Below the pieces are notes generated by a model. The model did not search any database, was not told the origin of the DNA, and worked only from the letters and a program-made list of their open reading frames with translations. From positions 1 to 64,000 of the forward strand of contig JAZDJN010000098.1 of assembly GCA_043803945.1 (NCBI GenBank): a DNA stretch of 64,000 bases. The letters are read 5' to 3'. The position numbers and the translations under genes are program-made. How positions within the stretch are numbered: the first letter of the stretch is position 1; each line of letters opens with the position of its first letter. This DNA comes from a bacterium (GTDB lineage Bacteria; Bacteroidota; Ignavibacteria; UBA10030). Shown here piece after piece: positions 1 through 64,000 of this stretch.

Positions 1-224
1 CTCTTGCTTCAGAGACTCGATCTGAGACCCCCTGAACGGCTCGAATTGAAACTCAAAAATGTAGTGCCGACTTTTTAACATTTATGCCCTATGCTCAACG
101 GAATCGCCATCTTTTCTTCACAACTGTCGAACTTGGGCTAACTCTTATAGAAATAGAGCGGAAGGAAGGCTGCGATGGAAGTACCCCATAACGTACTGAA
201 TTGGTTTGAGATTCCGATGCTTTG

Positions 225-3026
225 TTAATGTGCTTCAAGCCAGTTTGAACCGATTCCTATTTCAACCTCCAGGGGGACTGACAGAGTCAGCGCATTTTTC
301 ATTTTTTGTATAATCAATTCACGAACGACCGATTCTTCACTCTTTTTCATCTCAAACACGAGTTCGTCGTGGACCTGGAGGATCATTGTTGTTTGCAATT
401 CTTGTTTTTGCAGCTCCCGATCAATGCCGATCATCGCAAGTTTAATCATATCTGCTGAAGTTCCTTGTATCGGCATGTTGATTGCCTGCCGCTCTGCGTT
501 CTGACGGATATTCTGATTTTTGCTGACGATTTCGGGTAAGTAACGACGACGCCCCAGCATTGTTTCGACATATCCCTTTGTTCGAACGGAGGCGATGGTG
601 TCATTGATATACTGTTTCACTTTTGGAAATCGATCGAAATATCGGGCAATGATATCCTTGGCTTCAGTCTGAGAAATTTCAAGCCTGTTTGCCAGGCCGA
701 ATGGGCCGATGCCATACATAATTCCAAAGTTTACTTCCTTTGCTTTGCGGCGCATGTCGCGCGAAACTTCCTCCAGCGTTACTCCAAACACTTTTGCCGC
801 AGTGGTAGTATGAATGTCCTCATGATTCCGGAATGCCTCTGCCATTCCGGCATCGCCGGAAATGTGCGCCATTACCCTTAGTTCAATCTGAGAGTAATCC
901 GCCGAGAGGATGAAGAAACTTTTTTTTCCCGGAATAAACGCTTTCCGGATGGAGCGGCCAATTTCTGTCCTGATAGGAATGTTTTGCAAGTTCGGGTCGC
1001 TGCTCGAGAGGCGCCCTGTCGAGGCAATAGTCTGATTGTAGGAAGTATGTACTCTTCCCGTGGCTGGATTGACAAGCGTGGGAATTGCTTCAACATAGGT
1101 GGATTTTAACTTCGAAAGTTGACGGTACTCTAGCAGCTTCTCCACAATGGGATGATCATGCCGGAGTTCTTCCAAAACTCCGACGTCGGTGGAGAATCCG
1201 GTTTTGGTTTTCCTCACCGTTCGCAACTGCAGTCGTTTGAAGAGTACCTCACCTAACTGTTGTGTGGAATTGATATTAAATGAACCACCGCCAAGCTGAT
1301 GGATTTCCCGGGTGAGATTCTCCAGCAGCTTTTCCAATTCTTTCGACATTCCGCGAAGATACTCGACATCGATCTTCACACCATGAATCTCCATTCGTGT
1401 CAGAACCTCCATCAGAGGGAATTCGAGTTCGCTTGCCAGTGTAGCGATCTCGAGTTCTTTCAATTTCAATGTGAAGCGTTCGAATAATCGCAGTGTGATA
1501 TCGGCATCTTCGCACGAGTATTCCGCCAGGGCTTGCAGGGGAACTTCGAGAATCGATTTCTGTGCTTTACCGCTCCCTGTCAATTCTTCATACGAGACCA
1601 TTTTATAATGCAAATGCTCACGGGCGACGGTATCAAGATTATGCCTGGCATCGGAGCGTAAGAGATAACTGGCAACCATCGTATCGAAAAAAAGGGGTAC
1701 GACGGCAATACCGTAGTTTGAGAGAACAAGAGCGTCGTACTTAATATTATGCCCGATTTTTAAAATGTTCGGATTCTCGAAAATTGGCTTTAGCCGCTGG
1801 ATCGCTATGGCCAGTGGAATACCGGCTCGCGTTGCTGGTACCGCGCTGGCGGTGAAGAGATCGCTTTCTGTTTTTGCTTTGGGAGACACAACAGAAACGA
1901 AGTATGCATTTCTAGACTTCAGGGAGAATGAGATTCCAACCAATTCGGCCCGAAGCGCATCGGTGGATGTGGTTTCTGTATCAAAGACAAACTCATTTGC
2001 GGATTGGAGCTGTTGACAAAAGGTTTGAAATTCCTTCACCTCTGTAATGAGAGTGTAGCGATGGTCATCGGTCGTAATCGAAGTCAGTTCTGTCTCTGGA
2101 GAGAAGAAAAAAGTGTCTTCTTCCGCTTGGAGTGGCAGTGATACAGGTTCCGCTTTGCGCAATTCGGCAGCCAGGCCTTTGAACTCCAAATCCGAAAATA
2201 GTGCGAGGAGTCTGGAAATGTTTTTCGGAGCCGACTTTAGATCATGGAAATCTAGATCTAGCGGCACGTTCGTATTGATTGTTACCAATTCTCTTGAGAA
2301 GAATGCCATCTCTTTGTGTATCTCTAATTTTGAGCGGACACCCTTTTGCGCAATCTTTTCAATATTCTCGTAGAGTTTCTGAATGCTGCCGTACTGTTGA
2401 ATCAGAGGAATTGCAGTTTTCTCACCGATACCAGGGACACCAGGAACGTTATCGGAAGAATCGCCAATCAGTCCAAGTACTTCGATAACCTTATCGGGTG
2501 TGACACCAAATTTCTTTTTTACCCCTTCAGTATCGACAACCTCGACCTCATTTCCCTGACGTCCAGGTTTATAGATCTTCACTATGTCCGATACGAGCTG
2601 CATGAAATCCTTATCCGATGAAACGAGGAATGATTCTGCCTTTTCCTTTTCCGCCTGTTTCGCCAGAGTACCAATAATATCGTCTGCTTCATAACCATCA
2701 AGCTCAAGTACCGGGATGTTATATGCTTTGATAACTTCTTTAAGAAGTGGAAGCTGGCTTATCATATCCTCAGGCATTTTTTGCCGGGTAGCTTTGTATT
2801 CCTTGTAGGCTTTATGGCGGAATGTCGGAGCGCTCGTGTCGAATACAACTGCGATATAATCAGGCTGTTCATCGGTGAGAATCCGGTTTAAAAAGGAAAC
2901 GAAGCCATAAATAGCGCTCGTATTCTGTCCCTTCGAGTTGATAAGGGGGCGCTGAATGAAGGCATAGTACGCCCTGTAGGCCAGAGCCATGCCATCAAAA
3001 AGGAACAAGCGCGGGTGTTTACTCAT
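225..3026 (-). CDS. polA: DNA polymerase I
   Basis: 933 aa: N-terminal 5'-3' exonuclease (LFDGMALAYRAYYA, EADDIIG), 3'-5' exo (FDTETT), family A polymerase motifs ADYSQIELR, RRKAKEVNFGIMYG, QVHDELVFE. Confidence 0.99.
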   Translation of the reverse strand: MSKHPRLFLFDGMALAYRAYYAFIQRPLINSKGQNTSAIYGFVSFLNRILTDEQPDYIAVVFDTSAPTFRHKAYKEYKATRQKMPEDMISQLPLLKEVIKAYNIPVLELDGYEADDIIGTLAKQAEKEKAESFLVSSDKDFMQLVSDIVKIYKPGRQGNEVEVVDTEGVKKKFGVTPDKVIEVLGLIGDSSDNVPGVPGIGEKTAIPLIQQYGSIQKLYENIEKIAQKGVRSKLEIHKEMAFFSRELVTINTNVPLDLDFHDLKSAPKNISRLLALFSDLEFKGLAAELRKAEPVSLPLQAEEDTFFFSPETELTSITTDDHRYTLITEVKEFQTFCQQLQSANEFVFDTETTSTDALRAELVGISFSLKSRNAYFVSVVSPKAKTESDLFTASAVPATRAGIPLAIAIQRLKPIFENPNILKIGHNIKYDALVLSNYGIAVVPLFFDTMVASYLLRSDARHNLDTVAREHLHYKMVSYEELTGSGKAQKSILEVPLQALAEYSCEDADITLRLFERFTLKLKELEIATLASELEFPLMEVLTRMEIHGVKIDVEYLRGMSKELEKLLENLTREIHQLGGGSFNINSTQQLGEVLFKRLQLRTVRKTKTGFSTDVGVLEELRHDHPIVEKLLEYRQLSKLKSTYVEAIPTLVNPATGRVHTSYNQTIASTGRLSSSDPNLQNIPIRTEIGRSIRKAFIPGKKSFFILSADYSQIELRVMAHISGDAGMAEAFRNHEDIHTTTAAKVFGVTLEEVSRDMRRKAKEVNFGIMYGIGPFGLANRLEISQTEAKDIIARYFDRFPKVKQYINDTIASVRTKGYVETMLGRRRYLPEIVSKNQNIRQNAERQAINMPIQGTSADMIKLAMIGIDRELQKQELQTTMILQVHDELVFEMKKSEESVVRELIIQKMKNALTLSVPLEVEIGIGSNWLEAH

Positions 3027-3041
3027 GCAATCTCCACGGGA

Positions 3042-4307
3042 TTAGAGCTGTTCTACTGTTGTCTGATCTAACGTTTCTCTGATATCTGTCTCAAGATCGT
3101 CAGCCGTAAGATCAATGAACAGTGTGCGTAAGAAGAATGTTGAAAGAAAAAGGAGAATGCTGCCGATAAAAAAGACTGGACGAATTCCAAGTCCGGCACC
3201 GATTACTCCACCCATCGGTGATGCAATTAGTGTCGCAAGGATACTGATGCTCGCCGCAATACCCATGATACCTCCACGGCGTTCAAGTACTGTGCTTTTA
3301 TTGACATAGGAGTAGAGAGCAGGCAGCATGCCGCCCAGGCAGAAACCAAACAGCGCACGCAGGATGAGGAGATGATAGACATTCGTCACTAAACCTTGTA
3401 GAATGAAAGAAATGGCCGCACCGAGAAATGCATACGTGAGATTGGATGTATAACTCTTCCGATCGTTTCTTTTTCCCCACCATGGCGAGGAAATGACCAT
3501 CGCAGCACCCGTAATGGAAAATATTGCTCCCGTCGTTGTTGCAACAAGCTTGCTCGATTCGAGAAGCGAATTAATAAATAATGGAAAAATTGGCTGGACC
3601 AGAAACACCGCCATTTGCGAGATGAGAATCAAGAGAAGTGAAATTCTAATTGGTCGCGATGAAAATGCATAATGGTAATTGCTCCAAAGGCTATGCTTCG
3701 GTTTATTGTTCACTTCAACTTTGTTAAACTCTTCTACATACTTAATAATAATAATGCCGGTGATCGTGCACAATCCACCGACGATGAAGAAGATCGGCCG
3801 ATAGCCAACGAGATCGGCAAGAGAACCGCCGATCAAAGGACCGATAACATTGCCGCCGGCCGTTGCGGTTTGAAGAAGTCCTATAGCATAACCCGATTTC
3901 TCCTTGGGAGTGTTCGCGGAGACCAATGCCAATGCAGCAGCGAGGAACCCGCTGATTGCCCCCTGAACCACTCGAAAGAAAAAAAGCATTTCAACACTTT
4001 GTGAGAAGCCCACAAGAACCTGCGAGAGGGCAAGTCCGAAAATGGCTCTAACGGTCATCGATTTTCGTCCATACCGGTCGCCAAGATAACCCCAGACCGG
4101 TGTGAAGAAAAAGGCAGAAAGAAAAACTCCAGAGAAAACAATGCCGCTCCAACGGGTCAAGTCTTCGGGGTCAGTCACCCCCAGCGAGCGAATGAAGAAG
4201 GGAAGGAAGGGCACGACCAGGCTCATCCCCATCATTGCGATAAATTGTGATGCCCAGATGATATAAAGGTTCTTACGCCAGGATTCAATGTTCTTAAACA
4301 GTACCAC
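3042..4307 (-). CDS. MFS transporter (DHA1/MdtG-like efflux)
   Basis: 421 aa, about 12 hydrophobic segments, MFS motif A GYLGDRYGRK. Confidence 0.9.
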   Translation of the reverse strand: MVLFKNIESWRKNLYIIWASQFIAMMGMSLVVPFLPFFIRSLGVTDPEDLTRWSGIVFSGVFLSAFFFTPVWGYLGDRYGRKSMTVRAIFGLALSQVLVGFSQSVEMLFFFRVVQGAISGFLAAALALVSANTPKEKSGYAIGLLQTATAGGNVIGPLIGGSLADLVGYRPIFFIVGGLCTITGIIIIKYVEEFNKVEVNNKPKHSLWSNYHYAFSSRPIRISLLLILISQMAVFLVQPIFPLFINSLLESSKLVATTTGAIFSITGAAMVISSPWWGKRNDRKSYTSNLTYAFLGAAISFILQGLVTNVYHLLILRALFGFCLGGMLPALYSYVNKSTVLERRGGIMGIAASISILATLIASPMGGVIGAGLGIRPVFFIGSILLFLSTFFLRTLFIDLTADDLETDIRETLDQTTVEQL

Positions 4308-4497
4308 GAGTATCGATCTCTCTCACGTTCATGGTGAATGCAAAAATATAAGCAAAGGATGGAGTAAAACAAACTTCATCTTACGATGGTCTTGAGGAAA
4401 TGAAGAGCGCGAATACTGTGTATTGGAACTGGAAGAGCTCTTCAATTGAATATTTTTTGAAATTCCAATCTCCATCCGTATATTGTCGATCATCGTT

Positions 4498-5367
4498 ATG
4501 AAGAGAGTCAACATTTATATCGTTCTGGGATTTCAGCAGCTCATTGCGGGAGGGACCCACATCGTTGCCAAGCTCGTGGTGGTCGATGTGGAGCCTACGA
4601 TCGTCTTATTCCTGCGGACACTCATCTCGATTACCGGGATGCTGCTGATCTTCTTTTCGAAGCATCGAGAATTGGGAATAGAGAAAAAAGATTGGCGTTG
4701 GCTGGTACTTCTCGGGTTTTTGGGAATCCCTCTCAATCAGGGTTTATACCTTTACGGAATGAAATACACTACAGCCGCTAACGGAGCACTTCTCTATGCG
4801 GCAACACCCTCCTTCGTTCTACTCCTCTCACATTACTTGGCGAACGAGCGGATTACGCTGCGAAAATCCGCAGGTATTTTTCTTGCTTTCATCGGTATCA
4901 TCATTGTGATATTTGAAAAAGGAATTAATATTTCTTCTGAATATACTTTCGGGAATATATTGATTCTCGTTGCAGTTGTCGCGTGGGCGCTTTTTACCGT
5001 CATGGGGAAGACGATGATTTTGAAATATGGGGCTCTTCGCACTACAACCTCGATGATGCTCGCGGGCACGCTGATGTTTCTTCCTATCGGAGTCTATGAG
5101 TCGATCCAATTTCCCTTCAGTGCAATGTCACATTCTGCCTGGTGGGGAGTCCTCTACCTCGGTGTTGGGACATCGATTCTCGGTTACCTCATTTGGTACT
5201 ATGCCATTGGTAGAATCGAGACCGCGAAGGTGGCAGTTTTTTCCAATGCTCAGCCGATTTTCGCCACACTGCTCTCTCTCATCTTTTTGGACTACTCCAT
5301 TACAGGAAGTTTCATCCTGGGGGCTTGCATAACAATTGCAGGCGTTATTATTACCCAACTGGGTTGA
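4498..5367 (+). CDS. DMT/EamA family transporter
   Basis: About 10 TM segments with two EamA-like halves; ATG at 4498 preferred over TTG 4483. Confidence 0.88.
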   Translation: MKRVNIYIVLGFQQLIAGGTHIVAKLVVVDVEPTIVLFLRTLISITGMLLIFFSKHRELGIEKKDWRWLVLLGFLGIPLNQGLYLYGMKYTTAANGALLYAATPSFVLLLSHYLANERITLRKSAGIFLAFIGIIIVIFEKGINISSEYTFGNILILVAVVAWALFTVMGKTMILKYGALRTTTSMMLAGTLMFLPIGVYESIQFPFSAMSHSAWWGVLYLGVGTSILGYLIWYYAIGRIETAKVAVFSNAQPIFATLLSLIFLDYSITGSFILGACITIAGVIITQLG

Positions 5368-5608
5368 AGAGAAAGAACTCACTCCCCAGGAAGAATAGTT
5401 TGGTTCGTTCATTCACTTCCTTCTTCCTTCCAAACCACTCCACTCGATACTTGGTACGCGGACATTTGGATTGTGATAACGATCAAGAGTAAAGCTTTAT
5501 GAGGCGACCGTCACATTTTGCTACTATTTCCTTACCTATCATAACACAGGATGATAGAAGAAAGCTAGCTCAGTGCGAATTAGTTTTCTGGAAAGGAAGG
5601 GTATAACG

Positions 5609-6034
5609 ATGGAATATCCAGAACTTGGTGTACTCTACCTGGCAGTCTGTGGGGCGTTGGGGTGGTGGAATTGGAGCAGAGGTAATGGTTTCTGGTTTGC
5701 GTTTCTCTATTCACTCATTCTTACTCCATTAACCGGAGCAGTTGCTATTCTCATTGCCGATAAAGTGGTGAGAATAAAAACCGGTAAAGGGATAATGAGA
5801 ACCTGTCCATATTGCTTTGCGCTGACGACAGATTCCACTTCGCTCTGCCATTCCTGTGGGAGAGATATCAAACGCCAAACACGCAAGGATTTTCTGACCG
5901 TTGGGGAATTCGTCGTCGGTATTGTTACCACTATCATTATTGTGACGATGATGATGCAGAATAATTCCTCGCACTCCGAGCAGTTAGCGCCAGGTTCAAA
6001 AGGGGAGAGTGTGGCAAAACCTTCGTCACAATAA
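5609..6034 (+). CDS. Small membrane protein with zinc-ribbon (CPYC...CHSC)
   Basis: AAGGAAGG RBS before ATG 5609; TM segments flanking two CxxC pairs. Confidence 0.65.
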   Translation: MEYPELGVLYLAVCGALGWWNWSRGNGFWFAFLYSLILTPLTGAVAILIADKVVRIKTGKGIMRTCPYCFALTTDSTSLCHSCGRDIKRQTRKDFLTVGEFVVGIVTTIIIVTMMMQNNSSHSEQLAPGSKGESVAKPSSQ

Positions 6035-6156
6035 TTCTCTTATTCAAAGTCCATTCAAATTGACCGGATGCGCGAGAGTTGCATCTGGTACCGAATTTCA
6101 ATATTTTTGTTCTGCATTTGATGGTATAAACAGACCAGATTGTAACCACTCAATTT

Positions 6157-6239
<83 letters not shown>

Positions 6240-6243
6240 CTTG

Positions 6244-6495
6244 ATGTTTCTCTTCACCGTTAATATACTCTATTCCGATTCATTCAATCAGAGTTATGTC
6301 GTTCAGACGAGAGATTTAGAAGCGAGAATTCATCGGCATAATGATGGATCTGTGAAGTCCACGAAACACTATCTCCCTTGGCGGTTGATATATCAGGAAC
6401 AACATGCAACGAGTAGTGAAGCGATAAAGAGAGAACAGTGGTTCAAGAGTGGAGTTGGGCGTGAAATGATAAAACAATTAATAGGGAAGAGCTAA
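6244..6495 (+). CDS. Small GIY-YIG nuclease family protein, degenerate motif (possible pseudogene)
   Basis: VNILYS..SYVVQTRDLEARIHRHN..STK..PW.LIY.E..EAIKREQWFKSGVGRE matches the UPF0213/GIY-YIG pattern, but VYIL/YVG are altered. Confidence 0.75.
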   Translation: MFLFTVNILYSDSFNQSYVVQTRDLEARIHRHNDGSVKSTKHYLPWRLIYQEQHATSSEAIKREQWFKSGVGREMIKQLIGKS

Positions 6496-6677
6496 AACCA
6501 GAAGAACAGCTATTGCATCTGCCTTCGGCGGACGTCCGCAATGATCCGCTACACTGCAGCGGGATTCTCATTTCGATGATGGAACCTGGGGATTCACCGC
6601 GCAACCGAATGTGCTAGGTCATTGAAGGCCGTGCGGATGGTGAATCTTAGGCTAAACTTATCGATAGTACATCCGCA

Positions 6678-8201
6678 TTACGATTTACCTTGGATGATAT
6701 CGCGGACACGCTCTGTGATTGTCCTGAAATCAATTTTACCACTGCCTGATTTTGGCATTTCTGACATCACCACAATCCTGCTTGGTACGGCAATATTAGG
6801 GAGTTGCTCTGCCATCTTTTTCAGGATCGCTTTTTCATCAACCGGTTGAGTGACAGCAGCGACGATTTTAGCCCCGCGCAATGCATCGGGCACTTCAACG
6901 ACACAGCATTCGATATCAGACGGGAGCAATTTCTCAAGCACATCTTCCACCCTGATAAGAGAGACCATCTCACCACCGATTTTCAAAAATCGTTTCAATC
7001 GGCCCACATGCCATAAAAATCCATCCTCATCCAAATATCCCATGTCGCCGGTATCATACCAACCATGACGGATGCTCAGAGAGGTCTGTTCAAAATCGTC
7101 GAAGTATCCTTTCATCACATTATCACCTTTTACAAGAATCTTTCCGATTTCCTTTGTTTTGCATGCCTCTCCGGTTTCGTAATTCTCTACTCGGATTTGA
7201 ACTCCGTCTATTGGTCTGCCGACACTTCCGGGTCGATTATTTTCCAAGGTATTCACAGTAATTGCCGGGCTCGTTTCTGTGGCGCCATAGGCTTCGAGCA
7301 ACACCTTCTTATGCTTTTTAAAATACCCCTCGCGAAGAGCATCGGGACATTTATCAGCGCCTGAAAGGAGTATCCGGACAGTGTCGAAATCACCCGGTTT
7401 CGAATTCCTCAGATAGCCCCAAAAGAATGTGGGTGTACCGGCTAAGAGTGTGACTTTTTCTTCACGGGCAATATCACAAATTGTTTTAAAATCGAGGGGA
7501 TTTGCATACGTGACAATGGTCATCCCTTCACACATCGGTACCCATAAATTCGCCGTTTGGCCAAAGATATGGAAGTAGGGGAGGTTTGCCAGAAAGATAT
7601 CATTGCAGGAGAATGAATATGCCTTCGTCAAACTTTCCCAGTTGGCGATGATATTCCTATGTGTAAGTTGGACTCCTTTAGGATCCTTCTCGCTGCCACT
7701 CGTGAAGAGAATTAACAGGGTGTCGTTTTCATCTCCCTGATGTATCTTTTGCAGCAAACGATCGGTAGGCAATCCGGCCTTCAATGCTGCTTTGATCTTG
7801 TCGAAGAAAGAGACCGATGCCATGACATCTTCGAGATAGACCATCCCTTCGATGTGTGGGCAATTGATCTTCTGGCATAAAGCTCGTGATGTTATGATCG
7901 TTTTAAAGGCACATTTTTTCTGCGCGTATTCACAATTCATTGCCGCACCGGTGGAGTAATTAATCATCACCGGCACCCGGCTGCTCATCAGCGTTGCCAG
8001 AATTGATAAAACCGAGCCAGCGGAATTTGGTAGCATGATTCCAAGAAAACCCGGATCGTACTGGCCGAATTTTTTCATTAAAACCAGGCTGCCGATCAGA
8101 GCCCGTTTGTACGTCACACGACGGTCCAGGGTTCTGTCGATGATCGCCAACTTTTTCTCATGTTGTTTCGCCATCCGCACAAATTGTTGATGAAGTAGCA
8201 T
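6678..8201 (-). CDS. AMP-binding acyl-[ACP] synthetase (Aas C-terminal domain-like)
   Basis: LFTSGSEKDPKGVQLTHRN P-loop, YGATETSP, WYDTGD, GRLKRFLKIGGEMVS, PKSGSGKID. Confidence 0.88.
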   Translation of the reverse strand: MLLHQQFVRMAKQHEKKLAIIDRTLDRRVTYKRALIGSLVLMKKFGQYDPGFLGIMLPNSAGSVLSILATLMSSRVPVMINYSTGAAMNCEYAQKKCAFKTIITSRALCQKINCPHIEGMVYLEDVMASVSFFDKIKAALKAGLPTDRLLQKIHQGDENDTLLILFTSGSEKDPKGVQLTHRNIIANWESLTKAYSFSCNDIFLANLPYFHIFGQTANLWVPMCEGMTIVTYANPLDFKTICDIAREEKVTLLAGTPTFFWGYLRNSKPGDFDTVRILLSGADKCPDALREGYFKKHKKVLLEAYGATETSPAITVNTLENNRPGSVGRPIDGVQIRVENYETGEACKTKEIGKILVKGDNVMKGYFDDFEQTSLSIRHGWYDTGDMGYLDEDGFLWHVGRLKRFLKIGGEMVSLIRVEDVLEKLLPSDIECCVVEVPDALRGAKIVAAVTQPVDEKAILKKMAEQLPNIAVPSRIVVMSEMPKSGSGKIDFRTITERVRDIIQGKS

Positions 8202-8461
8202 TAGAGACTCCGCTTAGTGAAGAAATATTAATTCCTGTTAATAATAATGAACAAGGTAAGGGACTTTACACTTATGAACAAGAAAATTCGTAAGAGGAAT
8301 AATAAGAAAAAATGGACAGTTTATCGAAGCATTGCAAATGTATCAGAAGGATCTTCGTGTCGAAACCCGTGCGGCATCGATCTCATCCATGTTTTTGGAA
8401 CCACTCCAATAGAAACAAGGCTCGCAATAGTCTATTCTACCTTTATCTCCCGCTTCGGTTA

Positions 8462-8509
8462 AAAGTCCGACTTATACCATTGAAGGATCGAGTTAAAAAG
8501 TCGGACTTT
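8462..8509. repeat. REP-like palindrome AAGTCCGACTT...AAGTCGGACTT (copy 1)
   Basis: 12-bp inverted repeat; sibling at 10714-10764. Confidence 0.8.
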
Positions 8510-8518
8510 ATCCGTATG

Positions 8519-10579
8519 TTATTTTGCATTTCTTAATGGCACTTGTACGACGAGCAATCCAATCACTGCAATACATACAAGACTCAGTAGATATGAAGGC
8601 TCTTTGAAGACACTGAAGATTTCTATCTCAGCAAATGCGAGGCCGGCAAAGAGCAGGCCAATGAGTGCCTCACCTGCAATGAGTCCCGATGAAAGGAGAA
8701 TGCCGATGTTGTCGGCTTTTTCTTTTACCTTTGCATCAATCTTCCGCTTTTCGGCGAGCTTATCAAATAATCCTTTCATCAAGCCGCCGACAAAGATCGC
8801 AAAGGAAGTATCAATCGGGAGATACATTCCTACACTGATAAGCATCGGGCTCTTTACTTGCATCAGGATGAGGGCAATGCCCATGCACATTCCGACAAGA
8901 ATCAGGATAAACTCCGTTTTGGCTTCAACGATTCCGCGAGCGACAACTGCCATTAGACTTGCTTGCGGAGCTGGAAGTTTTTCTCCGCCAAATCCTGCTT
9001 GAGTCCCAAGAATGTCATTCTGCTGCTCGGGAGGGAGCTGCCGGATTTCATTGAGTGTGAATTGTTTGCCTTTGAATTCAGCATTGGTCCCCGCATACGG
9101 GACTGCGGTTGTTTGGGTTTGTTCGAGCCGGTCGAGTTCACCATTGACAACACGTTTTATATCTCCGAGATGAAGCAGAGAAAGGACAAAGAACATTACC
9201 AGCGCAGCGGCTGTGACTCCGAAGACATCGCCAAGCTGCATTTTCCAGGGTGTGCAGCCCAGGATGTGTCCTGCTTTAAGATCCTGCATCATCTCGCCGG
9301 CAACCGATACGCTGGTACATGTGAACGCTGCCACTCCTAGAACTGCGGCAATGGCTGCTTCACCCTGCATTCCCATCGCCACCATTAAGAACGCAACGAC
9401 AATGAGTACGGACACTGTGAGCCCGCTCGTGGGATTATTGCTGACGCCGATGATACCGACGAGATAGCCGGAGACTGCAGCAAAGACAAATCCGAGAAAG
9501 AGCATCACGATTGATGCTACACCGGCAGGAGCTGCGCTGTGGGTGAAGTAGGAGAAGATAAAAAACATGACTACCACGATGGACGCGATAACTGTCAGCG
9601 ACCAGCGGATATTAATATCTTTTTCCGTTCGTGGAATAGAGCCCTCCGTCGCAGCCGACTTCCGAATGTAGGAGAATGATCGTGTGATCCCGTTGATCAG
9701 GCTGGCCCGCATCTTGTAGAGTGTGTAGAACGCTCCAACCAGCATTCCCCCAATCGCGATGTATCGTACAGTATTTTTCCAGATGTAAGTGAGTTCTGTC
9801 GTCCAGTTGGTGACTGCCGCAGGATTATCGCGATGGAGAAAGTAGGCGATGAGGGGGGTTAATAGCCCCCACGCAAGCACACCGCCGCTGAAATTGATAG
9901 CACCCAGCTTTGGTCCGATTATATAACCGACACCAAAATAGGCGGGATTCATGCCCGGAGCTTTAAAGAGAAACCATCCTTTTGTGAGAGTGATAAGCTT
10001 CGACCATCCAGCAGCGAGAAATTTGAACTCGACGAGCGCATTAAACAGGGCTCCGACTCCCATACCGGCAAATAAGAATCGCGAATTTTGTACACCCGAC
10101 TGTCCGGATTTATGGATCTCCGATGCTGCAATGGATTCCGGAAATGGCAGTTCAACATCTTCAACCAATACCCGTCTGAGGATGGTAACAAACATAATTC
10201 CGAGGATGCCGGCAAAAATCAATATCAAAGTTGAGATGAGATAATGTTCGAAGGAGAAGAAAGGATTCCAGACTGATGCGATGAAAAATGCCGGTAATGT
10301 GAAAATCGCTCCGGTCGCCACATTGCCTCCGATCGATCCAACAGTTCTGGCTGCATTTTCTTCCAGTAGAGATCCCTTAAGTGCTTTCAGAACTGCCATG
10401 CCGATAACGGCTGCGGTGTAGGTAGCGGCAATTGTCATTCCGGCTTTTAATCCGAGGTAGGCATTTGCCGAGCCCATCAGCATCGCCATAAAAATTCCAA
10501 GAACGACAGCACGAAGTGTAAATTCCGGCTGAGTCGAATCTGCTGGAACGAAGGGAATGAACTTTTTTTCTTCTGCCAT
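8519..10579 (-). CDS. OPT family oligopeptide transporter
   Basis: EFTLRAVVLG, NAYLGLKAGMTI, LPFPESIAA, MQDLKAGH, LPAPQA, SSGLIAGEA; likely start MAEEKKF at 10579. Confidence 0.93.
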   Translation of the reverse strand: MAEEKKFIPFVPADSTQPEFTLRAVVLGIFMAMLMGSANAYLGLKAGMTIAATYTAAVIGMAVLKALKGSLLEENAARTVGSIGGNVATGAIFTLPAFFIASVWNPFFSFEHYLISTLILIFAGILGIMFVTILRRVLVEDVELPFPESIAASEIHKSGQSGVQNSRFLFAGMGVGALFNALVEFKFLAAGWSKLITLTKGWFLFKAPGMNPAYFGVGYIIGPKLGAINFSGGVLAWGLLTPLIAYFLHRDNPAAVTNWTTELTYIWKNTVRYIAIGGMLVGAFYTLYKMRASLINGITRSFSYIRKSAATEGSIPRTEKDINIRWSLTVIASIVVVMFFIFSYFTHSAAPAGVASIVMLFLGFVFAAVSGYLVGIIGVSNNPTSGLTVSVLIVVAFLMVAMGMQGEAAIAAVLGVAAFTCTSVSVAGEMMQDLKAGHILGCTPWKMQLGDVFGVTAAALVMFFVLSLLHLGDIKRVVNGELDRLEQTQTTAVPYAGTNAEFKGKQFTLNEIRQLPPEQQNDILGTQAGFGGEKLPAPQASLMAVVARGIVEAKTEFILILVGMCMGIALILMQVKSPMLISVGMYLPIDTSFAIFVGGLMKGLFDKLAEKRKIDAKVKEKADNIGILLSSGLIAGEALIGLLFAGLAFAEIEIFSVFKEPSYLLSLVCIAVIGLLVVQVPLRNAK

Positions 10580-10713
10580 GATTGTCTCTTTACAAAAATG
10601 AATGGTATGAAAGTACTGTGGAATGTTTTTGAACACATTGCTACAAGTAAGTGGGGTGAATCTACCAAGAGAAAAAGAAGAATGCAAGAAAAACGGTTGT
10701 GGAAATCGAATAG

Positions 10714-10764
10714 AAAAAGTCCGACTTCTAACCGTGATAATTCTCTGTAAGAAGTCGGACTTTT
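10714..10764. repeat. REP-like palindrome AAGTCCGACTT...AAGTCGGACTT (copy 2); may also terminate glnS
   Basis: 15-bp inverted repeat aaaagtccgacttct / agaagtcggactttt. Confidence 0.8.
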
Positions 10765-10781
10765 ATAGGGCGTAAAAAAAT

Positions 10782-12467
10782 CTAACTCTTTCCCTTTTGC
10801 TCAATCTTCGCCCAGGTGTCCTTTAGAGTTACTATGCGATTGAAGACAGGCGTACCCGGCTTCGTGTCTTTTACATCCGCACAGAAGTATCCCAACCGCT
10901 CGAATTGAAATCTTGAACCGGGGGTGGCGTTGGCGAGTATCGGTTCGACCTTGCAATGCGAAAGGACCTGCAGCGAATTTGGATTGAGGTTCGAGAGAAA
11001 ATCCTTTCCCTCTTCCACCTCGTTCGGATCCTCTTTCAGGAAGAGCCGGTCATAGAGACGGATTTCGGCATCAACTGCATGCCGTGCTGAAACCCAGTGA
11101 ATTGTCGATTTCACTTTTCGTGTGGTAGTCCCTGAACCGCTCTTTGTCATGGGATCGTATGTGCAATGTAATTCCTTGATGTGCCCTTGCTCATCTTTGA
11201 TGACGGCTTCGCATTTGATGATATAGGCATATCGAAGGCGAACTTCTGTTCCGGGTGAGAGGCGGTAATACTTGGGAGGAGGAACCTCGCGGAAATCATC
11301 TTGCTCAATATAGATCTCCCGACTAAAGGGGATAATTCTCGTTCCTGCAGATTCATCTTCCGGATTATTGACCGCCGGTAAATCTTCGCATTGGTCGTCG
11401 GGATAGTTAGTGATAATCACCTTGATCGGATTCAGCACTGCCAGCGTCCGATGGGCATGTTTATTCAAATCTTCCCTGATGCTCCACTCCAACATTGCGA
11501 CATCGATGGTGCTGTCTTTTTTCGACACACCAATACGGTCGCAAAAGACCTGAACGGACTCCGATGTGTAACCGCGCCGGCGAAGGCCGGCGATGGTCGG
11601 CATGCGGGGATCATCCCACCCGGTAACATGTTTTTCCTGAACAAGCTGGAGGAGTCTCCGTTTGCTCATCACAGTGTAGTTTAAATTCAGCCTTGCGAAC
11701 TCTATTTGCTGCGGATGGTAGATCTCAAGTGCATCCAGATACCAGTCATACAAAGGGCGGTGATTCTCGAATTCGAGCGTGCAGATGGAGTGAGTAATTC
11801 CTTCGATGGAATCCTCAAGTCCATGCGCCCAGTCGTATGTAGGATAAATACACCATTGGCTACCCTGACGGTGGTGGTCTTCATGGACGATGCGGTACAT
11901 AATCGGATCGCGAAGATTAATATTGGGGGAGGACATATCGATCTTTGCACGAAGCGTTTTGGAGCCGTTTGGAAATTCGCCTTTGCGCATTCGGTTGAAG
12001 AGGTCGAGATTCTCTTCGACCGTGCGATTCCGGTACGGGCTCCCTTGTCCTGTCACAGTGAGTGTTCCGCGGCTGGCAGTCACCTCCTCCGATGTCAAAT
12101 CGCAGACGTAGGCTTTACTCTTTTTGATGAGTTCGATGGCCCATTGAACCATCTGTTCGAAATAATCGGAGCCATAGAGAATCCGGTCTTCGAAATCACT
12201 CCCGAGCCATCGAACATCGTCGATAATTGAATCGACATATTCCTGTTCTTCCTTCTCAGGATTCGTATCGTCGAAACGGAGGTTGAATTTGCCGTTGTAT
12301 TGTTTTGCAATACCGTAATTCAGGCAGATCGATTTCGCGTGGCCGATATGGAGATAGCCGTTCGGTTCGGGAGGGAAGCGTGTATGTATGCGTCCCTGAA
12401 ATTTGTCGGTCCGTAGATCTTCGTCAATGATTTCACGGATAAAGTCGGTTTTTTCAGTGGTCGTCAT
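10782..12467 (-). CDS. glnS: Glutamine--tRNA ligase
   Basis: [18 protein letters not shown] (HIGH), [22 protein letters not shown]; 561 aa with no YqeY tail. Confidence 0.97.
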
Positions 12468-12618
12468 AGATCATCCAGTATGGTTTGTTGAGAACCATAA
12501 TACGAAAAAGCTCCACAATTTTCAAAAGAGATAACTGGAATATGAGTGTTCTGTAAGCGGGACGTTGCATACAAGTTTTCGGATGCATGAAGCTCACCTA
12601 CTTGCCCTTGGTACCCCA

Positions 12619-12710
12619 AGTGTTCCCCGAATGCTTCTATCGGGGATCTATCATATACTATAGCTCATCACCGTATAGCAGATCCCAAATAAAGACATTT
12701 TGGGATCACT
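12619..12710 (+). repeat. 92-bp multi-hairpin repeat (AGTGTTCCCCGA...GGGATCACT), copy 1
   Basis: Internal palindromes; reverse-complement sibling of the same length at 16431-16522. Confidence 0.85.
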
Positions 12711-12904
12711 GGTATTTTCTTTTTCCCACGCATTTGTGTTCCGAGATCTCTCTGAAGCCGGGTTTCAATCGGTCAGTATACATCCTGAAACAATTTCAAT
12801 GGGCAGGGGATCTGGGGAAAATAATAGACAGTTGATACTTGGGCGAACATAAGATACATTGAGTTACAAACCAATGTCTACGAGCGAGAACACGAGGCGT
12901 ATCT

Positions 12905-13948
12905 TTGAGCATTCCTTTCGTCCATTGTACTGATCTCTATCACCCTCCGCAGGACCCGGACGATCATTTCGATCTGGCGATCGTTATGGCACTTCCTGAG
13001 CTCGATCTTCACGGTGTGATTCTCGATGCGACTAAAAGATTTTTGGAAAGGTCACCGCAGGGTGTCGACATTCCCCGTGATCCCGGCGTTGTCCCCGTTA
13101 CCCAATTAAACTACCTGACAGCACGGTCAATTCCGTTTGCTGTTGGACCCACGCAGCCGCTGATGAGAGTGGATGATACTGTCTGCGATCGACTAAAATC
13201 GGAGCAAGCCGGTGTTGAGTTGTTGAGTAAGATCTTAGAAACCAGTCAAGAGCCTGTTACGATCTCAATTGTTGGCTCAGCGAGAGTTGTTGCTGCTGCA
13301 TATAACCGGAATCCTGAATTGATGCATCGAAAGACGAAAGCCATATTGCTGAATGCCGGTGCAAACGCCTTCGGTCAAAATGAATGGAATGTCGGTCTTG
13401 ATCGCTTTGCCTTTATTCAACTTTGGCGTTCCGGTTTGCCCATCTTCTGGTATCCGTGCGCCACTGAAAACGGAGCATTCGATGAGAATCATCCCAACAG
13501 CACACACTGGAGTGCTACACATGAAGAGTTGCTGCACGATATTTCCCCGAGGCTTCGTGCATGGTTCTGTTATGCATTGAGTGGAAGTTCACGCGGAGAT
13601 ATTATTCATGCTCTGGATGAGTTAGGGAAGGGAGCAGTCTGGGAGCATCTGCTTCCGGCGAAACGACACCTCTGGTCAACTGCTTCTTTGGTGATGGCCG
13701 CCGGGAGAATTCTGGCCCGAACGAATGCTGGTTGGCGGTTTGTCTTAAAAGAGGATCCTTCCATCCTGGAGGAGTGGCCATTTTCCATGGAGAATATCTC
13801 ACCATCAGTGAATGATGTGGGAGAGGTGACTTGGAAACTGACGGATTATCGGACGAATTATAAACTCTTCCACCGTCGTCAGGGGAGCGGATACAGGCAA
13901 GCGATGGCAGAGGCGTTGAATGCGCTTTTCCAGACATACAAATTTTAA
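12905..13948 (+). CDS. Nucleoside hydrolase-like protein
   Basis: N-terminal TDLYHPPQDPDDHFDL Asp cluster and EWNV motif; TTG start. Confidence 0.65.
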   Translation: MSIPFVHCTDLYHPPQDPDDHFDLAIVMALPELDLHGVILDATKRFLERSPQGVDIPRDPGVVPVTQLNYLTARSIPFAVGPTQPLMRVDDTVCDRLKSEQAGVELLSKILETSQEPVTISIVGSARVVAAAYNRNPELMHRKTKAILLNAGANAFGQNEWNVGLDRFAFIQLWRSGLPIFWYPCATENGAFDENHPNSTHWSATHEELLHDISPRLRAWFCYALSGSSRGDIIHALDELGKGAVWEHLLPAKRHLWSTASLVMAAGRILARTNAGWRFVLKEDPSILEEWPFSMENISPSVNDVGEVTWKLTDYRTNYKLFHRRQGSGYRQAMAEALNALFQTYKF

Positions 13949-14046
13949 GGAATTCAAGGTGAAGTATTTCACCTTGGTGTTTTATAATAAGCAGGGAACA
14001 GATACTACCACACAGAAAAAACTATTTATTAATTTGGAAAGAGAGA

Positions 14047-14286
14047 ATGAAAATGGATAAGCAAAAAAAGGACAAAGGAAATTACACTGGACCCGATAAA
14101 GGAATGAACAAAGGCATGAGCAAGAGAAAGAAAGATGAAAGGCCTCTCGCTGTTCGCTGCCCGAATTGCAGGCAGATACGCGAACCGGACCTGAACGAAA
14201 CTACCCACCGCTATGTTTGTCCAGTCTGCTCAGCACCTGTTGATTCCCAGGTTCATATTGAAATGAAGAAACGTGGAATGAAGTAA
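14047..14286 (+). CDS. Small basic zinc-ribbon protein
   Basis: 79 aa, Lys-rich N-terminus, CPNC...CPVC, purine-rich RBS. Confidence 0.6.
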   Translation: MKMDKQKKDKGNYTGPDKGMNKGMSKRKKDERPLAVRCPNCRQIREPDLNETTHRYVCPVCSAPVDSQVHIEMKKRGMK

Positions 14287-14554
14287 ACGAGGGAATCAGC
14301 AGCGGCCATTGGATTGTGTGCAGTGGAATTGTTTAGCGTCTCCTGAATAAAGGGAGTTGTATGCTGAATTCAACCAACCACGGACTATATCAATGGAAAT
14401 CTATTCGACTCAAGAACAGGGAAAATGAATCATCGCATGGAGTGATCCGTTTTCCCTGATTCTCCAATTCATATTAATTTCTTGTTTTCCCAAAACAAGC
14501 TCGCCGTAGAAATTTTATCATTAAACTGTATATTATGCAACGATATTTCGTTGG

Positions 14555-16399
14555 ATGTTGTTGTATGAGAAAATGAAAAACACTTTGAGACATACTAACA
14601 CCTTGCTCACTTCTTTCTCCACCTCGATAAAGGAAATGCGTGAGCTTGGCTGGAAGCAAGCAGACATCATCTTATTTTCTGGAGATGCATTTGTCGATCA
14701 TCCTTCATTCGGAACGGCTATCATAGCGCGAGTGCTGGAGCACCACGGTTACAAAGTCGCCGTTGTGCCTCAGCCAAATTGGCGCGATGACCTGAGAGAT
14801 TTTAAGAAGCTCGGAACACCGCGGTTGTTTTTCGGTGCCACTGCCGGCAATATGGATTCGATGGTGAACCATTACACCGCAAACAAGCGCCTCCGTTCCA
14901 ACGATGCCTATACACCCGGCAACAAAGCAGGTCAACGGCCGGATTATGCGGTGACAGTCTACTCAAAAATCCTGAAGTCGCTCTATCCGGACATTCCGTT
15001 GATCATCGGTGGCGTTGAAGCATCTCTGCGGAGATTGACACATTATGATTATTGGAGTGACTCTCTTAAACCATCTGTTCTGATCGATTCAGGCGCCGAC
15101 CTCCTCATCTATGGTATGGCGGAGAAGTCCATACTCAAGGTAGCTGAGAGAATGAAGTGGGGTGAGAAAATTCAGAGTATCACTCAGGTTCCTCAGACTG
15201 TCTATCCAACAACAGAACTTCCTGCTGAAAACAATGTAATCGTTCTTGCTTCGTATGAGGAGTGTTTGAAAAAAACGAAAGCCTTTGCACGTAATTTTGT
15301 CATTGCTGAAGTGGAATCGAATAGTCTCAAACAACGGACTCTTGCCGAACAATGCGGAGATGCATGGGTGGTTGTTAATCCATCTTTTCTACCGTTCACG
15401 CAGGAGGAGATGGATGCGATTTACGATCTTCCCTTCACACGTCTGCCGCATCCGAGATATAATGGAAAAGAACCTATCCCTGCATTTGAAATGATCCAAG
15501 ACTCAGTAACTTTACACAGAGGGTGCTTTGGCGGATGTTCTTTCTGTACAATCTCGGCCCATCAGGGCAAATTTATTTCGAGCCGCTCCAAAGAATCTGT
15601 GTTGAAGGAAGTTGAAAAGGTTGCTGAGTCACCTTCTTTTAAAGGGCATATCACCGACCTGGGTGGACCATCAGCCAATATGTATCAAATGGAAGGATTT
15701 GATCTGGAAATATGTAACCAGTGCAAGCGTCCTTCTTGTATCTATCCTTCCGTGTGTAAGAATCTTAAGACAGATCACACGCCACTTATCGAACTATACA
15801 GAGAGGCGAGCCGGATTAAAGGTGTTAAGAAAATTACAATCAGCAGCGGCATTCGCTACGACCTCCTTCTCGATCCGAAGAACAGGCCTGTCGACCATTC
15901 CTCGCTGGAATACCTCAGAGACCTCATTGTGCACCACGTTTCCGGCAGATTAAAAGTAGCACCGGAACATACATCGTCCAAAATTCTGAAACTTCTCCGC
16001 AAGTCCTCGTTCGATCAGTACGTCAATTTCCAGGAAAGGTTCACTTCGATTTGTGAAGAGCATGGCTTGAATCAGCAGTTGATACCATACTTTATTTCAA
16101 GTCTGCCTGTGAGCGACCTTGATGATATGGCAGATCTTTCTGCACAAGCACGCGAGCTTCACATGAATCTCGAACAGGTGCAGGACTTCACACCGACTCC
16201 CATGACCTTATCTTCCGTCATGTATTATACCGGACTCGATCCTTATTCGTTTAAAAAATTGTATATCCCTCGTTCTGTGAAGGAGAAGAAAATTCAACAG
16301 CTCTTTTTCTTCCTCTATAAGAAAGAGAAACGGATTGAGCTGAAAGCCGAGCTCACGAGGCTAAAACGATTCGATATAATTAAGCGCCTGCGATTGTAG
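14555..16399 (+). CDS. ygiQ: YgiQ family radical SAM protein
   Basis: SGDAFVDHPSFG, GNMDSMVNHYTA, RGCFGGCSFC, DLGGPSANMY, QVQDFTPTP; exact start uncertain. Confidence 0.93.
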   Translation: MLLYEKMKNTLRHTNTLLTSFSTSIKEMRELGWKQADIILFSGDAFVDHPSFGTAIIARVLEHHGYKVAVVPQPNWRDDLRDFKKLGTPRLFFGATAGNMDSMVNHYTANKRLRSNDAYTPGNKAGQRPDYAVTVYSKILKSLYPDIPLIIGGVEASLRRLTHYDYWSDSLKPSVLIDSGADLLIYGMAEKSILKVAERMKWGEKIQSITQVPQTVYPTTELPAENNVIVLASYEECLKKTKAFARNFVIAEVESNSLKQRTLAEQCGDAWVVVNPSFLPFTQEEMDAIYDLPFTRLPHPRYNGKEPIPAFEMIQDSVTLHRGCFGGCSFCTISAHQGKFISSRSKESVLKEVEKVAESPSFKGHITDLGGPSANMYQMEGFDLEICNQCKRPSCIYPSVCKNLKTDHTPLIELYREASRIKGVKKITISSGIRYDLLLDPKNRPVDHSSLEYLRDLIVHHVSGRLKVAPEHTSSKILKLLRKSSFDQYVNFQERFTSICEEHGLNQQLIPYFISSLPVSDLDDMADLSAQARELHMNLEQVQDFTPTPMTLSSVMYYTGLDPYSFKKLYIPRSVKEKKIQQLFFFLYKKEKRIELKAELTRLKRFDIIKRLRL

Positions 16400-16430
16400 G
16401 AGCTGTGTGTGGCGGTGAAAAAAGGAGAGT

Positions 16431-16522
16431 AGTGATCCCAACATGCCTCCAGTTGGGATCTGCCATGCGATAGTAAATCCTTTCGCATAGTAGATCCCCG
16501 ATAAAAACACTCGGGGAACACT
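16431..16522 (-). repeat. 92-bp multi-hairpin repeat, copy 2 (inverted)
   Basis: Reverse complement aligns with 12619-12710. Confidence 0.85.
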
Positions 16523-16616
16523 GATTTTTTATCACCTGCATTTATTGATTTTCCACAGACTTTTCGCTTAATTACCATCGCATTCGGATTGAGTGTGTGG
16601 TAAAATACTTCAGCCT

Positions 16617-16705
16617 GGAGAGGTGGCCGAGTGGCTGAAGGCACAGGTTTGCTAAACCTGCATAGTGGGAAACTGCTATCGAGGGTTCGAATCCCTCCCT
16701 CTCCG
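16617..16705 (+). tRNA. tRNA-Ser(GCT)
   Basis: GGAGAGG/CCTCTCC acceptor, caggt-ttGCTaa-acctg anticodon arm, long variable arm, GGTTCGAATCC. Confidence 0.96.
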
Positions 16706-16800
16706 CAAAACTACGTCACGCTTAAAAGCAGCGTGACTTCGTTTTGCAGGCAATTTCAACCACGCGTAAAAGCAGCGTGACTTCGTTTTGCAGGCAAATT
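16705..16800. repeat. Hairpin plus tandem duplication (TAAAAGCAGCGTGACTTCGTTTTGCAGGCAA x2)
   Basis: Two 31-bp direct copies at about 16723 and 16767; the first pairs with gcaaaactacgtcacgct. Confidence 0.8.
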
Positions 16801-16820
16801 GAGACCCCAGAGTGCCAGGG

Positions 16821-17084
16821 TGGTATGTTTACATATTTCGGAGTCTCTACAGGAATTTTATTTATGTCGGCTCCACAGACAATCTTGATCGAAGATTGAA
16901 TGAACATAACGATGGTTTCGTTCAGTAAACGAAAGCATACAGACCTTTAGAGATTATTGCTTTTATTGCAGTCAAAACAGAAGCCAAGGCTCGAGAGCTA
17001 TAAAAATATTTTAAGACTGGATCGGGGAAAGCTATTCTCAATAAAAGAATTCTCGACAGTCGAATCATGGATAGGGAAGTATGA
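16821..17084 (+). pseudogene. GIY-YIG nuclease pseudogene
   Basis: Frame reads WYVYIFRS..FIYVGSTDNLDRRLNEHN..Q*TKAYRP..AREL*KYFKTGSG; in-frame TAA at 16926 and 17001; absent from the ORF track. Confidence 0.88.
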
Positions 17085-17161
17085 GAATCCTTTAACCGAC
17101 GAAGTCCTGTTTTAAAGGACGTAGTCGGTCTCCCTCTCCGCAGAGTTCGCAGAAGACGAAC

Positions 17162-17191
17162 AAGCGTCTCAAAACCTGAGACGCTTTTTTT
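17162..17191 (+). terminator. Intrinsic terminator
   Basis: aagcgtctca-aaacc-tgagacgctt followed by a T run. Confidence 0.75.
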
Positions 17192-17222
17192 GTATCTCTA
17201 AGTGGCAAAAATACTGATCAAT

Positions 17223-18668
17223 ATGGAAAAAGAAGTCCGCGTACGATTCGCACCAAGCCCCACCGGCCACCTCCACGTCGGAGGATTGCGAACAGCTCTG
17301 TATAACTATCTCGTCACACGCCGGGCAAAAGGTAAATTTATCCTTCGTATCGAAGATACCGATCAAGCCCGCAAAGTTGAAGGAACAGTTGAGAATCTCA
17401 TCCAAACTCTCAATTGGTCGGGAATTGAGTACGATGAGGGTCCCGATCGTGATGGAGGCTTTGGACCCTACATTCAATCGCAGCGACTGGCTCTCTATCG
17501 CCAACATGCCGAGCAATTGATCGACACAGGAAATGCCTATTACTGTTTCTGTACAGCCGAGCGACTGGATGTAGTGCGGCAGGAACAGCAAGCTCAAAAA
17601 CTTGCGATCAGCTATGACCGGCATTGTCGTGCCCTTTCACTTGAAGAATCAAAGAAACGAGTTGCAAATGGCGAAACCCATGTTATTCGCATGAAGATTC
17701 CTCTCGAGGGTGAACTTTCTTTTAAAGATGCAATTCGTGGCGAAGTGACCATCACTTACAATGTTCTCGATGATCAGGTGATCATCAAATCGGATGGATA
17801 TCCAACGTATCACCTTGCTGTTGTAGTCGATGATCATCTGATGGGAATTACACACATCATCCGTGGTGAAGAATGGTTACCCAGTGTTCCAAAACATGTT
17901 CTCCTTTACCAGTATTTTAATTGGCAATTACCTATTCTTGCACATCTTCCGTTGTTGCTCAATCCCGATAAGAGCAAACTCAGTAAACGCCAGGGTGATG
18001 TCGCTGTGGAAGATTATAAGGCGAAAGGTTATCTGAAAGAAGCAATTCTCAACTTCGTGGCATTTCTTGGATGGAATCCTGGGGATAACCGCGAAATCTT
18101 TTCGCTGGAACAATTGATACAGGAATTTTCCCTCGAGCGAGTTGGGAAGTCGGGATCGGTTTTCAACATCGAGAAACTCAATTGGTTGAATCAGCAATAC
18201 ATCAAGATGATGTCCAATGAAAGGCTTGTCGAACTGTTGCAGCCGTTTCAAAGAGAATTTAACCTGGAGCAGGTCGACCAGGCATATTTGCTGAAAATTG
18301 CAGCCCTCATGAAAGAACGTGTGGTAACTTTAAGAGATTACTTTGTTTTGAGCGACTACATGTTCAAGGATCCTGAGACGTACGATGAACAGGGAAGACA
18401 GAAACACTGGGAAACTGAATCCGCGCAGCGGTTGAATCTTTTTAAAGAGAAGTTACGTGCAGTCTCCGACTTTACCCATCACAATCTTGAAGAGACGTTG
18501 AAGACTCTCGCAATAGAGTTGCAGATCAAACCCGCAAAGCTCATTCATCCAACGCGTCTCGCACTTTCGGGAAAAACGATCGGACCGGGTTTGTATGAGA
18601 TGATGGAGATTCTTGGAAAAGAAACAGTCATCCGGCGGCTTGAGAATATTATAACCCGGCTTTCCTAG
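17223..18668 (+). CDS. gltX: Glutamate--tRNA ligase
   Basis: VRVRFAPSPTGHLHVGG, RIEDTD, IRGEEW, KLSKR. Confidence 0.98.
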   Translation: MEKEVRVRFAPSPTGHLHVGGLRTALYNYLVTRRAKGKFILRIEDTDQARKVEGTVENLIQTLNWSGIEYDEGPDRDGGFGPYIQSQRLALYRQHAEQLIDTGNAYYCFCTAERLDVVRQEQQAQKLAISYDRHCRALSLEESKKRVANGETHVIRMKIPLEGELSFKDAIRGEVTITYNVLDDQVIIKSDGYPTYHLAVVVDDHLMGITHIIRGEEWLPSVPKHVLLYQYFNWQLPILAHLPLLLNPDKSKLSKRQGDVAVEDYKAKGYLKEAILNFVAFLGWNPGDNREIFSLEQLIQEFSLERVGKSGSVFNIEKLNWLNQQYIKMMSNERLVELLQPFQREFNLEQVDQAYLLKIAALMKERVVTLRDYFVLSDYMFKDPETYDEQGRQKHWETESAQRLNLFKEKLRAVSDFTHHNLEETLKTLAIELQIKPAKLIHPTRLALSGKTIGPGLYEMMEILGKETVIRRLENIITRLS

Positions 18669-18869
18669 TGTCGAGTCTCGGAGATATCTTGAAGAACAAA
18701 TCCGTCTCCATTGGACTGCAATGAAGTGTTTTACGCCCCGGGATGTATTCAAGATATTTGTGGGTCGAGACACTAGTGTGAAGGCTTTGGTTGGTCCCGT
18801 TGCCTTTTGGACATTGGTTCTCTATATTCTCCACAATTCACTTTGAACAGGATCCGTACACGAACCATC

Positions 18870-19259
18870 GTGGCAAAAAGTAAAGATCATACGCTTGATG
18901 TCATCCGATTACACAATGCAGTCTTTTATGCATACCACGGTGTACTTTCGGATGAACAGAATCTTGGTGGAAAGTTCGAAGTGGATGTCGATCTCTACTG
19001 CGATTTGCGCGGGGGCGCAAAGGCAGACGATCTTCAGCAGACTGTGAATTATGAGCTCGTATATGATTGTATCAAGCAGCTCGTGTTGGGAAAAAAATAT
19101 TTTCTTATTGAAGCGTTGGCGGAAACCATTGCCGATGGATTATTAGCTGGTTTTAAAAGCATTCAGCAGGTTGTCGTGCGGGTACGGAAACCGAGTGCCC
19201 CTGTTCGGGGTGTGATTGATTATGTCGAAGTTGAACTCACTCGTGCAAAAAAACGATGA
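18870..19259 (+). CDS. folB: Dihydroneopterin aldolase
   Basis: FYAYHGV..EQ.LG.KFEVD, TVNY, LIEALAE, VRKP; GTG start inferred. Confidence 0.95.
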   Translation: MAKSKDHTLDVIRLHNAVFYAYHGVLSDEQNLGGKFEVDVDLYCDLRGGAKADDLQQTVNYELVYDCIKQLVLGKKYFLIEALAETIADGLLAGFKSIQQVVVRVRKPSAPVRGVIDYVEVELTRAKKR

Positions 19260-19771
19260 AGCAAGTCATTCTCTCACTGGGTTCCAATCTTGGCGATCGC
19301 CTGCTGTACCTCCGGAAAGCACTGGAAACGATCGGTCGACTTGAAAAAACACGAATTGTGAAATACTCCTGGATCTATAAAACAGAACCCGTGGGGAAAC
19401 AGGATCAGCCGTATTTTCTAAACGCTGCAGTCGAGATTGAGACGGATCATCCTCCGCACGATCTCATTCGGCTCTTAAAGGAAGTCGAAATAAAGATTGG
19501 CCGGAGACACACCGAGCGATGGGGCCCGCGGGAAATTGACCTGGATATCCTCTACTATGACAAACTCATTCTTCACGATGCCGAATTACAAATTCCGCAC
19601 CCGGAACTGTATAACAGAAGGTTTGCTCTGATCATGGTCTCTGATTTGAATCCGTTATTTCTCGATCCCGGCAAACAGGAAACACTCCAGAATCTCCTGG
19701 CACAATGCAGCGACAAGAGCAGCGTACAAAAAACTGAATGTTCACTACAATCAATATTTATCGAGAGCTAA
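19256..19771 (+). CDS. folK: 6-hydroxymethyl-7,8-dihydropterin pyrophosphokinase
   Basis: LSLGSNLGDR, FLNAAV, RWGPREIDLDIL, IPHP. Confidence 0.97.
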   Translation: MKQVILSLGSNLGDRLLYLRKALETIGRLEKTRIVKYSWIYKTEPVGKQDQPYFLNAAVEIETDHPPHDLIRLLKEVEIKIGRRHTERWGPREIDLDILYYDKLILHDAELQIPHPELYNRRFALIMVSDLNPLFLDPGKQETLQNLLAQCSDKSSVQKTECSLQSIFIES

Positions 19772-20428
19772 TTGAAATCTGCAAATCCAGAAATTCGGTA
19801 CATTGCCATTGAAGGAGTTATCGGAGCCGGAAAGACCACGCTGGCACAAATGCTATCGGAACGGCTCAGGGCGCGTCTCGTCCTGGAACGCTTTGAAGAA
19901 AATCCGTTCCTCCCTAATTTCTATGAAGATCCGGAACATTATGCCTTCCAAACACAGATATTCTTCCTGCTGAGCCGATATAAACAGCAGCAAGACCTTT
20001 TCCAGGCGGATCTTTTCCATAATTTTGTCATCTCCGACTACATCTTTGAAAAAGACAAGATCTTCGCCTACCTCACCCTCCAGGATGAAGAACTGAAACT
20101 TTACGAAACTCTCCTTGGTGCAATTGAGCGAAGTATCCCGGCTCCCGACCTTGTGGTCTATCTCCAGTCAAGTGTCGAACGCCTTATGAGCAACATCCGG
20201 GCCCGGGCAAGGAAAATGGAAGAGCATATGTCGGAAGAATATATTAAAGACCTGAATGAGGCATACAACTATTTTTTCTTCCGCTATAAGGCAACACCGC
20301 TGCTGATTGTGAAGGTGACGGATATCGATTTTGTAAACAACAAGGACGATTTTAAAGATTTGGTTGAGCAGATCCTTCGGCAGGATCGGGCACCCGTGGA
20401 ATACTATAATCCGGCGAGGAGGGGATAA
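19772..20428 (+). CDS. Deoxynucleoside kinase
   Basis: IEGVIGAGKTT P-loop, ENPFL..FY, QIFFLLSR, PDLVVYL. Confidence 0.93.
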   Translation: MKSANPEIRYIAIEGVIGAGKTTLAQMLSERLRARLVLERFEENPFLPNFYEDPEHYAFQTQIFFLLSRYKQQQDLFQADLFHNFVISDYIFEKDKIFAYLTLQDEELKLYETLLGAIERSIPAPDLVVYLQSSVERLMSNIRARARKMEEHMSEEYIKDLNEAYNYFFFRYKATPLLIVKVTDIDFVNNKDDFKDLVEQILRQDRAPVEYYNPARRG

Positions 20429-20431
20429 CAA

Positions 20432-20659
20432 GTGTTCATTTTTCGTTTTTTCCGTTTTATAATCGTCGGTGTGGTATTCTATTACCTGTTTAAGCTCATA
20501 TTGCGACTGATTCGATCTTCCACGGAACCGGAACAGCCTACAGAAGAAAAATCCTCGCCGCCTCAACCTAACCCGCCGCCGAGGGACTTCATAACCTACG
20601 AGAATATGAAGGATGCTTCCTTCAAGGATCTCCCAAAGCCACCACCTAAGGAGCAGTGA
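20432..20659 (+). CDS. Small membrane-anchored hypothetical protein
   Basis: N-terminal TM helix, Pro-rich linker; operon position after dNK; GTG start. Confidence 0.6.
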   Translation: MFIFRFFRFIIVGVVFYYLFKLILRLIRSSTEPEQPTEEKSSPPQPNPPPRDFITYENMKDASFKDLPKPPPKEQ

Positions 20660-20757
20660 GAGGTTTCTCTCTTAATTTCTCCAGCGAAAACAATTTGAAC
20701 ATCTTCCCTAAGTTCACTATATTGCGTCAAGTTTTTTGAAATTGTTAGGAATATCGT

Positions 20758-22053
20758 ATGAACCGTGTTTACATAGAAAACTTAGAGAAGCATATCGGCG
20801 AAGAAGTCACGCTCCATGGCTGGCTCTACAACAAACGCTCTAGCGGGAAAGTCCGCTTCCTCATTATGAGAGATGGTTCCGGCCTGGTACAAGGCGTGAT
20901 GATGAAAAACGCCGTGCCCGAAGAGATTTTCACCCAATTCGATGCGTTGACTCAGGAATCCTCCTTTGCCATGACCGGAAAAGTACGGAAGGAAGAGCGC
21001 GCGCCTGGTGGTTTCGAGATGGAAATCTCATCTCTGAAAATCTATTCGATCGCCAAGGAATATCCGATCACCCCAAAGGAACATGGCATTGAATTCTTAG
21101 CCGACCGCAGACATCTCTGGCTGCGGTCCTCGCGTCAGCACGCCATTCTTCGTGTCCGCCATCGAATTGTAAAAGCCATCCGTGATTTTTATGATGGCCG
21201 GGGTTTTATACTCATCGATTCACCCATCTTGACACCAGCGGCCTGCGAAGGCACCTCCACTCTTTTTGAAACTGAATACTTCGATCTTGGAAAAGCATAC
21301 CTCACACAGTCCGGACAACTGTATGCAGAAGCCGGTGCGATGGCGCATGGTAAGGTCTATTGTTTTGGCCCGACGTTCAGAGCGGAGAAATCGAAAACAC
21401 GCAGGCATCTCACAGAGTTTTGGATGGTTGAACCGGAAGTTGCATTCAACGATCTGAACGATAATATGGAATTGGCAGAAGACTTTCTGGAATATATCGT
21501 TCAATCGGTGTTGAAGGATTGTGATCAAGAATTGAAAATACTCGAACGCAATACATTGCTTCTGCAAAATGTTAAAAAACCACTTCCCCGCATTTCCTAT
21601 GACGAGGCTGTGGAGATTCTTCACAAGAAGGGGATGGCGTTCGAATGGGGCAATGACCTCGGAGGAACCGATGAGACGGTTATCTCCGAACAGTTCGACC
21701 GGCCCGTGATGGTACACCGCTACCCTGCAATAGTGAAAGCGTTTTACATGAAGCGTGATCCGGAAAATCCAAAAGTAGCGTTGGCGGTTGACGTTCTCGC
21801 ACCTGAAGGTTACGGAGAGATTATCGGCGGCAGCCAGCGTGAAGATGATCTCGATCTTTTGCTGGGCCGTATCAAGGAACACAATTTGCCCGAATCGGCA
21901 TTTGAGTGGTATCTGGATCTGCGGCGCTTCGGCAGCGTGCCGCATTCCGGATTCGGCCTTGGCCTGGAACGGACCGTTGGTTGGATTTGCGGCCTCGACC
22001 ATGTTCGTGAGACCGTGCCCTTCCCGAGGATGATCTATCGATTAACTCCATAA
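20758..22053 (+). CDS. asnS: Asparagine--tRNA ligase
   Basis: OB-fold N-terminus, [43 protein letters not shown]. Confidence 0.96.
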
Positions 22054-22065
22054 GCGAAAGAATCC

Positions 22066-23226
22066 ATGCTTAAGATATTTAATCTCAGAAAATCTTTTGA
22101 CAGTGTCATCGCAGTTGACGGCGTTTCATTTGATGTGAAGCGTGGAGAACTCTTCGGATTGTTGGGTCCGAACGGAGCAGGGAAGACAACGACCATCAGA
22201 ACCGTCCTCAATATTATTTTGCCTGATAGCGGCTCGATTACATTCGACGGGAAACCCTTCACGCAGGAGATGTGGAACAATATCGGTTACCTTCCAGAAG
22301 AACGGGGATTGTACAAGAAAAGTAAGATCATCAACACGATTCTCTATTTCGCATCTCTCAAAGGTTTATCGGAGAAGGATGCGAAGCCCATCGCATACCA
22401 ATGGCTCGATCGTTTTGGATTGAAAGACGGTGCCAACAGAAAAGTTGAAGAACTCTCCAAAGGAAATCAGCAAAAAGTGCAGTTGATCGCATCTGTGTTG
22501 CACAGTCCGCAACTGCTGATTCTCGACGAACCGTTCACCGGGCTCGATCCGGTCAATCAAATTATCCTCAAAGATATTCTGATGGAGCTCCGCCAGCAGA
22601 ATGTTGCCATCATCTTCTCGACGCATCAGATGGAGCAGGTTGAAAAGATGTGCGACAATATTTGCCTGATCAATAAAGGCAAGCCGGTGCTGAATGGTGC
22701 CCTCGCCGACATTAAAAAGCAGTATGGGACGAATTCGGTACGGTTAGAGTTTGAGGGAGATGGGTCCTTCCTCAAAACTCTTCCCAATGTCAAAAGGGCG
22801 GATGTTTATCAAAATTACGCCGAGCTGGAATTGACCGATATAAGCAAGAGTAGAGAACTTCTAGCCGGTCTGGATGACAGGCTTGATCTTCGGAAGTACG
22901 AAATTGTCGAGCCTTCATTAAACTCAATCTTTATTAATATCGTGGGTCCTCCGCCTCCCTTGGAAGATATTATGGAAGTGTCTGCAAGTGTGAAGAAAAA
23001 AAGCAGTACACCTCAGGATCCACGCGTACGGAAAGCGCTCCTCTCCTTTGGCCTCTCGATTGTCTTCGCTATAGTATTTATCGCTGCGACGTCGGCGAAG
23101 GGTGACGTCGATCCAATGATGATCGGATTGTGGATTGCCATTATCGCCTTTTCAGGATTCCGATACTTCAAAACGAAGAACGATGTTCTCAAATCGTTGG
23201 GATCCGGAAAGGAGGGTGGACAATGA
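22066..23226 (+). CDS. ABC transporter ATP-binding protein (NatA/YhaQ-like) with C-terminal membrane extension
   Basis: GPNGAGKTT, LSKGNQQK, LDEPF, STH; two hydrophobic helices after EPSLNSIFI. Confidence 0.92.
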   Translation: MLKIFNLRKSFDSVIAVDGVSFDVKRGELFGLLGPNGAGKTTTIRTVLNIILPDSGSITFDGKPFTQEMWNNIGYLPEERGLYKKSKIINTILYFASLKGLSEKDAKPIAYQWLDRFGLKDGANRKVEELSKGNQQKVQLIASVLHSPQLLILDEPFTGLDPVNQIILKDILMELRQQNVAIIFSTHQMEQVEKMCDNICLINKGKPVLNGALADIKKQYGTNSVRLEFEGDGSFLKTLPNVKRADVYQNYAELELTDISKSRELLAGLDDRLDLRKYEIVEPSLNSIFINIVGPPPPLEDIMEVSASVKKKSSTPQDPRVRKALLSFGLSIVFAIVFIAATSAKGDVDPMMIGLWIAIIAFSGFRYFKTKNDVLKSLGSGKEGGQ

Positions 23227-24464
23227 AATATCTCGAAGTGGCAAAGTGGGAATTTCTGGAAAAGGTAAAATCAAAGGCATTCCTCATCTCCCTCGTTATG
23301 ATGCCGCTCATCATGATTGTCTTCGGTGTACTTCCTGGGCTTCTGGCCACGCGAGGTGATGAGAAAACACTGACCATTGGAATTCTCGATGAGTCGGATA
23401 GTCTCTTCTCTGAGCTCTCTCAGCGCATCGGCGAGAAATATAAGCTTGATGATGGCAGCCCGAATTATCGACTTCGCAATCTTCGTACAGACAGCGATTT
23501 CAACGGGGCAAAGACGGCGGCGAATACTCTTGTTTCGTCGGACTCGATTGAGGGCTATTTCCATATTCCTAAGGCGGTGTTTGATAGTGGGAAGGTCGAA
23601 TATCGCGCCCGGAATGTAGGAAACTTTAGGACCACAGAACGATTTTCCAGAACCATCGAAGAAATTATTGTTGAAAAACGTCTGAAAAATCGTGGATTGA
23701 ATCCGATTGAGATCAGGAAGTTAATGACCGATGTCACCATCAAGTCGATAAAAGTTTCAGAAAAAGGAGTGGAGAAAGAATCGGGCTTCATCGAAGTGTT
23801 TTACAGCTCCTATATCTTTATCATGATGTTGATGTTTCTTGTTTTAACATCGGGCCAACTCCTGATACGAAGTGTGATCGAGGAGAAACAGAACCGTGTC
23901 ATTGAAGTATTGCTCTCGTCATGTTCGGCACAGGATTTAATGATCGGAAAAATTCTTGGACTCAGCGGATTAGGATTGCTGCAAATTTCCTTGTGGGGCA
24001 TTATTGGCCTTGGATTTGCCCTGAAGGCAGGCTCGTCCTTAATTGCTTTTGATATACTTTTTCTAGCGGCGATTTATTTCGTGTTGGGATACATTCTTTA
24101 CTCGGCCATCTTTGTTGCTGCCGGTTCACCCATAACGACTGAACAGGAAGCGCAGCAGATCACGACGTATATCTCGCTGGCACTTGTTTTTCCGATCGTG
24201 CTTGCGTTTCCGGCGATGCAGAATCCCGATTCTCTGTGGATTAAGATTATTAGTTTTATCCCCATTATGACACCGGCATTTATGCTGCTTCGCCTGCCGA
24301 TTCAGATGCCTCCCCTGTGGGAGATCTTTGGTACGATTGCCGTGCTTGGTGTTTCGAGTGTGGTGATGATGTGGATTGCGGGAAAGATTTTCCGGACTGC
24401 AATTCTTGTCTATGGCAAGCGGCCGTCCTTGCCCGAATTGGTGCGATGGCTCCGGGAAAAATAG
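23223..24464 (+). CDS. ABC-2 type permease (NatB/YhaP-like)
   Basis: EEKQNRVIEVLLSS, GKILG, C-terminal KIFR..ILVYGKRP; ATG 23223 overlaps the upstream stop. Confidence 0.92.
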   Translation: MKYLEVAKWEFLEKVKSKAFLISLVMMPLIMIVFGVLPGLLATRGDEKTLTIGILDESDSLFSELSQRIGEKYKLDDGSPNYRLRNLRTDSDFNGAKTAANTLVSSDSIEGYFHIPKAVFDSGKVEYRARNVGNFRTTERFSRTIEEIIVEKRLKNRGLNPIEIRKLMTDVTIKSIKVSEKGVEKESGFIEVFYSSYIFIMMLMFLVLTSGQLLIRSVIEEKQNRVIEVLLSSCSAQDLMIGKILGLSGLGLLQISLWGIIGLGFALKAGSSLIAFDILFLAAIYFVLGYILYSAIFVAAGSPITTEQEAQQITTYISLALVFPIVLAFPAMQNPDSLWIKIISFIPIMTPAFMLLRLPIQMPPLWEIFGTIAVLGVSSVVMMWIAGKIFRTAILVYGKRPSLPELVRWLREK

Positions 24465-24504
24465 CTGATTCAGAAACTGATAACCATGTGAGGTTATTGA
24501 AACA

Positions 24505-25017
24505 GTGACACTCGATTCAATTCTCTTTTACTTGCTTGGAGCCGTAGCCATTGGTTCTGCTCTGATGATGATCACCCGCCGGAATCCGGTTCTCTCTGCG
24601 CTCTATCTCATCCTGAACTTTTTTGCGCTCGCCGGGCTCTATTTAACGCTTCACGCTCAATTCATCGCTATCATTCAAATATTGGTGTATGCCGGTGCGA
24701 TCATGGTGTTGTTCCTTTTTGTCATCATGCTGCTGAATCTAGGGGATGAAGCGAGTTTGCGTTCGAAACTCACACGGGTGAACATGTTCGCCATTGCTCT
24801 GAGTGGAGCATTAATTCTCGAACTCCTCTATATCTTTGGCTATTCGATGAACACTCCTGCGGCCTCACTCTCTCCAAATGCACTGGAGATCGGTACGATT
24901 GAGTACATTGGAAAACAGCTTTTTACGACGTTCCTCTTCCCCTTTGAGGTCACATCAATTCTCCTGTTAGCCGCGATTGTGGGTGCGGTGATCATGGCTA
25001 AGAAGAAACTGGATTAA
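24505..25017 (+). CDS. nuoJ: NADH-quinone oxidoreductase subunit J
   Basis: [30 protein letters not shown]. Confidence 0.96.
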
Positions 25018-25022
25018 GGACA

Positions 25023-25322
25023 ATGGAAATCCAACAATACTTATTACTGAGTGCAGTACTGTTTATCATTGGTGTCACCGGCGTTCTTGTCCGTCGCAAC
25101 GCTATCATCGTGTTCATGTCCATTGAGATCATGTTGAATTCGGTGAATTTAACGCTCGTTGCCTTTTCTGCCGCACTTGGTGACGTTACCGGGCAGATGC
25201 TCGTGTTTTTTGTCATGACGGTCGCCGCTGCGGAGGCAGCAATTGGACTCGCGATTATCATCGCACTCTTCAGGAATAAACAGACAGTGAACATCGACGA
25301 AATCAACATTTTGAAGTGGTAA
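25023..25322 (+). CDS. nuoK: NADH-quinone oxidoreductase subunit K
   Basis: [27 protein letters not shown]. Confidence 0.97.
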
Positions 25323-25373
25323 CTTCAGACGAACAAACTGGCAGATTGCAAACTCAATAAAGAACCATAACCC

Positions 25374-27347
25374 ATGATCTCCTTTGCTCCTCTTATTATT
25401 GTTTTTCCCCTTGTCGGGTTTCTTGTTCTGGGACTTTTCGGCCGGAAGATTAAGTCCGAGTCGCTTGTTGGAACCATCGGCAGCGGTGCAGTCGGACTCT
25501 CATTCCTTGTCGCAGCGGGAATTTTTATTCAGATGCTCGGGATGCCGGTTGAGGAAAGAAAACAGATCGTTGAGTTGTTCAGATGGATTTCGACATTTAC
25601 TGATACTCCCGCATCGTTGAATGTCCCAGTTTCGCTCCAACTCGATCAGCTTTCCATCCTGATGACGCTGATCGTCACCGGTGTTGGATTTCTCATTCAT
25701 GTGTATTCGATCGGCTACATGCATGGCGATAAAGGATTTTGGAGATTCTTTACGTATCTCAACCTTTTTATCTTTGCCATGCTCAACCTGGTCTTGGCAG
25801 ATAATTTCCTTCTGATGTTCCTGGGTTGGGAGGGAGTAGGGCTGTGCTCCTATCTGTTGATTGGATTTTGGTACGATCGAAAATTTGATACCGGCGGGTA
25901 TAAACCGGGCACTGCCTACACCGGCGATGCGGCAAAAAAAGCATTCATCGTGAATCGTATCGGCGACTTTGGTTTCCTTCTCGGGATGTTTCTGATTGTT
26001 GTGAATTTTGGCAGCCTGAATTTTGAAACAGTCTTCAGCCGTGCTCCGATCATTCATATCGGTTCGGCAACGATTACCTGGATTGGTATCTTATTATTCC
26101 TTGGAGCCACAGGAAAATCGGCACAGATTCCGTTGTTCGTCTGGCTCCCCGATGCTATGGCGGGCCCAACGCCCGTCAGCGCGCTCATCCATGCGGCGAC
26201 GATGGTAACGGCCGGCGTCTACATGGTTGCCCGCTGCTCGGTCCTTTTTGCCCTCTCACCAACGGCACTATCGGTGGTGGCAATCGTCGGTGCGGTAACA
26301 GCCCTCGTCGCAGCGACCATCGGACTTGTTCAGAACGATATCAAGAAAGTTCTTGCCTATTCAACCGTGAGTCAGCTTGGCTATATGTTTCTGGCGATGG
26401 GTGTGGCAGCTTTTTCCGCAGGAATATTTCACGTGATGACGCATGCGTTTTTCAAAGCATTGCTCTTCCTTGGCTCGGGAGCGGTGATCCATGCAATGCA
26501 TGAAGAACAGGATATCCAGAAAATGGGTGGTCTAAAAAAATATTTGCCGATTACCTATAAGACTTTCTTTATTGGTGCTGTGGCAATAGCTGGAATTCCT
26601 CCGCTGTCCGGATTCTTCAGTAAGGATGAAATTCTCTGGAAGGCGTTCAGCAGTGAAGAGGGATCGGTATTGCTCTGGGTGCTGGGCGTACTTGGTGCGG
26701 CATTGACCGCCTTTTACATGTTCCGGCTTGTGCTGCTCACATTCGATGGAAAAGAACGGTTTGACCATCATCATGTTCATCCCCATGAAGCTCCAAACAC
26801 TATGACCATACCGCTGGTCATTCTTGCGTTTCTTTCGGTTGTGGGTGGATTTGTAGGTATTCCGGAGGCCCTGCTGGGAGGCAATGCCATCGAACATTGG
26901 CTCGAACCTGTCTTTTCCCCGGCGAATAATGTTTTGGCAATCACGCCTCACCATGGAGGAGTAGGGGAGTATCTGTTGATGGCACTTTCCGTTGGTGTTG
27001 CTGCCGGTGGAATCTACTTCGCCTATATCGTCTATCAACGCCGCACTGACCTGGCAAATGCCCTCAAGTCGCGTTTTTCATTTTTCCATAAAGTGCTCTG
27101 GAATAAATACTATGTCGATGAAGTGTACGACGCCACTGTGGTTCGTCCAACAGTGAAAATCTCCGAGGTGCTGCTTTGGAAAGGTGTCGATGTCGCTGTC
27201 ATCGATGGCATCGTAAACGGTTCTGCTAAAGTCGTTGACTGGATTGCATCGTGGTTGAGAAAAATTCAAACGGGAGTTGTGCAGATGTACGCGACAGTCT
27301 TTGTAGGAGGAATTGTCGTGATTTTGGTCTGGTTGCTCATCAAGTAA
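25374..27347 (+). CDS. nuoL: NADH-quinone oxidoreductase subunit L
   Basis: GWEGVG, GKSAQIPL..WLPDAMAGPTPVSALIHAATMV, HAFFKALLF. Confidence 0.97.
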   Translation: MISFAPLIIVFPLVGFLVLGLFGRKIKSESLVGTIGSGAVGLSFLVAAGIFIQMLGMPVEERKQIVELFRWISTFTDTPASLNVPVSLQLDQLSILMTLIVTGVGFLIHVYSIGYMHGDKGFWRFFTYLNLFIFAMLNLVLADNFLLMFLGWEGVGLCSYLLIGFWYDRKFDTGGYKPGTAYTGDAAKKAFIVNRIGDFGFLLGMFLIVVNFGSLNFETVFSRAPIIHIGSATITWIGILLFLGATGKSAQIPLFVWLPDAMAGPTPVSALIHAATMVTAGVYMVARCSVLFALSPTALSVVAIVGAVTALVAATIGLVQNDIKKVLAYSTVSQLGYMFLAMGVAAFSAGIFHVMTHAFFKALLFLGSGAVIHAMHEEQDIQKMGGLKKYLPITYKTFFIGAVAIAGIPPLSGFFSKDEILWKAFSSEEGSVLLWVLGVLGAALTAFYMFRLVLLTFDGKERFDHHHVHPHEAPNTMTIPLVILAFLSVVGGFVGIPEALLGGNAIEHWLEPVFSPANNVLAITPHHGGVGEYLLMALSVGVAAGGIYFAYIVYQRRTDLANALKSRFSFFHKVLWNKYYVDEVYDATVVRPTVKISEVLLWKGVDVAVIDGIVNGSAKVVDWIASWLRKIQTGVVQMYATVFVGGIVVILVWLLIK

Positions 27348-27365
27348 CAAATTGAAGTGTGCGGA

Positions 27366-28961
27366 ATGCTGACTGACTCCATTCTTTCCCTGACAATCTT
27401 TCTCCCGGCAGCGGGTGTGGCCGCTCTCTTTGCCGTGAAGAAAGAGAATATCGAGCTTATCAAGAGCGTCGGATTTGGTGCGACGGTGTTGACGTTTCTG
27501 GTATCTCTTGCCCTGTTCTTCCGATTTGACATGCTTGCCGAGGGATTCCAATTTCAACAACGGATCCTCTGGATACCGTCATTGAATATCAGTTACTTTG
27601 TGGGTATCGATGGCATGTCGCTGCTTCTCATCCTTCTCACCACGTTCCTAACTCCACTAGCACTGCTGGGAACATGGAACTCAATCACGCATCGCCTTCG
27701 TGAATACACGATGATGATCCTGTTGCTCGAAGTGGGTATGACCGGGGTCTTCGCGGCGCTCGATCTCTTTCTCTTCTACATGTTTTGGGAAGCGATGTTG
27801 ATTCCGATGTATTTCATCATCGGCATCTGGGGAGGCCCGGAAAGAGTGTATGCTGCGGTAAAGTTCTTTCTCTTCACTCTCTTTGGCAGTTTGTTGATGC
27901 TTGTTGCAATCCTCTCTCTCGGATATTTCGCTTCGACGCTTCCGGGCGGTCAATTTACGACAAACCTTCTCGAGCTCTACAGCATTGCGCCCCAGGCGAC
28001 GCTTGCCCTTCAGTCCTGGATGTTCCTGGCGTTTGCACTCAGCTTTGCTATTAAAGTCCCGCTCTTTCCGCTGCATACATGGCTGCCTGATGCGCACGTG
28101 CAGGCACCAACCGCTGGCAGTGTTATCCTGGCCGGCGTCCTGCTGAAGATGGGTACGTATGGACTAATCAGGTTTTGCCTTCCGTTGTTCCCAGATGCGG
28201 CGCTTCGCTTCACTCCACTTATGGCAACACTCGCGGTGATTGGCATCATCTATGGCGGATTGGTGGCAATGGTTCAGACCGATATTAAAAAGCTTGTGGC
28301 CTACTCATCAGTTTCCCATCTGGGATTTGTTGTCCTCGGCATCTTTGCGATGACTGAGGAAGGCCTTCAGGGAGCCATTATCCAGATGATTAACCATGGA
28401 CTCTCAACCGGAGCACTCTTTCTTTTGGTAGGAATGATTTACGATCGTGCCCACACCAGAACCATTTCCGATTTTGGAGGCGTGGCTAAGCTGATGCCTG
28501 TCTATGCAACATTCTTTATGATTGTTACACTCTCTTCAGTCGGCTTACCCGGATTGAATGGATTTGTCGGAGAATTTCTTGTCCTCATCGGCAGTTTTCA
28601 ATCTGCTATCCTGAATACGTATGTCTATACTGTTTTCGCCGGACTCGGAGTGATTATTGCAGCGGTCTATCTGTTCTGGATGTATCAACGGGTGATGTTT
28701 GGGCCAATCCGGGAGGGTGGACAGTACGGAGGTCATACACTTCAAGATATTTCCTCTCGTGAGATTGCAGCACTTGTGCCGATTGCTCTCTTCATTGTAT
28801 GGATCGGAGTTTACCCTTCGACATTTCTTAGAACATCAGCACCACTTGTAAAGAAAACTGTCCAGGTGATGGAGGGAGCCCGTCAAGGGAAGCAGATACG
28901 ATTGGTCGAGGGAGAACAATTTAAGTCGCAATCTGCAGGAAGTACTCAACATAAACAATAG
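27366..28961 (+). CDS. nuoM: NADH-quinone oxidoreductase subunit M
   Basis: FWEAMLIP, IKVPLFPLHTWLPDAH, LLKMG, GFVGEF. Confidence 0.97.
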   Translation: MLTDSILSLTIFLPAAGVAALFAVKKENIELIKSVGFGATVLTFLVSLALFFRFDMLAEGFQFQQRILWIPSLNISYFVGIDGMSLLLILLTTFLTPLALLGTWNSITHRLREYTMMILLLEVGMTGVFAALDLFLFYMFWEAMLIPMYFIIGIWGGPERVYAAVKFFLFTLFGSLLMLVAILSLGYFASTLPGGQFTTNLLELYSIAPQATLALQSWMFLAFALSFAIKVPLFPLHTWLPDAHVQAPTAGSVILAGVLLKMGTYGLIRFCLPLFPDAALRFTPLMATLAVIGIIYGGLVAMVQTDIKKLVAYSSVSHLGFVVLGIFAMTEEGLQGAIIQMINHGLSTGALFLLVGMIYDRAHTRTISDFGGVAKLMPVYATFFMIVTLSSVGLPGLNGFVGEFLVLIGSFQSAILNTYVYTVFAGLGVIIAAVYLFWMYQRVMFGPIREGGQYGGHTLQDISSREIAALVPIALFIVWIGVYPSTFLRTSAPLVKKTVQVMEGARQGKQIRLVEGEQFKSQSAGSTQHKQ

Positions 28962-28976
28962 AATCCTGATCACACA

Positions 28977-30404
28977 TTGAGAAAAAAACGGAATCAACAT
29001 CTACTGGTTTTTATTGTTGTCGGAATTATCGTATTCATCTTTTTCAATGTTACAGAACATGTTTTTGAAGCTGCAGAGATTCTTCCGGTAAGCAGTTGGC
29101 TTGTCACGCCATTCGTTCTTTTACTTGCTGCGATTGCCCTTGTGCCTTTTATCAACCGGCATTGGTGGGAGCATAACTATCAGTACATCTCTTATGCCCT
29201 GGGAGGAGCGGTGGTGCTCTATTATCTCTTCGGGTTGGGGAATGGACCAAGAGTGCTGCTGACATTCTATGAGTATGTCAGTTTTATTTCACTCATCGGA
29301 TCGCTCTTTGTGGTTTCCGGGGGCATCCATCTCAGGATTAGGGGCAAAGCCTCTCCCTGGGATAATGTTGCGCTTCTTGCCGTGGGTGCGGTGCTGTCCA
29401 ATCTTCTGGGGACAACAGGCGCATCGATGATCCTCATTCGCCCGTATCTCAGGGTGAATAGGTATAGAGTCAAACCTTACCATGTCGTCTTCTTTATTTT
29501 TGTGGTAAGCAATATCGGAGGGGCGTTAACACCAATTGGAGATCCACCGCTTTTTCTCGGATATCTCAAGGGGATACCGTTCTTTTGGGTGATTACTCGG
29601 GTCTGGCATATCTGGTTGATAACGACAGGGCTTGTTCTCCTGGTCTTCTTCCTGATTGATTGGAGGGCTTTTCATAAACAGCGAAAATCAATTCAGCATC
29701 AGGCGATGGTACCGGATGAACCGGAGGCATCGGGACTCAATAATTTATTATTCCTGGCCATCATTCTCGGTTCAGTGTTTATTCAGAGGCCGATTATGCT
29801 CCGGGAAATTCTCATGTGGAGTGCGGCATTCGCCTCCTATTACACGACAAAGAAGGAGATTCACGAGAAGAACGAATTCAATTTCATTCCAATAAAAGAG
29901 GTTGCAATTCTGTTCATTGGAATTTTTGCGACAATGATTCCAGCGCTCGATTGGCTTGAACTGAATTCACAAACACTTGGCATCATTACTCCCGGCCAAT
30001 ACTATTGGGGTTCAGGAATTCTTTCGAGTTTTTTAGACAATGCTCCGACGTATCTAAACTTCTTAAGCGCAGCGTTCGGATTGCATGGTGCCAATGTCGA
30101 TAATGTCCAGCATATGCAGGTGATACTCGGGTATGCAACGCCGCAAGCACTTGGCCTTCAAAATCCATTGCATCCGGGAGCATTTGAGGTCACAGCAGAG
30201 ACCTGGAAATATATTCAAGCGATTTCACTTGGAGCAGTCTTCTTCGGAGCAAACACCTATATTGGGAACGGCCCGAACTTTATGGTAAAGTCGATTGCAG
30301 AGCACTCTGGAGTGAAAGTACCGAGTTTCTTCGGCTATATGATCCAATACAGTATTCCGATTTTGTTACCGATATTTTTTATAGTCTGGCTATTATTCTT
30401 TTAA
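28977..30404 (+). CDS. Putative sodium:proton antiporter (IT superfamily, DUF1646-like)
   Basis: GTTGASMILIRP, SNIGGALTPIGDPPLFLG, SSFLDNAPTY, TYIGNGPNFMVKSIAE. Confidence 0.82.
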   Translation: MRKKRNQHLLVFIVVGIIVFIFFNVTEHVFEAAEILPVSSWLVTPFVLLLAAIALVPFINRHWWEHNYQYISYALGGAVVLYYLFGLGNGPRVLLTFYEYVSFISLIGSLFVVSGGIHLRIRGKASPWDNVALLAVGAVLSNLLGTTGASMILIRPYLRVNRYRVKPYHVVFFIFVVSNIGGALTPIGDPPLFLGYLKGIPFFWVITRVWHIWLITTGLVLLVFFLIDWRAFHKQRKSIQHQAMVPDEPEASGLNNLLFLAIILGSVFIQRPIMLREILMWSAAFASYYTTKKEIHEKNEFNFIPIKEVAILFIGIFATMIPALDWLELNSQTLGIITPGQYYWGSGILSSFLDNAPTYLNFLSAAFGLHGANVDNVQHMQVILGYATPQALGLQNPLHPGAFEVTAETWKYIQAISLGAVFFGANTYIGNGPNFMVKSIAEHSGVKVPSFFGYMIQYSIPILLPIFFIVWLLFF

Positions 30405-30419
30405 GGATGAACGAAGAGC

Positions 30420-31850
30420 ATGAATGTAACGACACACGACCTTTGGTATAGTGCACCACTCATCGCCCTTACAGCGTTGAGTCTTGTTACCCTTCTGTAC
30501 GAATCTGGAAAACGTGGGGATTCCGCCGGGACATTCTGGCTTTCTCTCCTTTCTCTGGGCACTGCGTTTATCCTTTCAACATTCAATCTCGATGTTCGGC
30601 ACATAGTCTTTGGCGGGATGATCCTTGCCGGTGGGTATGCGAACTACTTCAATCTGGTCTTTCTCTCGTCAGGCATTGTTACGCTGATATTCTCACGAAC
30701 CTATTTTGAAAAAGCTCAATACAGGCATGGAGAACTTTATGTTCTTCTCCAGTTTGCTATTATCGGCATGATGCTGATGGCTGCAGCCAATGACCTGATG
30801 ATTGTATTCTTAGGAATCGAATTAATGTCGGTTTGCTTATACATACTTGCCGGATTTCTGAGAAAGAAAGACCGGGGAAATGAAGCGGCTCTAAAATATT
30901 TTCTTCTCGGAGCATTTGCGACGGGCTTTCTACTCTACGGCATCGCCCTTGTCTATGGTACGGCAGGGACTACAAATTTTGATGGAATCGCTGCATTGAA
31001 GCAGCAATTACTCTCAAATACCATGTTCGTTATCGGTGCGGGGATGCTGGTTATCGCGTTTGCATTTAAAGTGTCGGCAGTACCGTTCCACATGTGGGCA
31101 CCGGATGTGTATGAGGGTGCACCAACGCCGATTACCGCGTTTATGGCGACAGGAGCTAAGGCGGCAGCGTTTTCGATTTTTGTGACAGTGTTTATTCACA
31201 CATTCGCGATTGAACATACCAAGCTTAATGAAGTCATCGCATTCATTGCTGCAGCTTCCATGGTTGTTGGAAATATTATCGCGATTGCCCAGACTAACAT
31301 CAAGCGGATGCTGGCCTATTCGAGCATTGCGCATGCCGGTTATATGCTCAGTGGTATAGCGGCAGGAAGCATTGAAGGCGAAATCGGTGTACTCTTTTAT
31401 GTCGCTGCCTACACACTCATGAATGTCGGGGCGTTTGCAGTCGTATCCTGGCTTGAGGGAATTAACGATCAGAAATTGACAGTCGACGATTATGCAGGAT
31501 TGAGTACGCGTCAACCGCTTGTTGCTGCCCTTATGGCAATATTTCTCTTTTCTCTCGCCGGCATTCCGCCCTTTGCTGGGTTCTTTGGCAAATACTATGT
31601 GTTCCTCGCTGCCGTCAAAGCGGATATGGTTTGGCTAGCGATTGTCGGTGTACTGGCAAGCCTGGTGTCGGTTTACTACTATCTTAGAATCGTGGTCTTG
31701 ATGTACTTCCGCGAAGGCAGCGCCGATATCGATAGTAAATTATCAGTGACCAGCGTTGGTGTGGTGACATTTCTGGCCGTGCTGCTCTTTCTGTTCGGTC
31801 TCTTTCCCTCCCTGGTTGTGAATCTGTTTAAAGGATTTCCCAACTTCTAA
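30420..31850 (+). CDS. nuoN: NADH-quinone oxidoreductase subunit N
   Basis: EAALKYFLLG, FKVSAVPFHMWAPDVYEGAP, AYSSIAHAGY, YYYLR. Confidence 0.97.
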   Translation: MNVTTHDLWYSAPLIALTALSLVTLLYESGKRGDSAGTFWLSLLSLGTAFILSTFNLDVRHIVFGGMILAGGYANYFNLVFLSSGIVTLIFSRTYFEKAQYRHGELYVLLQFAIIGMMLMAAANDLMIVFLGIELMSVCLYILAGFLRKKDRGNEAALKYFLLGAFATGFLLYGIALVYGTAGTTNFDGIAALKQQLLSNTMFVIGAGMLVIAFAFKVSAVPFHMWAPDVYEGAPTPITAFMATGAKAAAFSIFVTVFIHTFAIEHTKLNEVIAFIAAASMVVGNIIAIAQTNIKRMLAYSSIAHAGYMLSGIAAGSIEGEIGVLFYVAAYTLMNVGAFAVVSWLEGINDQKLTVDDYAGLSTRQPLVAALMAIFLFSLAGIPPFAGFFGKYYVFLAAVKADMVWLAIVGVLASLVSVYYYLRIVVLMYFREGSADIDSKLSVTSVGVVTFLAVLLFLFGLFPSLVVNLFKGFPNF

Positions 31851-31861
31851 TCAGCGATGTC

Positions 31862-33433
31862 ATGGAAAAAGTTGTATCGGCAGAGGAAATGAGATGGTGC
31901 GACACGACCGCCATCAATCGTTTTGGAATTCCCGGCATGATCCTTATGGAGAATGCAGGGAAGGGAGTTGTCGAATGCATGGTGCAGCGGTTCCCCCAAC
32001 TCACCAAATCTCACATACTCGTTGTATGCGGAAAGGGAAATAATGGCGGTGATGGATTTGTGATCGCCAGACACCTCCTGAACAAGTGCCCGTATATTTC
32101 AGTAGTGATGATGGTGTCACCGGCTCATCTCACGGGCGATACGCTCCTCAATTATCAAATTCTCCGAAAAGTGCAAAAAGCAAATCCTCAGGAACTGGTA
32201 ATTCAGCGGTACCATCACACCATACTCCGGACTCTGAGGTCTCCCGATATCTTTGTCGATGCAATATTCGGAACTGGTTTCAGCGGATCGGTCAAGGCAC
32301 CGACCGATGCAATGATCCGATGGATGAACGCTCAATCCTGCCCGGTGGTCTCGGTCGATATTCCTTCGGGGGTTCATGGAACCTCAGGGATAGTGGAAAA
32401 CATCGCGGTTCGTGCAACGATGACGGTCACCATGGGATTGATGAAAACTGGTTTACTCAGCAACCAGGGCCGCGATCATACTGGAGCAATTCAGGTGATT
32501 GATATTGGAATTCCAAAAACGGTTACGGGCTCCCCGAAATTACGAACCGAGTTCGTTCGTGGAAACGACATTCATTCAGTTCTTCCGGTGCGTCCATCCA
32601 CAGCGCATAAGTACAGCGTTGGGAAAGTCTTGGTACTGGCAGGAGCAAAGGGTTATACAGGTGCTCCGGCGCTCTGCGCTAATGCAGCTCTTCGCTCTGG
32701 CGCTGGTGCTGTAATACTCGGGACCCCTGAACCGATCTATCCCATTCTTGCGCGCAAGCTCACTGAGACGATTACTCTTCCTTTGCCGTCAACGTCCGAT
32801 GGATCTCTCGCTTTAGAAGCATGGGATCTAGTTTCTGAAAAGTTGTCCTGGGCGGATGTGCTCGTCATTGGCCCCGGACTCTCCCGGCACGAAGCAACTC
32901 AGCAGCTTGTCCATCGGATCATCTCTTCCTGGAATGGGAGGATGGTGGTTGATGCGGACGCATTATTTGCCCTGGCGACACTGGGAAAGAAGAAATTAAA
33001 AGAACTCAAAGGTGAGCTTATCCTTACTCCGCACAGCGGAGAATTTAGCAAATTCATCGACCGGTCATCGAAGGAAATTGAAATTGACAGGATTGAAACC
33101 TGTCGTGAATTTGCTCAGAGCACCAAAACCACCCTTGTCTTAAAAGGAGCACCCACTGTAACCGGAACTCCGGATGGGATGATCTACATGAATTCAACCG
33201 GCAATCCCGGGATGGCAACCGTTGGATCAGGTGATGTGCTTGCGGGGATTATCGGTTCCTTATGGGCGCAGGGGATGGAAAGAAATCAAGCAGCTTACGC
33301 CGGAGTTTTCCTCCATGGCCTGGCCGGGGACTGTGCGAAAGTAAGATTTGGTGAACGCAGCATCGTAGCTCAGGATCTCATCGACTTTCTCCCGGAAGCT
33401 GTGACATCAGTAGAATTCGGGGAAACGGTTTGA
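31862..33433 (+). CDS. nnr: Bifunctional NAD(P)H-hydrate epimerase/dehydratase
   Basis: LMENAG, GKGNNGGDG, DAIFGTG, DIPSG, TPHSGEF, GSGDVLAG. Confidence 0.95.
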   Translation: MEKVVSAEEMRWCDTTAINRFGIPGMILMENAGKGVVECMVQRFPQLTKSHILVVCGKGNNGGDGFVIARHLLNKCPYISVVMMVSPAHLTGDTLLNYQILRKVQKANPQELVIQRYHHTILRTLRSPDIFVDAIFGTGFSGSVKAPTDAMIRWMNAQSCPVVSVDIPSGVHGTSGIVENIAVRATMTVTMGLMKTGLLSNQGRDHTGAIQVIDIGIPKTVTGSPKLRTEFVRGNDIHSVLPVRPSTAHKYSVGKVLVLAGAKGYTGAPALCANAALRSGAGAVILGTPEPIYPILARKLTETITLPLPSTSDGSLALEAWDLVSEKLSWADVLVIGPGLSRHEATQQLVHRIISSWNGRMVVDADALFALATLGKKKLKELKGELILTPHSGEFSKFIDRSSKEIEIDRIETCREFAQSTKTTLVLKGAPTVTGTPDGMIYMNSTGNPGMATVGSGDVLAGIIGSLWAQGMERNQAAYAGVFLHGLAGDCAKVRFGERSIVAQDLIDFLPEAVTSVEFGETV

Positions 33434-34215
33434 AACGACTATTACTGTATCAATTTCCCCCTGTTCTCTGGCTTCTTTGTATCGTAGTTCTTTCCACAAT
33501 ACGGATAACTCCGAGAATTCAAACACCGATCGCTCCTGACAAGCTTGCCCACGCCGGCATGTTCTTTGTACTCAGTCTTCTCATCTATCGATCCTTTTTT
33601 CATCAGGAACGGTTTAAGTTTCTGAAGAGGCATGCTATTCTGGCTGCATTCCTTTTTACAGTTGTGTATGGCATTCTGGATGAGTTGTATCAGCTCTATA
33701 TTCCCTGGCGAACAGCGGATGTCTTCGATGCGATTGCCGATACCATTGGAGCCTTTTTGTTCTCTTTCTTCATCATCATCTGGTGTTGGTTGAAAAAGTT
33801 CGAACGGTTCAGCCGCGTGCTGAAGTATCAGGTATCGCCGGTCCTTGGTATAGCGTGTATTCTGGCAACGCCTGCGTTGCATATCAAGATTGTGGAATGG
33901 AACATGCCATTCAGCATACAAAAGGCAATCGATATTGTCCTCTATTTTTTCTTGGCATATTTACTGCAACGCGCGTTCTACCATCAGAGTGTCTCCAAAT
34001 TCTTAAGCAGGCATTCCATAGTATTTTCATTTCTGATGACGATTCTGATCAGTGCCGCGTCTATGTTGTATCTAAAAGAATCGCTGCAACCATTGCTTCG
34101 AATGAGAAATCACGTTGCGAGTATCGGTGGGGGACTTCTCTTCTCTCTCCTCTGGTATGGATGGATACGATTGAAGATGTTACTAGAGCACAAACAAGAG
34201 AACAGTTTGACATAA
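33430..34215 (+). CDS. VanZ family protein with a second, degenerate VanZ-like domain
   Basis: DKLAH..F, YGILDELYQ..P.R..D..DAIAD; second half repeats RxFxHQ...KFLxRH. Confidence 0.75.
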   Translation: MKRLLLYQFPPVLWLLCIVVLSTIRITPRIQTPIAPDKLAHAGMFFVLSLLIYRSFFHQERFKFLKRHAILAAFLFTVVYGILDELYQLYIPWRTADVFDAIADTIGAFLFSFFIIIWCWLKKFERFSRVLKYQVSPVLGIACILATPALHIKIVEWNMPFSIQKAIDIVLYFFLAYLLQRAFYHQSVSKFLSRHSIVFSFLMTILISAASMLYLKESLQPLLRMRNHVASIGGGLLFSLLWYGWIRLKMLLEHKQENSLT

Positions 34216-34235
34216 CTGGAAAATCTCGCTATATT
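34207..34235 (+). promoter_or_regulatory. sigma70-type promoter for tgt-yajC
   Basis: TTGACA-N17-TATATT. Confidence 0.6.
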
Positions 34236-34246
34236 TTCATTGTTAA

Positions 34247-35476
<1,230 letters not shown>

Positions 35477-35486
35477 GGAGAAAATA

Positions 35487-35780
35487 ATGGGAGAAGGTGG
35501 TAATCCGTTAGTGAGCGTGGGATTTCTTGTCATGCTCTTTGCAATATTCTATTTTATGATCATTCGCCCTCAGAGCAAGCGGCAAAAAGATCGTCAGAAG
35601 ATGCTGGATGCCGTGAAGAAGGGGGACAAAATTGTAACAGCGGGCGGTATTTATGCTACTGTCATTGGTGTTGAAGAGAAAACCGTTCTGGTTCAAATTG
35701 CTGATAATGTTAAAGTGAAGTTGGATCGGTCGGGCATCTCAACATTACTCACAGACTCAACAGAGAAGCCTGCTGCATAA
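35487..35780 (+). CDS. yajC: Preprotein translocase subunit YajC
   Basis: FYFMIIRPQ.KRQK, KKGDKIVTAGG; follows tgt. Confidence 0.96.
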   Translation: MGEGGNPLVSVGFLVMLFAIFYFMIIRPQSKRQKDRQKMLDAVKKGDKIVTAGGIYATVIGVEEKTVLVQIADNVKVKLDRSGISTLLTDSTEKPAA

Positions 35781-35807
35781 CCACACCGATGTGGAGAGAG
35801 TCGGTCA

Positions 35808-37043
35808 ATGAAAGAGAATCATCGGGCAGTTTTGAATTCGATCGAAGAGGCTATTGAGTCTCTTCAGCAGGGGAATGTCGTTATTGTGGTTGATGATGAA
35901 GACCGTGAGAATGAAGGTGACTTTGTTGCCGCAGCGGAGAAGGTGACACCGGAAATTATCAACTTCTTCACTCGTGAAGGGCGCGGTATTGTCTGTACGC
36001 CCATCACGGCCGCGCGTGCTGAAGAACTGGATTTGGATTCCATGGTAGAAACGAATACTTCTCTCCATGAGACATCCTTCACCATCTCCATCGATTACAT
36101 TCATGGCACTACGACTGGGGTCTCAGCAGCAGACAGAGCTGCAACAGTGAAAGCCCTCACAGAATCAAAGACACAACCGAGTGATTTTGCTCGCCCCGGA
36201 CATATCTTTCCTCTCCGCGCAGCGGAAGGAGGCGTCTTACGCAGGACAGGCCATACTGAAGCGGTCATCGATCTTTGTCGGTTGGCAGGATTGAATCCTG
36301 TTGGGATTCTCTGCGAAATACTGAATGATGATGGCACGATGGCCAGAGTACCGCAACTTCATCAGATTGCGAGAAAGTTCGATCTGAAGATGATTTCTGT
36401 CCGAAGCCTGATTGAATTCAGGATGCAGCGTGAAAAGCTTGTTCATCAGACTGTTCAAACGCATCTTCCCTCGAAGTACGGCGATTTTCAGCTTTATCTC
36501 TATCGGAGCGACACCGATCACAAGGAGCATATGGCACTGGTCAAAGGTACAATTTCAAAGGATGTACCGACGCTGGTCCGTGTTCACTCCGAATGTCTGA
36601 CCGGTGATGTTTTTGGATCATTGCGATGTGATTGCAATCAGCAACTGGTTGCGGCCATGGATATGGTAGAGAGGGACGGATGTGGCGTGGTACTCTATAT
36701 GAGGCAGGAAGGTCGAGGTATTGGCTTATCGAATAAATTGAAAGCCTACCGTCTGCAGGACGAGGGGATGGATACGGTTGAGGCTAACGAGAAGCTCGGC
36801 TTTCGGGCGGATCTTCGCGACTATGGTATCGGCGCTCAGATCCTTCGTGATCTGGGAGTAGGGAAGATGCGCCTGATGACAAATAATCCGAAGAAGATTG
36901 TTGGCCTCGATGGTTATGGATTGCTGGTGGTTGAACGTGTACCGCTTGAAGTGCATCCCAATAATTATAATGAAAAATATTTGAAGTCGAAGAGAGATAA
37001 ATTGGGACACTTGATCCTCATTGAGCAATCGGCACAGAAGTAA
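35808..37043 (+). CDS. ribBA: Bifunctional DHBP synthase / GTP cyclohydrolase II
   Basis: [47 protein letters not shown]. Confidence 0.98.
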
Positions 37044-37145
37044 CCATCGACCCTAGAAGTCTGAGCTGCCGCTAGAGTATTTATACTGGCGGGCAGGAGT
37101 GTCTTTGAGGCAGACTTTTCAATCAGGCTTGTTGCTGTTTTTATC

Positions 37146-37174
37146 TTGCGTCTATAATTAATTTATTCTACTTT
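37146..37174 (+). promoter_or_regulatory. Putative sigma70 promoter upstream of greA
   Basis: TTGCGT-N17-TACTTT. Confidence 0.45.
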
Positions 37175-37185
37175 GCTTTTGAAAC

Positions 37186-37231
37186 AAGAATAGCCACCAT
37201 CCGGGATATTGTGATGATGGCTTTTCTTTTT
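37186..37231 (+). terminator. Intrinsic terminator-like hairpin in the greA leader
   Basis: agccaccatc...gatgatggct stem followed by TTTCTTTTT. Confidence 0.55.
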
Positions 37232-37271
37232 GCCTTATCATCATAGTTTTTTTAGTGAATTTGGAGGTAGA

Positions 37272-37757
37272 ATGGGAGAAAAGAGTAACGGGATAGTCTA
37301 TCTATCGCGCGAGCGCCTGGTAGAGATTGAAATCGAACTTCGGGAGTTGAAAGTTCAGGGAAGAGCGGAGATGGCGCAAAAAATTGCAGAGGCACGCAGC
37401 TACGGCGATCTCAGCGAAAATGCCGAATACGATGCTGCGAAGGAAGCGCAACAGCATTTGGAATTGCGTATCGCTAAACTGGGAGAGACTCTTTCTCGAG
37501 CACGGATCGTCAATACCTCGGAATTGAAGAATGACAAAATTTATATTCTTTCCCTTGTCAAGTTGAAAGATGTGGTAACGAAGGAGATCATTGAGTATCG
37601 ACTCGTCGCTCCCGAAGAAGCCGATTTTGATAGAAATAAAATCTCCGTGACTTCACCGATTGGCAAGGGATTGATGGGGAAAACAGCAGGGGAGATCGTG
37701 AAGATAAAAGTGCCAGCGGGTTTTTTAGAGTATGAGATTCTGGAAATCAGTAAATAA
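37272..37757 (+). CDS. greA: Transcription elongation factor GreA
   Basis: GDLSENAEYDAAKE, ISVTSPIGKGL; GGAGG RBS before ATG 37272. Confidence 0.97.
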   Translation: MGEKSNGIVYLSRERLVEIEIELRELKVQGRAEMAQKIAEARSYGDLSENAEYDAAKEAQQHLELRIAKLGETLSRARIVNTSELKNDKIYILSLVKLKDVVTKEIIEYRLVAPEEADFDRNKISVTSPIGKGLMGKTAGEIVKIKVPAGFLEYEILEISK

Positions 37758-37814
37758 ATAGTAAGGATTATTCGCACGTTGTAATTCTCTTCATATTCTC
37801 ATACCGTAACAGAA

Positions 37815-38327
37815 ATGCCATCGAATTTAGAACTTAAAGCAATCTGTCCTTCGATATCAACAGCACGCCTTATTGCAAAAAACCTCGGTGCAACTTTTGG
37901 TGGGATTCTCCAACAGCGTGATACCTATCTCAATGGAGCATCAGGAAGAATCAAAATACGGGAGTTCGGTAACTCAGTGGGAGAATTGATCTACTATCGG
38001 CGTCCTGACCTCTGTGGAAATCGTTATTCCAATTATGATGTGGAACCAGTAGCTCAAGTTGTCAAATTGAAGAGAATGCTAATAGGGGCATTTGGTGTCA
38101 AGATTGTGGTATTAAAGAAGCGGGAACTGTACCTCTTCGAGAATGCACGTATTCATCTTGATAAGGTGCAAGATTTAGGGAATTTTATTGAGTTTGAAGT
38201 CATGAACCAACGAGGGGAAAAACAAACCGAACAACTTATGAAATTCCTCAGAACACAATTTGGGATCAGCGAAAAAGATATTATCTGTAGTTCGTATAGC
38301 GATCTCCTGCTTGCAAAGAAAGGCTAG
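37815..38327 (+). CDS. CYTH domain protein (class IV adenylate cyclase-like)
   Basis: NLELKA, QRDTY, KIRE, KKREL, RIHLDKV..LG.FIEFEV, SYSDLL. Confidence 0.88.
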   Translation: MPSNLELKAICPSISTARLIAKNLGATFGGILQQRDTYLNGASGRIKIREFGNSVGELIYYRRPDLCGNRYSNYDVEPVAQVVKLKRMLIGAFGVKIVVLKKRELYLFENARIHLDKVQDLGNFIEFEVMNQRGEKQTEQLMKFLRTQFGISEKDIICSSYSDLLLAKKG

Positions 38328-38421
38328 CATTCATTGGGATTTTCGAGAGAAAGGATTCTTTTCAGTAAAAAAATTATTACTTGCCATGAGAAGAGTATTT
38401 TATTATATTTTCACTGCCTAT

Positions 38422-38494
<73 letters not shown>

Positions 38495-38578
38495 CTGTCC
38501 TGATACTCGCAAGAGTTGAGGGACATCCGACAATCTTCAAAGCAATAAGATTGGCGGAAGTACTTCCTCTATGAACTT

Positions 38579-38618
38579 GCCCCGTTGCCAATTTCTCCCA
38601 CCAGGCAACGGGGTTTTT
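38579..38618 (+). terminator. Intrinsic terminator after tRNA-Gly
   Basis: ccccgttgcc...ggcaacgggg followed by TTTTT. Confidence 0.65.
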
Positions 38619-38639
38619 ATTCAGAGGAAGCATGGTGTG

Positions 38640-38855
38640 AATGCCAAGTGCGGAATAGGGAATGCGGGATTATATATTTTGGACCATTGATCCATTGAAC
38701 CATTAAATCATTGAATTAGTTATCGTTGATCTGTTTATTCCTAACAATTCCCCATTCACCATTCGCAATTCCGAATTTCCACAATGCGGAATGTGGAATT
38801 TGGTATGCGGAAATCGGTTTAAAGAATTCCGCAATCAACATTTATCATTCCAATT
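38640..38855. repeat. Degenerate 7-8 nt tandem and inverted repeats (TGCGGAA/TTCCGCA, CCATTGA)
   Basis: gcggaatagggaatgcggga, ccattgatccattgaaccatt, cattcgcaattccgaatt, tgcggaatgtggaat. Confidence 0.65.
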
Positions 38856-38861
38856 TTTTTT

Positions 38862-38933
38862 GGCGCCGTACCCAAGTGGTAAGGGAGAGGTCTGCAAAAC
38901 CTTTATGCGGCGGTTCGAATCCGCCCGGCGCCT
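38862..38933 (+). tRNA. tRNA-Cys(GCA)
   Basis: GGCGCCG/CGGCGCC acceptor, anticodon loop ctGCAaa. Confidence 0.96.
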
Positions 38934-39130
38934 CAAAGAAATATGTAAATGAGGGAATGGGAAAATTGAGGAATTAGATAATTACAATCTAAAGGAAGTC
39001 GGGGAGTGAGGAAGAGAAGAACTAGAAATTTCTTCAGGCCTTAACGATCATCTCATTCACCCCAACACTTCCACACTTCCACAATCCCACGTTTCCATAT
39101 TCCTATATTCCCACCTTCCCATATTTCCCT

Positions 39131-39216
39131 GCCGGGGTGGCGGAACTGGTAGACGCACAGGACTTAAAATCCTGTGTCCTGCAAGGGGCGTGCGGGTTCA
39201 AGTCCCGCCCTCGGCA
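39131..39216 (+). tRNA. tRNA-Leu(TAA)
   Basis: GCCGGGG/CCTCGGC acceptor, cagga-ctTAAaa-tcctg, variable arm. Confidence 0.96.
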
Positions 39217-39258
39217 CGTTCTCACAAAGCAATACTCACAGATTTATCAGACGAGATA

Positions 39259-39318
39259 GCGTGCGGGTTCTCAGCCGTAGGCTGATCCGCCTCTGGCTGA
39301 GAGTTCCGCCCTCGGCAC
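39259..39318 (+). repeat. Duplicated tRNA-Leu 3' end interrupted by a ~30-bp palindromic insert
   Basis: gcgtgcgggttc[tcagccgtaggctgatccgcctctggctg]agagttccgccctcggcac vs tRNA gcgtgcgggttcaagtcccgccctcggcac. Confidence 0.85.
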
Positions 39319-39698
39319 GAAAAACGCCACTTTTGAAATTACGTCCTTGCATCAGACGTATTTTCTCGGTTAATTCTCTTTATCAATCAGGTCTCATCTG
39401 AAGATTCTGATCTCAATAGCACAACCACAACCGCAGCGGTTTGTATGGGACATTATTCCACACATGTTCCAATATCCTATGATATATCCTTAAAGAGAGT
39501 GGACTGTCCGACTTGGATGACCTCCACGAGTAATACTATCGAAGGCCTATCTTTTTTTCCGATCGGGGAATACATGCATGTGTTTTATTCAAATTCGATC
39601 CCTTCTGGGGTGGTTCAACATTTTTCTTGTAAACTAAATAACCTCAGAATTCTACTGTACTGGGAATTCAAGTAACCTATAAAGAAGTGAGGTTCTTT

Positions 39699-41186
39699 AT
39701 GGATATAATTAAGACTTACAGGTTAGCATTCATGATGTTGGCAGCTCTCTTGCTTACATCCGGCGCCTTCGCACAAGAGGATGAATATAAGAAGTGGCTC
39801 AAGAAGGAGCAGGAACAACTCCAGCAATTCAAGGATGCACGGGATAAGGAATTCACTGATTTTCTAAAACAGCAGTGGAAAGAATTTCAATCCTTTAAGG
39901 GAATCGTCCCTGATGACATTCCCAAACCAACCAAGATGCCGATCTTCAAGCGCACAAAGCCTGAGGTGAGGGACAGCTCAACGAAGAAGGTCGAGATAAA
40001 GGAAATTCCTCAGCAGAGAGATCAGGAGGAAGCCACCAAACAACCCGCTCCGCAACCACAGCCACAACCGGAAGAGAAGAAATCTCAATTCACCATTGAT
40101 CTGACTTTTTTCGGCGTTCCCATTACTCTACCGCACGACATTGCCACCAGGCCAACACTGGCAACCCCCATTAATGAGAAATCGATAAGCGATTTTTGGG
40201 CGGCACTGAGCCGTATGAGCTATGAAAGCCTTCTTGCACAAGCGCAGAATGAAAGAGTCAATCGCAAATTAAACGATTGGGGTTATATCCTGCTTCTCAA
40301 TCGCATCGGGCGAAGCCTGTTCAACAATGCCCGGAACGAAGCGGTGCTCTTCGTCTGGTTCATGTTATCAAAATCGGGTTTCGACACTCGACTGGGCTAC
40401 CAGGGCGATTTTGTTCATCTGCTCCTTCCTACACCTAATATGCTCTATCAGGTAAGTTACTTTGAGCTTGGCGGTACGAATCGCTACTACGCTGTGCAGC
40501 TTGATCCATCAGATCAACCATTCAAGGGAGCGATCTATACCTACGGTAAGAAATATCCCGGTGCGGAAAAATCTGCCGATTTTTGCGTCAAGAGTGCACC
40601 GTACTTAAAGAATCAGATCAAGGAGCGAACTCTCAAGTTTACCTATGGTAGTAAGGAATACACCCTGCAGACAAAGGTGAGCCGAGATGCGGTTGATTTC
40701 TTTTGGGAGTACCCACAAACGAATTTTGAGATTTATTTTTCTGCCACTCCCTCCAAGGAATTCATGCAATCTCTTCTCAACCAGCTCACACCGTTAGTCG
40801 AAGGGAAGACAGAGTGGGATGCCGTGAATATGATTCTCCGTTTTGTTCAAACGGCCTTCGAGTATAAAACAGATCCCGATCAGTTTGGCAGGGAAAAGCC
40901 GCTCTTTCCCGATGAAACAGTATACTATCCCTTCTCAGATTGTGAAGATCGGGGTATTCTTTTTGCGTATTTGGTGCGAACGCTGTTAGGATTAACAGTT
41001 GTCGGCCTCGATTATCCCGGGCACATTGCAACCGCTGTGCTCTTTAGCACACCGGTGGAAGGGGATTCGATTATATTTCAAGAAAAGCGCTTTACGATCT
41101 GCGATCCGACGTACATCAATGCAGATGTGGGAAGATGTATGCCCCAATTTAAAGGAGTGAAACCAGAAATTATTATCATTCAATAA
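39699..41186 (+). CDS. Exported protein with C-terminal transglutaminase-like (Cys-His-Asp) domain
   Basis: Signal peptide (AFA-QE); DCEDRGILF, YPGHIATAV, ICDPTY. Confidence 0.72.
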   Translation: MDIIKTYRLAFMMLAALLLTSGAFAQEDEYKKWLKKEQEQLQQFKDARDKEFTDFLKQQWKEFQSFKGIVPDDIPKPTKMPIFKRTKPEVRDSSTKKVEIKEIPQQRDQEEATKQPAPQPQPQPEEKKSQFTIDLTFFGVPITLPHDIATRPTLATPINEKSISDFWAALSRMSYESLLAQAQNERVNRKLNDWGYILLLNRIGRSLFNNARNEAVLFVWFMLSKSGFDTRLGYQGDFVHLLLPTPNMLYQVSYFELGGTNRYYAVQLDPSDQPFKGAIYTYGKKYPGAEKSADFCVKSAPYLKNQIKERTLKFTYGSKEYTLQTKVSRDAVDFFWEYPQTNFEIYFSATPSKEFMQSLLNQLTPLVEGKTEWDAVNMILRFVQTAFEYKTDPDQFGREKPLFPDETVYYPFSDCEDRGILFAYLVRTLLGLTVVGLDYPGHIATAVLFSTPVEGDSIIFQEKRFTICDPTYINADVGRCMPQFKGVKPEIIIIQ

Positions 41187-41244
41187 TTCGCTGATTCCTA
41201 AATTCACTAATTCTCGTGTCTCATCATCACATATTGGAGGTACC

Positions 41245-41808
41245 ATGCGAACGCTCAATTATCTTCTCTCTGTTCTCTTTATTGGCATAACAATGATTGG
41301 TTGCGCCAGTTCTACTGGTGGTGGAGGAGATGTACCAGATTGGTTTTTAACTCCCCCTGATGATCCGAATTTCTGGTATGCACCAAATTCCCAGGTGTCC
41401 GCGGATATGCAGCTTGCTCTTGATAAAGCCGTCCAGGGCGGTCGAACTGAAATAGGCAGGAAGGCCGAAGTGCTTATCCAGGGATTACAGAAGAGGTTTA
41501 CAGAAGAGACTGGAACCGTGGGTAATTCACAATTGCTCGATATGTTTACCCAGGCCAGCAAAACTGTGGTGAACACTTCACTTTCTGGTAGTCGTATTGC
41601 AAAGCAAAAGATCATGAAAGAAGGAAACGGCTGGCGCGGCTATGCACTCGTTGAATACGCTGTTGGTGCTGCAAGGGAAGCAATGATGCAGCAAATAAAG
41701 AACAACGAGCAATTGTACACCCGCTTCAGACAGACACAAACCTTCAAAGAACTCGATGAAGAAGTCAAAAAGTTCGACGAGTTCAAGAAGAATCAGAAAC
41801 AGCAATAA
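41245..41808 (+). CDS. LPP20-type lipoprotein
   Basis: Lipobox MIGC, VPDWF, MQLALDKA...R.EI, C-terminal FKELDEE. Confidence 0.72.
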   Translation: MRTLNYLLSVLFIGITMIGCASSTGGGGDVPDWFLTPPDDPNFWYAPNSQVSADMQLALDKAVQGGRTEIGRKAEVLIQGLQKRFTEETGTVGNSQLLDMFTQASKTVVNTSLSGSRIAKQKIMKEGNGWRGYALVEYAVGAAREAMMQQIKNNEQLYTRFRQTQTFKELDEEVKKFDEFKKNQKQQ

Positions 41809-41817
41809 CATACCGTA

Positions 41818-42555
41818 ATGAAATGGTGTCGTATAGCCATTGCTGCCGTTATCCAATGTGCTATTCAGACCGCATCCGCACAGGAGTATCCCGCCTGGTT
41901 TCTTAACCAGGGGGTACTCAGGTGTGGCAGGACTGTTGTTGGTTTTGCTAATACTGCGTTTTATAAAGACTCGGCAATCGCATTTGCGCTTCGGAACGGT
42001 GCCGAAGATGCTGGACGCATGGCAAAAACCAAGATCCAAGGTGGGCAGATATATTGGTCTACTGAAGGCGGCACATTCTGGATGGGAGCTGATTTCCGCG
42101 AGCAGTTTGACAGTTCTGCTGCCCAGACCGCTCTCACCTCGTTTACTCCAATCGATACATTTATTTCCTCCTCCCTCGTTCTTGTTCTCTTTGCTAATGC
42201 ACCCTGCGAACTTGACGTTGCGCTACGTTCTCATGGACGAATCAATGCACGTGCCCCATCGTGGACGGAAACTATTCCCCGCGATACAAATTATCTTTAT
42301 GCTGTTGGCATTGCACCGGAGTACTATTATGAGATAAGCTCATGGAGGGAAGCGGAACGAATTGCTCGAAGGAATTTAGCTGGAAATGTTCATATTAAGA
42401 TTCGAGCTCTGCAGAAATTAACCGCATATGAAGGTCAGGACATTCGCCATGAGGAGATCTCTGTTACCCTGAAGGATATTCAAGTGGTAGCACGATGGAG
42501 AGATCTTGGCAAAAAGATATTCTACGTACTCATTCGAATGCCCAATGCACCATGA
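41818..42555 (+). CDS. Exported protein with LPP20-like repeats
   Basis: Signal peptide (ASA-QE); PAWF / PSW...YAVG...AERIARRNLA. Confidence 0.55.
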   Translation: MKWCRIAIAAVIQCAIQTASAQEYPAWFLNQGVLRCGRTVVGFANTAFYKDSAIAFALRNGAEDAGRMAKTKIQGGQIYWSTEGGTFWMGADFREQFDSSAAQTALTSFTPIDTFISSSLVLVLFANAPCELDVALRSHGRINARAPSWTETIPRDTNYLYAVGIAPEYYYEISSWREAERIARRNLAGNVHIKIRALQKLTAYEGQDIRHEEISVTLKDIQVVARWRDLGKKIFYVLIRMPNAP

Positions 42556-42572
42556 ATCCATAAGGTGATGCT

Positions 42573-44147
42573 ATGAAAACACTCCCTTTTTTACTCCTCA
42601 TTCCCATGCTTCTGTTTAGTCAAAGGCCAGACTGGGTAGGTTCAACAGGCAAAAGCATACGGTATCCAAATCAACTCTACCTGACAGGGTTTGGACTCTG
42701 CAAAGTTAATAAGGAGTTCGATCAGACAAAGAGTATGCAGCGTGCGTTGAGCGATGCACAAGGAAACCTCATACAAAGCATCAGAGTAAACATTCAAAGC
42801 ACCGTTGGATCGACGGTGATTGAACGGGAATCAAAAATCTCTTCCTACTTCAGTAACGCGACACAATCTTCATCGACAATGGAACTTCAAGGACTGGAGT
42901 CGGAAACCTACTACGATGATGACGACGAGGTGTCCCTTGCGCTTGCCTTTATCTCGCGAAGCAAGACTACTTCTATTTATCGTGAGAAAGAAAAGTCGAT
43001 CCAGAAAGAAATCCGGCAGCATCTCGATGCTGGAAAACGGTTTGAGGAGCAGGGTGAGAGGACGAAAGCGCTCAATGAGTACCAGGCATGCTTTCCGTTT
43101 TTCTTACAGCTCCAGGAGGCACAGGCTATTATCATGGTGGCAAGCACTGCAATTGACAAAGGGATGAATGAGCTCGAAGGTCAAGTCGAGAAGGATGAGG
43201 TAAATAAATCGACAGTCCAGGAAGCGATCGATCGTTTAAAAGCAAAACCGATCAATTCACCCGAGGATCTTGCTTGGTACCTTGCCGATGGATTACATGA
43301 GCAAAGCGATCTGAGATCAGCATCGGTACTGGTGTACCCATTTGTCTATCAAGACACAAAGATTGGAAGCCCTTTTTCCCGGTACTTCAAAAACGTTCTG
43401 GAAAGCAAGTTAGTGGAGGTGGCAAAATGGACACCCGTGCAACAGCTCGAGGTAGACAAGCCGAGGACGCGGAATATCACGCTGGAGAGCGCCAAAGCCT
43501 CCGATGCTGAATATATTGTGAAAGGATCGTACTGGATTCAGGAACGCGGCATAAAATTAATCGTCTCGCTCCTGCGTATCCAGGATGGAAAAATTGTAGG
43601 CAGTGTTGAGAAAGTCGTTAGTGATTCTACGCTTAAAAATACCGGGCAGAGCCTAATGCCGCCAAATCTTGAACAAGCTCTTGCCGATGAGAAGAAGCTC
43701 GCTCAGGGTGAAGAGGCTGGTGCGGGCTTAACTATCGATGTTTGGACGAACAGGGGAGCAGAGGATCTCGTCTTCACAAAGGGCGATAGGATGCGTGTGT
43801 TTGTGCGTGTAAATCTTCCCTGCTACATCCGCTTCATCTATCATCTCGCTGATGGAAAGCGTACGGTTCTCGAAAGAAATCACTATATCGACGAATCGAA
43901 AGTGAACAAAGAGTATCATTCGCCTCAGTGGGAATTCGAGTGCGATGAGCCCTATGGAGTCGAGCGTCTGCAGGTTTTTGCCAGCACTGAGGAGTTCTCT
44001 CCGATCGAGACAGAGTACATAAACGGTTATTACTATCTCAAAGAAGACCTTGGTGATTTTCTTCTGAAGCAACGCGGGATGAAGAAAGTGAAGAAGGGAG
44101 TGATGAATACGGAGGCTCGTTTGGCGGTGACAACAATGGAGAGGTAG
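42573..44147 (+). CDS. Exported LPP20-like + DUF4384-like domain protein
   Basis: RPDWV..YLTGFG N-terminus; C-terminal DVWT..FTKGDRMRVFVRVN.PCY..EPYGVERLQVFAS; QRGMK near the end. Confidence 0.65.
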   Translation: MKTLPFLLLIPMLLFSQRPDWVGSTGKSIRYPNQLYLTGFGLCKVNKEFDQTKSMQRALSDAQGNLIQSIRVNIQSTVGSTVIERESKISSYFSNATQSSSTMELQGLESETYYDDDDEVSLALAFISRSKTTSIYREKEKSIQKEIRQHLDAGKRFEEQGERTKALNEYQACFPFFLQLQEAQAIIMVASTAIDKGMNELEGQVEKDEVNKSTVQEAIDRLKAKPINSPEDLAWYLADGLHEQSDLRSASVLVYPFVYQDTKIGSPFSRYFKNVLESKLVEVAKWTPVQQLEVDKPRTRNITLESAKASDAEYIVKGSYWIQERGIKLIVSLLRIQDGKIVGSVEKVVSDSTLKNTGQSLMPPNLEQALADEKKLAQGEEAGAGLTIDVWTNRGAEDLVFTKGDRMRVFVRVNLPCYIRFIYHLADGKRTVLERNHYIDESKVNKEYHSPQWEFECDEPYGVERLQVFASTEEFSPIETEYINGYYYLKEDLGDFLLKQRGMKKVKKGVMNTEARLAVTTMER

Positions 44148-44177
44148 GATTGTAAGAGTGTGAGAGTGTAAGAGTGT

Positions 44178-44242
44178 ATGAGAGTAAGATCCCCTGAGCG
44201 AGCCAGTCATTGGGCGAGTCGAAGGGGAGGGGGAGAATGGGA
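44178..44242 (+). repeat. REP-like element CCCCTGAGCGAG...GAGTCGAAGGGG within purine-rich short repeats
   Basis: Near-identical to two tandem copies at 53797-53925. Confidence 0.85.
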
Positions 44243-44550
44243 GACGGGGTGAGTGGAAGTAAGAAGTATTAGAGTAGAAAGTAGGAAGTATCTAGATTGC
44301 AGGTGGGAGAATGCAGATAGCAGGCGGAAGATTGACGATTGGAAGTAACCAGGGAATTTGAATATTCCCGAAACGTCCATCTCTATTCACAGAATCGAGA
44401 TGAGACATCGACCTGTTATATAAAACAGATTTTGTTCAAGCTATCAACTATCTCCCCCTTTCCACGGATTCAGATTGAAAAGGGGGAGAGAAGAAGTGGA
44501 TCTCTAAGGAACGCAACGGAAAAAGTGAAATGGGGAAAAAAGAAAAGCTC

Positions 44551-44862
44551 TGACTCAATCCCCCAATCGGGGTTGTCTCAAAAGAAAAAACATAGGGCGT
44601 CACGAACCACTTCGTGACGCAAAATGCGGATTACATTCAGATTTCATGTGTCACGGTGTGCCTGCCCCGTGTTTTTTGCGGGGGACCGTGACACCCTTGG
44701 CGTACTTTTTAGTTACCCCCATATATTGGAATGGTCGGTATGATAGTCTCATCCCACTGTAATAAATCAAAGACTATACTCCCCTTCTCTTGACAAAGAG
44801 AAGGGGTGAGCCTGCCCCGCCATTTATCGATCTTAAAATAGAAAGGCGGGGGGATGAGTCAG
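44551..44862. mobile_element. Nested palindromic element A (TGACTCA...TGAGTCA shell with MITE-like insert)
   Basis: Outer IR ctgactcaatccccc / gggggatgagtcag; inner IR gggttgtctcaaaag / ctttttagttacccc; hairpin ccccttctc...gagaagggg. Confidence 0.7.
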
Positions 44863-44954
44863 AAAAAAAGAAAGCCACCCATCCCCAACTCTCAAGCTGC
44901 GGGAATTTAGCATACAACTATGATAGGCTTTCGACTATAAAAGGAGAAAGTAAT

Positions 44955-46406
44955 ATGAAAATTACTGCTCTGGCATTTTTGATTCTTATAATCATTTATG
45001 CTCATTGCTTTGCTCAACAGAGAGGGATGAAATCCTTTCAGGAGAATAATTCTGAGCAGCGCATTGCTCTTGTTATTGGCAACGGTAGTTACCGCGAGGC
45101 GCCGCTTGTAAATCCCCCCAATGATGCTCGTGCGATAAGCAGTACTCTTCGTACGCTTGGATTCACCGTGATCGAAAAGCTCAATGTAAATCAGGAGCAG
45201 ATGGAAACCGCCATTGGTGATTTTGGTAACCGGCTTAGAAGGGGTGGTGTCGGGTTGTTTTACTACGCGGGTCACGGCGTGCAGGTTAACGGCCAAAACT
45301 TTCTCATCCCGATTGGCGCTGCAATAAACAAAGAGACCGAGGTGAAGTATAAGGCGGTTGATGCGGGACTTGTGCTTGCGCAGATGGAGGATGCAAGGAA
45401 CAGGCTAAACATTGTTATTCTCGATGCCTGCAGAGATAATCCTTTCTCCAGAAGCTGGAGGTCTTCCACGCGTGGTTTGGTAAGCGTTGATGCGCCAAAG
45501 GGGACAATCATTTCGTACGCAACTGCACCCGGCAAAGTAGCGAGCGACGGTGATAGAGGCAATGGACTCTATACGGAGCGGCTGCTTTATTATATCAAGC
45601 AACCCGGATTGGCAATTGAGGAGGTCTTTAAAAATGTTCGGCGCGACGTGCAGAGACGGACAAACGAAGCTCAAACACCGTGGGAACAATCATCGCTCAC
45701 GGGAGATTTTTATTTTGTTGCCGGTACCGGTGAGGCTCCGAAAAAACAGCAAGAAATTGTCTCAGAACCTGAGAAGATAACTGCGACTCCCGATTTTGGT
45801 GTCGATATGGTGTATGTAGATGGTGGTACATTTACAATGGGGAGTAACGATTATGATGATGAAAAACCACCTCATCAAGTTACTGTGCGAAACTTTTCCA
45901 TTGATAAATATGAAGTGACCGTTGCGAAGTTTAAGCAGTATTGTCAAGCGACTAACCGATCAATGCCCGCAGCTCCATCGTGGGGTTGGAACGATAATGA
46001 TCCTGTTGTGAATGTAAGTTGGGAAGATGCAAATGCCTACGCAAAGTGGGCGGGGAAAAGATTGCCAACTGAAGCGGAGTGGGAATATGCGGCAAGAGGA
46101 GGCAACAAGAGCCGTGGATTTAAATATGCCGGAAGTGATGATGAGAATACTGTTGCTTGGAATACGAATAATTCTGGTAGCAAAGTACATCCTGTTGGCG
46201 GCAAGTATCCAAATGAACTCGGCATCTATGATCTTAGCGGTAATGTATGGGAGTGGTGCAGTGATTGGTATGTATCATATCCTTCTGGTTCACAAACGAA
46301 TCCAACAGGTTCCATTAGTGGCCAGAACCGTGTGTTGCGGGGCGGTTCGTGGAACGGCGATTCGAGCGTCCTCCGGGCGGCGAATCGCGTCGGGAGCACA
46401 CCCTGA
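44955..46406 (+). CDS. DGR target 1: signal peptide + caspase-like C14 peptidase + FGE-sulfatase/CLec domain; truncated in VR (intact end would be 46455)
   Basis: AAGGAG RBS; YYAGHG / LDACR dyad; RLPTEAEWEYAARGG, GNVWEW, RVLRGGSW; TGA 46404-46406; GFRCSLDIK* continues in a shifted frame. Confidence 0.92.
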   Translation: MKITALAFLILIIIYAHCFAQQRGMKSFQENNSEQRIALVIGNGSYREAPLVNPPNDARAISSTLRTLGFTVIEKLNVNQEQMETAIGDFGNRLRRGGVGLFYYAGHGVQVNGQNFLIPIGAAINKETEVKYKAVDAGLVLAQMEDARNRLNIVILDACRDNPFSRSWRSSTRGLVSVDAPKGTIISYATAPGKVASDGDRGNGLYTERLLYYIKQPGLAIEEVFKNVRRDVQRRTNEAQTPWEQSSLTGDFYFVAGTGEAPKKQQEIVSEPEKITATPDFGVDMVYVDGGTFTMGSNDYDDEKPPHQVTVRNFSIDKYEVTVAKFKQYCQATNRSMPAAPSWGWNDNDPVVNVSWEDANAYAKWAGKRLPTEAEWEYAARGGNKSRGFKYAGSDDENTVAWNTNNSGSKVHPVGGKYPNELGIYDLSGNVWEWCSDWYVSYPSGSQTNPTGSISGQNRVLRGGSWNGDSSVLRAANRVGSTP

Positions 46407-46444
46407 TACCGGACTCTACTATAACGGTTTTCGATGTTCCCTGG
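46323..46444 (+). repeat. DGR variable repeat VR1
   Basis: Aligns to TR 47883-48003: about 22 substitutions at TR adenines, 1 non-A change, 1-nt insertion. Confidence 0.95.
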
Positions 46445-46496
46445 ACATTAAGTAACACTTTTTGCTGTTAGCCTTTTACACTTGGGTCGAATAAAA

Positions 46497-46838
46497 ATGG
46501 CTGAAAAAGAGGATGTACTTACCAAGACGTACGATCTGCTTTTATACCTTATCCCTCAGCTTGAGAAGTTTCCAAGAGCCCAGAAATTTCTACTTGCTGA
46601 TCGAATCGAGTTGAAAGTCCTCGATATTTTAGAACGGTTACTTGAGGCATACTATTCCCCTCCAGATGCTAAGATGGTACCATTAAAGAAAGCAAATATC
46701 GAGATTGAGCAATTTCGCTACCTTGTTAGGTTGAGTCATGACCTGGGTTTCTTGAGTCATCAAAAATATGGTATCCTCAGCGAAAAGATTAACGAAGTCG
46801 GAAGAATGGTTGGAGGTTGGATCAAGTCGCTCAAATGA
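46497..46838 (+). CDS. avd: DGR accessory variability determinant (four-helix bundle)
   Basis: 113 aa, KTYDLLLYL..KFPR.QKF.LADRI ... EVGRMVGGWIK; directly upstream of RT. Confidence 0.93.
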   Translation: MAEKEDVLTKTYDLLLYLIPQLEKFPRAQKFLLADRIELKVLDILERLLEAYYSPPDAKMVPLKKANIEIEQFRYLVRLSHDLGFLSHQKYGILSEKINEVGRMVGGWIKSLK

Positions 46839-47983
46839 AAACTCATAAGAACTTGTATATGAAACTTTGTTCGTTTGAGAATTTACTTCTTGCCTCAAGG
46901 AAAGCGAGACTCGGTAAGCGAATGAATACCGATGTCGCTCGATTCGAGATCAACCTCGAACATGAGCTTGTGAATCTTGCAAAGGATCTCCAGGATCAAT
47001 CATATCGACCTGGAGAATACCGTGAGTTTATCATCTCTGAGCCAAAGAAGCGCATGATCAGTGCCGCGCCTTATCGAGATCGAGTGCTTCATCATGCCCT
47101 ATGCAATGTCATTGAGCCAATCTTTGAGCGCACATTTATCTCAGATAGTTATGCTAACCGTAAAGGTAAAGGGACACACAAGGCAATTCTGCGGTACTTG
47201 CAATTCGCCCAACACAACACGTATGCCCTGAAATGCGATATACAGAAGTTCTTCCCAAGCATCGACCATCAACTATTAAAGCAGAACATTCGAAAGAAAG
47301 TAGCTTGCAAGAAAACAATCTGGCTTATTGATACTGTTATCGATCACAGCAACAGGCAAGAAGCTGTCTTGAATTATTATTCTGGTGACTCGCTGTTTAC
47401 GCCATTCGAGCGTCGGAAAGGTTTGCCAATTGGGAACCTGACAAGTCAATTCTTTGCCAATGTCTATCTGAATCCACTGGATCATTTTATTAAGGAAGTA
47501 CTGCAGTGCAAGCATTATATTCGGTATGTCGATGATTTTGTACTCTTCAGTGAAGAGAAACAGCAGCTTCAGCGGTGGAAAGAAGAGATAGAGTCATGGT
47601 TGGAATCACTGCGGCTAACGCTTCATCCAAAGAAGACGAGAGTGTTGCCTGTGAATGTTGGACTTTCATTCCTTGGGCATCGAGTTTTCCCGGAATTTCT
47701 TTTGCTCAACAAGGATAATGTGCTCCGGTTTAAGAGGCGATTGAAGAAGATGAGCGCTGGGCTTGTTTCAGGAAATGTTACCATGGAGCATCATCGATCT
47801 TCGATTGCTAGCTGGGAGGGGCATGCAAAGTTTTCAAATACCTATCGTCTTCGAAAAAAGATTTTTAGGGATGGATCCGAATCAGAACCGTGTGTTGCGG
47901 GGCGGTTCGTGGAACAACAAAACGAACAACCTCCGGACAACGAATCGCAACAGGAACACACCCGAAAACCGAAACAACAATAA
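46835..47983 (+). CDS. DGR reverse transcriptase
   Basis: EPKKR.I.A..YRDRVLHH, KCDIQKFF, GLPIGNLTSQFFANVYL, RYVDDF, FLG; ATGA overlap with the avd stop. Confidence 0.97.
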   Translation: MKTHKNLYMKLCSFENLLLASRKARLGKRMNTDVARFEINLEHELVNLAKDLQDQSYRPGEYREFIISEPKKRMISAAPYRDRVLHHALCNVIEPIFERTFISDSYANRKGKGTHKAILRYLQFAQHNTYALKCDIQKFFPSIDHQLLKQNIRKKVACKKTIWLIDTVIDHSNRQEAVLNYYSGDSLFTPFERRKGLPIGNLTSQFFANVYLNPLDHFIKEVLQCKHYIRYVDDFVLFSEEKQQLQRWKEEIESWLESLRLTLHPKKTRVLPVNVGLSFLGHRVFPEFLLLNKDNVLRFKRRLKKMSAGLVSGNVTMEHHRSSIASWEGHAKFSNTYRLRKKIFRDGSESEPCVAGRFVEQQNEQPPDNESQQEHTRKPKQQ

Positions 47984-48003
47984 CGGTTTTCGATGTTCCC
48001 AGG
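47883..48003 (+). repeat. DGR template repeat (TR), overlapping the 3' end of the RT ORF
   Basis: AAC-rich (about 42 A), reads RVLRGGSWNNKTNNLRTTNRNRNTPENRNNNNGFRCSQ; template for VR1 and VR2. Confidence 0.96.
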
Positions 48004-48165
48004 TCTTTCATCAAGCTGTTGCCAGAGCCTTCCTGTCGATCGACAAGAAGGGAGTGCAGCGGAAAGTCCAGGATCTGTTCCCGTGTTGGTGCAGTCAGCC
48101 AACCGAACACAAAGACCAATTCCGGCGCGGTTGGTAGCTTCGGCGAAGACCGTGCCGGAATGTGG
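48004..48165 (+). ncRNA. Putative structured spacer of the DGR RNA, 3' of TR
   Basis: Non-coding gap after TR with hairpin attccggcgcggt...accgtgccggaat (48119-48161); role inferred from the Bordetella DGR spacer. Confidence 0.5.
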
Positions 48166-48193
48166 ACACTAACAGGATAATCATAGGATTGGA

Positions 48194-50071
48194 ATGATAA
48201 TGAAATCACTTTGCTATAGTATTCTGGCGAGCATTCTTCTCTTCGGTAATCTCCACGCTCAAACCGGCAGGGGTATGAAACCGATCTCCATACAAGATGC
48301 TACCGGTAAAGAAGTAGCAATCTACTCCGGCAGTTTTGCCCTTATTATTGGCATGAGTAATTACAGCCAGGGGTGGCCAAGTCTACCCGGGGTTCAGCGG
48401 GATGCTCAGGCAGTCCGCTCAACTCTCGAAACTCAGGGGTTCCGTGTAGAGGTGAAAATGGATCTGGATAAAGCATCTCTCGATAAAGTAATTTCTGATT
48501 TTATCGCCCGGTATGGAGGCGAGCCGGATCATCGCTTACTCTTCTATTTTGCCGGTCACGGATATACTGTGAAATCCAGCTACGGTGATGAACTCGGATA
48601 TTTTGTACCTGTCGATGCACCCCTCCCACGGAAAGATGTTGGGGCCTTTCAGAGCAAAGCGATGGAGATGGCACAAGTAGAGATCTATGCAAAGCGTATT
48701 CAGTCGAAGCATGCTTTCTTTATGTTCGATGCTTGCTTCTCGGGGTCGCTTTTTGATATTTCTCGCGCTGTTCCCGAGGTCATTTCCTATAAGACATCAC
48801 AGCCGGTTCGGCAGTTTATCACTTCAGGCACTGCTGAAGAAACGGTGCCCGATGTGAGTATTTTCCGATCGCAGTTTGAGCGTGCATTGAAAGGTGAGGC
48901 AGATACGGATAAGGACGGTTACGTAACGGGAACGGAACTAGGGGAGTTTCTCCAAAAAACAGTCATCAATTATTCCCGCAGCAGTCAGCATCCGCGATAT
49001 GGAAAAATCCGCAATCCTAATTTGGACAAAGGAGATTTTGTTTTTACACTGGGAAGTACATCTGAGGCATCACCCTCTCCGACAAAGCTTCCAGACAAAA
49101 CAGATTTTTCCATTGAGAAAGAGAAACGAGAGGCAGAAACTGAGCGCACGGCACGCGATGCATGGGCAAAGAATCTGAAAGAGATGGAGGGAAAATATAA
49201 TGAAGTCATCGAATTAGAAAAGACCGATATCTCCGCGCAGCGTAAAGCAGAGGTGTGGAAGAGGTTCCAGCAGGCGTATGCAGATAATAATCCATATAGC
49301 ACACGTGATGATGAGCTTCGAACCAAGGCGGGAGAGAAAGTATCCTTCTGGAATAGAGATGCAAATAAGCCAGCCGAAAAGAAAGCTGCTAAAAAAGAAA
49401 TATCTTCTCCCGACTTTGGAGCAGATATGGTGTATGTTGATGGTGGTACGTTTACAATGGGGAGTAACGATTATGATGATGAAAAACCACCGCATCAGGT
49501 AACTGTGCGAAACTTTTACATTGATAAATATGAAGTGACTGTTGCGAAGTTTAAGCAATTTGTGGATGCAACAGGCTATAAGACCGACGCAGAAAATGGA
49601 GATGGCAGTTATAAATGGACAGGGTCAACCTATGAGAAGAAAGCGGGTGTTGATTGGCGCTGTGATGAGCAAGGCAATAGAAGATCCGAAAGTCAGTATA
49701 ACCATCCGGTCATTCATGTGAGTTGGAACGATGCCAATGCTTATGCAAGGTGGGCGGGGAAAAGATTGCCAACAGAAGCAGAGTGGGAATTTGCGGCAAG
49801 AGGAGGCACCAAGAGTCGTGGATTTAAATATGCCGGAAGTGATGATGAGAATAGTGTTGCTTGGAATACAAGTAATTCTGGTGGCAAAGTACATCCTGTT
49901 GGCGACAAGTATCCAAATGAACTTGGTATCTATGATATGAGCGGTAATGTATGGGAGTGGTGTGCTGATTGGTACGATGCAACTTATTATAGCAACAGCC
50001 CTGAGATGAATCCAACTGGCCCAACAAGTGGTACTCTCCGTGTGTTGCGGGGCGGTTCGTGGGGCTCCTAA
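48194..50071 (+). CDS. DGR target 2: signal peptide + caspase-like C14 peptidase + helical linker + FGE-sulfatase/CLec domain; premature stop in VR (intact end would be 50165)
   Basis: YFAGHG / FDACF dyad; RLPTEAEWEFAARGG; TAA 50069-50071 at the TR AAA codon; extra G at 50135-50137. Confidence 0.92.
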   Translation: MIMKSLCYSILASILLFGNLHAQTGRGMKPISIQDATGKEVAIYSGSFALIIGMSNYSQGWPSLPGVQRDAQAVRSTLETQGFRVEVKMDLDKASLDKVISDFIARYGGEPDHRLLFYFAGHGYTVKSSYGDELGYFVPVDAPLPRKDVGAFQSKAMEMAQVEIYAKRIQSKHAFFMFDACFSGSLFDISRAVPEVISYKTSQPVRQFITSGTAEETVPDVSIFRSQFERALKGEADTDKDGYVTGTELGEFLQKTVINYSRSSQHPRYGKIRNPNLDKGDFVFTLGSTSEASPSPTKLPDKTDFSIEKEKREAETERTARDAWAKNLKEMEGKYNEVIELEKTDISAQRKAEVWKRFQQAYADNNPYSTRDDELRTKAGEKVSFWNRDANKPAEKKAAKKEISSPDFGADMVYVDGGTFTMGSNDYDDEKPPHQVTVRNFYIDKYEVTVAKFKQFVDATGYKTDAENGDGSYKWTGSTYEKKAGVDWRCDEQGNRRSESQYNHPVIHVSWNDANAYARWAGKRLPTEAEWEFAARGGTKSRGFKYAGSDDENSVAWNTSNSGGKVHPVGDKYPNELGIYDMSGNVWEWCADWYDATYYSNSPEMNPTGPTSGTLRVLRGGSWGS

Positions 50072-50154
50072 GCGGGCTACCTCCGGACCTCGAATCGCGG
50101 CAGGATCACACCCGGGTACCGGGACGGCAGTTACGGGTTTTCGCTGTTCCCTGG
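50036..50154 (+). repeat. DGR variable repeat VR2
   Basis: About 27 substitutions vs TR, all at TR adenines, plus one G insertion. Confidence 0.96.
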
Positions 50155-50243
50155 ACTTTAGATAGCGCTTTTTCCTTTTAGCCTTTTACACTTGGGGGGG
50201 ATTGTGCGGGGAAATTTTTTTGGGGATGGTAGATGGGAATAGT

Positions 50244-50448
50244 TGACTCAACCCCCCTGGCCGGGGCCGTCCAAAAAGAAAAGAACTGTCACACCGGAAT
50301 GTGCCGCTTTACGGCATCTCGTACTGCGGGACTTCAATCCGGTGTCCAGTGCCTTATTTAAGCATTTTTCTTGATTCCGGTTAGAAGATTACCGGAATGA
50401 CAGTGCACTAGTTTTCTTTTTAGACAGCCCCCGGGGGGGATGAGTCAG
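50244..50448. mobile_element. Nested palindromic element B
   Basis: tgactcaacccccc ... ggggccgtccaaaaag [ctgtcacaccggaa...ccggaatgacag] ctttttagacagcccc ... gggggatgagtcag. Confidence 0.75.
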
Positions 50449-50643
50449 ATAAAACCAATGCCATTAAGCGTCGAACCGTTCCTTACGCTATAGTCCTCAA
50501 GAGAGAGGGAACGGTTCGGTCAAAAGATCTTTCAGAAGGCTGAGGTGTATTTATCTGGATGAACATGCCCGGACCTTCTTACCTCGCTGAAGAAAGACAG
50601 GTTATGGAATGAGAAGTTAAGAGAATACATTTAGAGGCCCCAT

Positions 50644-53600
50644 ATGAAATTCCTTACACACCTAATCGCGCTATTCATAGTTCTCTCTCCATTTGCTCAA
50701 GCACAAAAACCGGAGCTGGTAATTCAAACCGGACACACCAACGGGCTCACTTCGGCAGTATTCAGTCGTGATGAAAAGTATGTACTGACGGGGAGTTGGG
50801 ACAACACAGCGAAACTCTGGGATGCCTCAACAGGAAGAGAAATAAGAACATTTGCCGGGCACTCAGAACGCATTTGGTCTGTCGCTATCAGTCCAGATGG
50901 ACGATATGTAGCGACAGGAAGTTATGACAAGACGGCAAAAATCTGGGAGACTTCAACGGGAAAAGAACTGAGGGTATTGACTGGTCATAAGGATGAAGTT
51001 CACTCCGTTTCTTTCAGTCCCGACGGTCAGTATTTAGCAACGGGCAGTTGTGACAAGACAGCGAAGCTATGGGAAACCTCAACGGGAAGAGAAGTAAAGT
51101 CTTTTACTGGACATTCTGAAGACATTTATTGCTTGGCTTTTAGTCCAAATGGACAGTATATGGTGACGGGAAGTTTTGACAAGACCGCAAAACTCTGGGA
51201 GGTATCAACAGGAAAGGAAATGAAGACATTCACTGGACATTCATCCTCGATCAATTCTGTCGCATTCAGTCCTAGTGGACGATATGTGGTAACAGGAAGC
51301 CGGGATAGCACTGCAAGACTATGGGATGTATCCACGGGGAGAGAAGTGAAGACATTGGCAAGGATCTCATCGTGGATTAATTCTGTCGCACTTAGTCCTG
51401 ATGGGATGTATGTGGTGATAGGGAGTTATAATGGAACAATAAAACTGTATGATATCTCTACTGATCAAGAGGTAAGTTCATTTGCCGGACATCCCCTTTC
51501 GGTTACCTCTGTTACTTTCAGTAATAATGGGAAGTACATTCTGTCGGGGAGTTGGGATAGTAAAGCAAAACTTTGGAAGGCATCAACAGGCAGAGAAGTG
51601 ATGAAAATTGCAGGACATTCTTCGGAGATTCGTACAGTCGCATTCAGTTCAGATGGAAGAAATGTGGTAATGGGGAGTGATAGTGTAGCGAAGATTTGGG
51701 AAGCCATGACCGGAAGAGGTTTGCGGGGACTATCTAATCATTCTGGTATCTATTCCGCGGCATTTAGTCAAAATGGGCGGTATGCGGTGACCGGGAGTGT
51801 TGTTAGTGGAATAGCGAGAATCTTCGATGTTTCGACGGGAAGAGAGGTTAGAACATTAACGGGGAAATGGGGCAGCATATATTCCGTAGCCTTCAGCCCC
51901 GATGATCAATATGTAGTAACAGGGAGTATGAATGGGAGAGTAAAACTCTGGGATGTCTCTACAGGAAAAGAGGAGCGAACATTCATAGGTCATTCTGGCG
52001 ATGTCGCTGCAGTAGCGTTCAGTCCTGATGGGCAGATGATTTTGGCGGGGAGCACTCGTGATGTCAAGCTTTGGGATGCATCGACAGGAATAGAAGTGAA
52101 AACTTTGAAAGGTCACAGTAGCCTCATTCGCTCAGTTGCATTCAGCCCCGATGGGAAGGATGTAGTGACTGGAAGCGCAGACAAAACAGCGAAGCTCTGG
52201 GATATCTCAACAGGAGCAGAAGTAAAGACTTTGACCGGCCATTCAGATTGGGTAAATTCCGTTGTATTCAGTTCTGATGGGCGATATCTGGTGACGGGGA
52301 GTTGGGATAAGACTGCGAAACTGTGGGAGGTCTCAACAGGAAAAGAGGTGAGGACATTCATTGGGAGTTCAGGTGGCATCAATTCTGTGGCCTTCAGTCT
52401 GAATGGGAAATATATCGTTGGTGGATGTAAAACTGGCGAGTGCATCATTTGGGATTTGCAGACAGGTATAAAGCTTGCCTCAAGAATTGCACTCGATGAA
52501 AAGGATTGGGTTGTCGTCACTCCGGATGGCCGCTTCGATGCATCGGCAAATGGGATGAAGTTGCTCCACTACGTTCAAGGAATGGAAGTCCTCCCTCTCG
52601 AATCCTTCTTCGAACAATTCTATACACCTAATCTGTTTGCGCGAGTTCTCTCAGGAGAGAAGATCGAAACCACACCCACGGTCGATTTCTCCAAAGCCAT
52701 CAAACTTCCTCCACTCGTAAGGATCGTTTCACCGAAGACAGGAGAGACTTTCACTTCAGATCGAGCTCAAATTAGTGTTGAAGTCACCGATCAGGGTGGG
52801 GGGATCGATGAAATCCGTCTCTATCACAATGGAAAACTTATCTCAGAAGATCAGCGGGGGATGAAGGTCATTGAATCGAAGACAACGAAGATCACAAAGA
52901 CGTTTGATGTCACGCTCCTACCGGGCATCAACGAGTTTAAAATCACAGCCTTCAATATGGAGAGAACCGAATCAGTCCCGGTGTCTCTTTCAATCGAGCT
53001 TACGGCAACGGAAGCTTCAGCAGAACTCTACATACTTGCGATTGGCATCAATCAGTACAAGAACTCAGTGCTCAACCTCAACTATGGAAGGCCGGATGCA
53101 GAAGCATTCTTGCAGGTTGCTGAAAGGAAAGCACGGGGAATATTCAGAGCGATCAAGAAATATGAAGTCTACGATCAACAAGCAACAAAGGTAAACATCG
53201 AAGGCATCTTGACACAGATCATTCAGCTTTCAAAGCCGCAGGATGTATTTCTGTTTTTCTATGCCGGTCATGGAGTGATGAGCGAAGGCGATGCCGCGTT
53301 GAAACCGGATTTCTATCTTATTCCGAGCGATATCACTCAGCTCTATGGGAACGATCGACAGTTAGTCGCTAAGGGAATCTCTGCATCGTTGCTGAAAGAG
53401 CATTGCACGAACATGCGAGCACAGAAGCAACTGGTAGTCATCGATGCCTGTCAGGCTGGAGGTGCAGTGGAGACGTTTGCGATGCGGGGAGCTGCGGAGC
53501 AGAAAGCGATGGCGCAGTTGGCAAGAGCGACAGGAGTTGTCATACTGGCAGCGACGGGCACAGAGCAGTTTGCGACAGAGTTCAAGCAATTGGGTCACGG

Positions 53601-53799
53601 AGTGTTTACCTATGCGTTACTGCAAGGACTCGAAGGAGAAGCCGATGGAAGTCCAAAGGATGGAAAGGTTACGGTGGCAGAGCTGAGAGCGTATCTTGAC
53701 GATCAAATACCTGAGCTGACGAAGAAGTATAGAGGGCAGGCGCAATATCCAGTCGCATATTCAAGAGGAAATGATTTTCCTGTAAGCGCTGGAAGATGA
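50644..53799 (+). CDS. Exported 14x WD40 repeat + Ig-like + caspase-like C14 peptidase
   Basis: Signal peptide (AQA-QK); 14 GH..S.AFSP.G..TGS.D.TAKLWD repeats; FYAGHG / IDACQ dyad; HGVFTYALLQGL. Confidence 0.93.
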   Translation: MKFLTHLIALFIVLSPFAQAQKPELVIQTGHTNGLTSAVFSRDEKYVLTGSWDNTAKLWDASTGREIRTFAGHSERIWSVAISPDGRYVATGSYDKTAKIWETSTGKELRVLTGHKDEVHSVSFSPDGQYLATGSCDKTAKLWETSTGREVKSFTGHSEDIYCLAFSPNGQYMVTGSFDKTAKLWEVSTGKEMKTFTGHSSSINSVAFSPSGRYVVTGSRDSTARLWDVSTGREVKTLARISSWINSVALSPDGMYVVIGSYNGTIKLYDISTDQEVSSFAGHPLSVTSVTFSNNGKYILSGSWDSKAKLWKASTGREVMKIAGHSSEIRTVAFSSDGRNVVMGSDSVAKIWEAMTGRGLRGLSNHSGIYSAAFSQNGRYAVTGSVVSGIARIFDVSTGREVRTLTGKWGSIYSVAFSPDDQYVVTGSMNGRVKLWDVSTGKEERTFIGHSGDVAAVAFSPDGQMILAGSTRDVKLWDASTGIEVKTLKGHSSLIRSVAFSPDGKDVVTGSADKTAKLWDISTGAEVKTLTGHSDWVNSVVFSSDGRYLVTGSWDKTAKLWEVSTGKEVRTFIGSSGGINSVAFSLNGKYIVGGCKTGECIIWDLQTGIKLASRIALDEKDWVVVTPDGRFDASANGMKLLHYVQGMEVLPLESFFEQFYTPNLFARVLSGEKIETTPTVDFSKAIKLPPLVRIVSPKTGETFTSDRAQISVEVTDQGGGIDEIRLYHNGKLISEDQRGMKVIESKTTKITKTFDVTLLPGINEFKITAFNMERTESVPVSLSIELTATEASAELYILAIGINQYKNSVLNLNYGRPDAEAFLQVAERKARGIFRAIKKYEVYDQQATKVNIEGILTQIIQLSKPQDVFLFFYAGHGVMSEGDAALKPDFYLIPSDITQLYGNDRQLVAKGISASLLKEHCTNMRAQKQLVVIDACQAGGAVETFAMRGAAEQKAMAQLARATGVVILAATGTEQFATEFKQLGHGVFTYALLQGLEGEADGSPKDGKVTVAELRAYLDDQIPELTKKYRGQAQYPVAYSRGNDFPVSAGR

Positions 53800-53925
53800 G
53801 AGTAAGATCCCCTGAGCGAGCTAGTCGTTGGGCGAGTCGAAGGGGAGGGTGAGAGTGTATGAGAATAAAATCCCCTGAGCGAGCCAGTCGTTGGGCGAGT
53901 CGAAGGGGAGGGGGAGAATATGAGA
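53797..53925 (+). repeat. Two tandem CCCCTGAGCGAG...GAGTCGAAGGGG REP-like units
   Basis: Direct tandem copies about 61 bp apart; third copy at 44178. Confidence 0.87.
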
Positions 53926-54026
53926 TGGGGCGAGGAGATGAGATATTACCGATTTCCAATTTCCGAGTTTCGATTGGAATGCAAGAGTGTATGAGCGTAA
54001 GCAAAGAATGCAGATTGGAAAATTCT

Positions 54027-54572
54027 ATGTCGAATACAACTTCAATTCTCGGGCTCTTGGATGCCCTGCAATTCGCGGCTGAGAAGCACAGCCGTCAGCG
54101 AAGAAAAGATGCCGATGCCTCTCCGTATATCAACCATCCTATTGCCGTCGCGGCGAGTCTAGCCCGGTGCGGTGTCTCCGATCTTGTCACGCTGCAGGCA
54201 GCAATTCTTCATGATACGATTGAGGATACGAAAACCACTCCTCCAGAACTAGAAGGGCGGTTTGGAAAAGACGTAACAGCGATTGTCCAGGAGCTCACGG
54301 ATGATAAACAGTTGCCGAAAGAAAAGCGAAAGCAGCGGCAGATTGAACACGCACCATTGATATCTGCAAAGGCAAAGTCGATTAAGATCGCCGACAAGAT
54401 TAGCAATGTGCACGACATTATTTATACACCGCCGAGGTTCTGGAGCAGGAGGGAAAAGAAGAAATACCTTGAGTTTACAGAACAGGTGGTAAAAGGCTGT
54501 CGGGGAGTAAACAAGGAACTTGAGAATGAGTTTGATAAATATCTTGAAGAGGCAGGAAAAAGTCTGAAATAA
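54027..54572 (+). CDS. HD-domain protein, Mesh1/small alarmone hydrolase-like
   Basis: ALQFAAEKH..QRRK...PYINHP, AAILHDTIEDT, ELTDDK, KIADK; ATG 54027 preferred because the upstream extension is repeat-derived. Confidence 0.88.
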   Translation: MSNTTSILGLLDALQFAAEKHSRQRRKDADASPYINHPIAVAASLARCGVSDLVTLQAAILHDTIEDTKTTPPELEGRFGKDVTAIVQELTDDKQLPKEKRKQRQIEHAPLISAKAKSIKIADKISNVHDIIYTPPRFWSRREKKKYLEFTEQVVKGCRGVNKELENEFDKYLEEAGKSLK

Positions 54573-54587
54573 AGGCAGTCCAAAATG

Positions 54588-54611
54588 TAGGACGAGTTGC
54601 CAACTCGTCCA
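54588..54611 (+). repeat. GTAG-type REP palindrome
   Basis: GTAG-GACGAGTTGCCAACTCGTCC; related GTAGGTCGAGCAGCCTGCTCGACC at about 55672. Confidence 0.65.
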
Positions 54612-54691
54612 CAGTGAGCATGCGAATATTCAATGTATTGTGCTCACTTGAATAGTGAATCATGAAGTCCAATAATAAATAGGGTGCAATT

Positions 54692-55567
54692 GTGAGGAAG
54701 CACAGAATATTGAGAACAGTATTTCAATACATTCTCATGCTTGTGATCTGCAAACCAGTATTTTCTCAAGATGTTCATAGCGGCAAGAACGCTGCTGAAT
54801 CCAACCGAATCAATGCTGGCAGCGAGATGGTTCTTGTTGAAGGTGGGACATTCACGATGGGAAGCAACGAAGGAAACTCCGATGAGAAACCGGCTCATCA
54901 AGTTACAGTGAGCAGTTTTTATATCGATAAGTATGAAGTAACGGTAGCACAGTTTAAACAATTTGTAGATGTCACGGGATATAACACCGATGCTGAAAAA
55001 AGCGATGGAAGTAACATATGGACAGGGTCGACTTGGGAGAAGAAGGCGGGCGTCAACTGGCGGTGTGACGAGCGAGGGAAAAGAAGGCCGGTAAGTCAGT
55101 ACAACTATCCAGTGATCCATGTCAGTTGGAACGATGCAGCGGCGTTTGCTGCATGGGCCGGAAAGCGTTTGCCGACGGAAGCTGAGTGGGAGTTTGCAGC
55201 AAAAGGTGGCAGGCAAAGTAAACGGTATAAATATAGCGGTGGAGATAATCCTGATGCAGTCGGGTGGCTTGATATAAATAGCGGTTGGAAAATACATCCA
55301 CCAGGACAGAAACAACCAGATGAGCTTGGCATTTATGATATGTCCGGAAATGTATTTGAGTGGTGCAGCGATTGGTATGATGGGAAGTACTATAGCACGA
55401 GTCCAAAACAAAATCCTCATGGACCACTCTCCGGCCAATTTCGTGTTCTACGGGGTGGTTCGTGGGTCATCGACTTGGACGCTGTTCGGCCTACCTACCG
55501 CAACGGTGCAACGCCCGAAGATCGGAGCGGTGATTTCGGGTTTCGATGTGCGAAGGCGGTGAAATAG
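54692..55567 (+). CDS. Exported stand-alone FGE-sulfatase/CLec protein, paralog of DGR target 2
   Basis: Signal-like N-terminus; shares FKQFVD.TGY.TDAE..DGS..WTGST.EKKAGV.WRCDE insert with target 2; intact GFRC end. Confidence 0.9.
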   Translation: MRKHRILRTVFQYILMLVICKPVFSQDVHSGKNAAESNRINAGSEMVLVEGGTFTMGSNEGNSDEKPAHQVTVSSFYIDKYEVTVAQFKQFVDVTGYNTDAEKSDGSNIWTGSTWEKKAGVNWRCDERGKRRPVSQYNYPVIHVSWNDAAAFAAWAGKRLPTEAEWEFAAKGGRQSKRYKYSGGDNPDAVGWLDINSGWKIHPPGQKQPDELGIYDMSGNVFEWCSDWYDGKYYSTSPKQNPHGPLSGQFRVLRGGSWVIDLDAVRPTYRNGATPEDRSGDFGFRCAKAVK

Positions 55568-55585
55568 GGATAAAAGAAAATTTTT

Positions 55586-55806
55586 TGACTCAACCCCGAA
55601 TCCTGAGGCTGTCCCAAAAGTCTTCTTTTGACTCTCTGGGTGCGGTAAAACGTTTGATTTTCGTAAGTCTCGTAGGTCGAGCAGCCTGCTCGACCAACAT
55701 TTTGAACAGCCTCGGTACCTGGAATGATGAGCATCATTGAAGACAACTTCTGCCAAGTGTACAAAGAAAGCTCTGTACTCCCCTTCTCATGGCAAAGAGA
55801 AGGGTT
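55586..55806. mobile_element. Nested palindromic element C (degenerate right end)
   Basis: tgactcaacccc; inner IR gaggctgtcccaaaag / ttttgaacagcctc holding a GTAG REP; hairpin ccccttctc...gagaaggg. Confidence 0.65.
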
Positions 55807-55877
55807 TGGAATAAACCTTCGGTGCAAAGTGTAAGTTGTAAGGAATTAAGCAGAATGCAGGGTAAAAAGGATATCGA

Positions 55878-57356
55878 ATGAAAAGATATATATCGCTCTT
55901 GATAATTCTGATGTTTATAGCAGTAAAGCTTTGGCCACAGGATCTCTCAGAGTTACGAATTGCAGGGAAAGGAGAATACCTCAAATCGGAGCTTATTAAT
56001 AAAGCCGTAAGAGATGCCAATGGTATTGTCTGTGCCGGGTTGATGATCCTCTCCGATCTCGATGGATTAAGTTATGAATCTAATAATGGCGTAGTGAAAA
56101 TTAATCGGAGCCCTGGAAAAGATCTGCTCTTTCTCTCGCCGGATGAGCGTATGGTGACAGTGTTGAAAACGGGCTATAAGCCGTTGAAGGTGATCATTAA
56201 TGAGTTTGGCATCAAGTTCGCAAGCGGCACAGTGTGGAAGCTTGAGGTAACAGGGAGTAAAAAAGTTGAACAGGTCCCGATTGTTGTTCGAGTTGATCCA
56301 TCAGACGCAGTTATCATACTTGATAGCGTTTCGGTTACGAGTGGTAGACCAATTACCGTTCAAGAAGGAAAGCATACCGTAAAGATTCTCAGAGATGGAT
56401 ATAGATCTGTAACCGAACAAATCACTGTCTCACCAAAAGAGAGAGAATTCCCTTTCACATTGAAGAAAGATAAAGTCAGCCTGAATGTACTCGTTTATCC
56501 TGCTGATGCATCGGTAGCAGTCGATAGTATTTCACTCATTTCAGGAAGAGGATTCCCGACAGAAATTGGTCTTCATAAGCTCAGAATAGAGAGAGATGGA
56601 TATGAACCTGAGATGCACGATATAGAGGTATCGAAAATAAATAATTCGTTTTCCTATCAACTCAGGAAGAAAAAGTACACAATAAGTATTATTGGAGATC
56701 CATCCGATGCAATAATGAGTGTCGACTCAATCAGAGTACAGGGAAACACCACTGTAGCAGAATGGGGTTACCATGTGCTCCGGGTTGAAAATAGCGGATA
56801 CGAATCTCTCTCGAAAGAGATCGAAGTGATGTCGAAGCAAACATCATTTTCTTACTCACTAAACAAAATTCGTACTTACAGCTTTGAGGTAAGCTCGGGA
56901 ATTGGATTCATAGCGCTTGAGGGAAAGCCTAAAAGTCCACCGCCAATTCTCTCTTTTCAATACAGGCTCTCGAATATGTTTACTATCGAGTTAGCAGGTG
57001 GTAGCGTTGATGCAGGAGACTCCATCAAGTATGACAACTTCACATTTGGGTATCTGTCGAACAAATATACCATTGTGAGCTTAAGGGGACGTATCAATAT
57101 TTATCAGACAGGATCTTTGGAAACGTATGTAGGAGCATGCATCACCTTTGTGTTAAACGACAGAACATTCACTTCTTTGCCACTCAATAACAGTTCAACG
57201 AGATATTATGACTCTTATATGAATAGTGATGTTGATAGATTATTTGGAGGCGGATTTATTGGGGCTCGTTATTGGGTATTCAATAAATTCGGTCTTGTCC
57301 TAGAGACTGGACATCACTTTATAAATTTGCGTGCTGGAATTACATTCACATTCTAA
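55878..57356 (+). CDS. Exported PEGA-repeat protein with probable C-terminal outer-membrane beta-barrel
   Basis: Three V.P.DA...D...G.H.L.I...GY repeats; amphipathic beta C-terminus ending ITFTF. Confidence 0.72.
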   Translation: MKRYISLLIILMFIAVKLWPQDLSELRIAGKGEYLKSELINKAVRDANGIVCAGLMILSDLDGLSYESNNGVVKINRSPGKDLLFLSPDERMVTVLKTGYKPLKVIINEFGIKFASGTVWKLEVTGSKKVEQVPIVVRVDPSDAVIILDSVSVTSGRPITVQEGKHTVKILRDGYRSVTEQITVSPKEREFPFTLKKDKVSLNVLVYPADASVAVDSISLISGRGFPTEIGLHKLRIERDGYEPEMHDIEVSKINNSFSYQLRKKKYTISIIGDPSDAIMSVDSIRVQGNTTVAEWGYHVLRVENSGYESLSKEIEVMSKQTSFSYSLNKIRTYSFEVSSGIGFIALEGKPKSPPPILSFQYRLSNMFTIELAGGSVDAGDSIKYDNFTFGYLSNKYTIVSLRGRINIYQTGSLETYVGACITFVLNDRTFTSLPLNNSSTRYYDSYMNSDVDRLFGGGFIGARYWVFNKFGLVLETGHHFINLRAGITFTF

Positions 57357-57365
57357 TGAGGAGCT

Positions 57366-59207
57366 ATGAAAAAGTGCTCAATCATTTTATTCCTTTTTAC
57401 TGTCGGTTCACAACTCCTTTTCTCTCAGACTGTATTAAAGGATACCATTAAACAATCTAACCGCTACTATTATGGCGAGGGAATTGCCGAGAATGAAACT
57501 GAAGCTTCCAATTCTGCACTCGCTCGCCTGACCCAGCATATCGCCGTGACAGTCTCTTCCACGTTTCAGAGCGATCAATTTGAGGATAAAAACAATTATC
57601 AACAGACTGTCCGGCAGGTGGTCGAAACCTATTCAGTGGCATCGCTGAGTAATTTTCATACCCTCCGAAACCAGCAAGGTAGCAAGATTGAAATTTTTCA
57701 TTACATCGAGAAGAAAGAGGTAGAAAAAATATTCCACGGGCGCATACAGCTTGTGCGAAATATCATTGAGCGGGCGAAGGAATTTGAAGCCGAGCTCAAT
57801 CTTGGCAATGCGTTGAAATGGTACTACTTCGCTTCCATACTTCTGAACTCGGTGCCGGCGCAGTTCATCGAGCAGGAGGGGAAAGTACTTATTACGGAAA
57901 TACCCTCCCGCATCACGAAAATCCTCCAGAGCGTGCGTTTGTCGTTAATTGAAGATCGCCATGTTTCTGAGAAGGAGAGGGTGCTTGTATTTTCGGTGAG
58001 ATCAAACGATCTGCCGGCGCAATCCATTGAGTTATTGTTTTGGGATGGTTCGGGGTATGGCAAGATGCAGGCTGCCGATGGGGAAGCGAGTATACAACTT
58101 TATGGTTCAGCCATTGGAATGACAAAGCTCGATCTCCAGATCAAATACAGCTACGATGATTGCCGGGATGAGATTAAAGAAGTGGGTGACCTCTGGAATG
58201 TGGTTAAAAAACCATCCTATAAAAATACGCAGCAGATTGATTTGGTATCGAAACCGGCAGTGAAGAAATCCGAGCCGGTTAAAAGTAAGCCGATGGTTAT
58301 TGAGAAGACAGGTCATTTCAGTATGAGATTATTTTCGAAGGAACAGGCGCCTGTTGTTGAAACGATACGGAAAGAGGCAGGCGGGGTTCTCGATCTTCTC
58401 GCTGAGCGACAGGTGGATGCAATAAAGAAGTTCTTTACGAAAGATCAGTTCCTCCAACGTAAAGTCCTCGATATACTGCAATACAATAATCTCACAATAC
58501 TCGACACACTGATTGATGCCAATATCAATAAAACAGCTATGGGCTGGGAACTCCGCCGCATCCGTACGCTTGCTTACTACCCTACATTACGGAAGCAGTC
58601 CTTAGAGTATTTGATCTTAGATTTTGATACGGAAGGCAAATTATACGATCTAAATTTTGGCATTACGGATACTCTGTATCGCTTGTTTGTCGAGCAGGCT
58701 TCGTACGGCCAGGATTGGGGGAACCGACAGGTGATAATCAAATTTGCTGAGAGATACCGGACAGCGTTTCTCAGCAGGGACATCAACATGCTCGATTCGC
58801 TCTTTGCCGATGAGGCAGTGATAATTATAGGCCGGGAGTTAAAGAAAACAAAAGTGAAGGATATCTATGGCTTTACTCCTTCAAGCACTGCACAGCCCGA
58901 TTATTCCTATACGCAGTACACGAAGAAGCAATATCTGAAGAACCAGAACGAAGTCTTCAAGAGGCAGAAAGATCTTTATGTCGGATTCTCGACATTTAAA
59001 ATCAATAGAAAAAACGATTCGGCGGGGACTTATGGACTGAGCATGAGGCAGCATTATAATTCCACAACCTATGCGGATGAGGGGTACCTGTTTTTGCTGG
59101 TAGATTTCAATGAAGATCTGCCGCAGATTTATGTACGAACCTGGCAGCCGCATGAATGGAACGATGAGGCGCTTTACAAATTGTCGAATTTCAAGTTAAA
59201 TCGTTGA
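57366..59207 (+). CDS. Exported LPP20-like + NTF2-like domain protein
   Basis: Signal peptide; YYYGEG...EA...ALA.L...I.V.VSS; C-terminal F.ERYRTAF..D...DSLFADEAVIIIG ... IYVRTWQP. Confidence 0.62.
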   Translation: MKKCSIILFLFTVGSQLLFSQTVLKDTIKQSNRYYYGEGIAENETEASNSALARLTQHIAVTVSSTFQSDQFEDKNNYQQTVRQVVETYSVASLSNFHTLRNQQGSKIEIFHYIEKKEVEKIFHGRIQLVRNIIERAKEFEAELNLGNALKWYYFASILLNSVPAQFIEQEGKVLITEIPSRITKILQSVRLSLIEDRHVSEKERVLVFSVRSNDLPAQSIELLFWDGSGYGKMQAADGEASIQLYGSAIGMTKLDLQIKYSYDDCRDEIKEVGDLWNVVKKPSYKNTQQIDLVSKPAVKKSEPVKSKPMVIEKTGHFSMRLFSKEQAPVVETIRKEAGGVLDLLAERQVDAIKKFFTKDQFLQRKVLDILQYNNLTILDTLIDANINKTAMGWELRRIRTLAYYPTLRKQSLEYLILDFDTEGKLYDLNFGITDTLYRLFVEQASYGQDWGNRQVIIKFAERYRTAFLSRDINMLDSLFADEAVIIIGRELKKTKVKDIYGFTPSSTAQPDYSYTQYTKKQYLKNQNEVFKRQKDLYVGFSTFKINRKNDSAGTYGLSMRQHYNSTTYADEGYLFLLVDFNEDLPQIYVRTWQPHEWNDEALYKLSNFKLNR

Positions 59208-59246
59208 GGGTGGGTTGTTGATTGGAGGTGACGAGTTGGTTAGGAT

Positions 59247-59456
59247 GGACTCATCCCTGCCTGCCCGCTAGGGCCTGCAGGCGGCAGGCAGGCCCCCGGC
59301 GAGGCTATCCAAAAAGAGCCTTTGTCATTTCGATCCCGATTTATCGGGAGAGAAATCTTGCTTTTTGTTTAGATTTCTCAGTTGCTGCGCGCCTTCGAAA
59401 TGACAAAACGGTCTTTTTGGTCAATCCCTGAGGGGATGAGTCAGGCAATACCAACA
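59247..59456. mobile_element. Nested palindromic element D
   Basis: ggactcatccc + CCTGCC/GGCAGG insert + gaggctatccaaaaag [gtcatttcga...tcgaaatgac] ctttttggtcaatccc + ggggatgagtcag. Confidence 0.78.
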
Positions 59457-59663
59457 CCATACTTCCCCGACTCTCAAGCTCTCGAATGATAAAATGAACA
59501 GATGGACGCAGAAACCTTCCGAAGGTCTATAGAGTACAACGAGAAACCTTCGGAAGGTTATGCAGGCTTGAAAAGAAGTCCCTCGTTCTAATGAATTGTC
59601 AATTCCCTTGCGGAATGATACGCAATTAATTATAATATATTGCGTATAGAACCGACAAACATT

Positions 59664-60794
59664 ATGATACCTCGAATCTTACAATCGAAAATCAAACAAA
59701 GACTCTTTAAAGGAAAAGCAATTATCCTCTACGGCCCTCGACAAGCTGGTAAAACGACTCTGGTAAAAAACCTGCTCAGTGATCTGAAATTAAGCTCGAT
59801 TGTATTTGATGGTGATGAAGCCGATATACGGGAAGTGCTTACTAACACGACATCGACCAAATTAAAATCGCTGGTGGGAAAAAATAGAATTGTCTTCATC
59901 GATGAAGCTCAGCGAATTCCAGGGATAGGGCTCACCATGAAGCTGTTTACAGATAAGCTCTCTGATGTACAACTAATAGCTTCTGGGTCGTCTGCATTTC
60001 AACTTGCATCACAGTCGAGCGAGGCACTTACAGGGAGAAAATATGAGTTTGTCCTTTACCCACTTTCCTTTGGAGAGCTTGCCGGTGCTCAAAGCATCCT
60101 GGAAGAGAAACGGGTGCTTGACCATCGGCTGATCTTCGGATCATATCCGGAGATTGCGACACATCCCGGTGAAGAGAGGGAGCTTCTTAAGCTTTTAGTT
60201 CAGAGTTATTTGTATAAGGATGTTCTCTCGTACGAGCGTTTATCAAAGCCGGCAGTTCTTGAAAAGCTTGTCCGTGCACTGGCTTTGCAGGTAGGCAGCG
60301 AGGTATCATATCGTGAACTTGGCCAACTCATTGGTATCGATAACGAGACAGTGGAGAGATATATCGACATGCTCGAAAAGTGCTACGTGCTTTTCCGTCT
60401 TCCTTCCTACAGCCGTAATGTTCGGAACGAAATTAAGAAAGGTAAAAAAATATACTTTTTCGACACAGGTGTACGAAATGCAATTCTCGGTCATTATTCC
60501 ATGCTGCATTCGCGCAGCGATACCGGAGCGCTCTGGGAGAATTATCTGATAGTAGAGCGGATGAAAACTCTTGCTTACCGGGGGAGCGATGCACGCTCCT
60601 TTTTCTGGCGTACGGCACAACAGCAGGAGATTGATTATGTAGAAGAGGAGGAGGGCCGGTTGAGAGCGTTCGAATTCAAATGGAACCGAAAGGCAAAACC
60701 AAAGGTTCCGAAAACATTTACATCAAGCTACCCTGGTTCGGCGACTTCACTGGTAACTCCGGAAACCTATGACTCATTTCTCACTGGTGACTAA
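59664..60794 (+). CDS. AAA_14 ATPase with DUF4143/PD-(D/E)XK-like C-terminus
   Basis: GPRQAGKTT, FIDEAQ, SGSS, LTGRK, KIYFFDTG, LWEN, QEIDYV...FEFKW. Confidence 0.9.
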   Translation: MIPRILQSKIKQRLFKGKAIILYGPRQAGKTTLVKNLLSDLKLSSIVFDGDEADIREVLTNTTSTKLKSLVGKNRIVFIDEAQRIPGIGLTMKLFTDKLSDVQLIASGSSAFQLASQSSEALTGRKYEFVLYPLSFGELAGAQSILEEKRVLDHRLIFGSYPEIATHPGEERELLKLLVQSYLYKDVLSYERLSKPAVLEKLVRALALQVGSEVSYRELGQLIGIDNETVERYIDMLEKCYVLFRLPSYSRNVRNEIKKGKKIYFFDTGVRNAILGHYSMLHSRSDTGALWENYLIVERMKTLAYRGSDARSFFWRTAQQQEIDYVEEEEGRLRAFEFKWNRKAKPKVPKTFTSSYPGSATSLVTPETYDSFLTGD

Positions 60795-60837
60795 TTGCAT
60801 TTTGCTGAGAGTAGGAGAAAGATTTGAGCTATAAACT

Positions 60838-60993
60838 GGGGCTGTCTAAAAAGAGCCTTTGTCATTTCGATCCCGATTTATCGGGAGAGAAATCTTGCTT
60901 TTTGTTTAGATTTCTCAGTTGCTGCGCGCCTTCGAAATGACAAAACGGTCTTTTTGGTCAACCCCTGAGGGGATGAGTCAGACAATACCAAAG
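60838..60993. mobile_element. Nested palindromic element E, near-identical direct repeat of the core of D
   Basis: About 150 bp almost identical to 59301-59456. Confidence 0.82.
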
Positions 60994-61095
60994 CCATTGA
61001 GCATCGAACCGTTCCCTGCGCTATAGGCCTCAAGAGAGAGGGAACGGTTCGGTTACAAGATTCTTCGGAAAGTGTCACGGTGTAAAAGAAAATGA

Positions 61096-61149
61096 TAGAA
61101 GTCCGTCTTTTTCCGTTGGTTACTCTCTGGTAAAAGACGGACTTCTACC
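61096..61149. repeat. REP-like palindrome AGAAGTCCGTCTTTT...AAAAGACGGACTTCT (copy 1)
   Basis: 16-bp IR; direct copy at 63424-63477. Confidence 0.85.
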
Positions 61150-61172
61150 AGAATAGGAAGGAGCGAAGAGGT

Positions 61173-63161
61173 TTGAAATATTCTATCAAACTAATCGGCA
61201 TTGTTTCCTTTTCATTTATTATCCTCTCTCTTTTCCAAAGCTGTACGGAAAAAGAGTTTAACAATCCTGTTGATCCGAATGTAAAGATTCTGCCTCCTAC
61301 AAACCTCCTGCTTTCCCTTACGACCGATACATCTGCGACAATAAGCTGGAGCGACCCAAATAACTTTTCTCTTGAACAGCAGAAGAGTATTCGATATGAG
61401 ATACAACAGAGCACAGACCAGAATACTTACACGCCAGTAAAATCTGTACAAGGGGATACGACATCTGTTATTATAAGAGGTACATTCCTTTCAACGAATT
61501 CTTATTACTTCAGGATAAAAGCTGTTGCGGGTATTAATGCTTCCGGGTATGCAGATGCTGTGAGTGGAAGTATTACCTTTTCAGCCCCAACGAATGTTCA
61601 GGTGACAGCGATAACAGAGACACGAGCTACAGTAACTTGGGCGTTGAACAATCCAATTGCCACGATGGTGATGATTGAGCGAAGCGCTAATGCAATGATA
61701 GGATTTGTACTCGTTGATAGTGCGACCGCTTCAAACAATTCAAAGTTAGTAACAGGAAGATATAGTGCTGATAGTACTTATTATTTCAGGATACAGGCGA
61801 AATCCAATATCAATAAGAGTGTCTACTCGGCAGTAGCTTCAAACCAATATGTATTTTCGGCACCAACAAACCTTACAATATCCTCATTGACAGAGACACA
61901 GGCAACATTAAGTTGGGCACTTAACAATCCACTTGCAACGATCGTGATGATCGAGCGGAGCACTGCTGCTTCTTCCGGCTATAGAGCCGTTGATAGTGTC
62001 TCAGCGAGCCTAACGACAAAAGGGATAGTTGGTATTTATTGTACGGACTCGACATATTATTTCCGTCTTAAGACAAAGTCATCCATCAATCAAAGTAGTT
62101 ACACACCCGCGGTTTTACAGAAACTTCTGTTCCCAGCCCCTTCCAATCTTCTGGTAACTTCATTTTCAGCTACATCTGCTTCTTTACAGTGGAAGGATAA
62201 TAGCTCGTTTGAGACAGGATTTGAAATCAACTCTGGAATCGACAGTACAAATCTATCTCTCATAAAAACTGAGCTAGCAAATTCAACTGCATCAGTGATT
62301 AATAGTGCGTTTGATATTAAGAAAGTCTACTATTTCCGTGTCCGTGCAAAGTCTTTATATAACATTTCAGCTTTCTCATCTGCTGAGATTGCTCCCCTTG
62401 TTCCCACAGGTATGGTTTTTATTAAAGGCAGTACATTCACTGCAAACTCTACTCCGATTACTATCAGCAGTTTCAATATAGACCAATATGAAGTGACGTA
62501 CGAGCTTTGGACCGATGTAAGAAATTGGGGATTGACACATGGCTATACCGATTTGCCTTCGGGACGAAATGGCTACAATCCAATTGGAACAAACAATCCC
62601 GTCACAGAGGTAAACTGGTATGACATCGTTAAATGGTGCAATGCCCGTTCGGAAAAAGATGGCTTGACACCTGTATATTATACAAACAGCTCACAGAACA
62701 CAGTCTATCGCACAGGTCAAACAGATATTAATAATGATGCGGTGAAATGGACGGCAAATGGCTATCGTCTACCGACGGAAGCAGAGTGGGAGTATGCAGC
62801 CCGTGGAGGAATCCAAACGCATGGATACACCTACAGTGGCAGCAACACGATAGAGGACGTGGCATGGTATAATTCAAACTCTCCAAACAACACCCATCCC
62901 GTTGGACAAAAGAGTACAAACGAGCTTTGTATTTATGATATGAGCGGGAATGTATGGGAGTGGTGCTGGGACTGGCATGGGTCTACATATCCCTCAGGTG
63001 GGACTATGGATCCGAAAGGACCCTCGACAACCCAATCGTACCGTTTGCTGCGTGGCGGTTCTTTCGACGGCAGCGAGTACGTCTGTCGGGTAGTCATCCG
63101 CAGCTACAACCTCCCTTCCGGCTGCAACTTCTTTTACGGTTTCCGATGTGTCCAGGATTAA
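61173..63161 (+). CDS. Lipoprotein with FN3-like repeats + FGE-sulfatase/CLec domain; probable target of a second DGR
   Basis: Lipobox FQSC; repeated (A/P)P(T/S)N(L/V)...YYFR units; YRLPTEAEWEYAARGG; NNC-codon-rich 3' end ending YGFRCVQD; TTG start. Confidence 0.88.
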   Translation: MKYSIKLIGIVSFSFIILSLFQSCTEKEFNNPVDPNVKILPPTNLLLSLTTDTSATISWSDPNNFSLEQQKSIRYEIQQSTDQNTYTPVKSVQGDTTSVIIRGTFLSTNSYYFRIKAVAGINASGYADAVSGSITFSAPTNVQVTAITETRATVTWALNNPIATMVMIERSANAMIGFVLVDSATASNNSKLVTGRYSADSTYYFRIQAKSNINKSVYSAVASNQYVFSAPTNLTISSLTETQATLSWALNNPLATIVMIERSTAASSGYRAVDSVSASLTTKGIVGIYCTDSTYYFRLKTKSSINQSSYTPAVLQKLLFPAPSNLLVTSFSATSASLQWKDNSSFETGFEINSGIDSTNLSLIKTELANSTASVINSAFDIKKVYYFRVRAKSLYNISAFSSAEIAPLVPTGMVFIKGSTFTANSTPITISSFNIDQYEVTYELWTDVRNWGLTHGYTDLPSGRNGYNPIGTNNPVTEVNWYDIVKWCNARSEKDGLTPVYYTNSSQNTVYRTGQTDINNDAVKWTANGYRLPTEAEWEYAARGGIQTHGYTYSGSNTIEDVAWYNSNSPNNTHPVGQKSTNELCIYDMSGNVWEWCWDWHGSTYPSGGTMDPKGPSTTQSYRLLRGGSFDGSEYVCRVVIRSYNLPSGCNFFYGFRCVQD

Positions 63162-63240
63162 ATTTATACTTTAACACTTTTACGCTTTTACACTTTAAAA
63201 CGCGTGTACAATATTTTAAAAAACAATTACAGAGGAGGAT

Positions 63241-63385
63241 ATGGCAGCTACCGAAGCAATCATAGTAAAGACATATCATTTTTTGGTATACATGATACCG
63301 CTTTTATCGAAACTGCCGAGGGAACAGAAGTTTCTTGTTGCAGATCGGTAAAATGACTGGAGGTTGGTTATAGTCCATCACGTGA
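63241..63385 (+). pseudogene. avd: Internally deleted avd pseudogene
   Basis: GAGGAGG RBS; MAATEAIIVKTYHFLVYMIPLLSKLPREQKFLVADR* aligns to the Avd N-terminus; a shifted frame gives IGKMTGGWL*SIT*, matching the Avd C-terminus. Confidence 0.87.
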
Positions 63386-63423
63386 AAACATTATCGATTG
63401 TTGATGAACTAATGAAAATAAGA

Positions 63424-63477
63424 AAGAAGTCCGTCTTTTTCCGATGGTTATTCTCCGTTAAAAGACGGACTTCTACC
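63424..63477. repeat. REP-like palindrome (copy 2)
   Basis: Direct repeat of 61096-61149. Confidence 0.85.
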
Positions 63478-63690
63478 TATGAACTGCAGGAAGAGGTATA
63501 CAGATTGGTGCAGAAAGAACGTTCCTACAGGCAAAGTTGATCCCTGCCTGCGGCAGGCAGGCGGACGAAGTGAGGCCTGCAAAGGCGAGCGAAGAGCTTG
63601 CCCGAAATAAGACAGATGAAGAAGAGAGACGAGAAATGGATCTGTAAGGAACGCGATGGAAGAAGTGAAATGGGGATTAAAGAACTATTT

Positions 63691-63998
63691 TGACTCACCC
63701 CTGGCCCCCTTCTCTAAAAGATAGAGAAGGGGGTATCTGGAATGGTGAACATCATTAAGATAACTTTTTCGAATTGTACAGAAAGATTACTCTATACTCC
63801 GGGGTTGTCCAAAAAGAAAAGAAACTGTCACACCCGAATGATTTTACCTGCCTGCCGGCAGGCAGGTCGGGTGTCCAGTGCCTTAATCTTTCAAATTTCT
63901 GGATTCCCGCTAGAAGCATGCCTGCCCGACGCAGGCGGGCGGGAATGACAGCGTTCTTTTTTACTTTTTTGGACAACCCCGGTATGGTGATGAGTCAG
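63691..63998. mobile_element. Nested palindromic element F
   Basis: tgactcacccc, ccccttctct...agagaagggg, inner IR ggggttgtccaaaaag / ttttttggacaacccc with cargo like element B plus CCTGCC/GGCAGG inserts, tgagtcag. Confidence 0.78.
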
Positions 63999-64000
63999 AC

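Follow-up and report, generated by a model that had tools for sequence, protein, structure and literature searches.

Frameshifts and stop codons in both VRs of a DGR with two caspase-lectin target genes

The DNA analyzed here (the window) is a stretch of 64 000 nucleotides of contig JAZDJN010000098.1, from an uncultured Ignavibacteria bacterium (assembly GCA_043803945.1), and every feature described lies on its forward (+) strand. It contains the cassette of a diversity-generating retroelement (DGR), in which the order of the genes is target 1, avd, reverse transcriptase (RT), template repeat (TR) and target 2. In such elements RT-Avd makes a cDNA copy of the TR RNA in which adenines are misread, and this copy takes the place of the VR in each target. 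The locus has a DGR-clade RT, a TR/VR pair, Avd and a C-terminal VR in a target of the C-type-lectin/FGE fold, the features by which a DGR is identified. Target gene 1 (44952..46406) encodes a hydrophobic N-terminus followed by a Peptidase_C14 (caspase) domain (PF00656, 1.1e-39) and an FGE-sulfatase/C-type-lectin-fold domain (PF03781, 1.6e-56), and its reading frame ends early at a TGA (46404..46406). The normal stop, at 46453..46455 after ...NGFRCSLDIK, is now in another frame, so that the gene no longer reads into the GFRC ending, which remains readable in an ORF at 46027..46455. The avd accessory gene (46497..46838; PF22296 bAvd, 8.5e-20, 71.7 bits against a cut-off of 40) is intact. So is the RT gene (46835..47983; PF00078, 2.1e-28), the 3′ end of which extends across the TR in a different frame; the YVDD and LTSQ (SQ) motifs can be read in its sequence. 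Target gene 2 (48200..50071) again combines FGE-sulfatase (PF03781, 6.8e-65) and Peptidase_C14 (PF00656, 8.2e-19) domains, and ends early at a TAA (50069..50071). Its start is ATG 48200 in the protein collection, with ATG 48194 a possible alternative. Judged by eye, the hydrophobic N-termini of both targets are probably signal peptides, and both caspase-lectin proteins are probably exported rather than cytoplasmic.

The TR lies at 47888..47996, with an IMH*-like end extending to about 48003, and the tract that it has in common with both VRs comprises 38 adenines and 71 other bases. Only two VRs for this TR are found in the genome, VR1 at 46328..46437 (80% match) and VR2 at 50038..50147 (78%), alongside the TR itself (100%); the E values of the seven other matches, all of them short, are at least 0.025. 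At their 3′ ends both VRs read ...GTTCCCTGGAC, against ...GTTCCCAGGTC in the TR. These putative IMH/IMH* ends are thus alike in the two VRs, with the difference from the TR that is usual for IMH and IMH*. Read in the target frame, the third codon of the TR after the tryptophan of GGSW is AAA (47919..47921). The original prediction that this is the only codon of the TR from which a stop is accessible is borne out, as there is no other AAA, AAG or AGA in that frame.

VR1 has substitutions at 21 of the 38 TR adenines, a single non-adenine mismatch and a net gain of one base. The in-frame TGA (46404..46406) is opposite TR codon GAA (47964-66). Two placements of a single insertion are equally good, at 46404 or within 46411-15: either a T is inserted at 46404 and accompanied by a C-to-G change at 46411, or there is a G-to-T change at 46404 together with an insertion at 46411-15. 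The TGA therefore requires either the inserted T or a non-adenine G-to-T change, and is not derived from AAA. Reading the TGA as selenocysteine or tryptophan was rejected, because the frame is shifted regardless and long table-11 ORFs cover 90% of the genome. In VR2, 24 of the 38 adenines are substituted, none of the 71 other bases differs from the TR, and there is again a net gain of one base. Here the in-frame TAA (50069..50071) is placed exactly opposite the TR AAA. The extra G (50135..50137, GGG where the TR has GG) is flanked by two adenine substitutions, and hence lies inside the rewritten tract. We also rejected a deletion in the TR as the origin of both additional bases, since these are differently placed in the two VRs and the frame of the TR yields the GFRC ending of the family. 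All the lesions that had been predicted, comprising the one-nucleotide insertion in VR1 with its TGA and loss of GFRC, and the TAA and extra G of VR2, are therefore present. The connection of a stop with the AAA codon applies to VR2 only.

Taken together, every lesion lies within the adenine-mutagenized tract, flanked by A-to-N substitutions and adjoining AAC runs. Pooling the two VRs, adenines are substituted at 45 of 76 positions while only 1 of 142 non-adenine positions differs, and each VR is a clean haplotype with heavy substitution, as opposed to a column-wise blend. The RT, Avd, TR and remainder of both target genes are intact; the frames are open for 484 codons (target 1) and 623-625 codons (target 2) upstream of the lesions, and no lesion was found outside the rewritten tracts in the ∼3.3 kb of target coding sequence of the two genes. 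The position of the lesions by AAC runs in the rewritten tract, the single non-adenine difference and the intact RT, Avd, TR and upstream 480-620 codons make the locus look like recent DGR writing, rather than slow decay. To that extent the active, indel-prone retrohoming originally proposed is supported.

The variable domain belongs to the fold family of Treponema denticola TvpA (PDB 2Y3C, 2.6e-22) and the formylglycine-generating enzymes (6MUJ, 3.4e-43; 2Q17), and, as in those structures, the fold is completed at its C-terminus by the VR. The alignment with the PDB entries shows that the fold goes on for about 40 residues past GGSW. Unlike those structures, there is an N-terminal caspase domain, and the last 17-32 residues of the lectin fold are missing or garbled in both targets. 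The shifts cut off the conserved GFRC ending, and the two genes thus look like null alleles.

Irregularities of this kind have precedents. Wu et al. 2018 (Nucleic Acids Res 46:11; PMC5758913) report TR/VR length differences in 25 of 372 DGRs, of which 11 are frameshifting, and 74% of the TR/VR indels adjoin AAC. The one-base, frame-shifting length differences beside AAC runs found here are of the same type. As in examples from that survey a non-adenine substitution accompanies one target only, and the patterns differ between the targets of one DGR. Unlike those examples, this element has a frameshift in both of its targets, and each has in addition an in-frame stop. The same authors read such shifts as a possible extra mutagenic capacity, whereas the loss of the GFRC ending makes those described here null-like. 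The nonsense change in VR2 has a parallel in reconstituted BPP-1 DGRs, in which a TR AAA can give TAA, TAG or TGA (PMC12875486; bioRxiv 10.1101/2025.03.24.644984). Conversion of AAA into a stop is expected in about 6% of events if misincorporation is unbiased, and was measured at about 1% for the BPP-1 enzyme (PMC12875486); the DGRec preprint (bioRxiv 10.1101/2025.03.24.644984) states that AAA ‘will frequently produce stop codons’. Those cases come from engineered E. coli carrying a phage enzyme, whereas the present one would be a natural case, in a chromosomal DGR. We found no description of a natural AAA-to-stop case in the article texts searched. According to Dore et al. 2024 (PNAS; PMC10907252) the codons of TRs avoid nonsense outcomes, and the single nonsense-prone codon of this TR departs from that rule. 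These authors describe conflict-system sensors of multicellular bacteria in which FGE/C-type-lectin VR domains are joined to caspase-like peptidases, as they are here, and are also fused or linked to NACHT/STAND NTPases and TIR domains. Unlike the cytoplasmic systems presented there, the targets of this DGR are probably exported, judging from their signal-peptide-like N-termini.

How general are such lesions among related elements? In a survey covering TR/VR pairs on the same strand, 97 other loci have such a pair next to an RT with 43-67% identity to this one. The best relatives are 60% identical among genome contigs and 67% among metagenome contigs. A near-identical locus or an independent assembly of the same strain was not found in public genome and metagenome contig collections, and in the protein collection the proteins of this locus are each alone in their cluster (the exact sequences of three of the six are absent, probably through the choice of start codon). 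Of 105 distinct related VRs, six are frameshifted and seven have in-frame indels. The indels adjoin A runs in the five broken VRs with inspected alignments (L026, L057 twice, L090 and L096), the sixth being in L142. Relatives of the RT diversify NACHT, nSTAND, TIR and KAP as well as caspase fusions. A search with target 1 for more caspase-FGE DGRs returned 79 loci, mostly matching in the FGE domain only, with just five real TR/VR pairs (L197, L208, L220, L242 and L244); L198 and L227 were rejected as low-complexity repeats. The AAA codon, the conservation of which among related TRs was raised in the original prediction, is patchily distributed. In the two nearest RT clades, 5 of 14 TRs have AAA as the third codon following GGSW; over all TRs read the count is 5 of 83, and the closest relative (L094, RT 67% identical) has AAT. 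On an RT tree built with FastTree, the AAA label requires at least three changes. Moreover, in the small sample of relatives available, none of eight VR codons opposite stop-accessible TR codons (AAA, AAG or AGA) is a stop.

We consider that there is about an even chance that both broken VRs are genuine null alleles which the retroelement itself has written, a reading favored because the bin looks short-read and clean. We infer that the lesions originated in reverse transcription, are real in the population and are reversible. According to this reading, adenine mutagenesis in VR2 would have converted the sole TR codon from which it can generate a stop, AAA to TAA, while in both VRs the polymerase may have slipped by one base beside an AAC run. 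Both exported caspase-lectin proteins would then be without the final strands of their lectin fold, in the dominant clone or in a sizeable share of the sample. The null VRs would be collateral damage of the mechanism, tolerated if the genes are dispensable under the conditions sampled. Since the RT, Avd, TR and VR 3′ ends are intact, the lesions could be overwritten in a later round of homing. The four lesions in two VRs are nevertheless far above independent base rates (about 3-6% frameshift and 1-6% stop per VR), pointing to relaxed selection, an unusually sloppy RT or an artefact.

The last of these is the strongest rival, though we think it unlikely: many VR variants in the sample could have been assembled into a path or consensus carried by no single cell, generating the extra bases and perhaps the stops. 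The confinement of the lesions to hypervariable tracts would fit such an origin, and a simultaneous hit on both VRs is improbable under independent biology. Among the relatives, frameshifted VRs are also commoner in long-read-like assemblies (3 of 18) than in others (3 of 87), with the classes taken from record titles only, an indication that regions of this type are indeed subject to consensus artefacts, and L057, from a long-read-like bin, likewise has both VRs frameshifted. The properties of the present assembly weaken this explanation. The N50 is 77 kb, long ORFs cover 90% of the genome at a mean of 382 codons, and widespread indel errors were rejected for want of any sign of them. The absence of 16S and 23S rRNA from a bin rated 100% complete fits short-read de Bruijn assembly; if the method of this bin was indeed of that type, each k-mer must occur in the reads. 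The 91-kb contig is continuous through both VRs, in which the conserved stretches between adenines are shorter than 10 bases, which at the usual k would not allow chimeric joins. A blend of many variants would remain mostly A, but 55-63% of the VR adenines are substituted, and GenBank genomes in the survey of Wu et al. also show frameshifted VRs (PMC5758913). Decay, in which the DGR is inactive or its targets unneeded and both genes are young pseudogenes being lost, appears less probable still. In its favor, both targets are null with two lesions apiece, there is the one non-adenine change in VR1, and the DGR is rare among relatives, as would fit gain and loss (the RT was found in 4 of 60 related genomes, with a limit on E of 1e-30). 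Against decay stand the intact RT, Avd and TR, the near absence of non-adenine differences and of lesions beyond the rewritten tracts, and the VR 3′ ends, which are still mutually identical and keep the IMH/IMH*-type difference from the TR.

The original prediction had also raised an ON/OFF switch, and this we regard as the most doubtful of the alternatives. Selection would have kept AAA and a slippage-prone context in the TR, such that homing silences and re-opens potentially self-harmful exported caspase-lectins, a form of DGR-driven phase variation. The recurrence of AAA at the same TR position in the two nearest clades, though such codons are depleted in natural TRs, would suit this idea, as would the finding of both targets OFF simultaneously. 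In reporter assays, a DGR has been shown to repair a defective target (PMC12875486). AAA-bearing TRs serve two of four related caspase-type targets (L034 and L101) compared with one locus (L108) among 83 other scanned targets, but the caspase association comes from two loci that are not independent. A purpose-built switch is disfavored by the patchy distribution of AAA, by the lack of stops at the corresponding codons of the relatives and by a VR1 stop that has another source. We think it equally improbable that a sub-group of DGRs with exported caspase-lectins keeps AAA fixed at this place after GGSW, giving a few-percent chance of OFF per homing event that the next may restore, with both paralogues caught here in the OFF state. 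Error-prone copying, of which such lesions are a known side-effect, is most likely behind the two broken VRs, rather than an on/off switch by design.

In its present form the finding is a DGR irregularity of an ordinary sort that has been catalogued before, and nothing in it speaks for a selected switch. Broken VRs are three to five times commoner in long-read-looking bins, in a small survey with classes from record titles only, and DGR target ‘pseudogenes’ in metagenome bins therefore need a check of the reads before any interpretation. Should the null alleles be real, they would provide a natural example of the cost of DGR mutagenesis, through both AAA-template nonsense and slippage frameshifts, and the class of target hit is that of the caspase-lectin fusions, thought to act in cell-death and conflict pathways.

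The DGR is complete within the window, with all its parts on the + strand, as established by ORF calling, reading of the sequence and Pfam searches. Target 1 (44952-46406; Peptidase_C14 1.1e-39, FGE-sulfatase 1.6e-56) is followed by avd (46497-46838; bAvd 71.7 bits against a cut-off of 40), the reverse transcriptase (RT; 46835-47983; RVT_1 2.1e-28, with readable YVDD and SQ motifs), the TR (47888-47996) and target 2 (48200-50071; FGE-sulfatase 6.8e-65, Peptidase_C14 8.2e-19). The TR lies, in a different frame, within the 3′ end of the RT ORF. The ORF traverses most of it (47888-47983), so that the last ~32 RT codons are template sequence; alignments of most RT relatives stop at residue 344-346 of 382. 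The N-terminus of both targets is a hydrophobic stretch resembling a signal peptide, and their caspase domains retain the GHG and DAC motifs, which we take to be the putative catalytic dyad. When the whole 5.54-Mb bin was searched with the TR, the matches were the TR itself, VR1 and VR2 alone, and the bin has a single RT of this type.

The caspase domains of the two targets are only 28% identical. The FGE/lectin modules (45780-46330 and 49400-50040) share long identical runs and reach 67% identity across 220 aligned positions, one 30-residue gap included. The targets look like two old paralogues between which the variable module was exchanged or duplicated. The best FGE-domain matches in the target 1 search come from Ignavibacteriota bins, fitting the Ignavibacteria-like label. 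Related kinds of parts surround the cassette (42573-44147, 50644-53799, 54692-55567, 55878-57356 and 61173-63161), comprising a DUF4384 protein, a 1051-residue WD40 protein, two more FGE-sulfatase genes (one with fn3) and a PEGA-domain protein; neither extra FGE gene matched the TR in the bin-wide search.

Of the 109 bases in the TR tract, 38 are adenines and 71 are not. VR2 differs from it by 24 substituted adenines and no other base, together with a single extra G within 50135-37, and its TAA (50069-71) aligns exactly with TR codon AAA (47919-21). VR1 has 21 substituted adenines, one non-adenine mismatch and one extra base, for which two placements score equally: either a T was inserted at 46404 and C became G at 46411, or G became T at 46404 and the insertion lies at 46411-15. 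Under either, the ORF closes with TGA at 46404-06, which leaves the GFRC ending in another frame, that of an ORF at 46027..46455. The lesion coordinates of the original prediction are thus correct, and a codon scan in the target frame bears out its statement that AAA is the only stop-accessible (AAA, AAG or AGA) codon of this TR. The VR1 stop lies opposite GAA, and cannot be produced by adenine mutagenesis alone. Each extra base has adenine substitutions on both sides, placing it inside the tract replaced by cDNA. Alignment with solved FGE structures (6muj) stops at GGSW with ~40 residues of the fold still ahead, so both truncations delete the end of the lectin-type domain.

Downstream of each VR stop, ~25-45 bases past the GFR codons, there is a tandem motif, CTTTTAnnC-TTTTAC(A/C)C (46456-46478 and 50166-50188). 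It recurs in the VR flanks of related DGR loci from our survey, including L094 (the closest RT relative), L096, L099, L101, L032, L044, L110 and L118. The strict pattern occurs in 32 of 106 VR flanks, all of them in that half of the RT tree to which the window belongs; in the other, Chloroflexota half, runs of TTCTG-like repeats take its place. The motif may act in target recognition or as a terminator, as an element specific to this clade.

How unusual is the AAA codon? Passages of three reports (bioRxiv 10.1101/2025.03.24.644984; PMC12875486; PMC10907252) describe stop-accessible codons as strongly depleted in natural TRs, and for the BPP-1 enzyme AAA-to-stop conversion is given as ~1%, against 6.36% under unbiased misincorporation (PMC12875486). 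Among 68 surveyed loci with ungapped, framed pairs, five have an AAA, AAG or AGA codon within the tract, and none of the eight VR codons opposite these in the relatives is a stop. The window's AAA is the third codon after the GGSW tryptophan, a position that is AAT in 43, AAC in 18 and AAA in 4 of 77 labelled TRs, the window included; L098 was added as a further AAA by reading TRs lacking a VR on the contig. On a FastTree phylogeny of 144 RTs, the window's nine-row clade (support 96) has AAA in the window, L101 and L098, and AAT or AAC in L094, L096, L014, L095, L097 and L166. A second clade of six (support 99) has AAA in L034 and L108, AAT or AAC in L107, L127 and L130, and an unreadable L141. 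The label requires at least three changes on the tree. AAA is thus recurrent, at 5 of 14 in the two nearest clades, rather than conserved among related TRs, and is absent from the closest relative. Pfam found a caspase domain in four of 87 related targets (L034, L051, L065 and L101), two of which have AAA templates; a tie between AAA and caspase targets is suggestive, though drawn from two non-independent loci.

The frequency of such frameshifts was estimated from 160 loci with related RTs, of which 97 have same-strand TR/VR pairs (66 pairs in 50 loci and 52 in 47), leaving 105 VRs after removal of duplicates. Indels were counted as net length within the tract, with script labels corrected in three respects from alignments and translations (L026:3494 is +3 overall; L096 is +1, formerly 'edge'; L124 and L140, also 'edge', are in-frame). 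Six VRs are frameshifted (L026:196, L057 twice, L090, L096 and L142) and seven have in-frame indels (L026:3494, L033, L037, L076, L124, L140 and L162). In the five aligned broken VRs (all except L142) the indels adjoin A runs, and in L096, as in VR1, a non-adenine change is adjacent to the indel. These figures agree with the passages of Wu et al. 2018 (PMC5758913) that report TR/VR length differences in 25 of 372 DGRs, 11 of them frameshifting, with AAC adjoining 74% of indels. In-frame indels are at least as frequent as frameshifts in our sample, suggesting that the raw slippage rate exceeds the surviving frameshift rate; two frameshifts would then be less improbable if selection on the targets were relaxed. 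Since the window was chosen for oddness from a very large scan, some rare coincidence is also to be expected. Within the survey, L057 (3779-3892 and 8280-8396), in a long-read-style bin, is a two-target DGR with both VRs frameshifted, by a +T creating TAA in one and a -A in the other. L026, also in a long-read-style bin, carries two insertions in one VR (196-272). One Armatimonadota-type DGR has an identical VR, bearing 18 inserted bases that the TR lacks, in seven assemblies (L033, L115, L117, L119, L121, L122 and L123), invariant between those samples.

Are the broken VRs real? Frameshifted VRs make up 3 of 18 in long-read-looking assemblies against 3 of 87 in others, classes assigned by record title only; this is a warning of consensus artefacts rather than a measured rate. 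The nearest RT is 60% identical in genome_contigs and 67% in metagenome_contigs, no near-identical locus was found in either, and the locus proteins are singletons in a 15-billion-protein collection. The bin (G000, rated 100% complete) consists of 118 contigs, the smallest 2.1 kb long, with an N50 of 77 kb; long ORFs cover 90% of it, at a mean of 382 codons, and neither a 16S nor a 23S rRNA gene was detected anywhere in it, indirect evidence favouring short-read assembly. In such an assembly the k-mers must occur in reads, and conserved sequence between adenines comes in stretches too short to leave much room for chimeric joins. VR1 and VR2 are, moreover, heavily substituted haplotypes (55-63% of adenines) rather than blends, and a 91-kb contig crosses both without a break. 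We therefore favour real alleles, at about even confidence, and consider an assembly artefact unlikely.

The explanation we prefer, to which we give an even chance, is that mutagenic retrohoming wrote both null alleles, and that these are dominant or common in the sampled population, where the genes would be dispensable. The single risky AAA codon would yield the VR2 nonsense allele, and one-base slips adjoining AAC runs the frameshifts. Early decay of the targets would also leave null genes, and seems improbable to us. With the RT, Avd, TR and VR ends all intact, the lesions are reversible in principle, and passages of PMC12875486 describe DGR repair of a defective target in reporters. A selected ON/OFF device, one of the readings offered by the original prediction, we judge very improbable. 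Frameshifted VRs and non-adenine changes were already catalogued in the passages cited from Wu et al. 2018 (PMC5758913), and the stop risk of AAA measured in those from bioRxiv 10.1101/2025.03.24.644984 and PMC12875486. This element stands out in that its two paralogous targets are null together and that, in a natural chromosomal setting, one of the stops is what an AAA codon is predicted to yield.

Follow-up and report, generated by a model that had tools for sequence, protein, structure and literature searches.

In DGR biology the main open step is how the mutagenised cDNA reaches and replaces VR but leaves TR intact; retrohoming is stated to be unresolved in an account that also reports a preference of the cDNA for the lagging-strand template (PMC12875486). 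In the target site of the Bordetella phage BPP-1 DGR, a hairpin/cruciform stands behind an IMH (GC14 plus 21 bp) (Guo et al., 2011; PMC3240598). The inverted repeat of the BPP-1 type is GC-rich, has a stem of 7–10 bp and a 4-nt GRNA loop, and lies 4–34 bp from VR (PMC3240598). The hairpin is the one known accessory signal, present in only about a third of DGRs: because a confident inverted repeat was found in 127 of 372 systems, its absence must be regarded as common (Wu et al., 2018; PMC5758913). The same survey holds that recognition must involve sequence further downstream in systems whose IMH and IMH* are equal.

Two other described systems bear on the locus studied here. The DGR of Trichodesmium erythraeum serves 12 VRs with a conserved 3′ stretch of 35 bp that homing is thought to need (Pfreundt et al., 2014; PMC4143802), and in multicellular bacteria a DGR lineage has been reported whose targets are putative antigen sensors (bioRxiv 10.1101/2023.09.22.558884). 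In a search of the main text of openly accessible papers, we found no account of a periodic direct-repeat array behind VR, the element that we describe below.

Results

The window, a 64,000-nt stretch of bacterial contig JAZDJN010000098.1, carries a complete DGR comprising bAvd, RT, TR and two VRs. The features referred to in the text are as follows.

44790..46455, + strand: target gene 1, caspase plus FGE-sulfatase/CLec domain (Pfam PF00656, PF03781)
about 46327–46445, + strand: VR1 (TR/VR1 alignment with 22 mismatches at TR adenines, 2 others and 1 gap)
46455..46486, + strand: array 1 behind VR1, four ~8-nt units with cores at 46458, 46465 (degenerate), 46473 and 46481
46497..46838, + strand: bAvd accessory gene (Pfam PF22296 bAvd, E 9.7e-20)
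46817..47885, + strand: DGR reverse transcriptase (Pfam RVT_1, E 2.1e-28), its ORF running on into TR to 47983
47886..48004, + strand: template repeat (TR), in frame, Asn/AAC-rich, with GFRC codons at its end and no array behind it
48194..50165, + strand: target gene 2, caspase plus FGE-sulfatase (Pfam)
about 50037–50155, + strand: VR2 (against TR, 26 adenine mismatches, 1 other and 1 gap)
50166..50196, + strand: array 2 behind VR2, four units with cores at 50168, 50175, 50183 and 50191
61173..63161, + strand: fn3 plus FGE-sulfatase gene with a diverged VR-like end (Pfam)
63162..63200, + strand: array 3, four units with cores at 63169, 63177, 63185 and 63193
63241..63351, + strand: avd remnant, 36 codons and then a stop (tblastn, 58% identity to Avd residues 1–36, E 1.4e-8)

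Both VRs of the window, which are hairpin-less, underwent adenine-specific rewriting in the past. In the assembly each also has a premature stop, as well as 1 nt inserted with respect to TR, so the DGR may not be active today: the frame of target gene 1 is broken by a TGA at 46404–46406 together with the inserted nucleotide, and VR2 has a TAA at 50069–50071, where the TR codon is AAA. A look for public sequencing runs, with VR heterogeneity and these stops in mind, found none listed. The end common to VR and TR (the GFRC codons) is T-rich, and an AGTYCAG motif lies downstream of TR. Array 1 is followed by the avd ATG, at 46497; behind array 2 there is a G-rich tract and a T-run, and no avd. 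The closest relatives of the window RT share 46–62% identity with it, and all adjoin TR/VR pairs. The window also encodes a 1051-aa WD40 protein.

A first-pass annotation of this DNA had described an identical sequence behind VR1 and VR2 whose core recurs behind the 61173 gene, starts 36 nt past a conserved Cys codon in all three genes, lies within ~8-nt periodic pyrimidine repeats and is missing behind TR and behind the 54692 gene. Each of these observations is borne out. The window has just two exact matches to the 19-mer TTAGCCTTTTACACTTGGG, at 46468–46486 and 50178–50196 (expected matches, 0.01), and exact copies of the 11-mer CTTTTACACTT start at 46473 (46473–46483, within array 1), 50183 and 63185. 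The Cys codons end at 46437, 50147 and 63149, and comparison with the motif starts therefore places CTTTTACACTT at +36 nt in three of three cases. One-mismatch copies at 63169 and 63177 make the 8-nt period visible, and the flanks of TR (47886–48004) and of the 54692 gene lack the motif. VR1 and VR2 are recent paralogues, so their motif identity is by descent; more independent support comes from the diverged 61173 gene and from a fourth paralogue on contig C16, whose version of the motif is one base shorter and begins at the same offset. Genome-wide (5,540,506 bases, ~5.54 Mb, both strands), CTTTTACACTT has nine exact copies, three behind the three FGE-sulfatase/C-type-lectin genes of the window and six that are not behind FGE-type gene ends. 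A scan of the same genome with a strict array pattern returned 10 matches, 3 of them behind GFR-type gene ends.

The annotation had also taken the signal to be a fixed 11-mer at a fixed distance, and here our reading departs from it. In the L013 orthologue of the 61173 gene, CTTTTACACTT lies 8 nt closer than in the window, and the 11-mer is about one and a half units (one full unit and the start of the next) of a tandem array. This array starts just past the stop codon of VR-bearing target genes, has a period of ~8 nt and a pyrimidine-rich unit consensus, RCYCTTTW on the coding strand, and comprises 2–7 units, about four in the window.

We then compared 91 loci (the window, 10 from an order-level RT search, and 80 further RT relatives), which yielded 69 TRs and 71 unique VR flanks. 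At least three phased cores are present in 57 of the 71 VR flanks, in 0 of the 69 TR flanks and in 270 of 3550 shuffled VR flanks (7.6%), counts that overstate independence because related loci share ancestry. Autocorrelation gives the same picture: among the 66 VR flanks with a stop codon in the tail, the best lag is 7, 8, 9, 15 or 16 in 65, and TR flanks are flat. Fewer than three units were scored in 14 of 71 VR flanks, several of which show variant cores (ATTT, TTCT) missed by the criterion, and one more distant DGR (L030) has no array. Carriers span at least nine phylum-level labels at RT identities of 46–62%: Cyanobacteria, Bacteroidota, Planctomycetota, Verrucomicrobia, Nitrospirae, a Heliomicrobium label, Deltaproteobacteria/Desulfobacteraceae, Desantisbacteria and Zhuqueibacterota. 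The array is also found at remote second VRs without an adjacent avd (for example window VR2, L046, L047, L054, L067, L098, L103 and L116). No CTTT array is present behind undiversified FGE-sulfatase genes of the same taxonomic family, including 54692, C95 and C91 in the window's own genome.

These comparisons bear on whether the window copies are alike merely through duplication of paralogous gene ends together with their flanks. VR1 and VR2 are clear duplicates, identical over a 19-nt block, and the C16 and 61173 genes belong, as paralogues, to one domain family. Such a hitch-hiking relic is nonetheless highly improbable: the stop codon shifts between 12, 15 and 18 nt past the Cys codon in four paralogues while the cores stay put, and neutral non-coding DNA would not hold period and core at 46–62% RT identity behind differing coding tails. 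We interpret the array as what appears to be a conserved part of the target-site module in one widespread DGR lineage, whose targets are FGE-sulfatase/C-type-lectin proteins ending in GFRC-like codons.

The core sequence varies by subclade (CTTT, TCTG, CTCGG), and hence no one sequence for a reader to recognise is common to all DGRs. A resemblance of the unit to the Gly-Phe-Arg codons at the VR end looked plausible in two lineages, is contradicted by the TCTG subclade and was rejected. Paralogous VRs within one genome can have different numbers of units (7 versus 5 in L061, 5 versus 6 in L064), and across 57 pairs the median distance from the end of TR/VR homology to the array is 8 nt. Position at this junction, unequal unit number and subclade-specific cores are all features that a functionless by-product of homing could have, such as a slippage-prone scar that arises when the 5′ end of the cDNA is repeatedly joined imprecisely or the 3′ junction of VR is repaired. 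We regard such a scar as unlikely, given that different phyla, with RTs about 50% identical, keep the unit consensus RCYCTTTW, that arrays persist behind the DGR-less 61173 and C16 genes, and that we found no unit-like sequence near TR to seed scars.

The element had further been proposed to stand in place of a GC hairpin. For the window the absence of a hairpin holds: the 95 nt past the three gene ends fold no better than shuffles (z-scores −0.38, +1.03 and +0.19), and no GC-rich stem of at least 5 bp lies within 140 nt of them. In the relatives, however, a perfect GC stem of at least 6 bp lies past the array in 25 of 71 VR flanks, a criterion that undercounts hairpins; stems of at least 5 bp are present in 41 of 71, against a high background of 33 of 69 TR flanks. 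The relatives' hairpins lie about 40–120 nt past the Cys codon, with the array in between, and have loops of mostly 3 nt. A T-run of at least six follows array and hairpin in 53 of 71 VR flanks; the gap between stem and T-run is short and in many cases reads CGA (20 of 71). In this clade, then, the array accompanies the hairpin and does not replace it, the three window copies having lost or lacking one, and the full module is ordered as VR, a short TR-identical stretch, the array, and then often a GC hairpin and T-run.

The T-run is terminator-like, which raises the question of gene expression: the array might act in 3′-UTR stability or termination of the target mRNA, or as a pyrimidine-rich leader for avd translation. 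The avd start lies about 10–25 nt past the array in window VR1, L012, L014, L114 and the first VR of L116, and in genome G130 a non-DGR FGE gene is followed by an unrelated 8-nt array and then a Shine-Dalgarno sequence. Yet the array is kept at remote VRs without avd and is lacking at undiversified FGE genes, and it is common to phyla whose promoters, terminators and translation signals differ greatly; since it is found across phyla at 46–62% RT identity, host-specific expression signals would not be expected to span its range. The three motifs themselves show no sigma-70-like promoter (two hexamers, 16–18 nt spacing, at least 9 of 12 matches), 5 promoter-like sites being present in 46300–50500 where 5.6 are expected by chance. 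No intrinsic terminator, defined as a GC-rich stem directly before a T-run, was found at 46456–46500 or 50166–50240, and Rfam 15 covariance models gave 0 matches over 44000–64000 at E up to 1. We therefore rejected a promoter, a terminator or a curated RNA family as the identity of the motif, and consider an expression role distinctly improbable.

We also looked for complementarity of the array or flank to the 300–400 nt either side of TR and found none beyond shuffles. Between the 44 nt past the stop and TR ± 400 nt, the longest Watson-Crick complement averages 7.6, versus 7.5 when shuffled, and 0 of 66 flanks beat all 30 shuffles; with G-T wobble allowed and the flank set against 300 nt, 1 of 71 (leader) and 2 of 71 (spacer) exceed 20 shuffles. 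These tests are crude and score contiguous runs only. RNA-guided recognition of the array was rejected, complementarity in contiguous runs being no better than in shuffles.

The 61173 gene had been counted as a third VR of the window DGR. Over 119 aligned columns its end differs from the window TR by 27 adenine and 24 non-adenine mismatches, and its closest orthologue, at locus L013, stands beside a DGR of its own. Because of the 24 non-adenine mismatches and the truncated avd behind it, this gene is the relic of another, decayed DGR and not a target of the window TR. What endures of the first-pass reading is a VR-flank-specific element; the fixed 11-mer, the replacement of the hairpin and the third target do not.

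Discussion

The VR-only location of the array, its onset just past the homology and its conservation at ~50% RT identity are the properties expected of a recipient cis mark. Since VR and TR agree as far as the end of the GFRC codons and what TR first lacks is the array, we propose that the array may be a VR-specific cis element for retrohoming that marks the recipient, a role that we hold to be the likeliest and to which we give an even chance. The annotation had called the motif a different cis target-recognition signal: specificity to VR flanks, absence from TR and conservation in the clade agree with this, and the role in homing, like the reader of the array and the state of the strand, is something that we infer from these patterns.

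Under this proposal, the coding strand would be exposed, probably as lagging-strand template, and the exposed array would be read unit by unit by the RT-Avd particle or a host protein. Such reading would direct or stabilise the joining of the mutagenised cDNA 5′ end at VR and not at TR. Among the observations that count against a recipient mark are the VR flanks with fewer than three units and the subclade differences in core sequence; the 8-nt period, moreover, does not match the DNA helical repeat and suggests no known binding geometry, and the variation in unit number between paralogous VRs also fits a neutral slippage-prone repeat. In a more specific and speculative form, which we think improbable, the array would serve as a ruler on the coding strand in its single-stranded state, with four to five units of 8 nt read one per subunit by the pentameric Avd of an RT-Avd-cDNA particle, and the array, not the hairpin, would separate recipient VR from donor TR in this lineage. 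If the ruler reading were true, remote targets could be predicted from their sequence, and adding an array to a chosen gene could direct such a DGR to it.

A VR-specific, clade-wide and easily recognised array is a concrete candidate for the missing target signal, and the lineage concerned is common among multicellular or filamentous bacteria, including cyanobacteria and Bacteroidota. The array may improve the prediction of remote targets, and its role is directly testable by deletion, re-phasing and transplantation in a reconstituted system.

Compared with BPP-1 as described in the report cited above (PMC3240598), the window element is alike in being a cis element directly 3′ of VR, present behind each VR and not at TR, and many relatives of the window DGR share the GC-rich hairpin. 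It is unlike the BPP-1 inverted repeat in being a direct, pyrimidine-rich tandem array; the window VR end is T-rich instead of carrying a 14-bp GC block, and the three window copies have no hairpin. The relatives' hairpins also differ from the BPP-1 type, lying ~40–120 nt past the Cys codon as against 4–34 bp from VR, with loops mostly of 3 nt as against 4-nt GRNA. The window presents the situation in which IMH equals IMH* in the survey of Wu et al. (2018), whose passages on IMH, cruciform and tandem repeat describe no direct-repeat array (PMC5758913).

The Trichodesmium erythraeum DGR, a cyanobacterial system, resembles that of the window in general kind, with many remote FGE/CLec-type targets and a conserved 3′ stretch; this 35-bp stretch is common to VR and TR, and a VR-only periodic array goes unmentioned in the parts of that report drawn on here (PMC4143802). 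The work on antigen-sensor DGRs concerns target function and, in the portions considered, describes no cis element behind VR (10.1101/2023.09.22.558884). The targets in that lineage join a C-type-lectin end to caspase-type peptidases and have WD40/STAND-like neighbours, and the window matches them with its caspase plus FGE targets and its 1051-aa WD40 protein.

The window encodes a complete DGR with two rewritten targets

The window carries a complete diversity-generating retroelement (DGR):

44790-46455, target 1, caspase + FGE-sulfatase domain
46497-46838, bAvd
46817 to about 47885, reverse transcriptase (RT)
47886-48004, template repeat (TR), rich in Asn codons
48194-50165, target 2

The variable repeats at the 3' ends of the two targets, VR1 and VR2, mismatch the TR at 22 and 26 of its adenines but at only 2 and 1 other positions, respectively, each with one gap column; this TR therefore templated the rewriting of both. 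Compared with the in-frame TR, each VR in this assembly also has one extra nucleotide, and each contains a premature stop (TGA at 46404-46406 in VR1, created with an inserted T; TAA at 50069-50071 in VR2, at TR codon AAA), so that the conserved GFRC codons are out of frame. These stops may be real DGR-made nonsense alleles, or a mixed population may have produced them as artefacts of the consensus. The interval 50644-54572, which separates the DGR from the 54692 gene (an FGE-sulfatase gene of the window), encodes a 1051-aa WD40-repeat protein and an HD-domain protein; with the caspase-lectin targets, these neighbors fit the 'conflict system' neighborhoods described for this DGR lineage.

A periodic array lies at a fixed distance behind three gene ends

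The first-pass annotation had reported a 19-mer shared by the VR1 and VR2 flanks, with an 11-mer core recurring behind the 61173 gene, another FGE-sulfatase gene of the window. This observation is correct and beyond chance. The 19-mer has exactly two window copies (46468-46486 and 50178-50196; 0.01 expected), and the 11-mer, CTTTTACACTT, is found exactly at 46473, 50183 and 63185. Because the conserved Cys codons (TGT) of the three gene ends terminate at 46437, 50147 and 63149, the 11-mer starts at +36 nt in all three, the constant spacing originally proposed. The reported periodicity is also present, with one-mismatch copies of the 11-mer at 63169 and 63177, 8 nt apart.

Read in register, each window flank comprises about four units, each roughly 8 nt long, with CTT cores 19/20, 27, 35 and 43 nt after the Cys codon behind VR2 and the 61173 gene; the VR1 array has a VR2-like layout with one unit degenerate. 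The 11-mer is the third unit plus the beginning of the fourth. Stop codons lie 18, 18, 12 and 15 nt past the Cys codon in target 1, target 2, the 61173 gene and a paralogue on contig C16. Across this genome (118 contigs, 5,540,506 bases, both strands) there are 9 exact copies of the 11-mer, and none of the remaining six follows an FGE-type gene. A strict array pattern matches 10 times, three of them behind GFR-type gene ends; its reversed control matches 5 times.

The 61173 gene is a relic of a second DGR

The 61173 gene had been counted as a third VR, but its 27 adenine and 24 non-adenine mismatches to the window TR contradict its being a target of that TR. It is left over from a second DGR, of which both the RT and the TR have been lost. 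Behind it, at 63241-63351, a truncated avd retains the first 36 codons (58% identical to intact Avd, E 1.4e-8), and its orthologue in another genome of the same order (locus L013) adjoins its own RT and TR.

The C16 paralogue encodes caspase and FGE-sulfatase domains with no RT nearby; its motif is one base shorter than the window copies, with the start offset unchanged. Behind its array (locus L009, about 7060-7460, minus strand) are two tandem VR/TR-like end remnants; both encode GFRLVQDLK and then a stop, and behind each is a perfect hairpin (13-bp stem, 5-nt loop). No RT was evident near them. Contig C64 (about 690-4600, locus L123) holds a second, divergent DGR-like locus in this genome, with a TCTG-type 8-nt array at an FGE-type gene end, an Avd-like match directly behind (E 0.013) and, about 2.5 kb away, a weak RT match (E 1.7e-4). 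A small palindromic element with a long internal hairpin and inverted ends carrying GACTCA then a C run occurs at about 50240-50450, 55570-55640 and 63690-64000 in the window and at about 6860-7040 in L009. Its copies, dispersed around the DGR targets, resemble a MITE family that may have disrupted the second DGR.

The array is specific to VR flanks across related DGRs

An order-level RT search found matches in 30 of 277 genomes, and a species-level scan (one genome per species), with a six-RT alignment as query, added 80 loci whose identity is 46-62%. A scripted TR/VR search of 90 loci plus the window yielded 69 TRs and 72 VR candidates; setting aside the 54692 gene as a control, adding VR1 and VR2 (both frame-broken) manually and removing identical flanks left 71 unique VR flanks. 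Immediately past the stop codon, nearly all have tandem repeats of an approximately 8-nt unit, 2 to 7 per flank.

Periodicity of 3' flanks (loci share ancestry; counts are non-independent trials)
Best autocorrelation lag (of 3-16) equal to 7, 8, 9, 15 or 16, 48 nt after stop: VR flanks 65/66; TR flanks and shuffled VR flanks scattered across all lags
At least three cores in a chain, spacing 6-10 nt: VR 57/71; TR 0/69; shuffled VR 270/3550

The motif's absence behind the TR and the 54692 gene, noted in the first pass, is borne out: no TR flank has an array by the three-core measure, and no CTTT array follows the 54692 gene. No CTTT array was found behind FGE-sulfatase genes lacking a diversified end in 31 genomes from this taxonomic family; the array-free genes of this genome include the 54692, C95 and C91 genes. 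In genome G074, which has a related RT, both VRs carry the array. Behind a non-DGR FGE-sulfatase gene of G130 (L126), five 8-nt units with an ATCACA core lead directly into a ribosome-binding site; 8-nt arrays of other sequence therefore occur outside DGRs in this bacterial family.

The unit consensus is RCYCTTTW (n = 238 units), and the coding strand of the array is 53% T, 27% C, 12% A and 8% G. The core is TCTG, with the period unchanged, in a subclade whose TR precedes the RT (L015, L073, L087, L095, L112, L113), and CTCGG in a more distant DGR (L019); another distant DGR, L030, has no array. Carriers span at least nine phylum-level labels. VR1 and VR2 are recent duplicates of each other, and the array might merely hitch-hike with duplicated gene ends, which we consider very improbable: unconstrained non-coding sequence would not retain period and core at such divergence.

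A hairpin often follows the array, though not in the window

As first annotated, no hairpin is evident in the three window flanks, which fold no better than shuffles and contain no GC-rich stem of at least 5 bp within 140 nt of the gene ends. The proposal that the array stands instead of a hairpin holds for the window but not for the lineage. Perfect GC-rich stems of at least 6 bp follow the array in 25/71 VR flanks versus 8/69 TR flanks (at least 5 bp: 41/71, 33/69 and 168/1420 shuffles), and T-runs of at least 6 occur in 53/71 versus 5/69; the lineage module is therefore an array, often a hairpin, then a T-run.

Of this module the window has only the array, as do several relatives whose avd starts right behind it (L012, L014, L114 and the first VR of L116). 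The array could be a 3'-UTR or avd-leader expression element, a reading that suits this placement but that we regard as improbable given its restriction to diversified gene ends. In hairpin-less remote VRs (window 50194-50240; L130 and L140 of G074), the array passes into a G-rich stretch in which several runs of 4-7 G occur, followed in the window by a T-run. This stretch may take the hairpin's place as a G-quadruplex-type structure. TR flanks have a motif of their own, AGTYCAG, a median of 71 nt after the TR Cys codon (42/69 TR flanks versus 0/71 VR flanks), with sites noted at about 48050-48080 in the window and within the TR 3' flanks of L012-L120; it is probably part of a structured spacer RNA priming reverse transcription.

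Discussion

The array is VR-specific and conserved, and it sits where the VR ceases to resemble the TR, starting a median of 8 nt beyond the end of TR/VR homology (57 pairs). Such a position could also reflect a slippage-prone scar from imprecise junction repair, an unlikely explanation, if the least unlikely of the alternatives. Both hairpin-less window VRs were rewritten in the past. We infer that the array marks the recipient; the first-pass interpretation, a cis signal for target recognition, is partly supported.

For a reconstituted Bordetella phage element, the available text of PMC12875486 describes the stem-loop as helpful but not essential, leaves the integration step unresolved, and reports that editing favors targets in which the lagging-strand template is the strand complementary to the cDNA. 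Because of these findings, we propose that the array acts on the exposed coding strand. Poor in G and A, the array cannot self-fold; RT-Avd or a host protein would read it, as a site for landing or discrimination. Pairing of DGR RNA with the VR flank found no support, contiguous complementarity to the 300-400 nt on either side of the TR being no greater than in shuffles.

In the openly accessible literature searched, we found no description of a periodic direct-repeat array behind a VR. In the portion of Wu et al., 2018 (PMC5758913) available to us, confident inverted repeats are reported in only 127 of 372 DGRs, and where IMH equals IMH* recognition must reach downstream. The DGR target sites described in the available part of Guo et al., 2011 (PMC3240598) have hairpins 4-34 bp from the VR, with 7-10-bp stems and GRNA loops, whereas the window flanks have no such stem. 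The array is putatively one more component of the DGR target site; it is clade-wide and, in the window, occurs without a hairpin.
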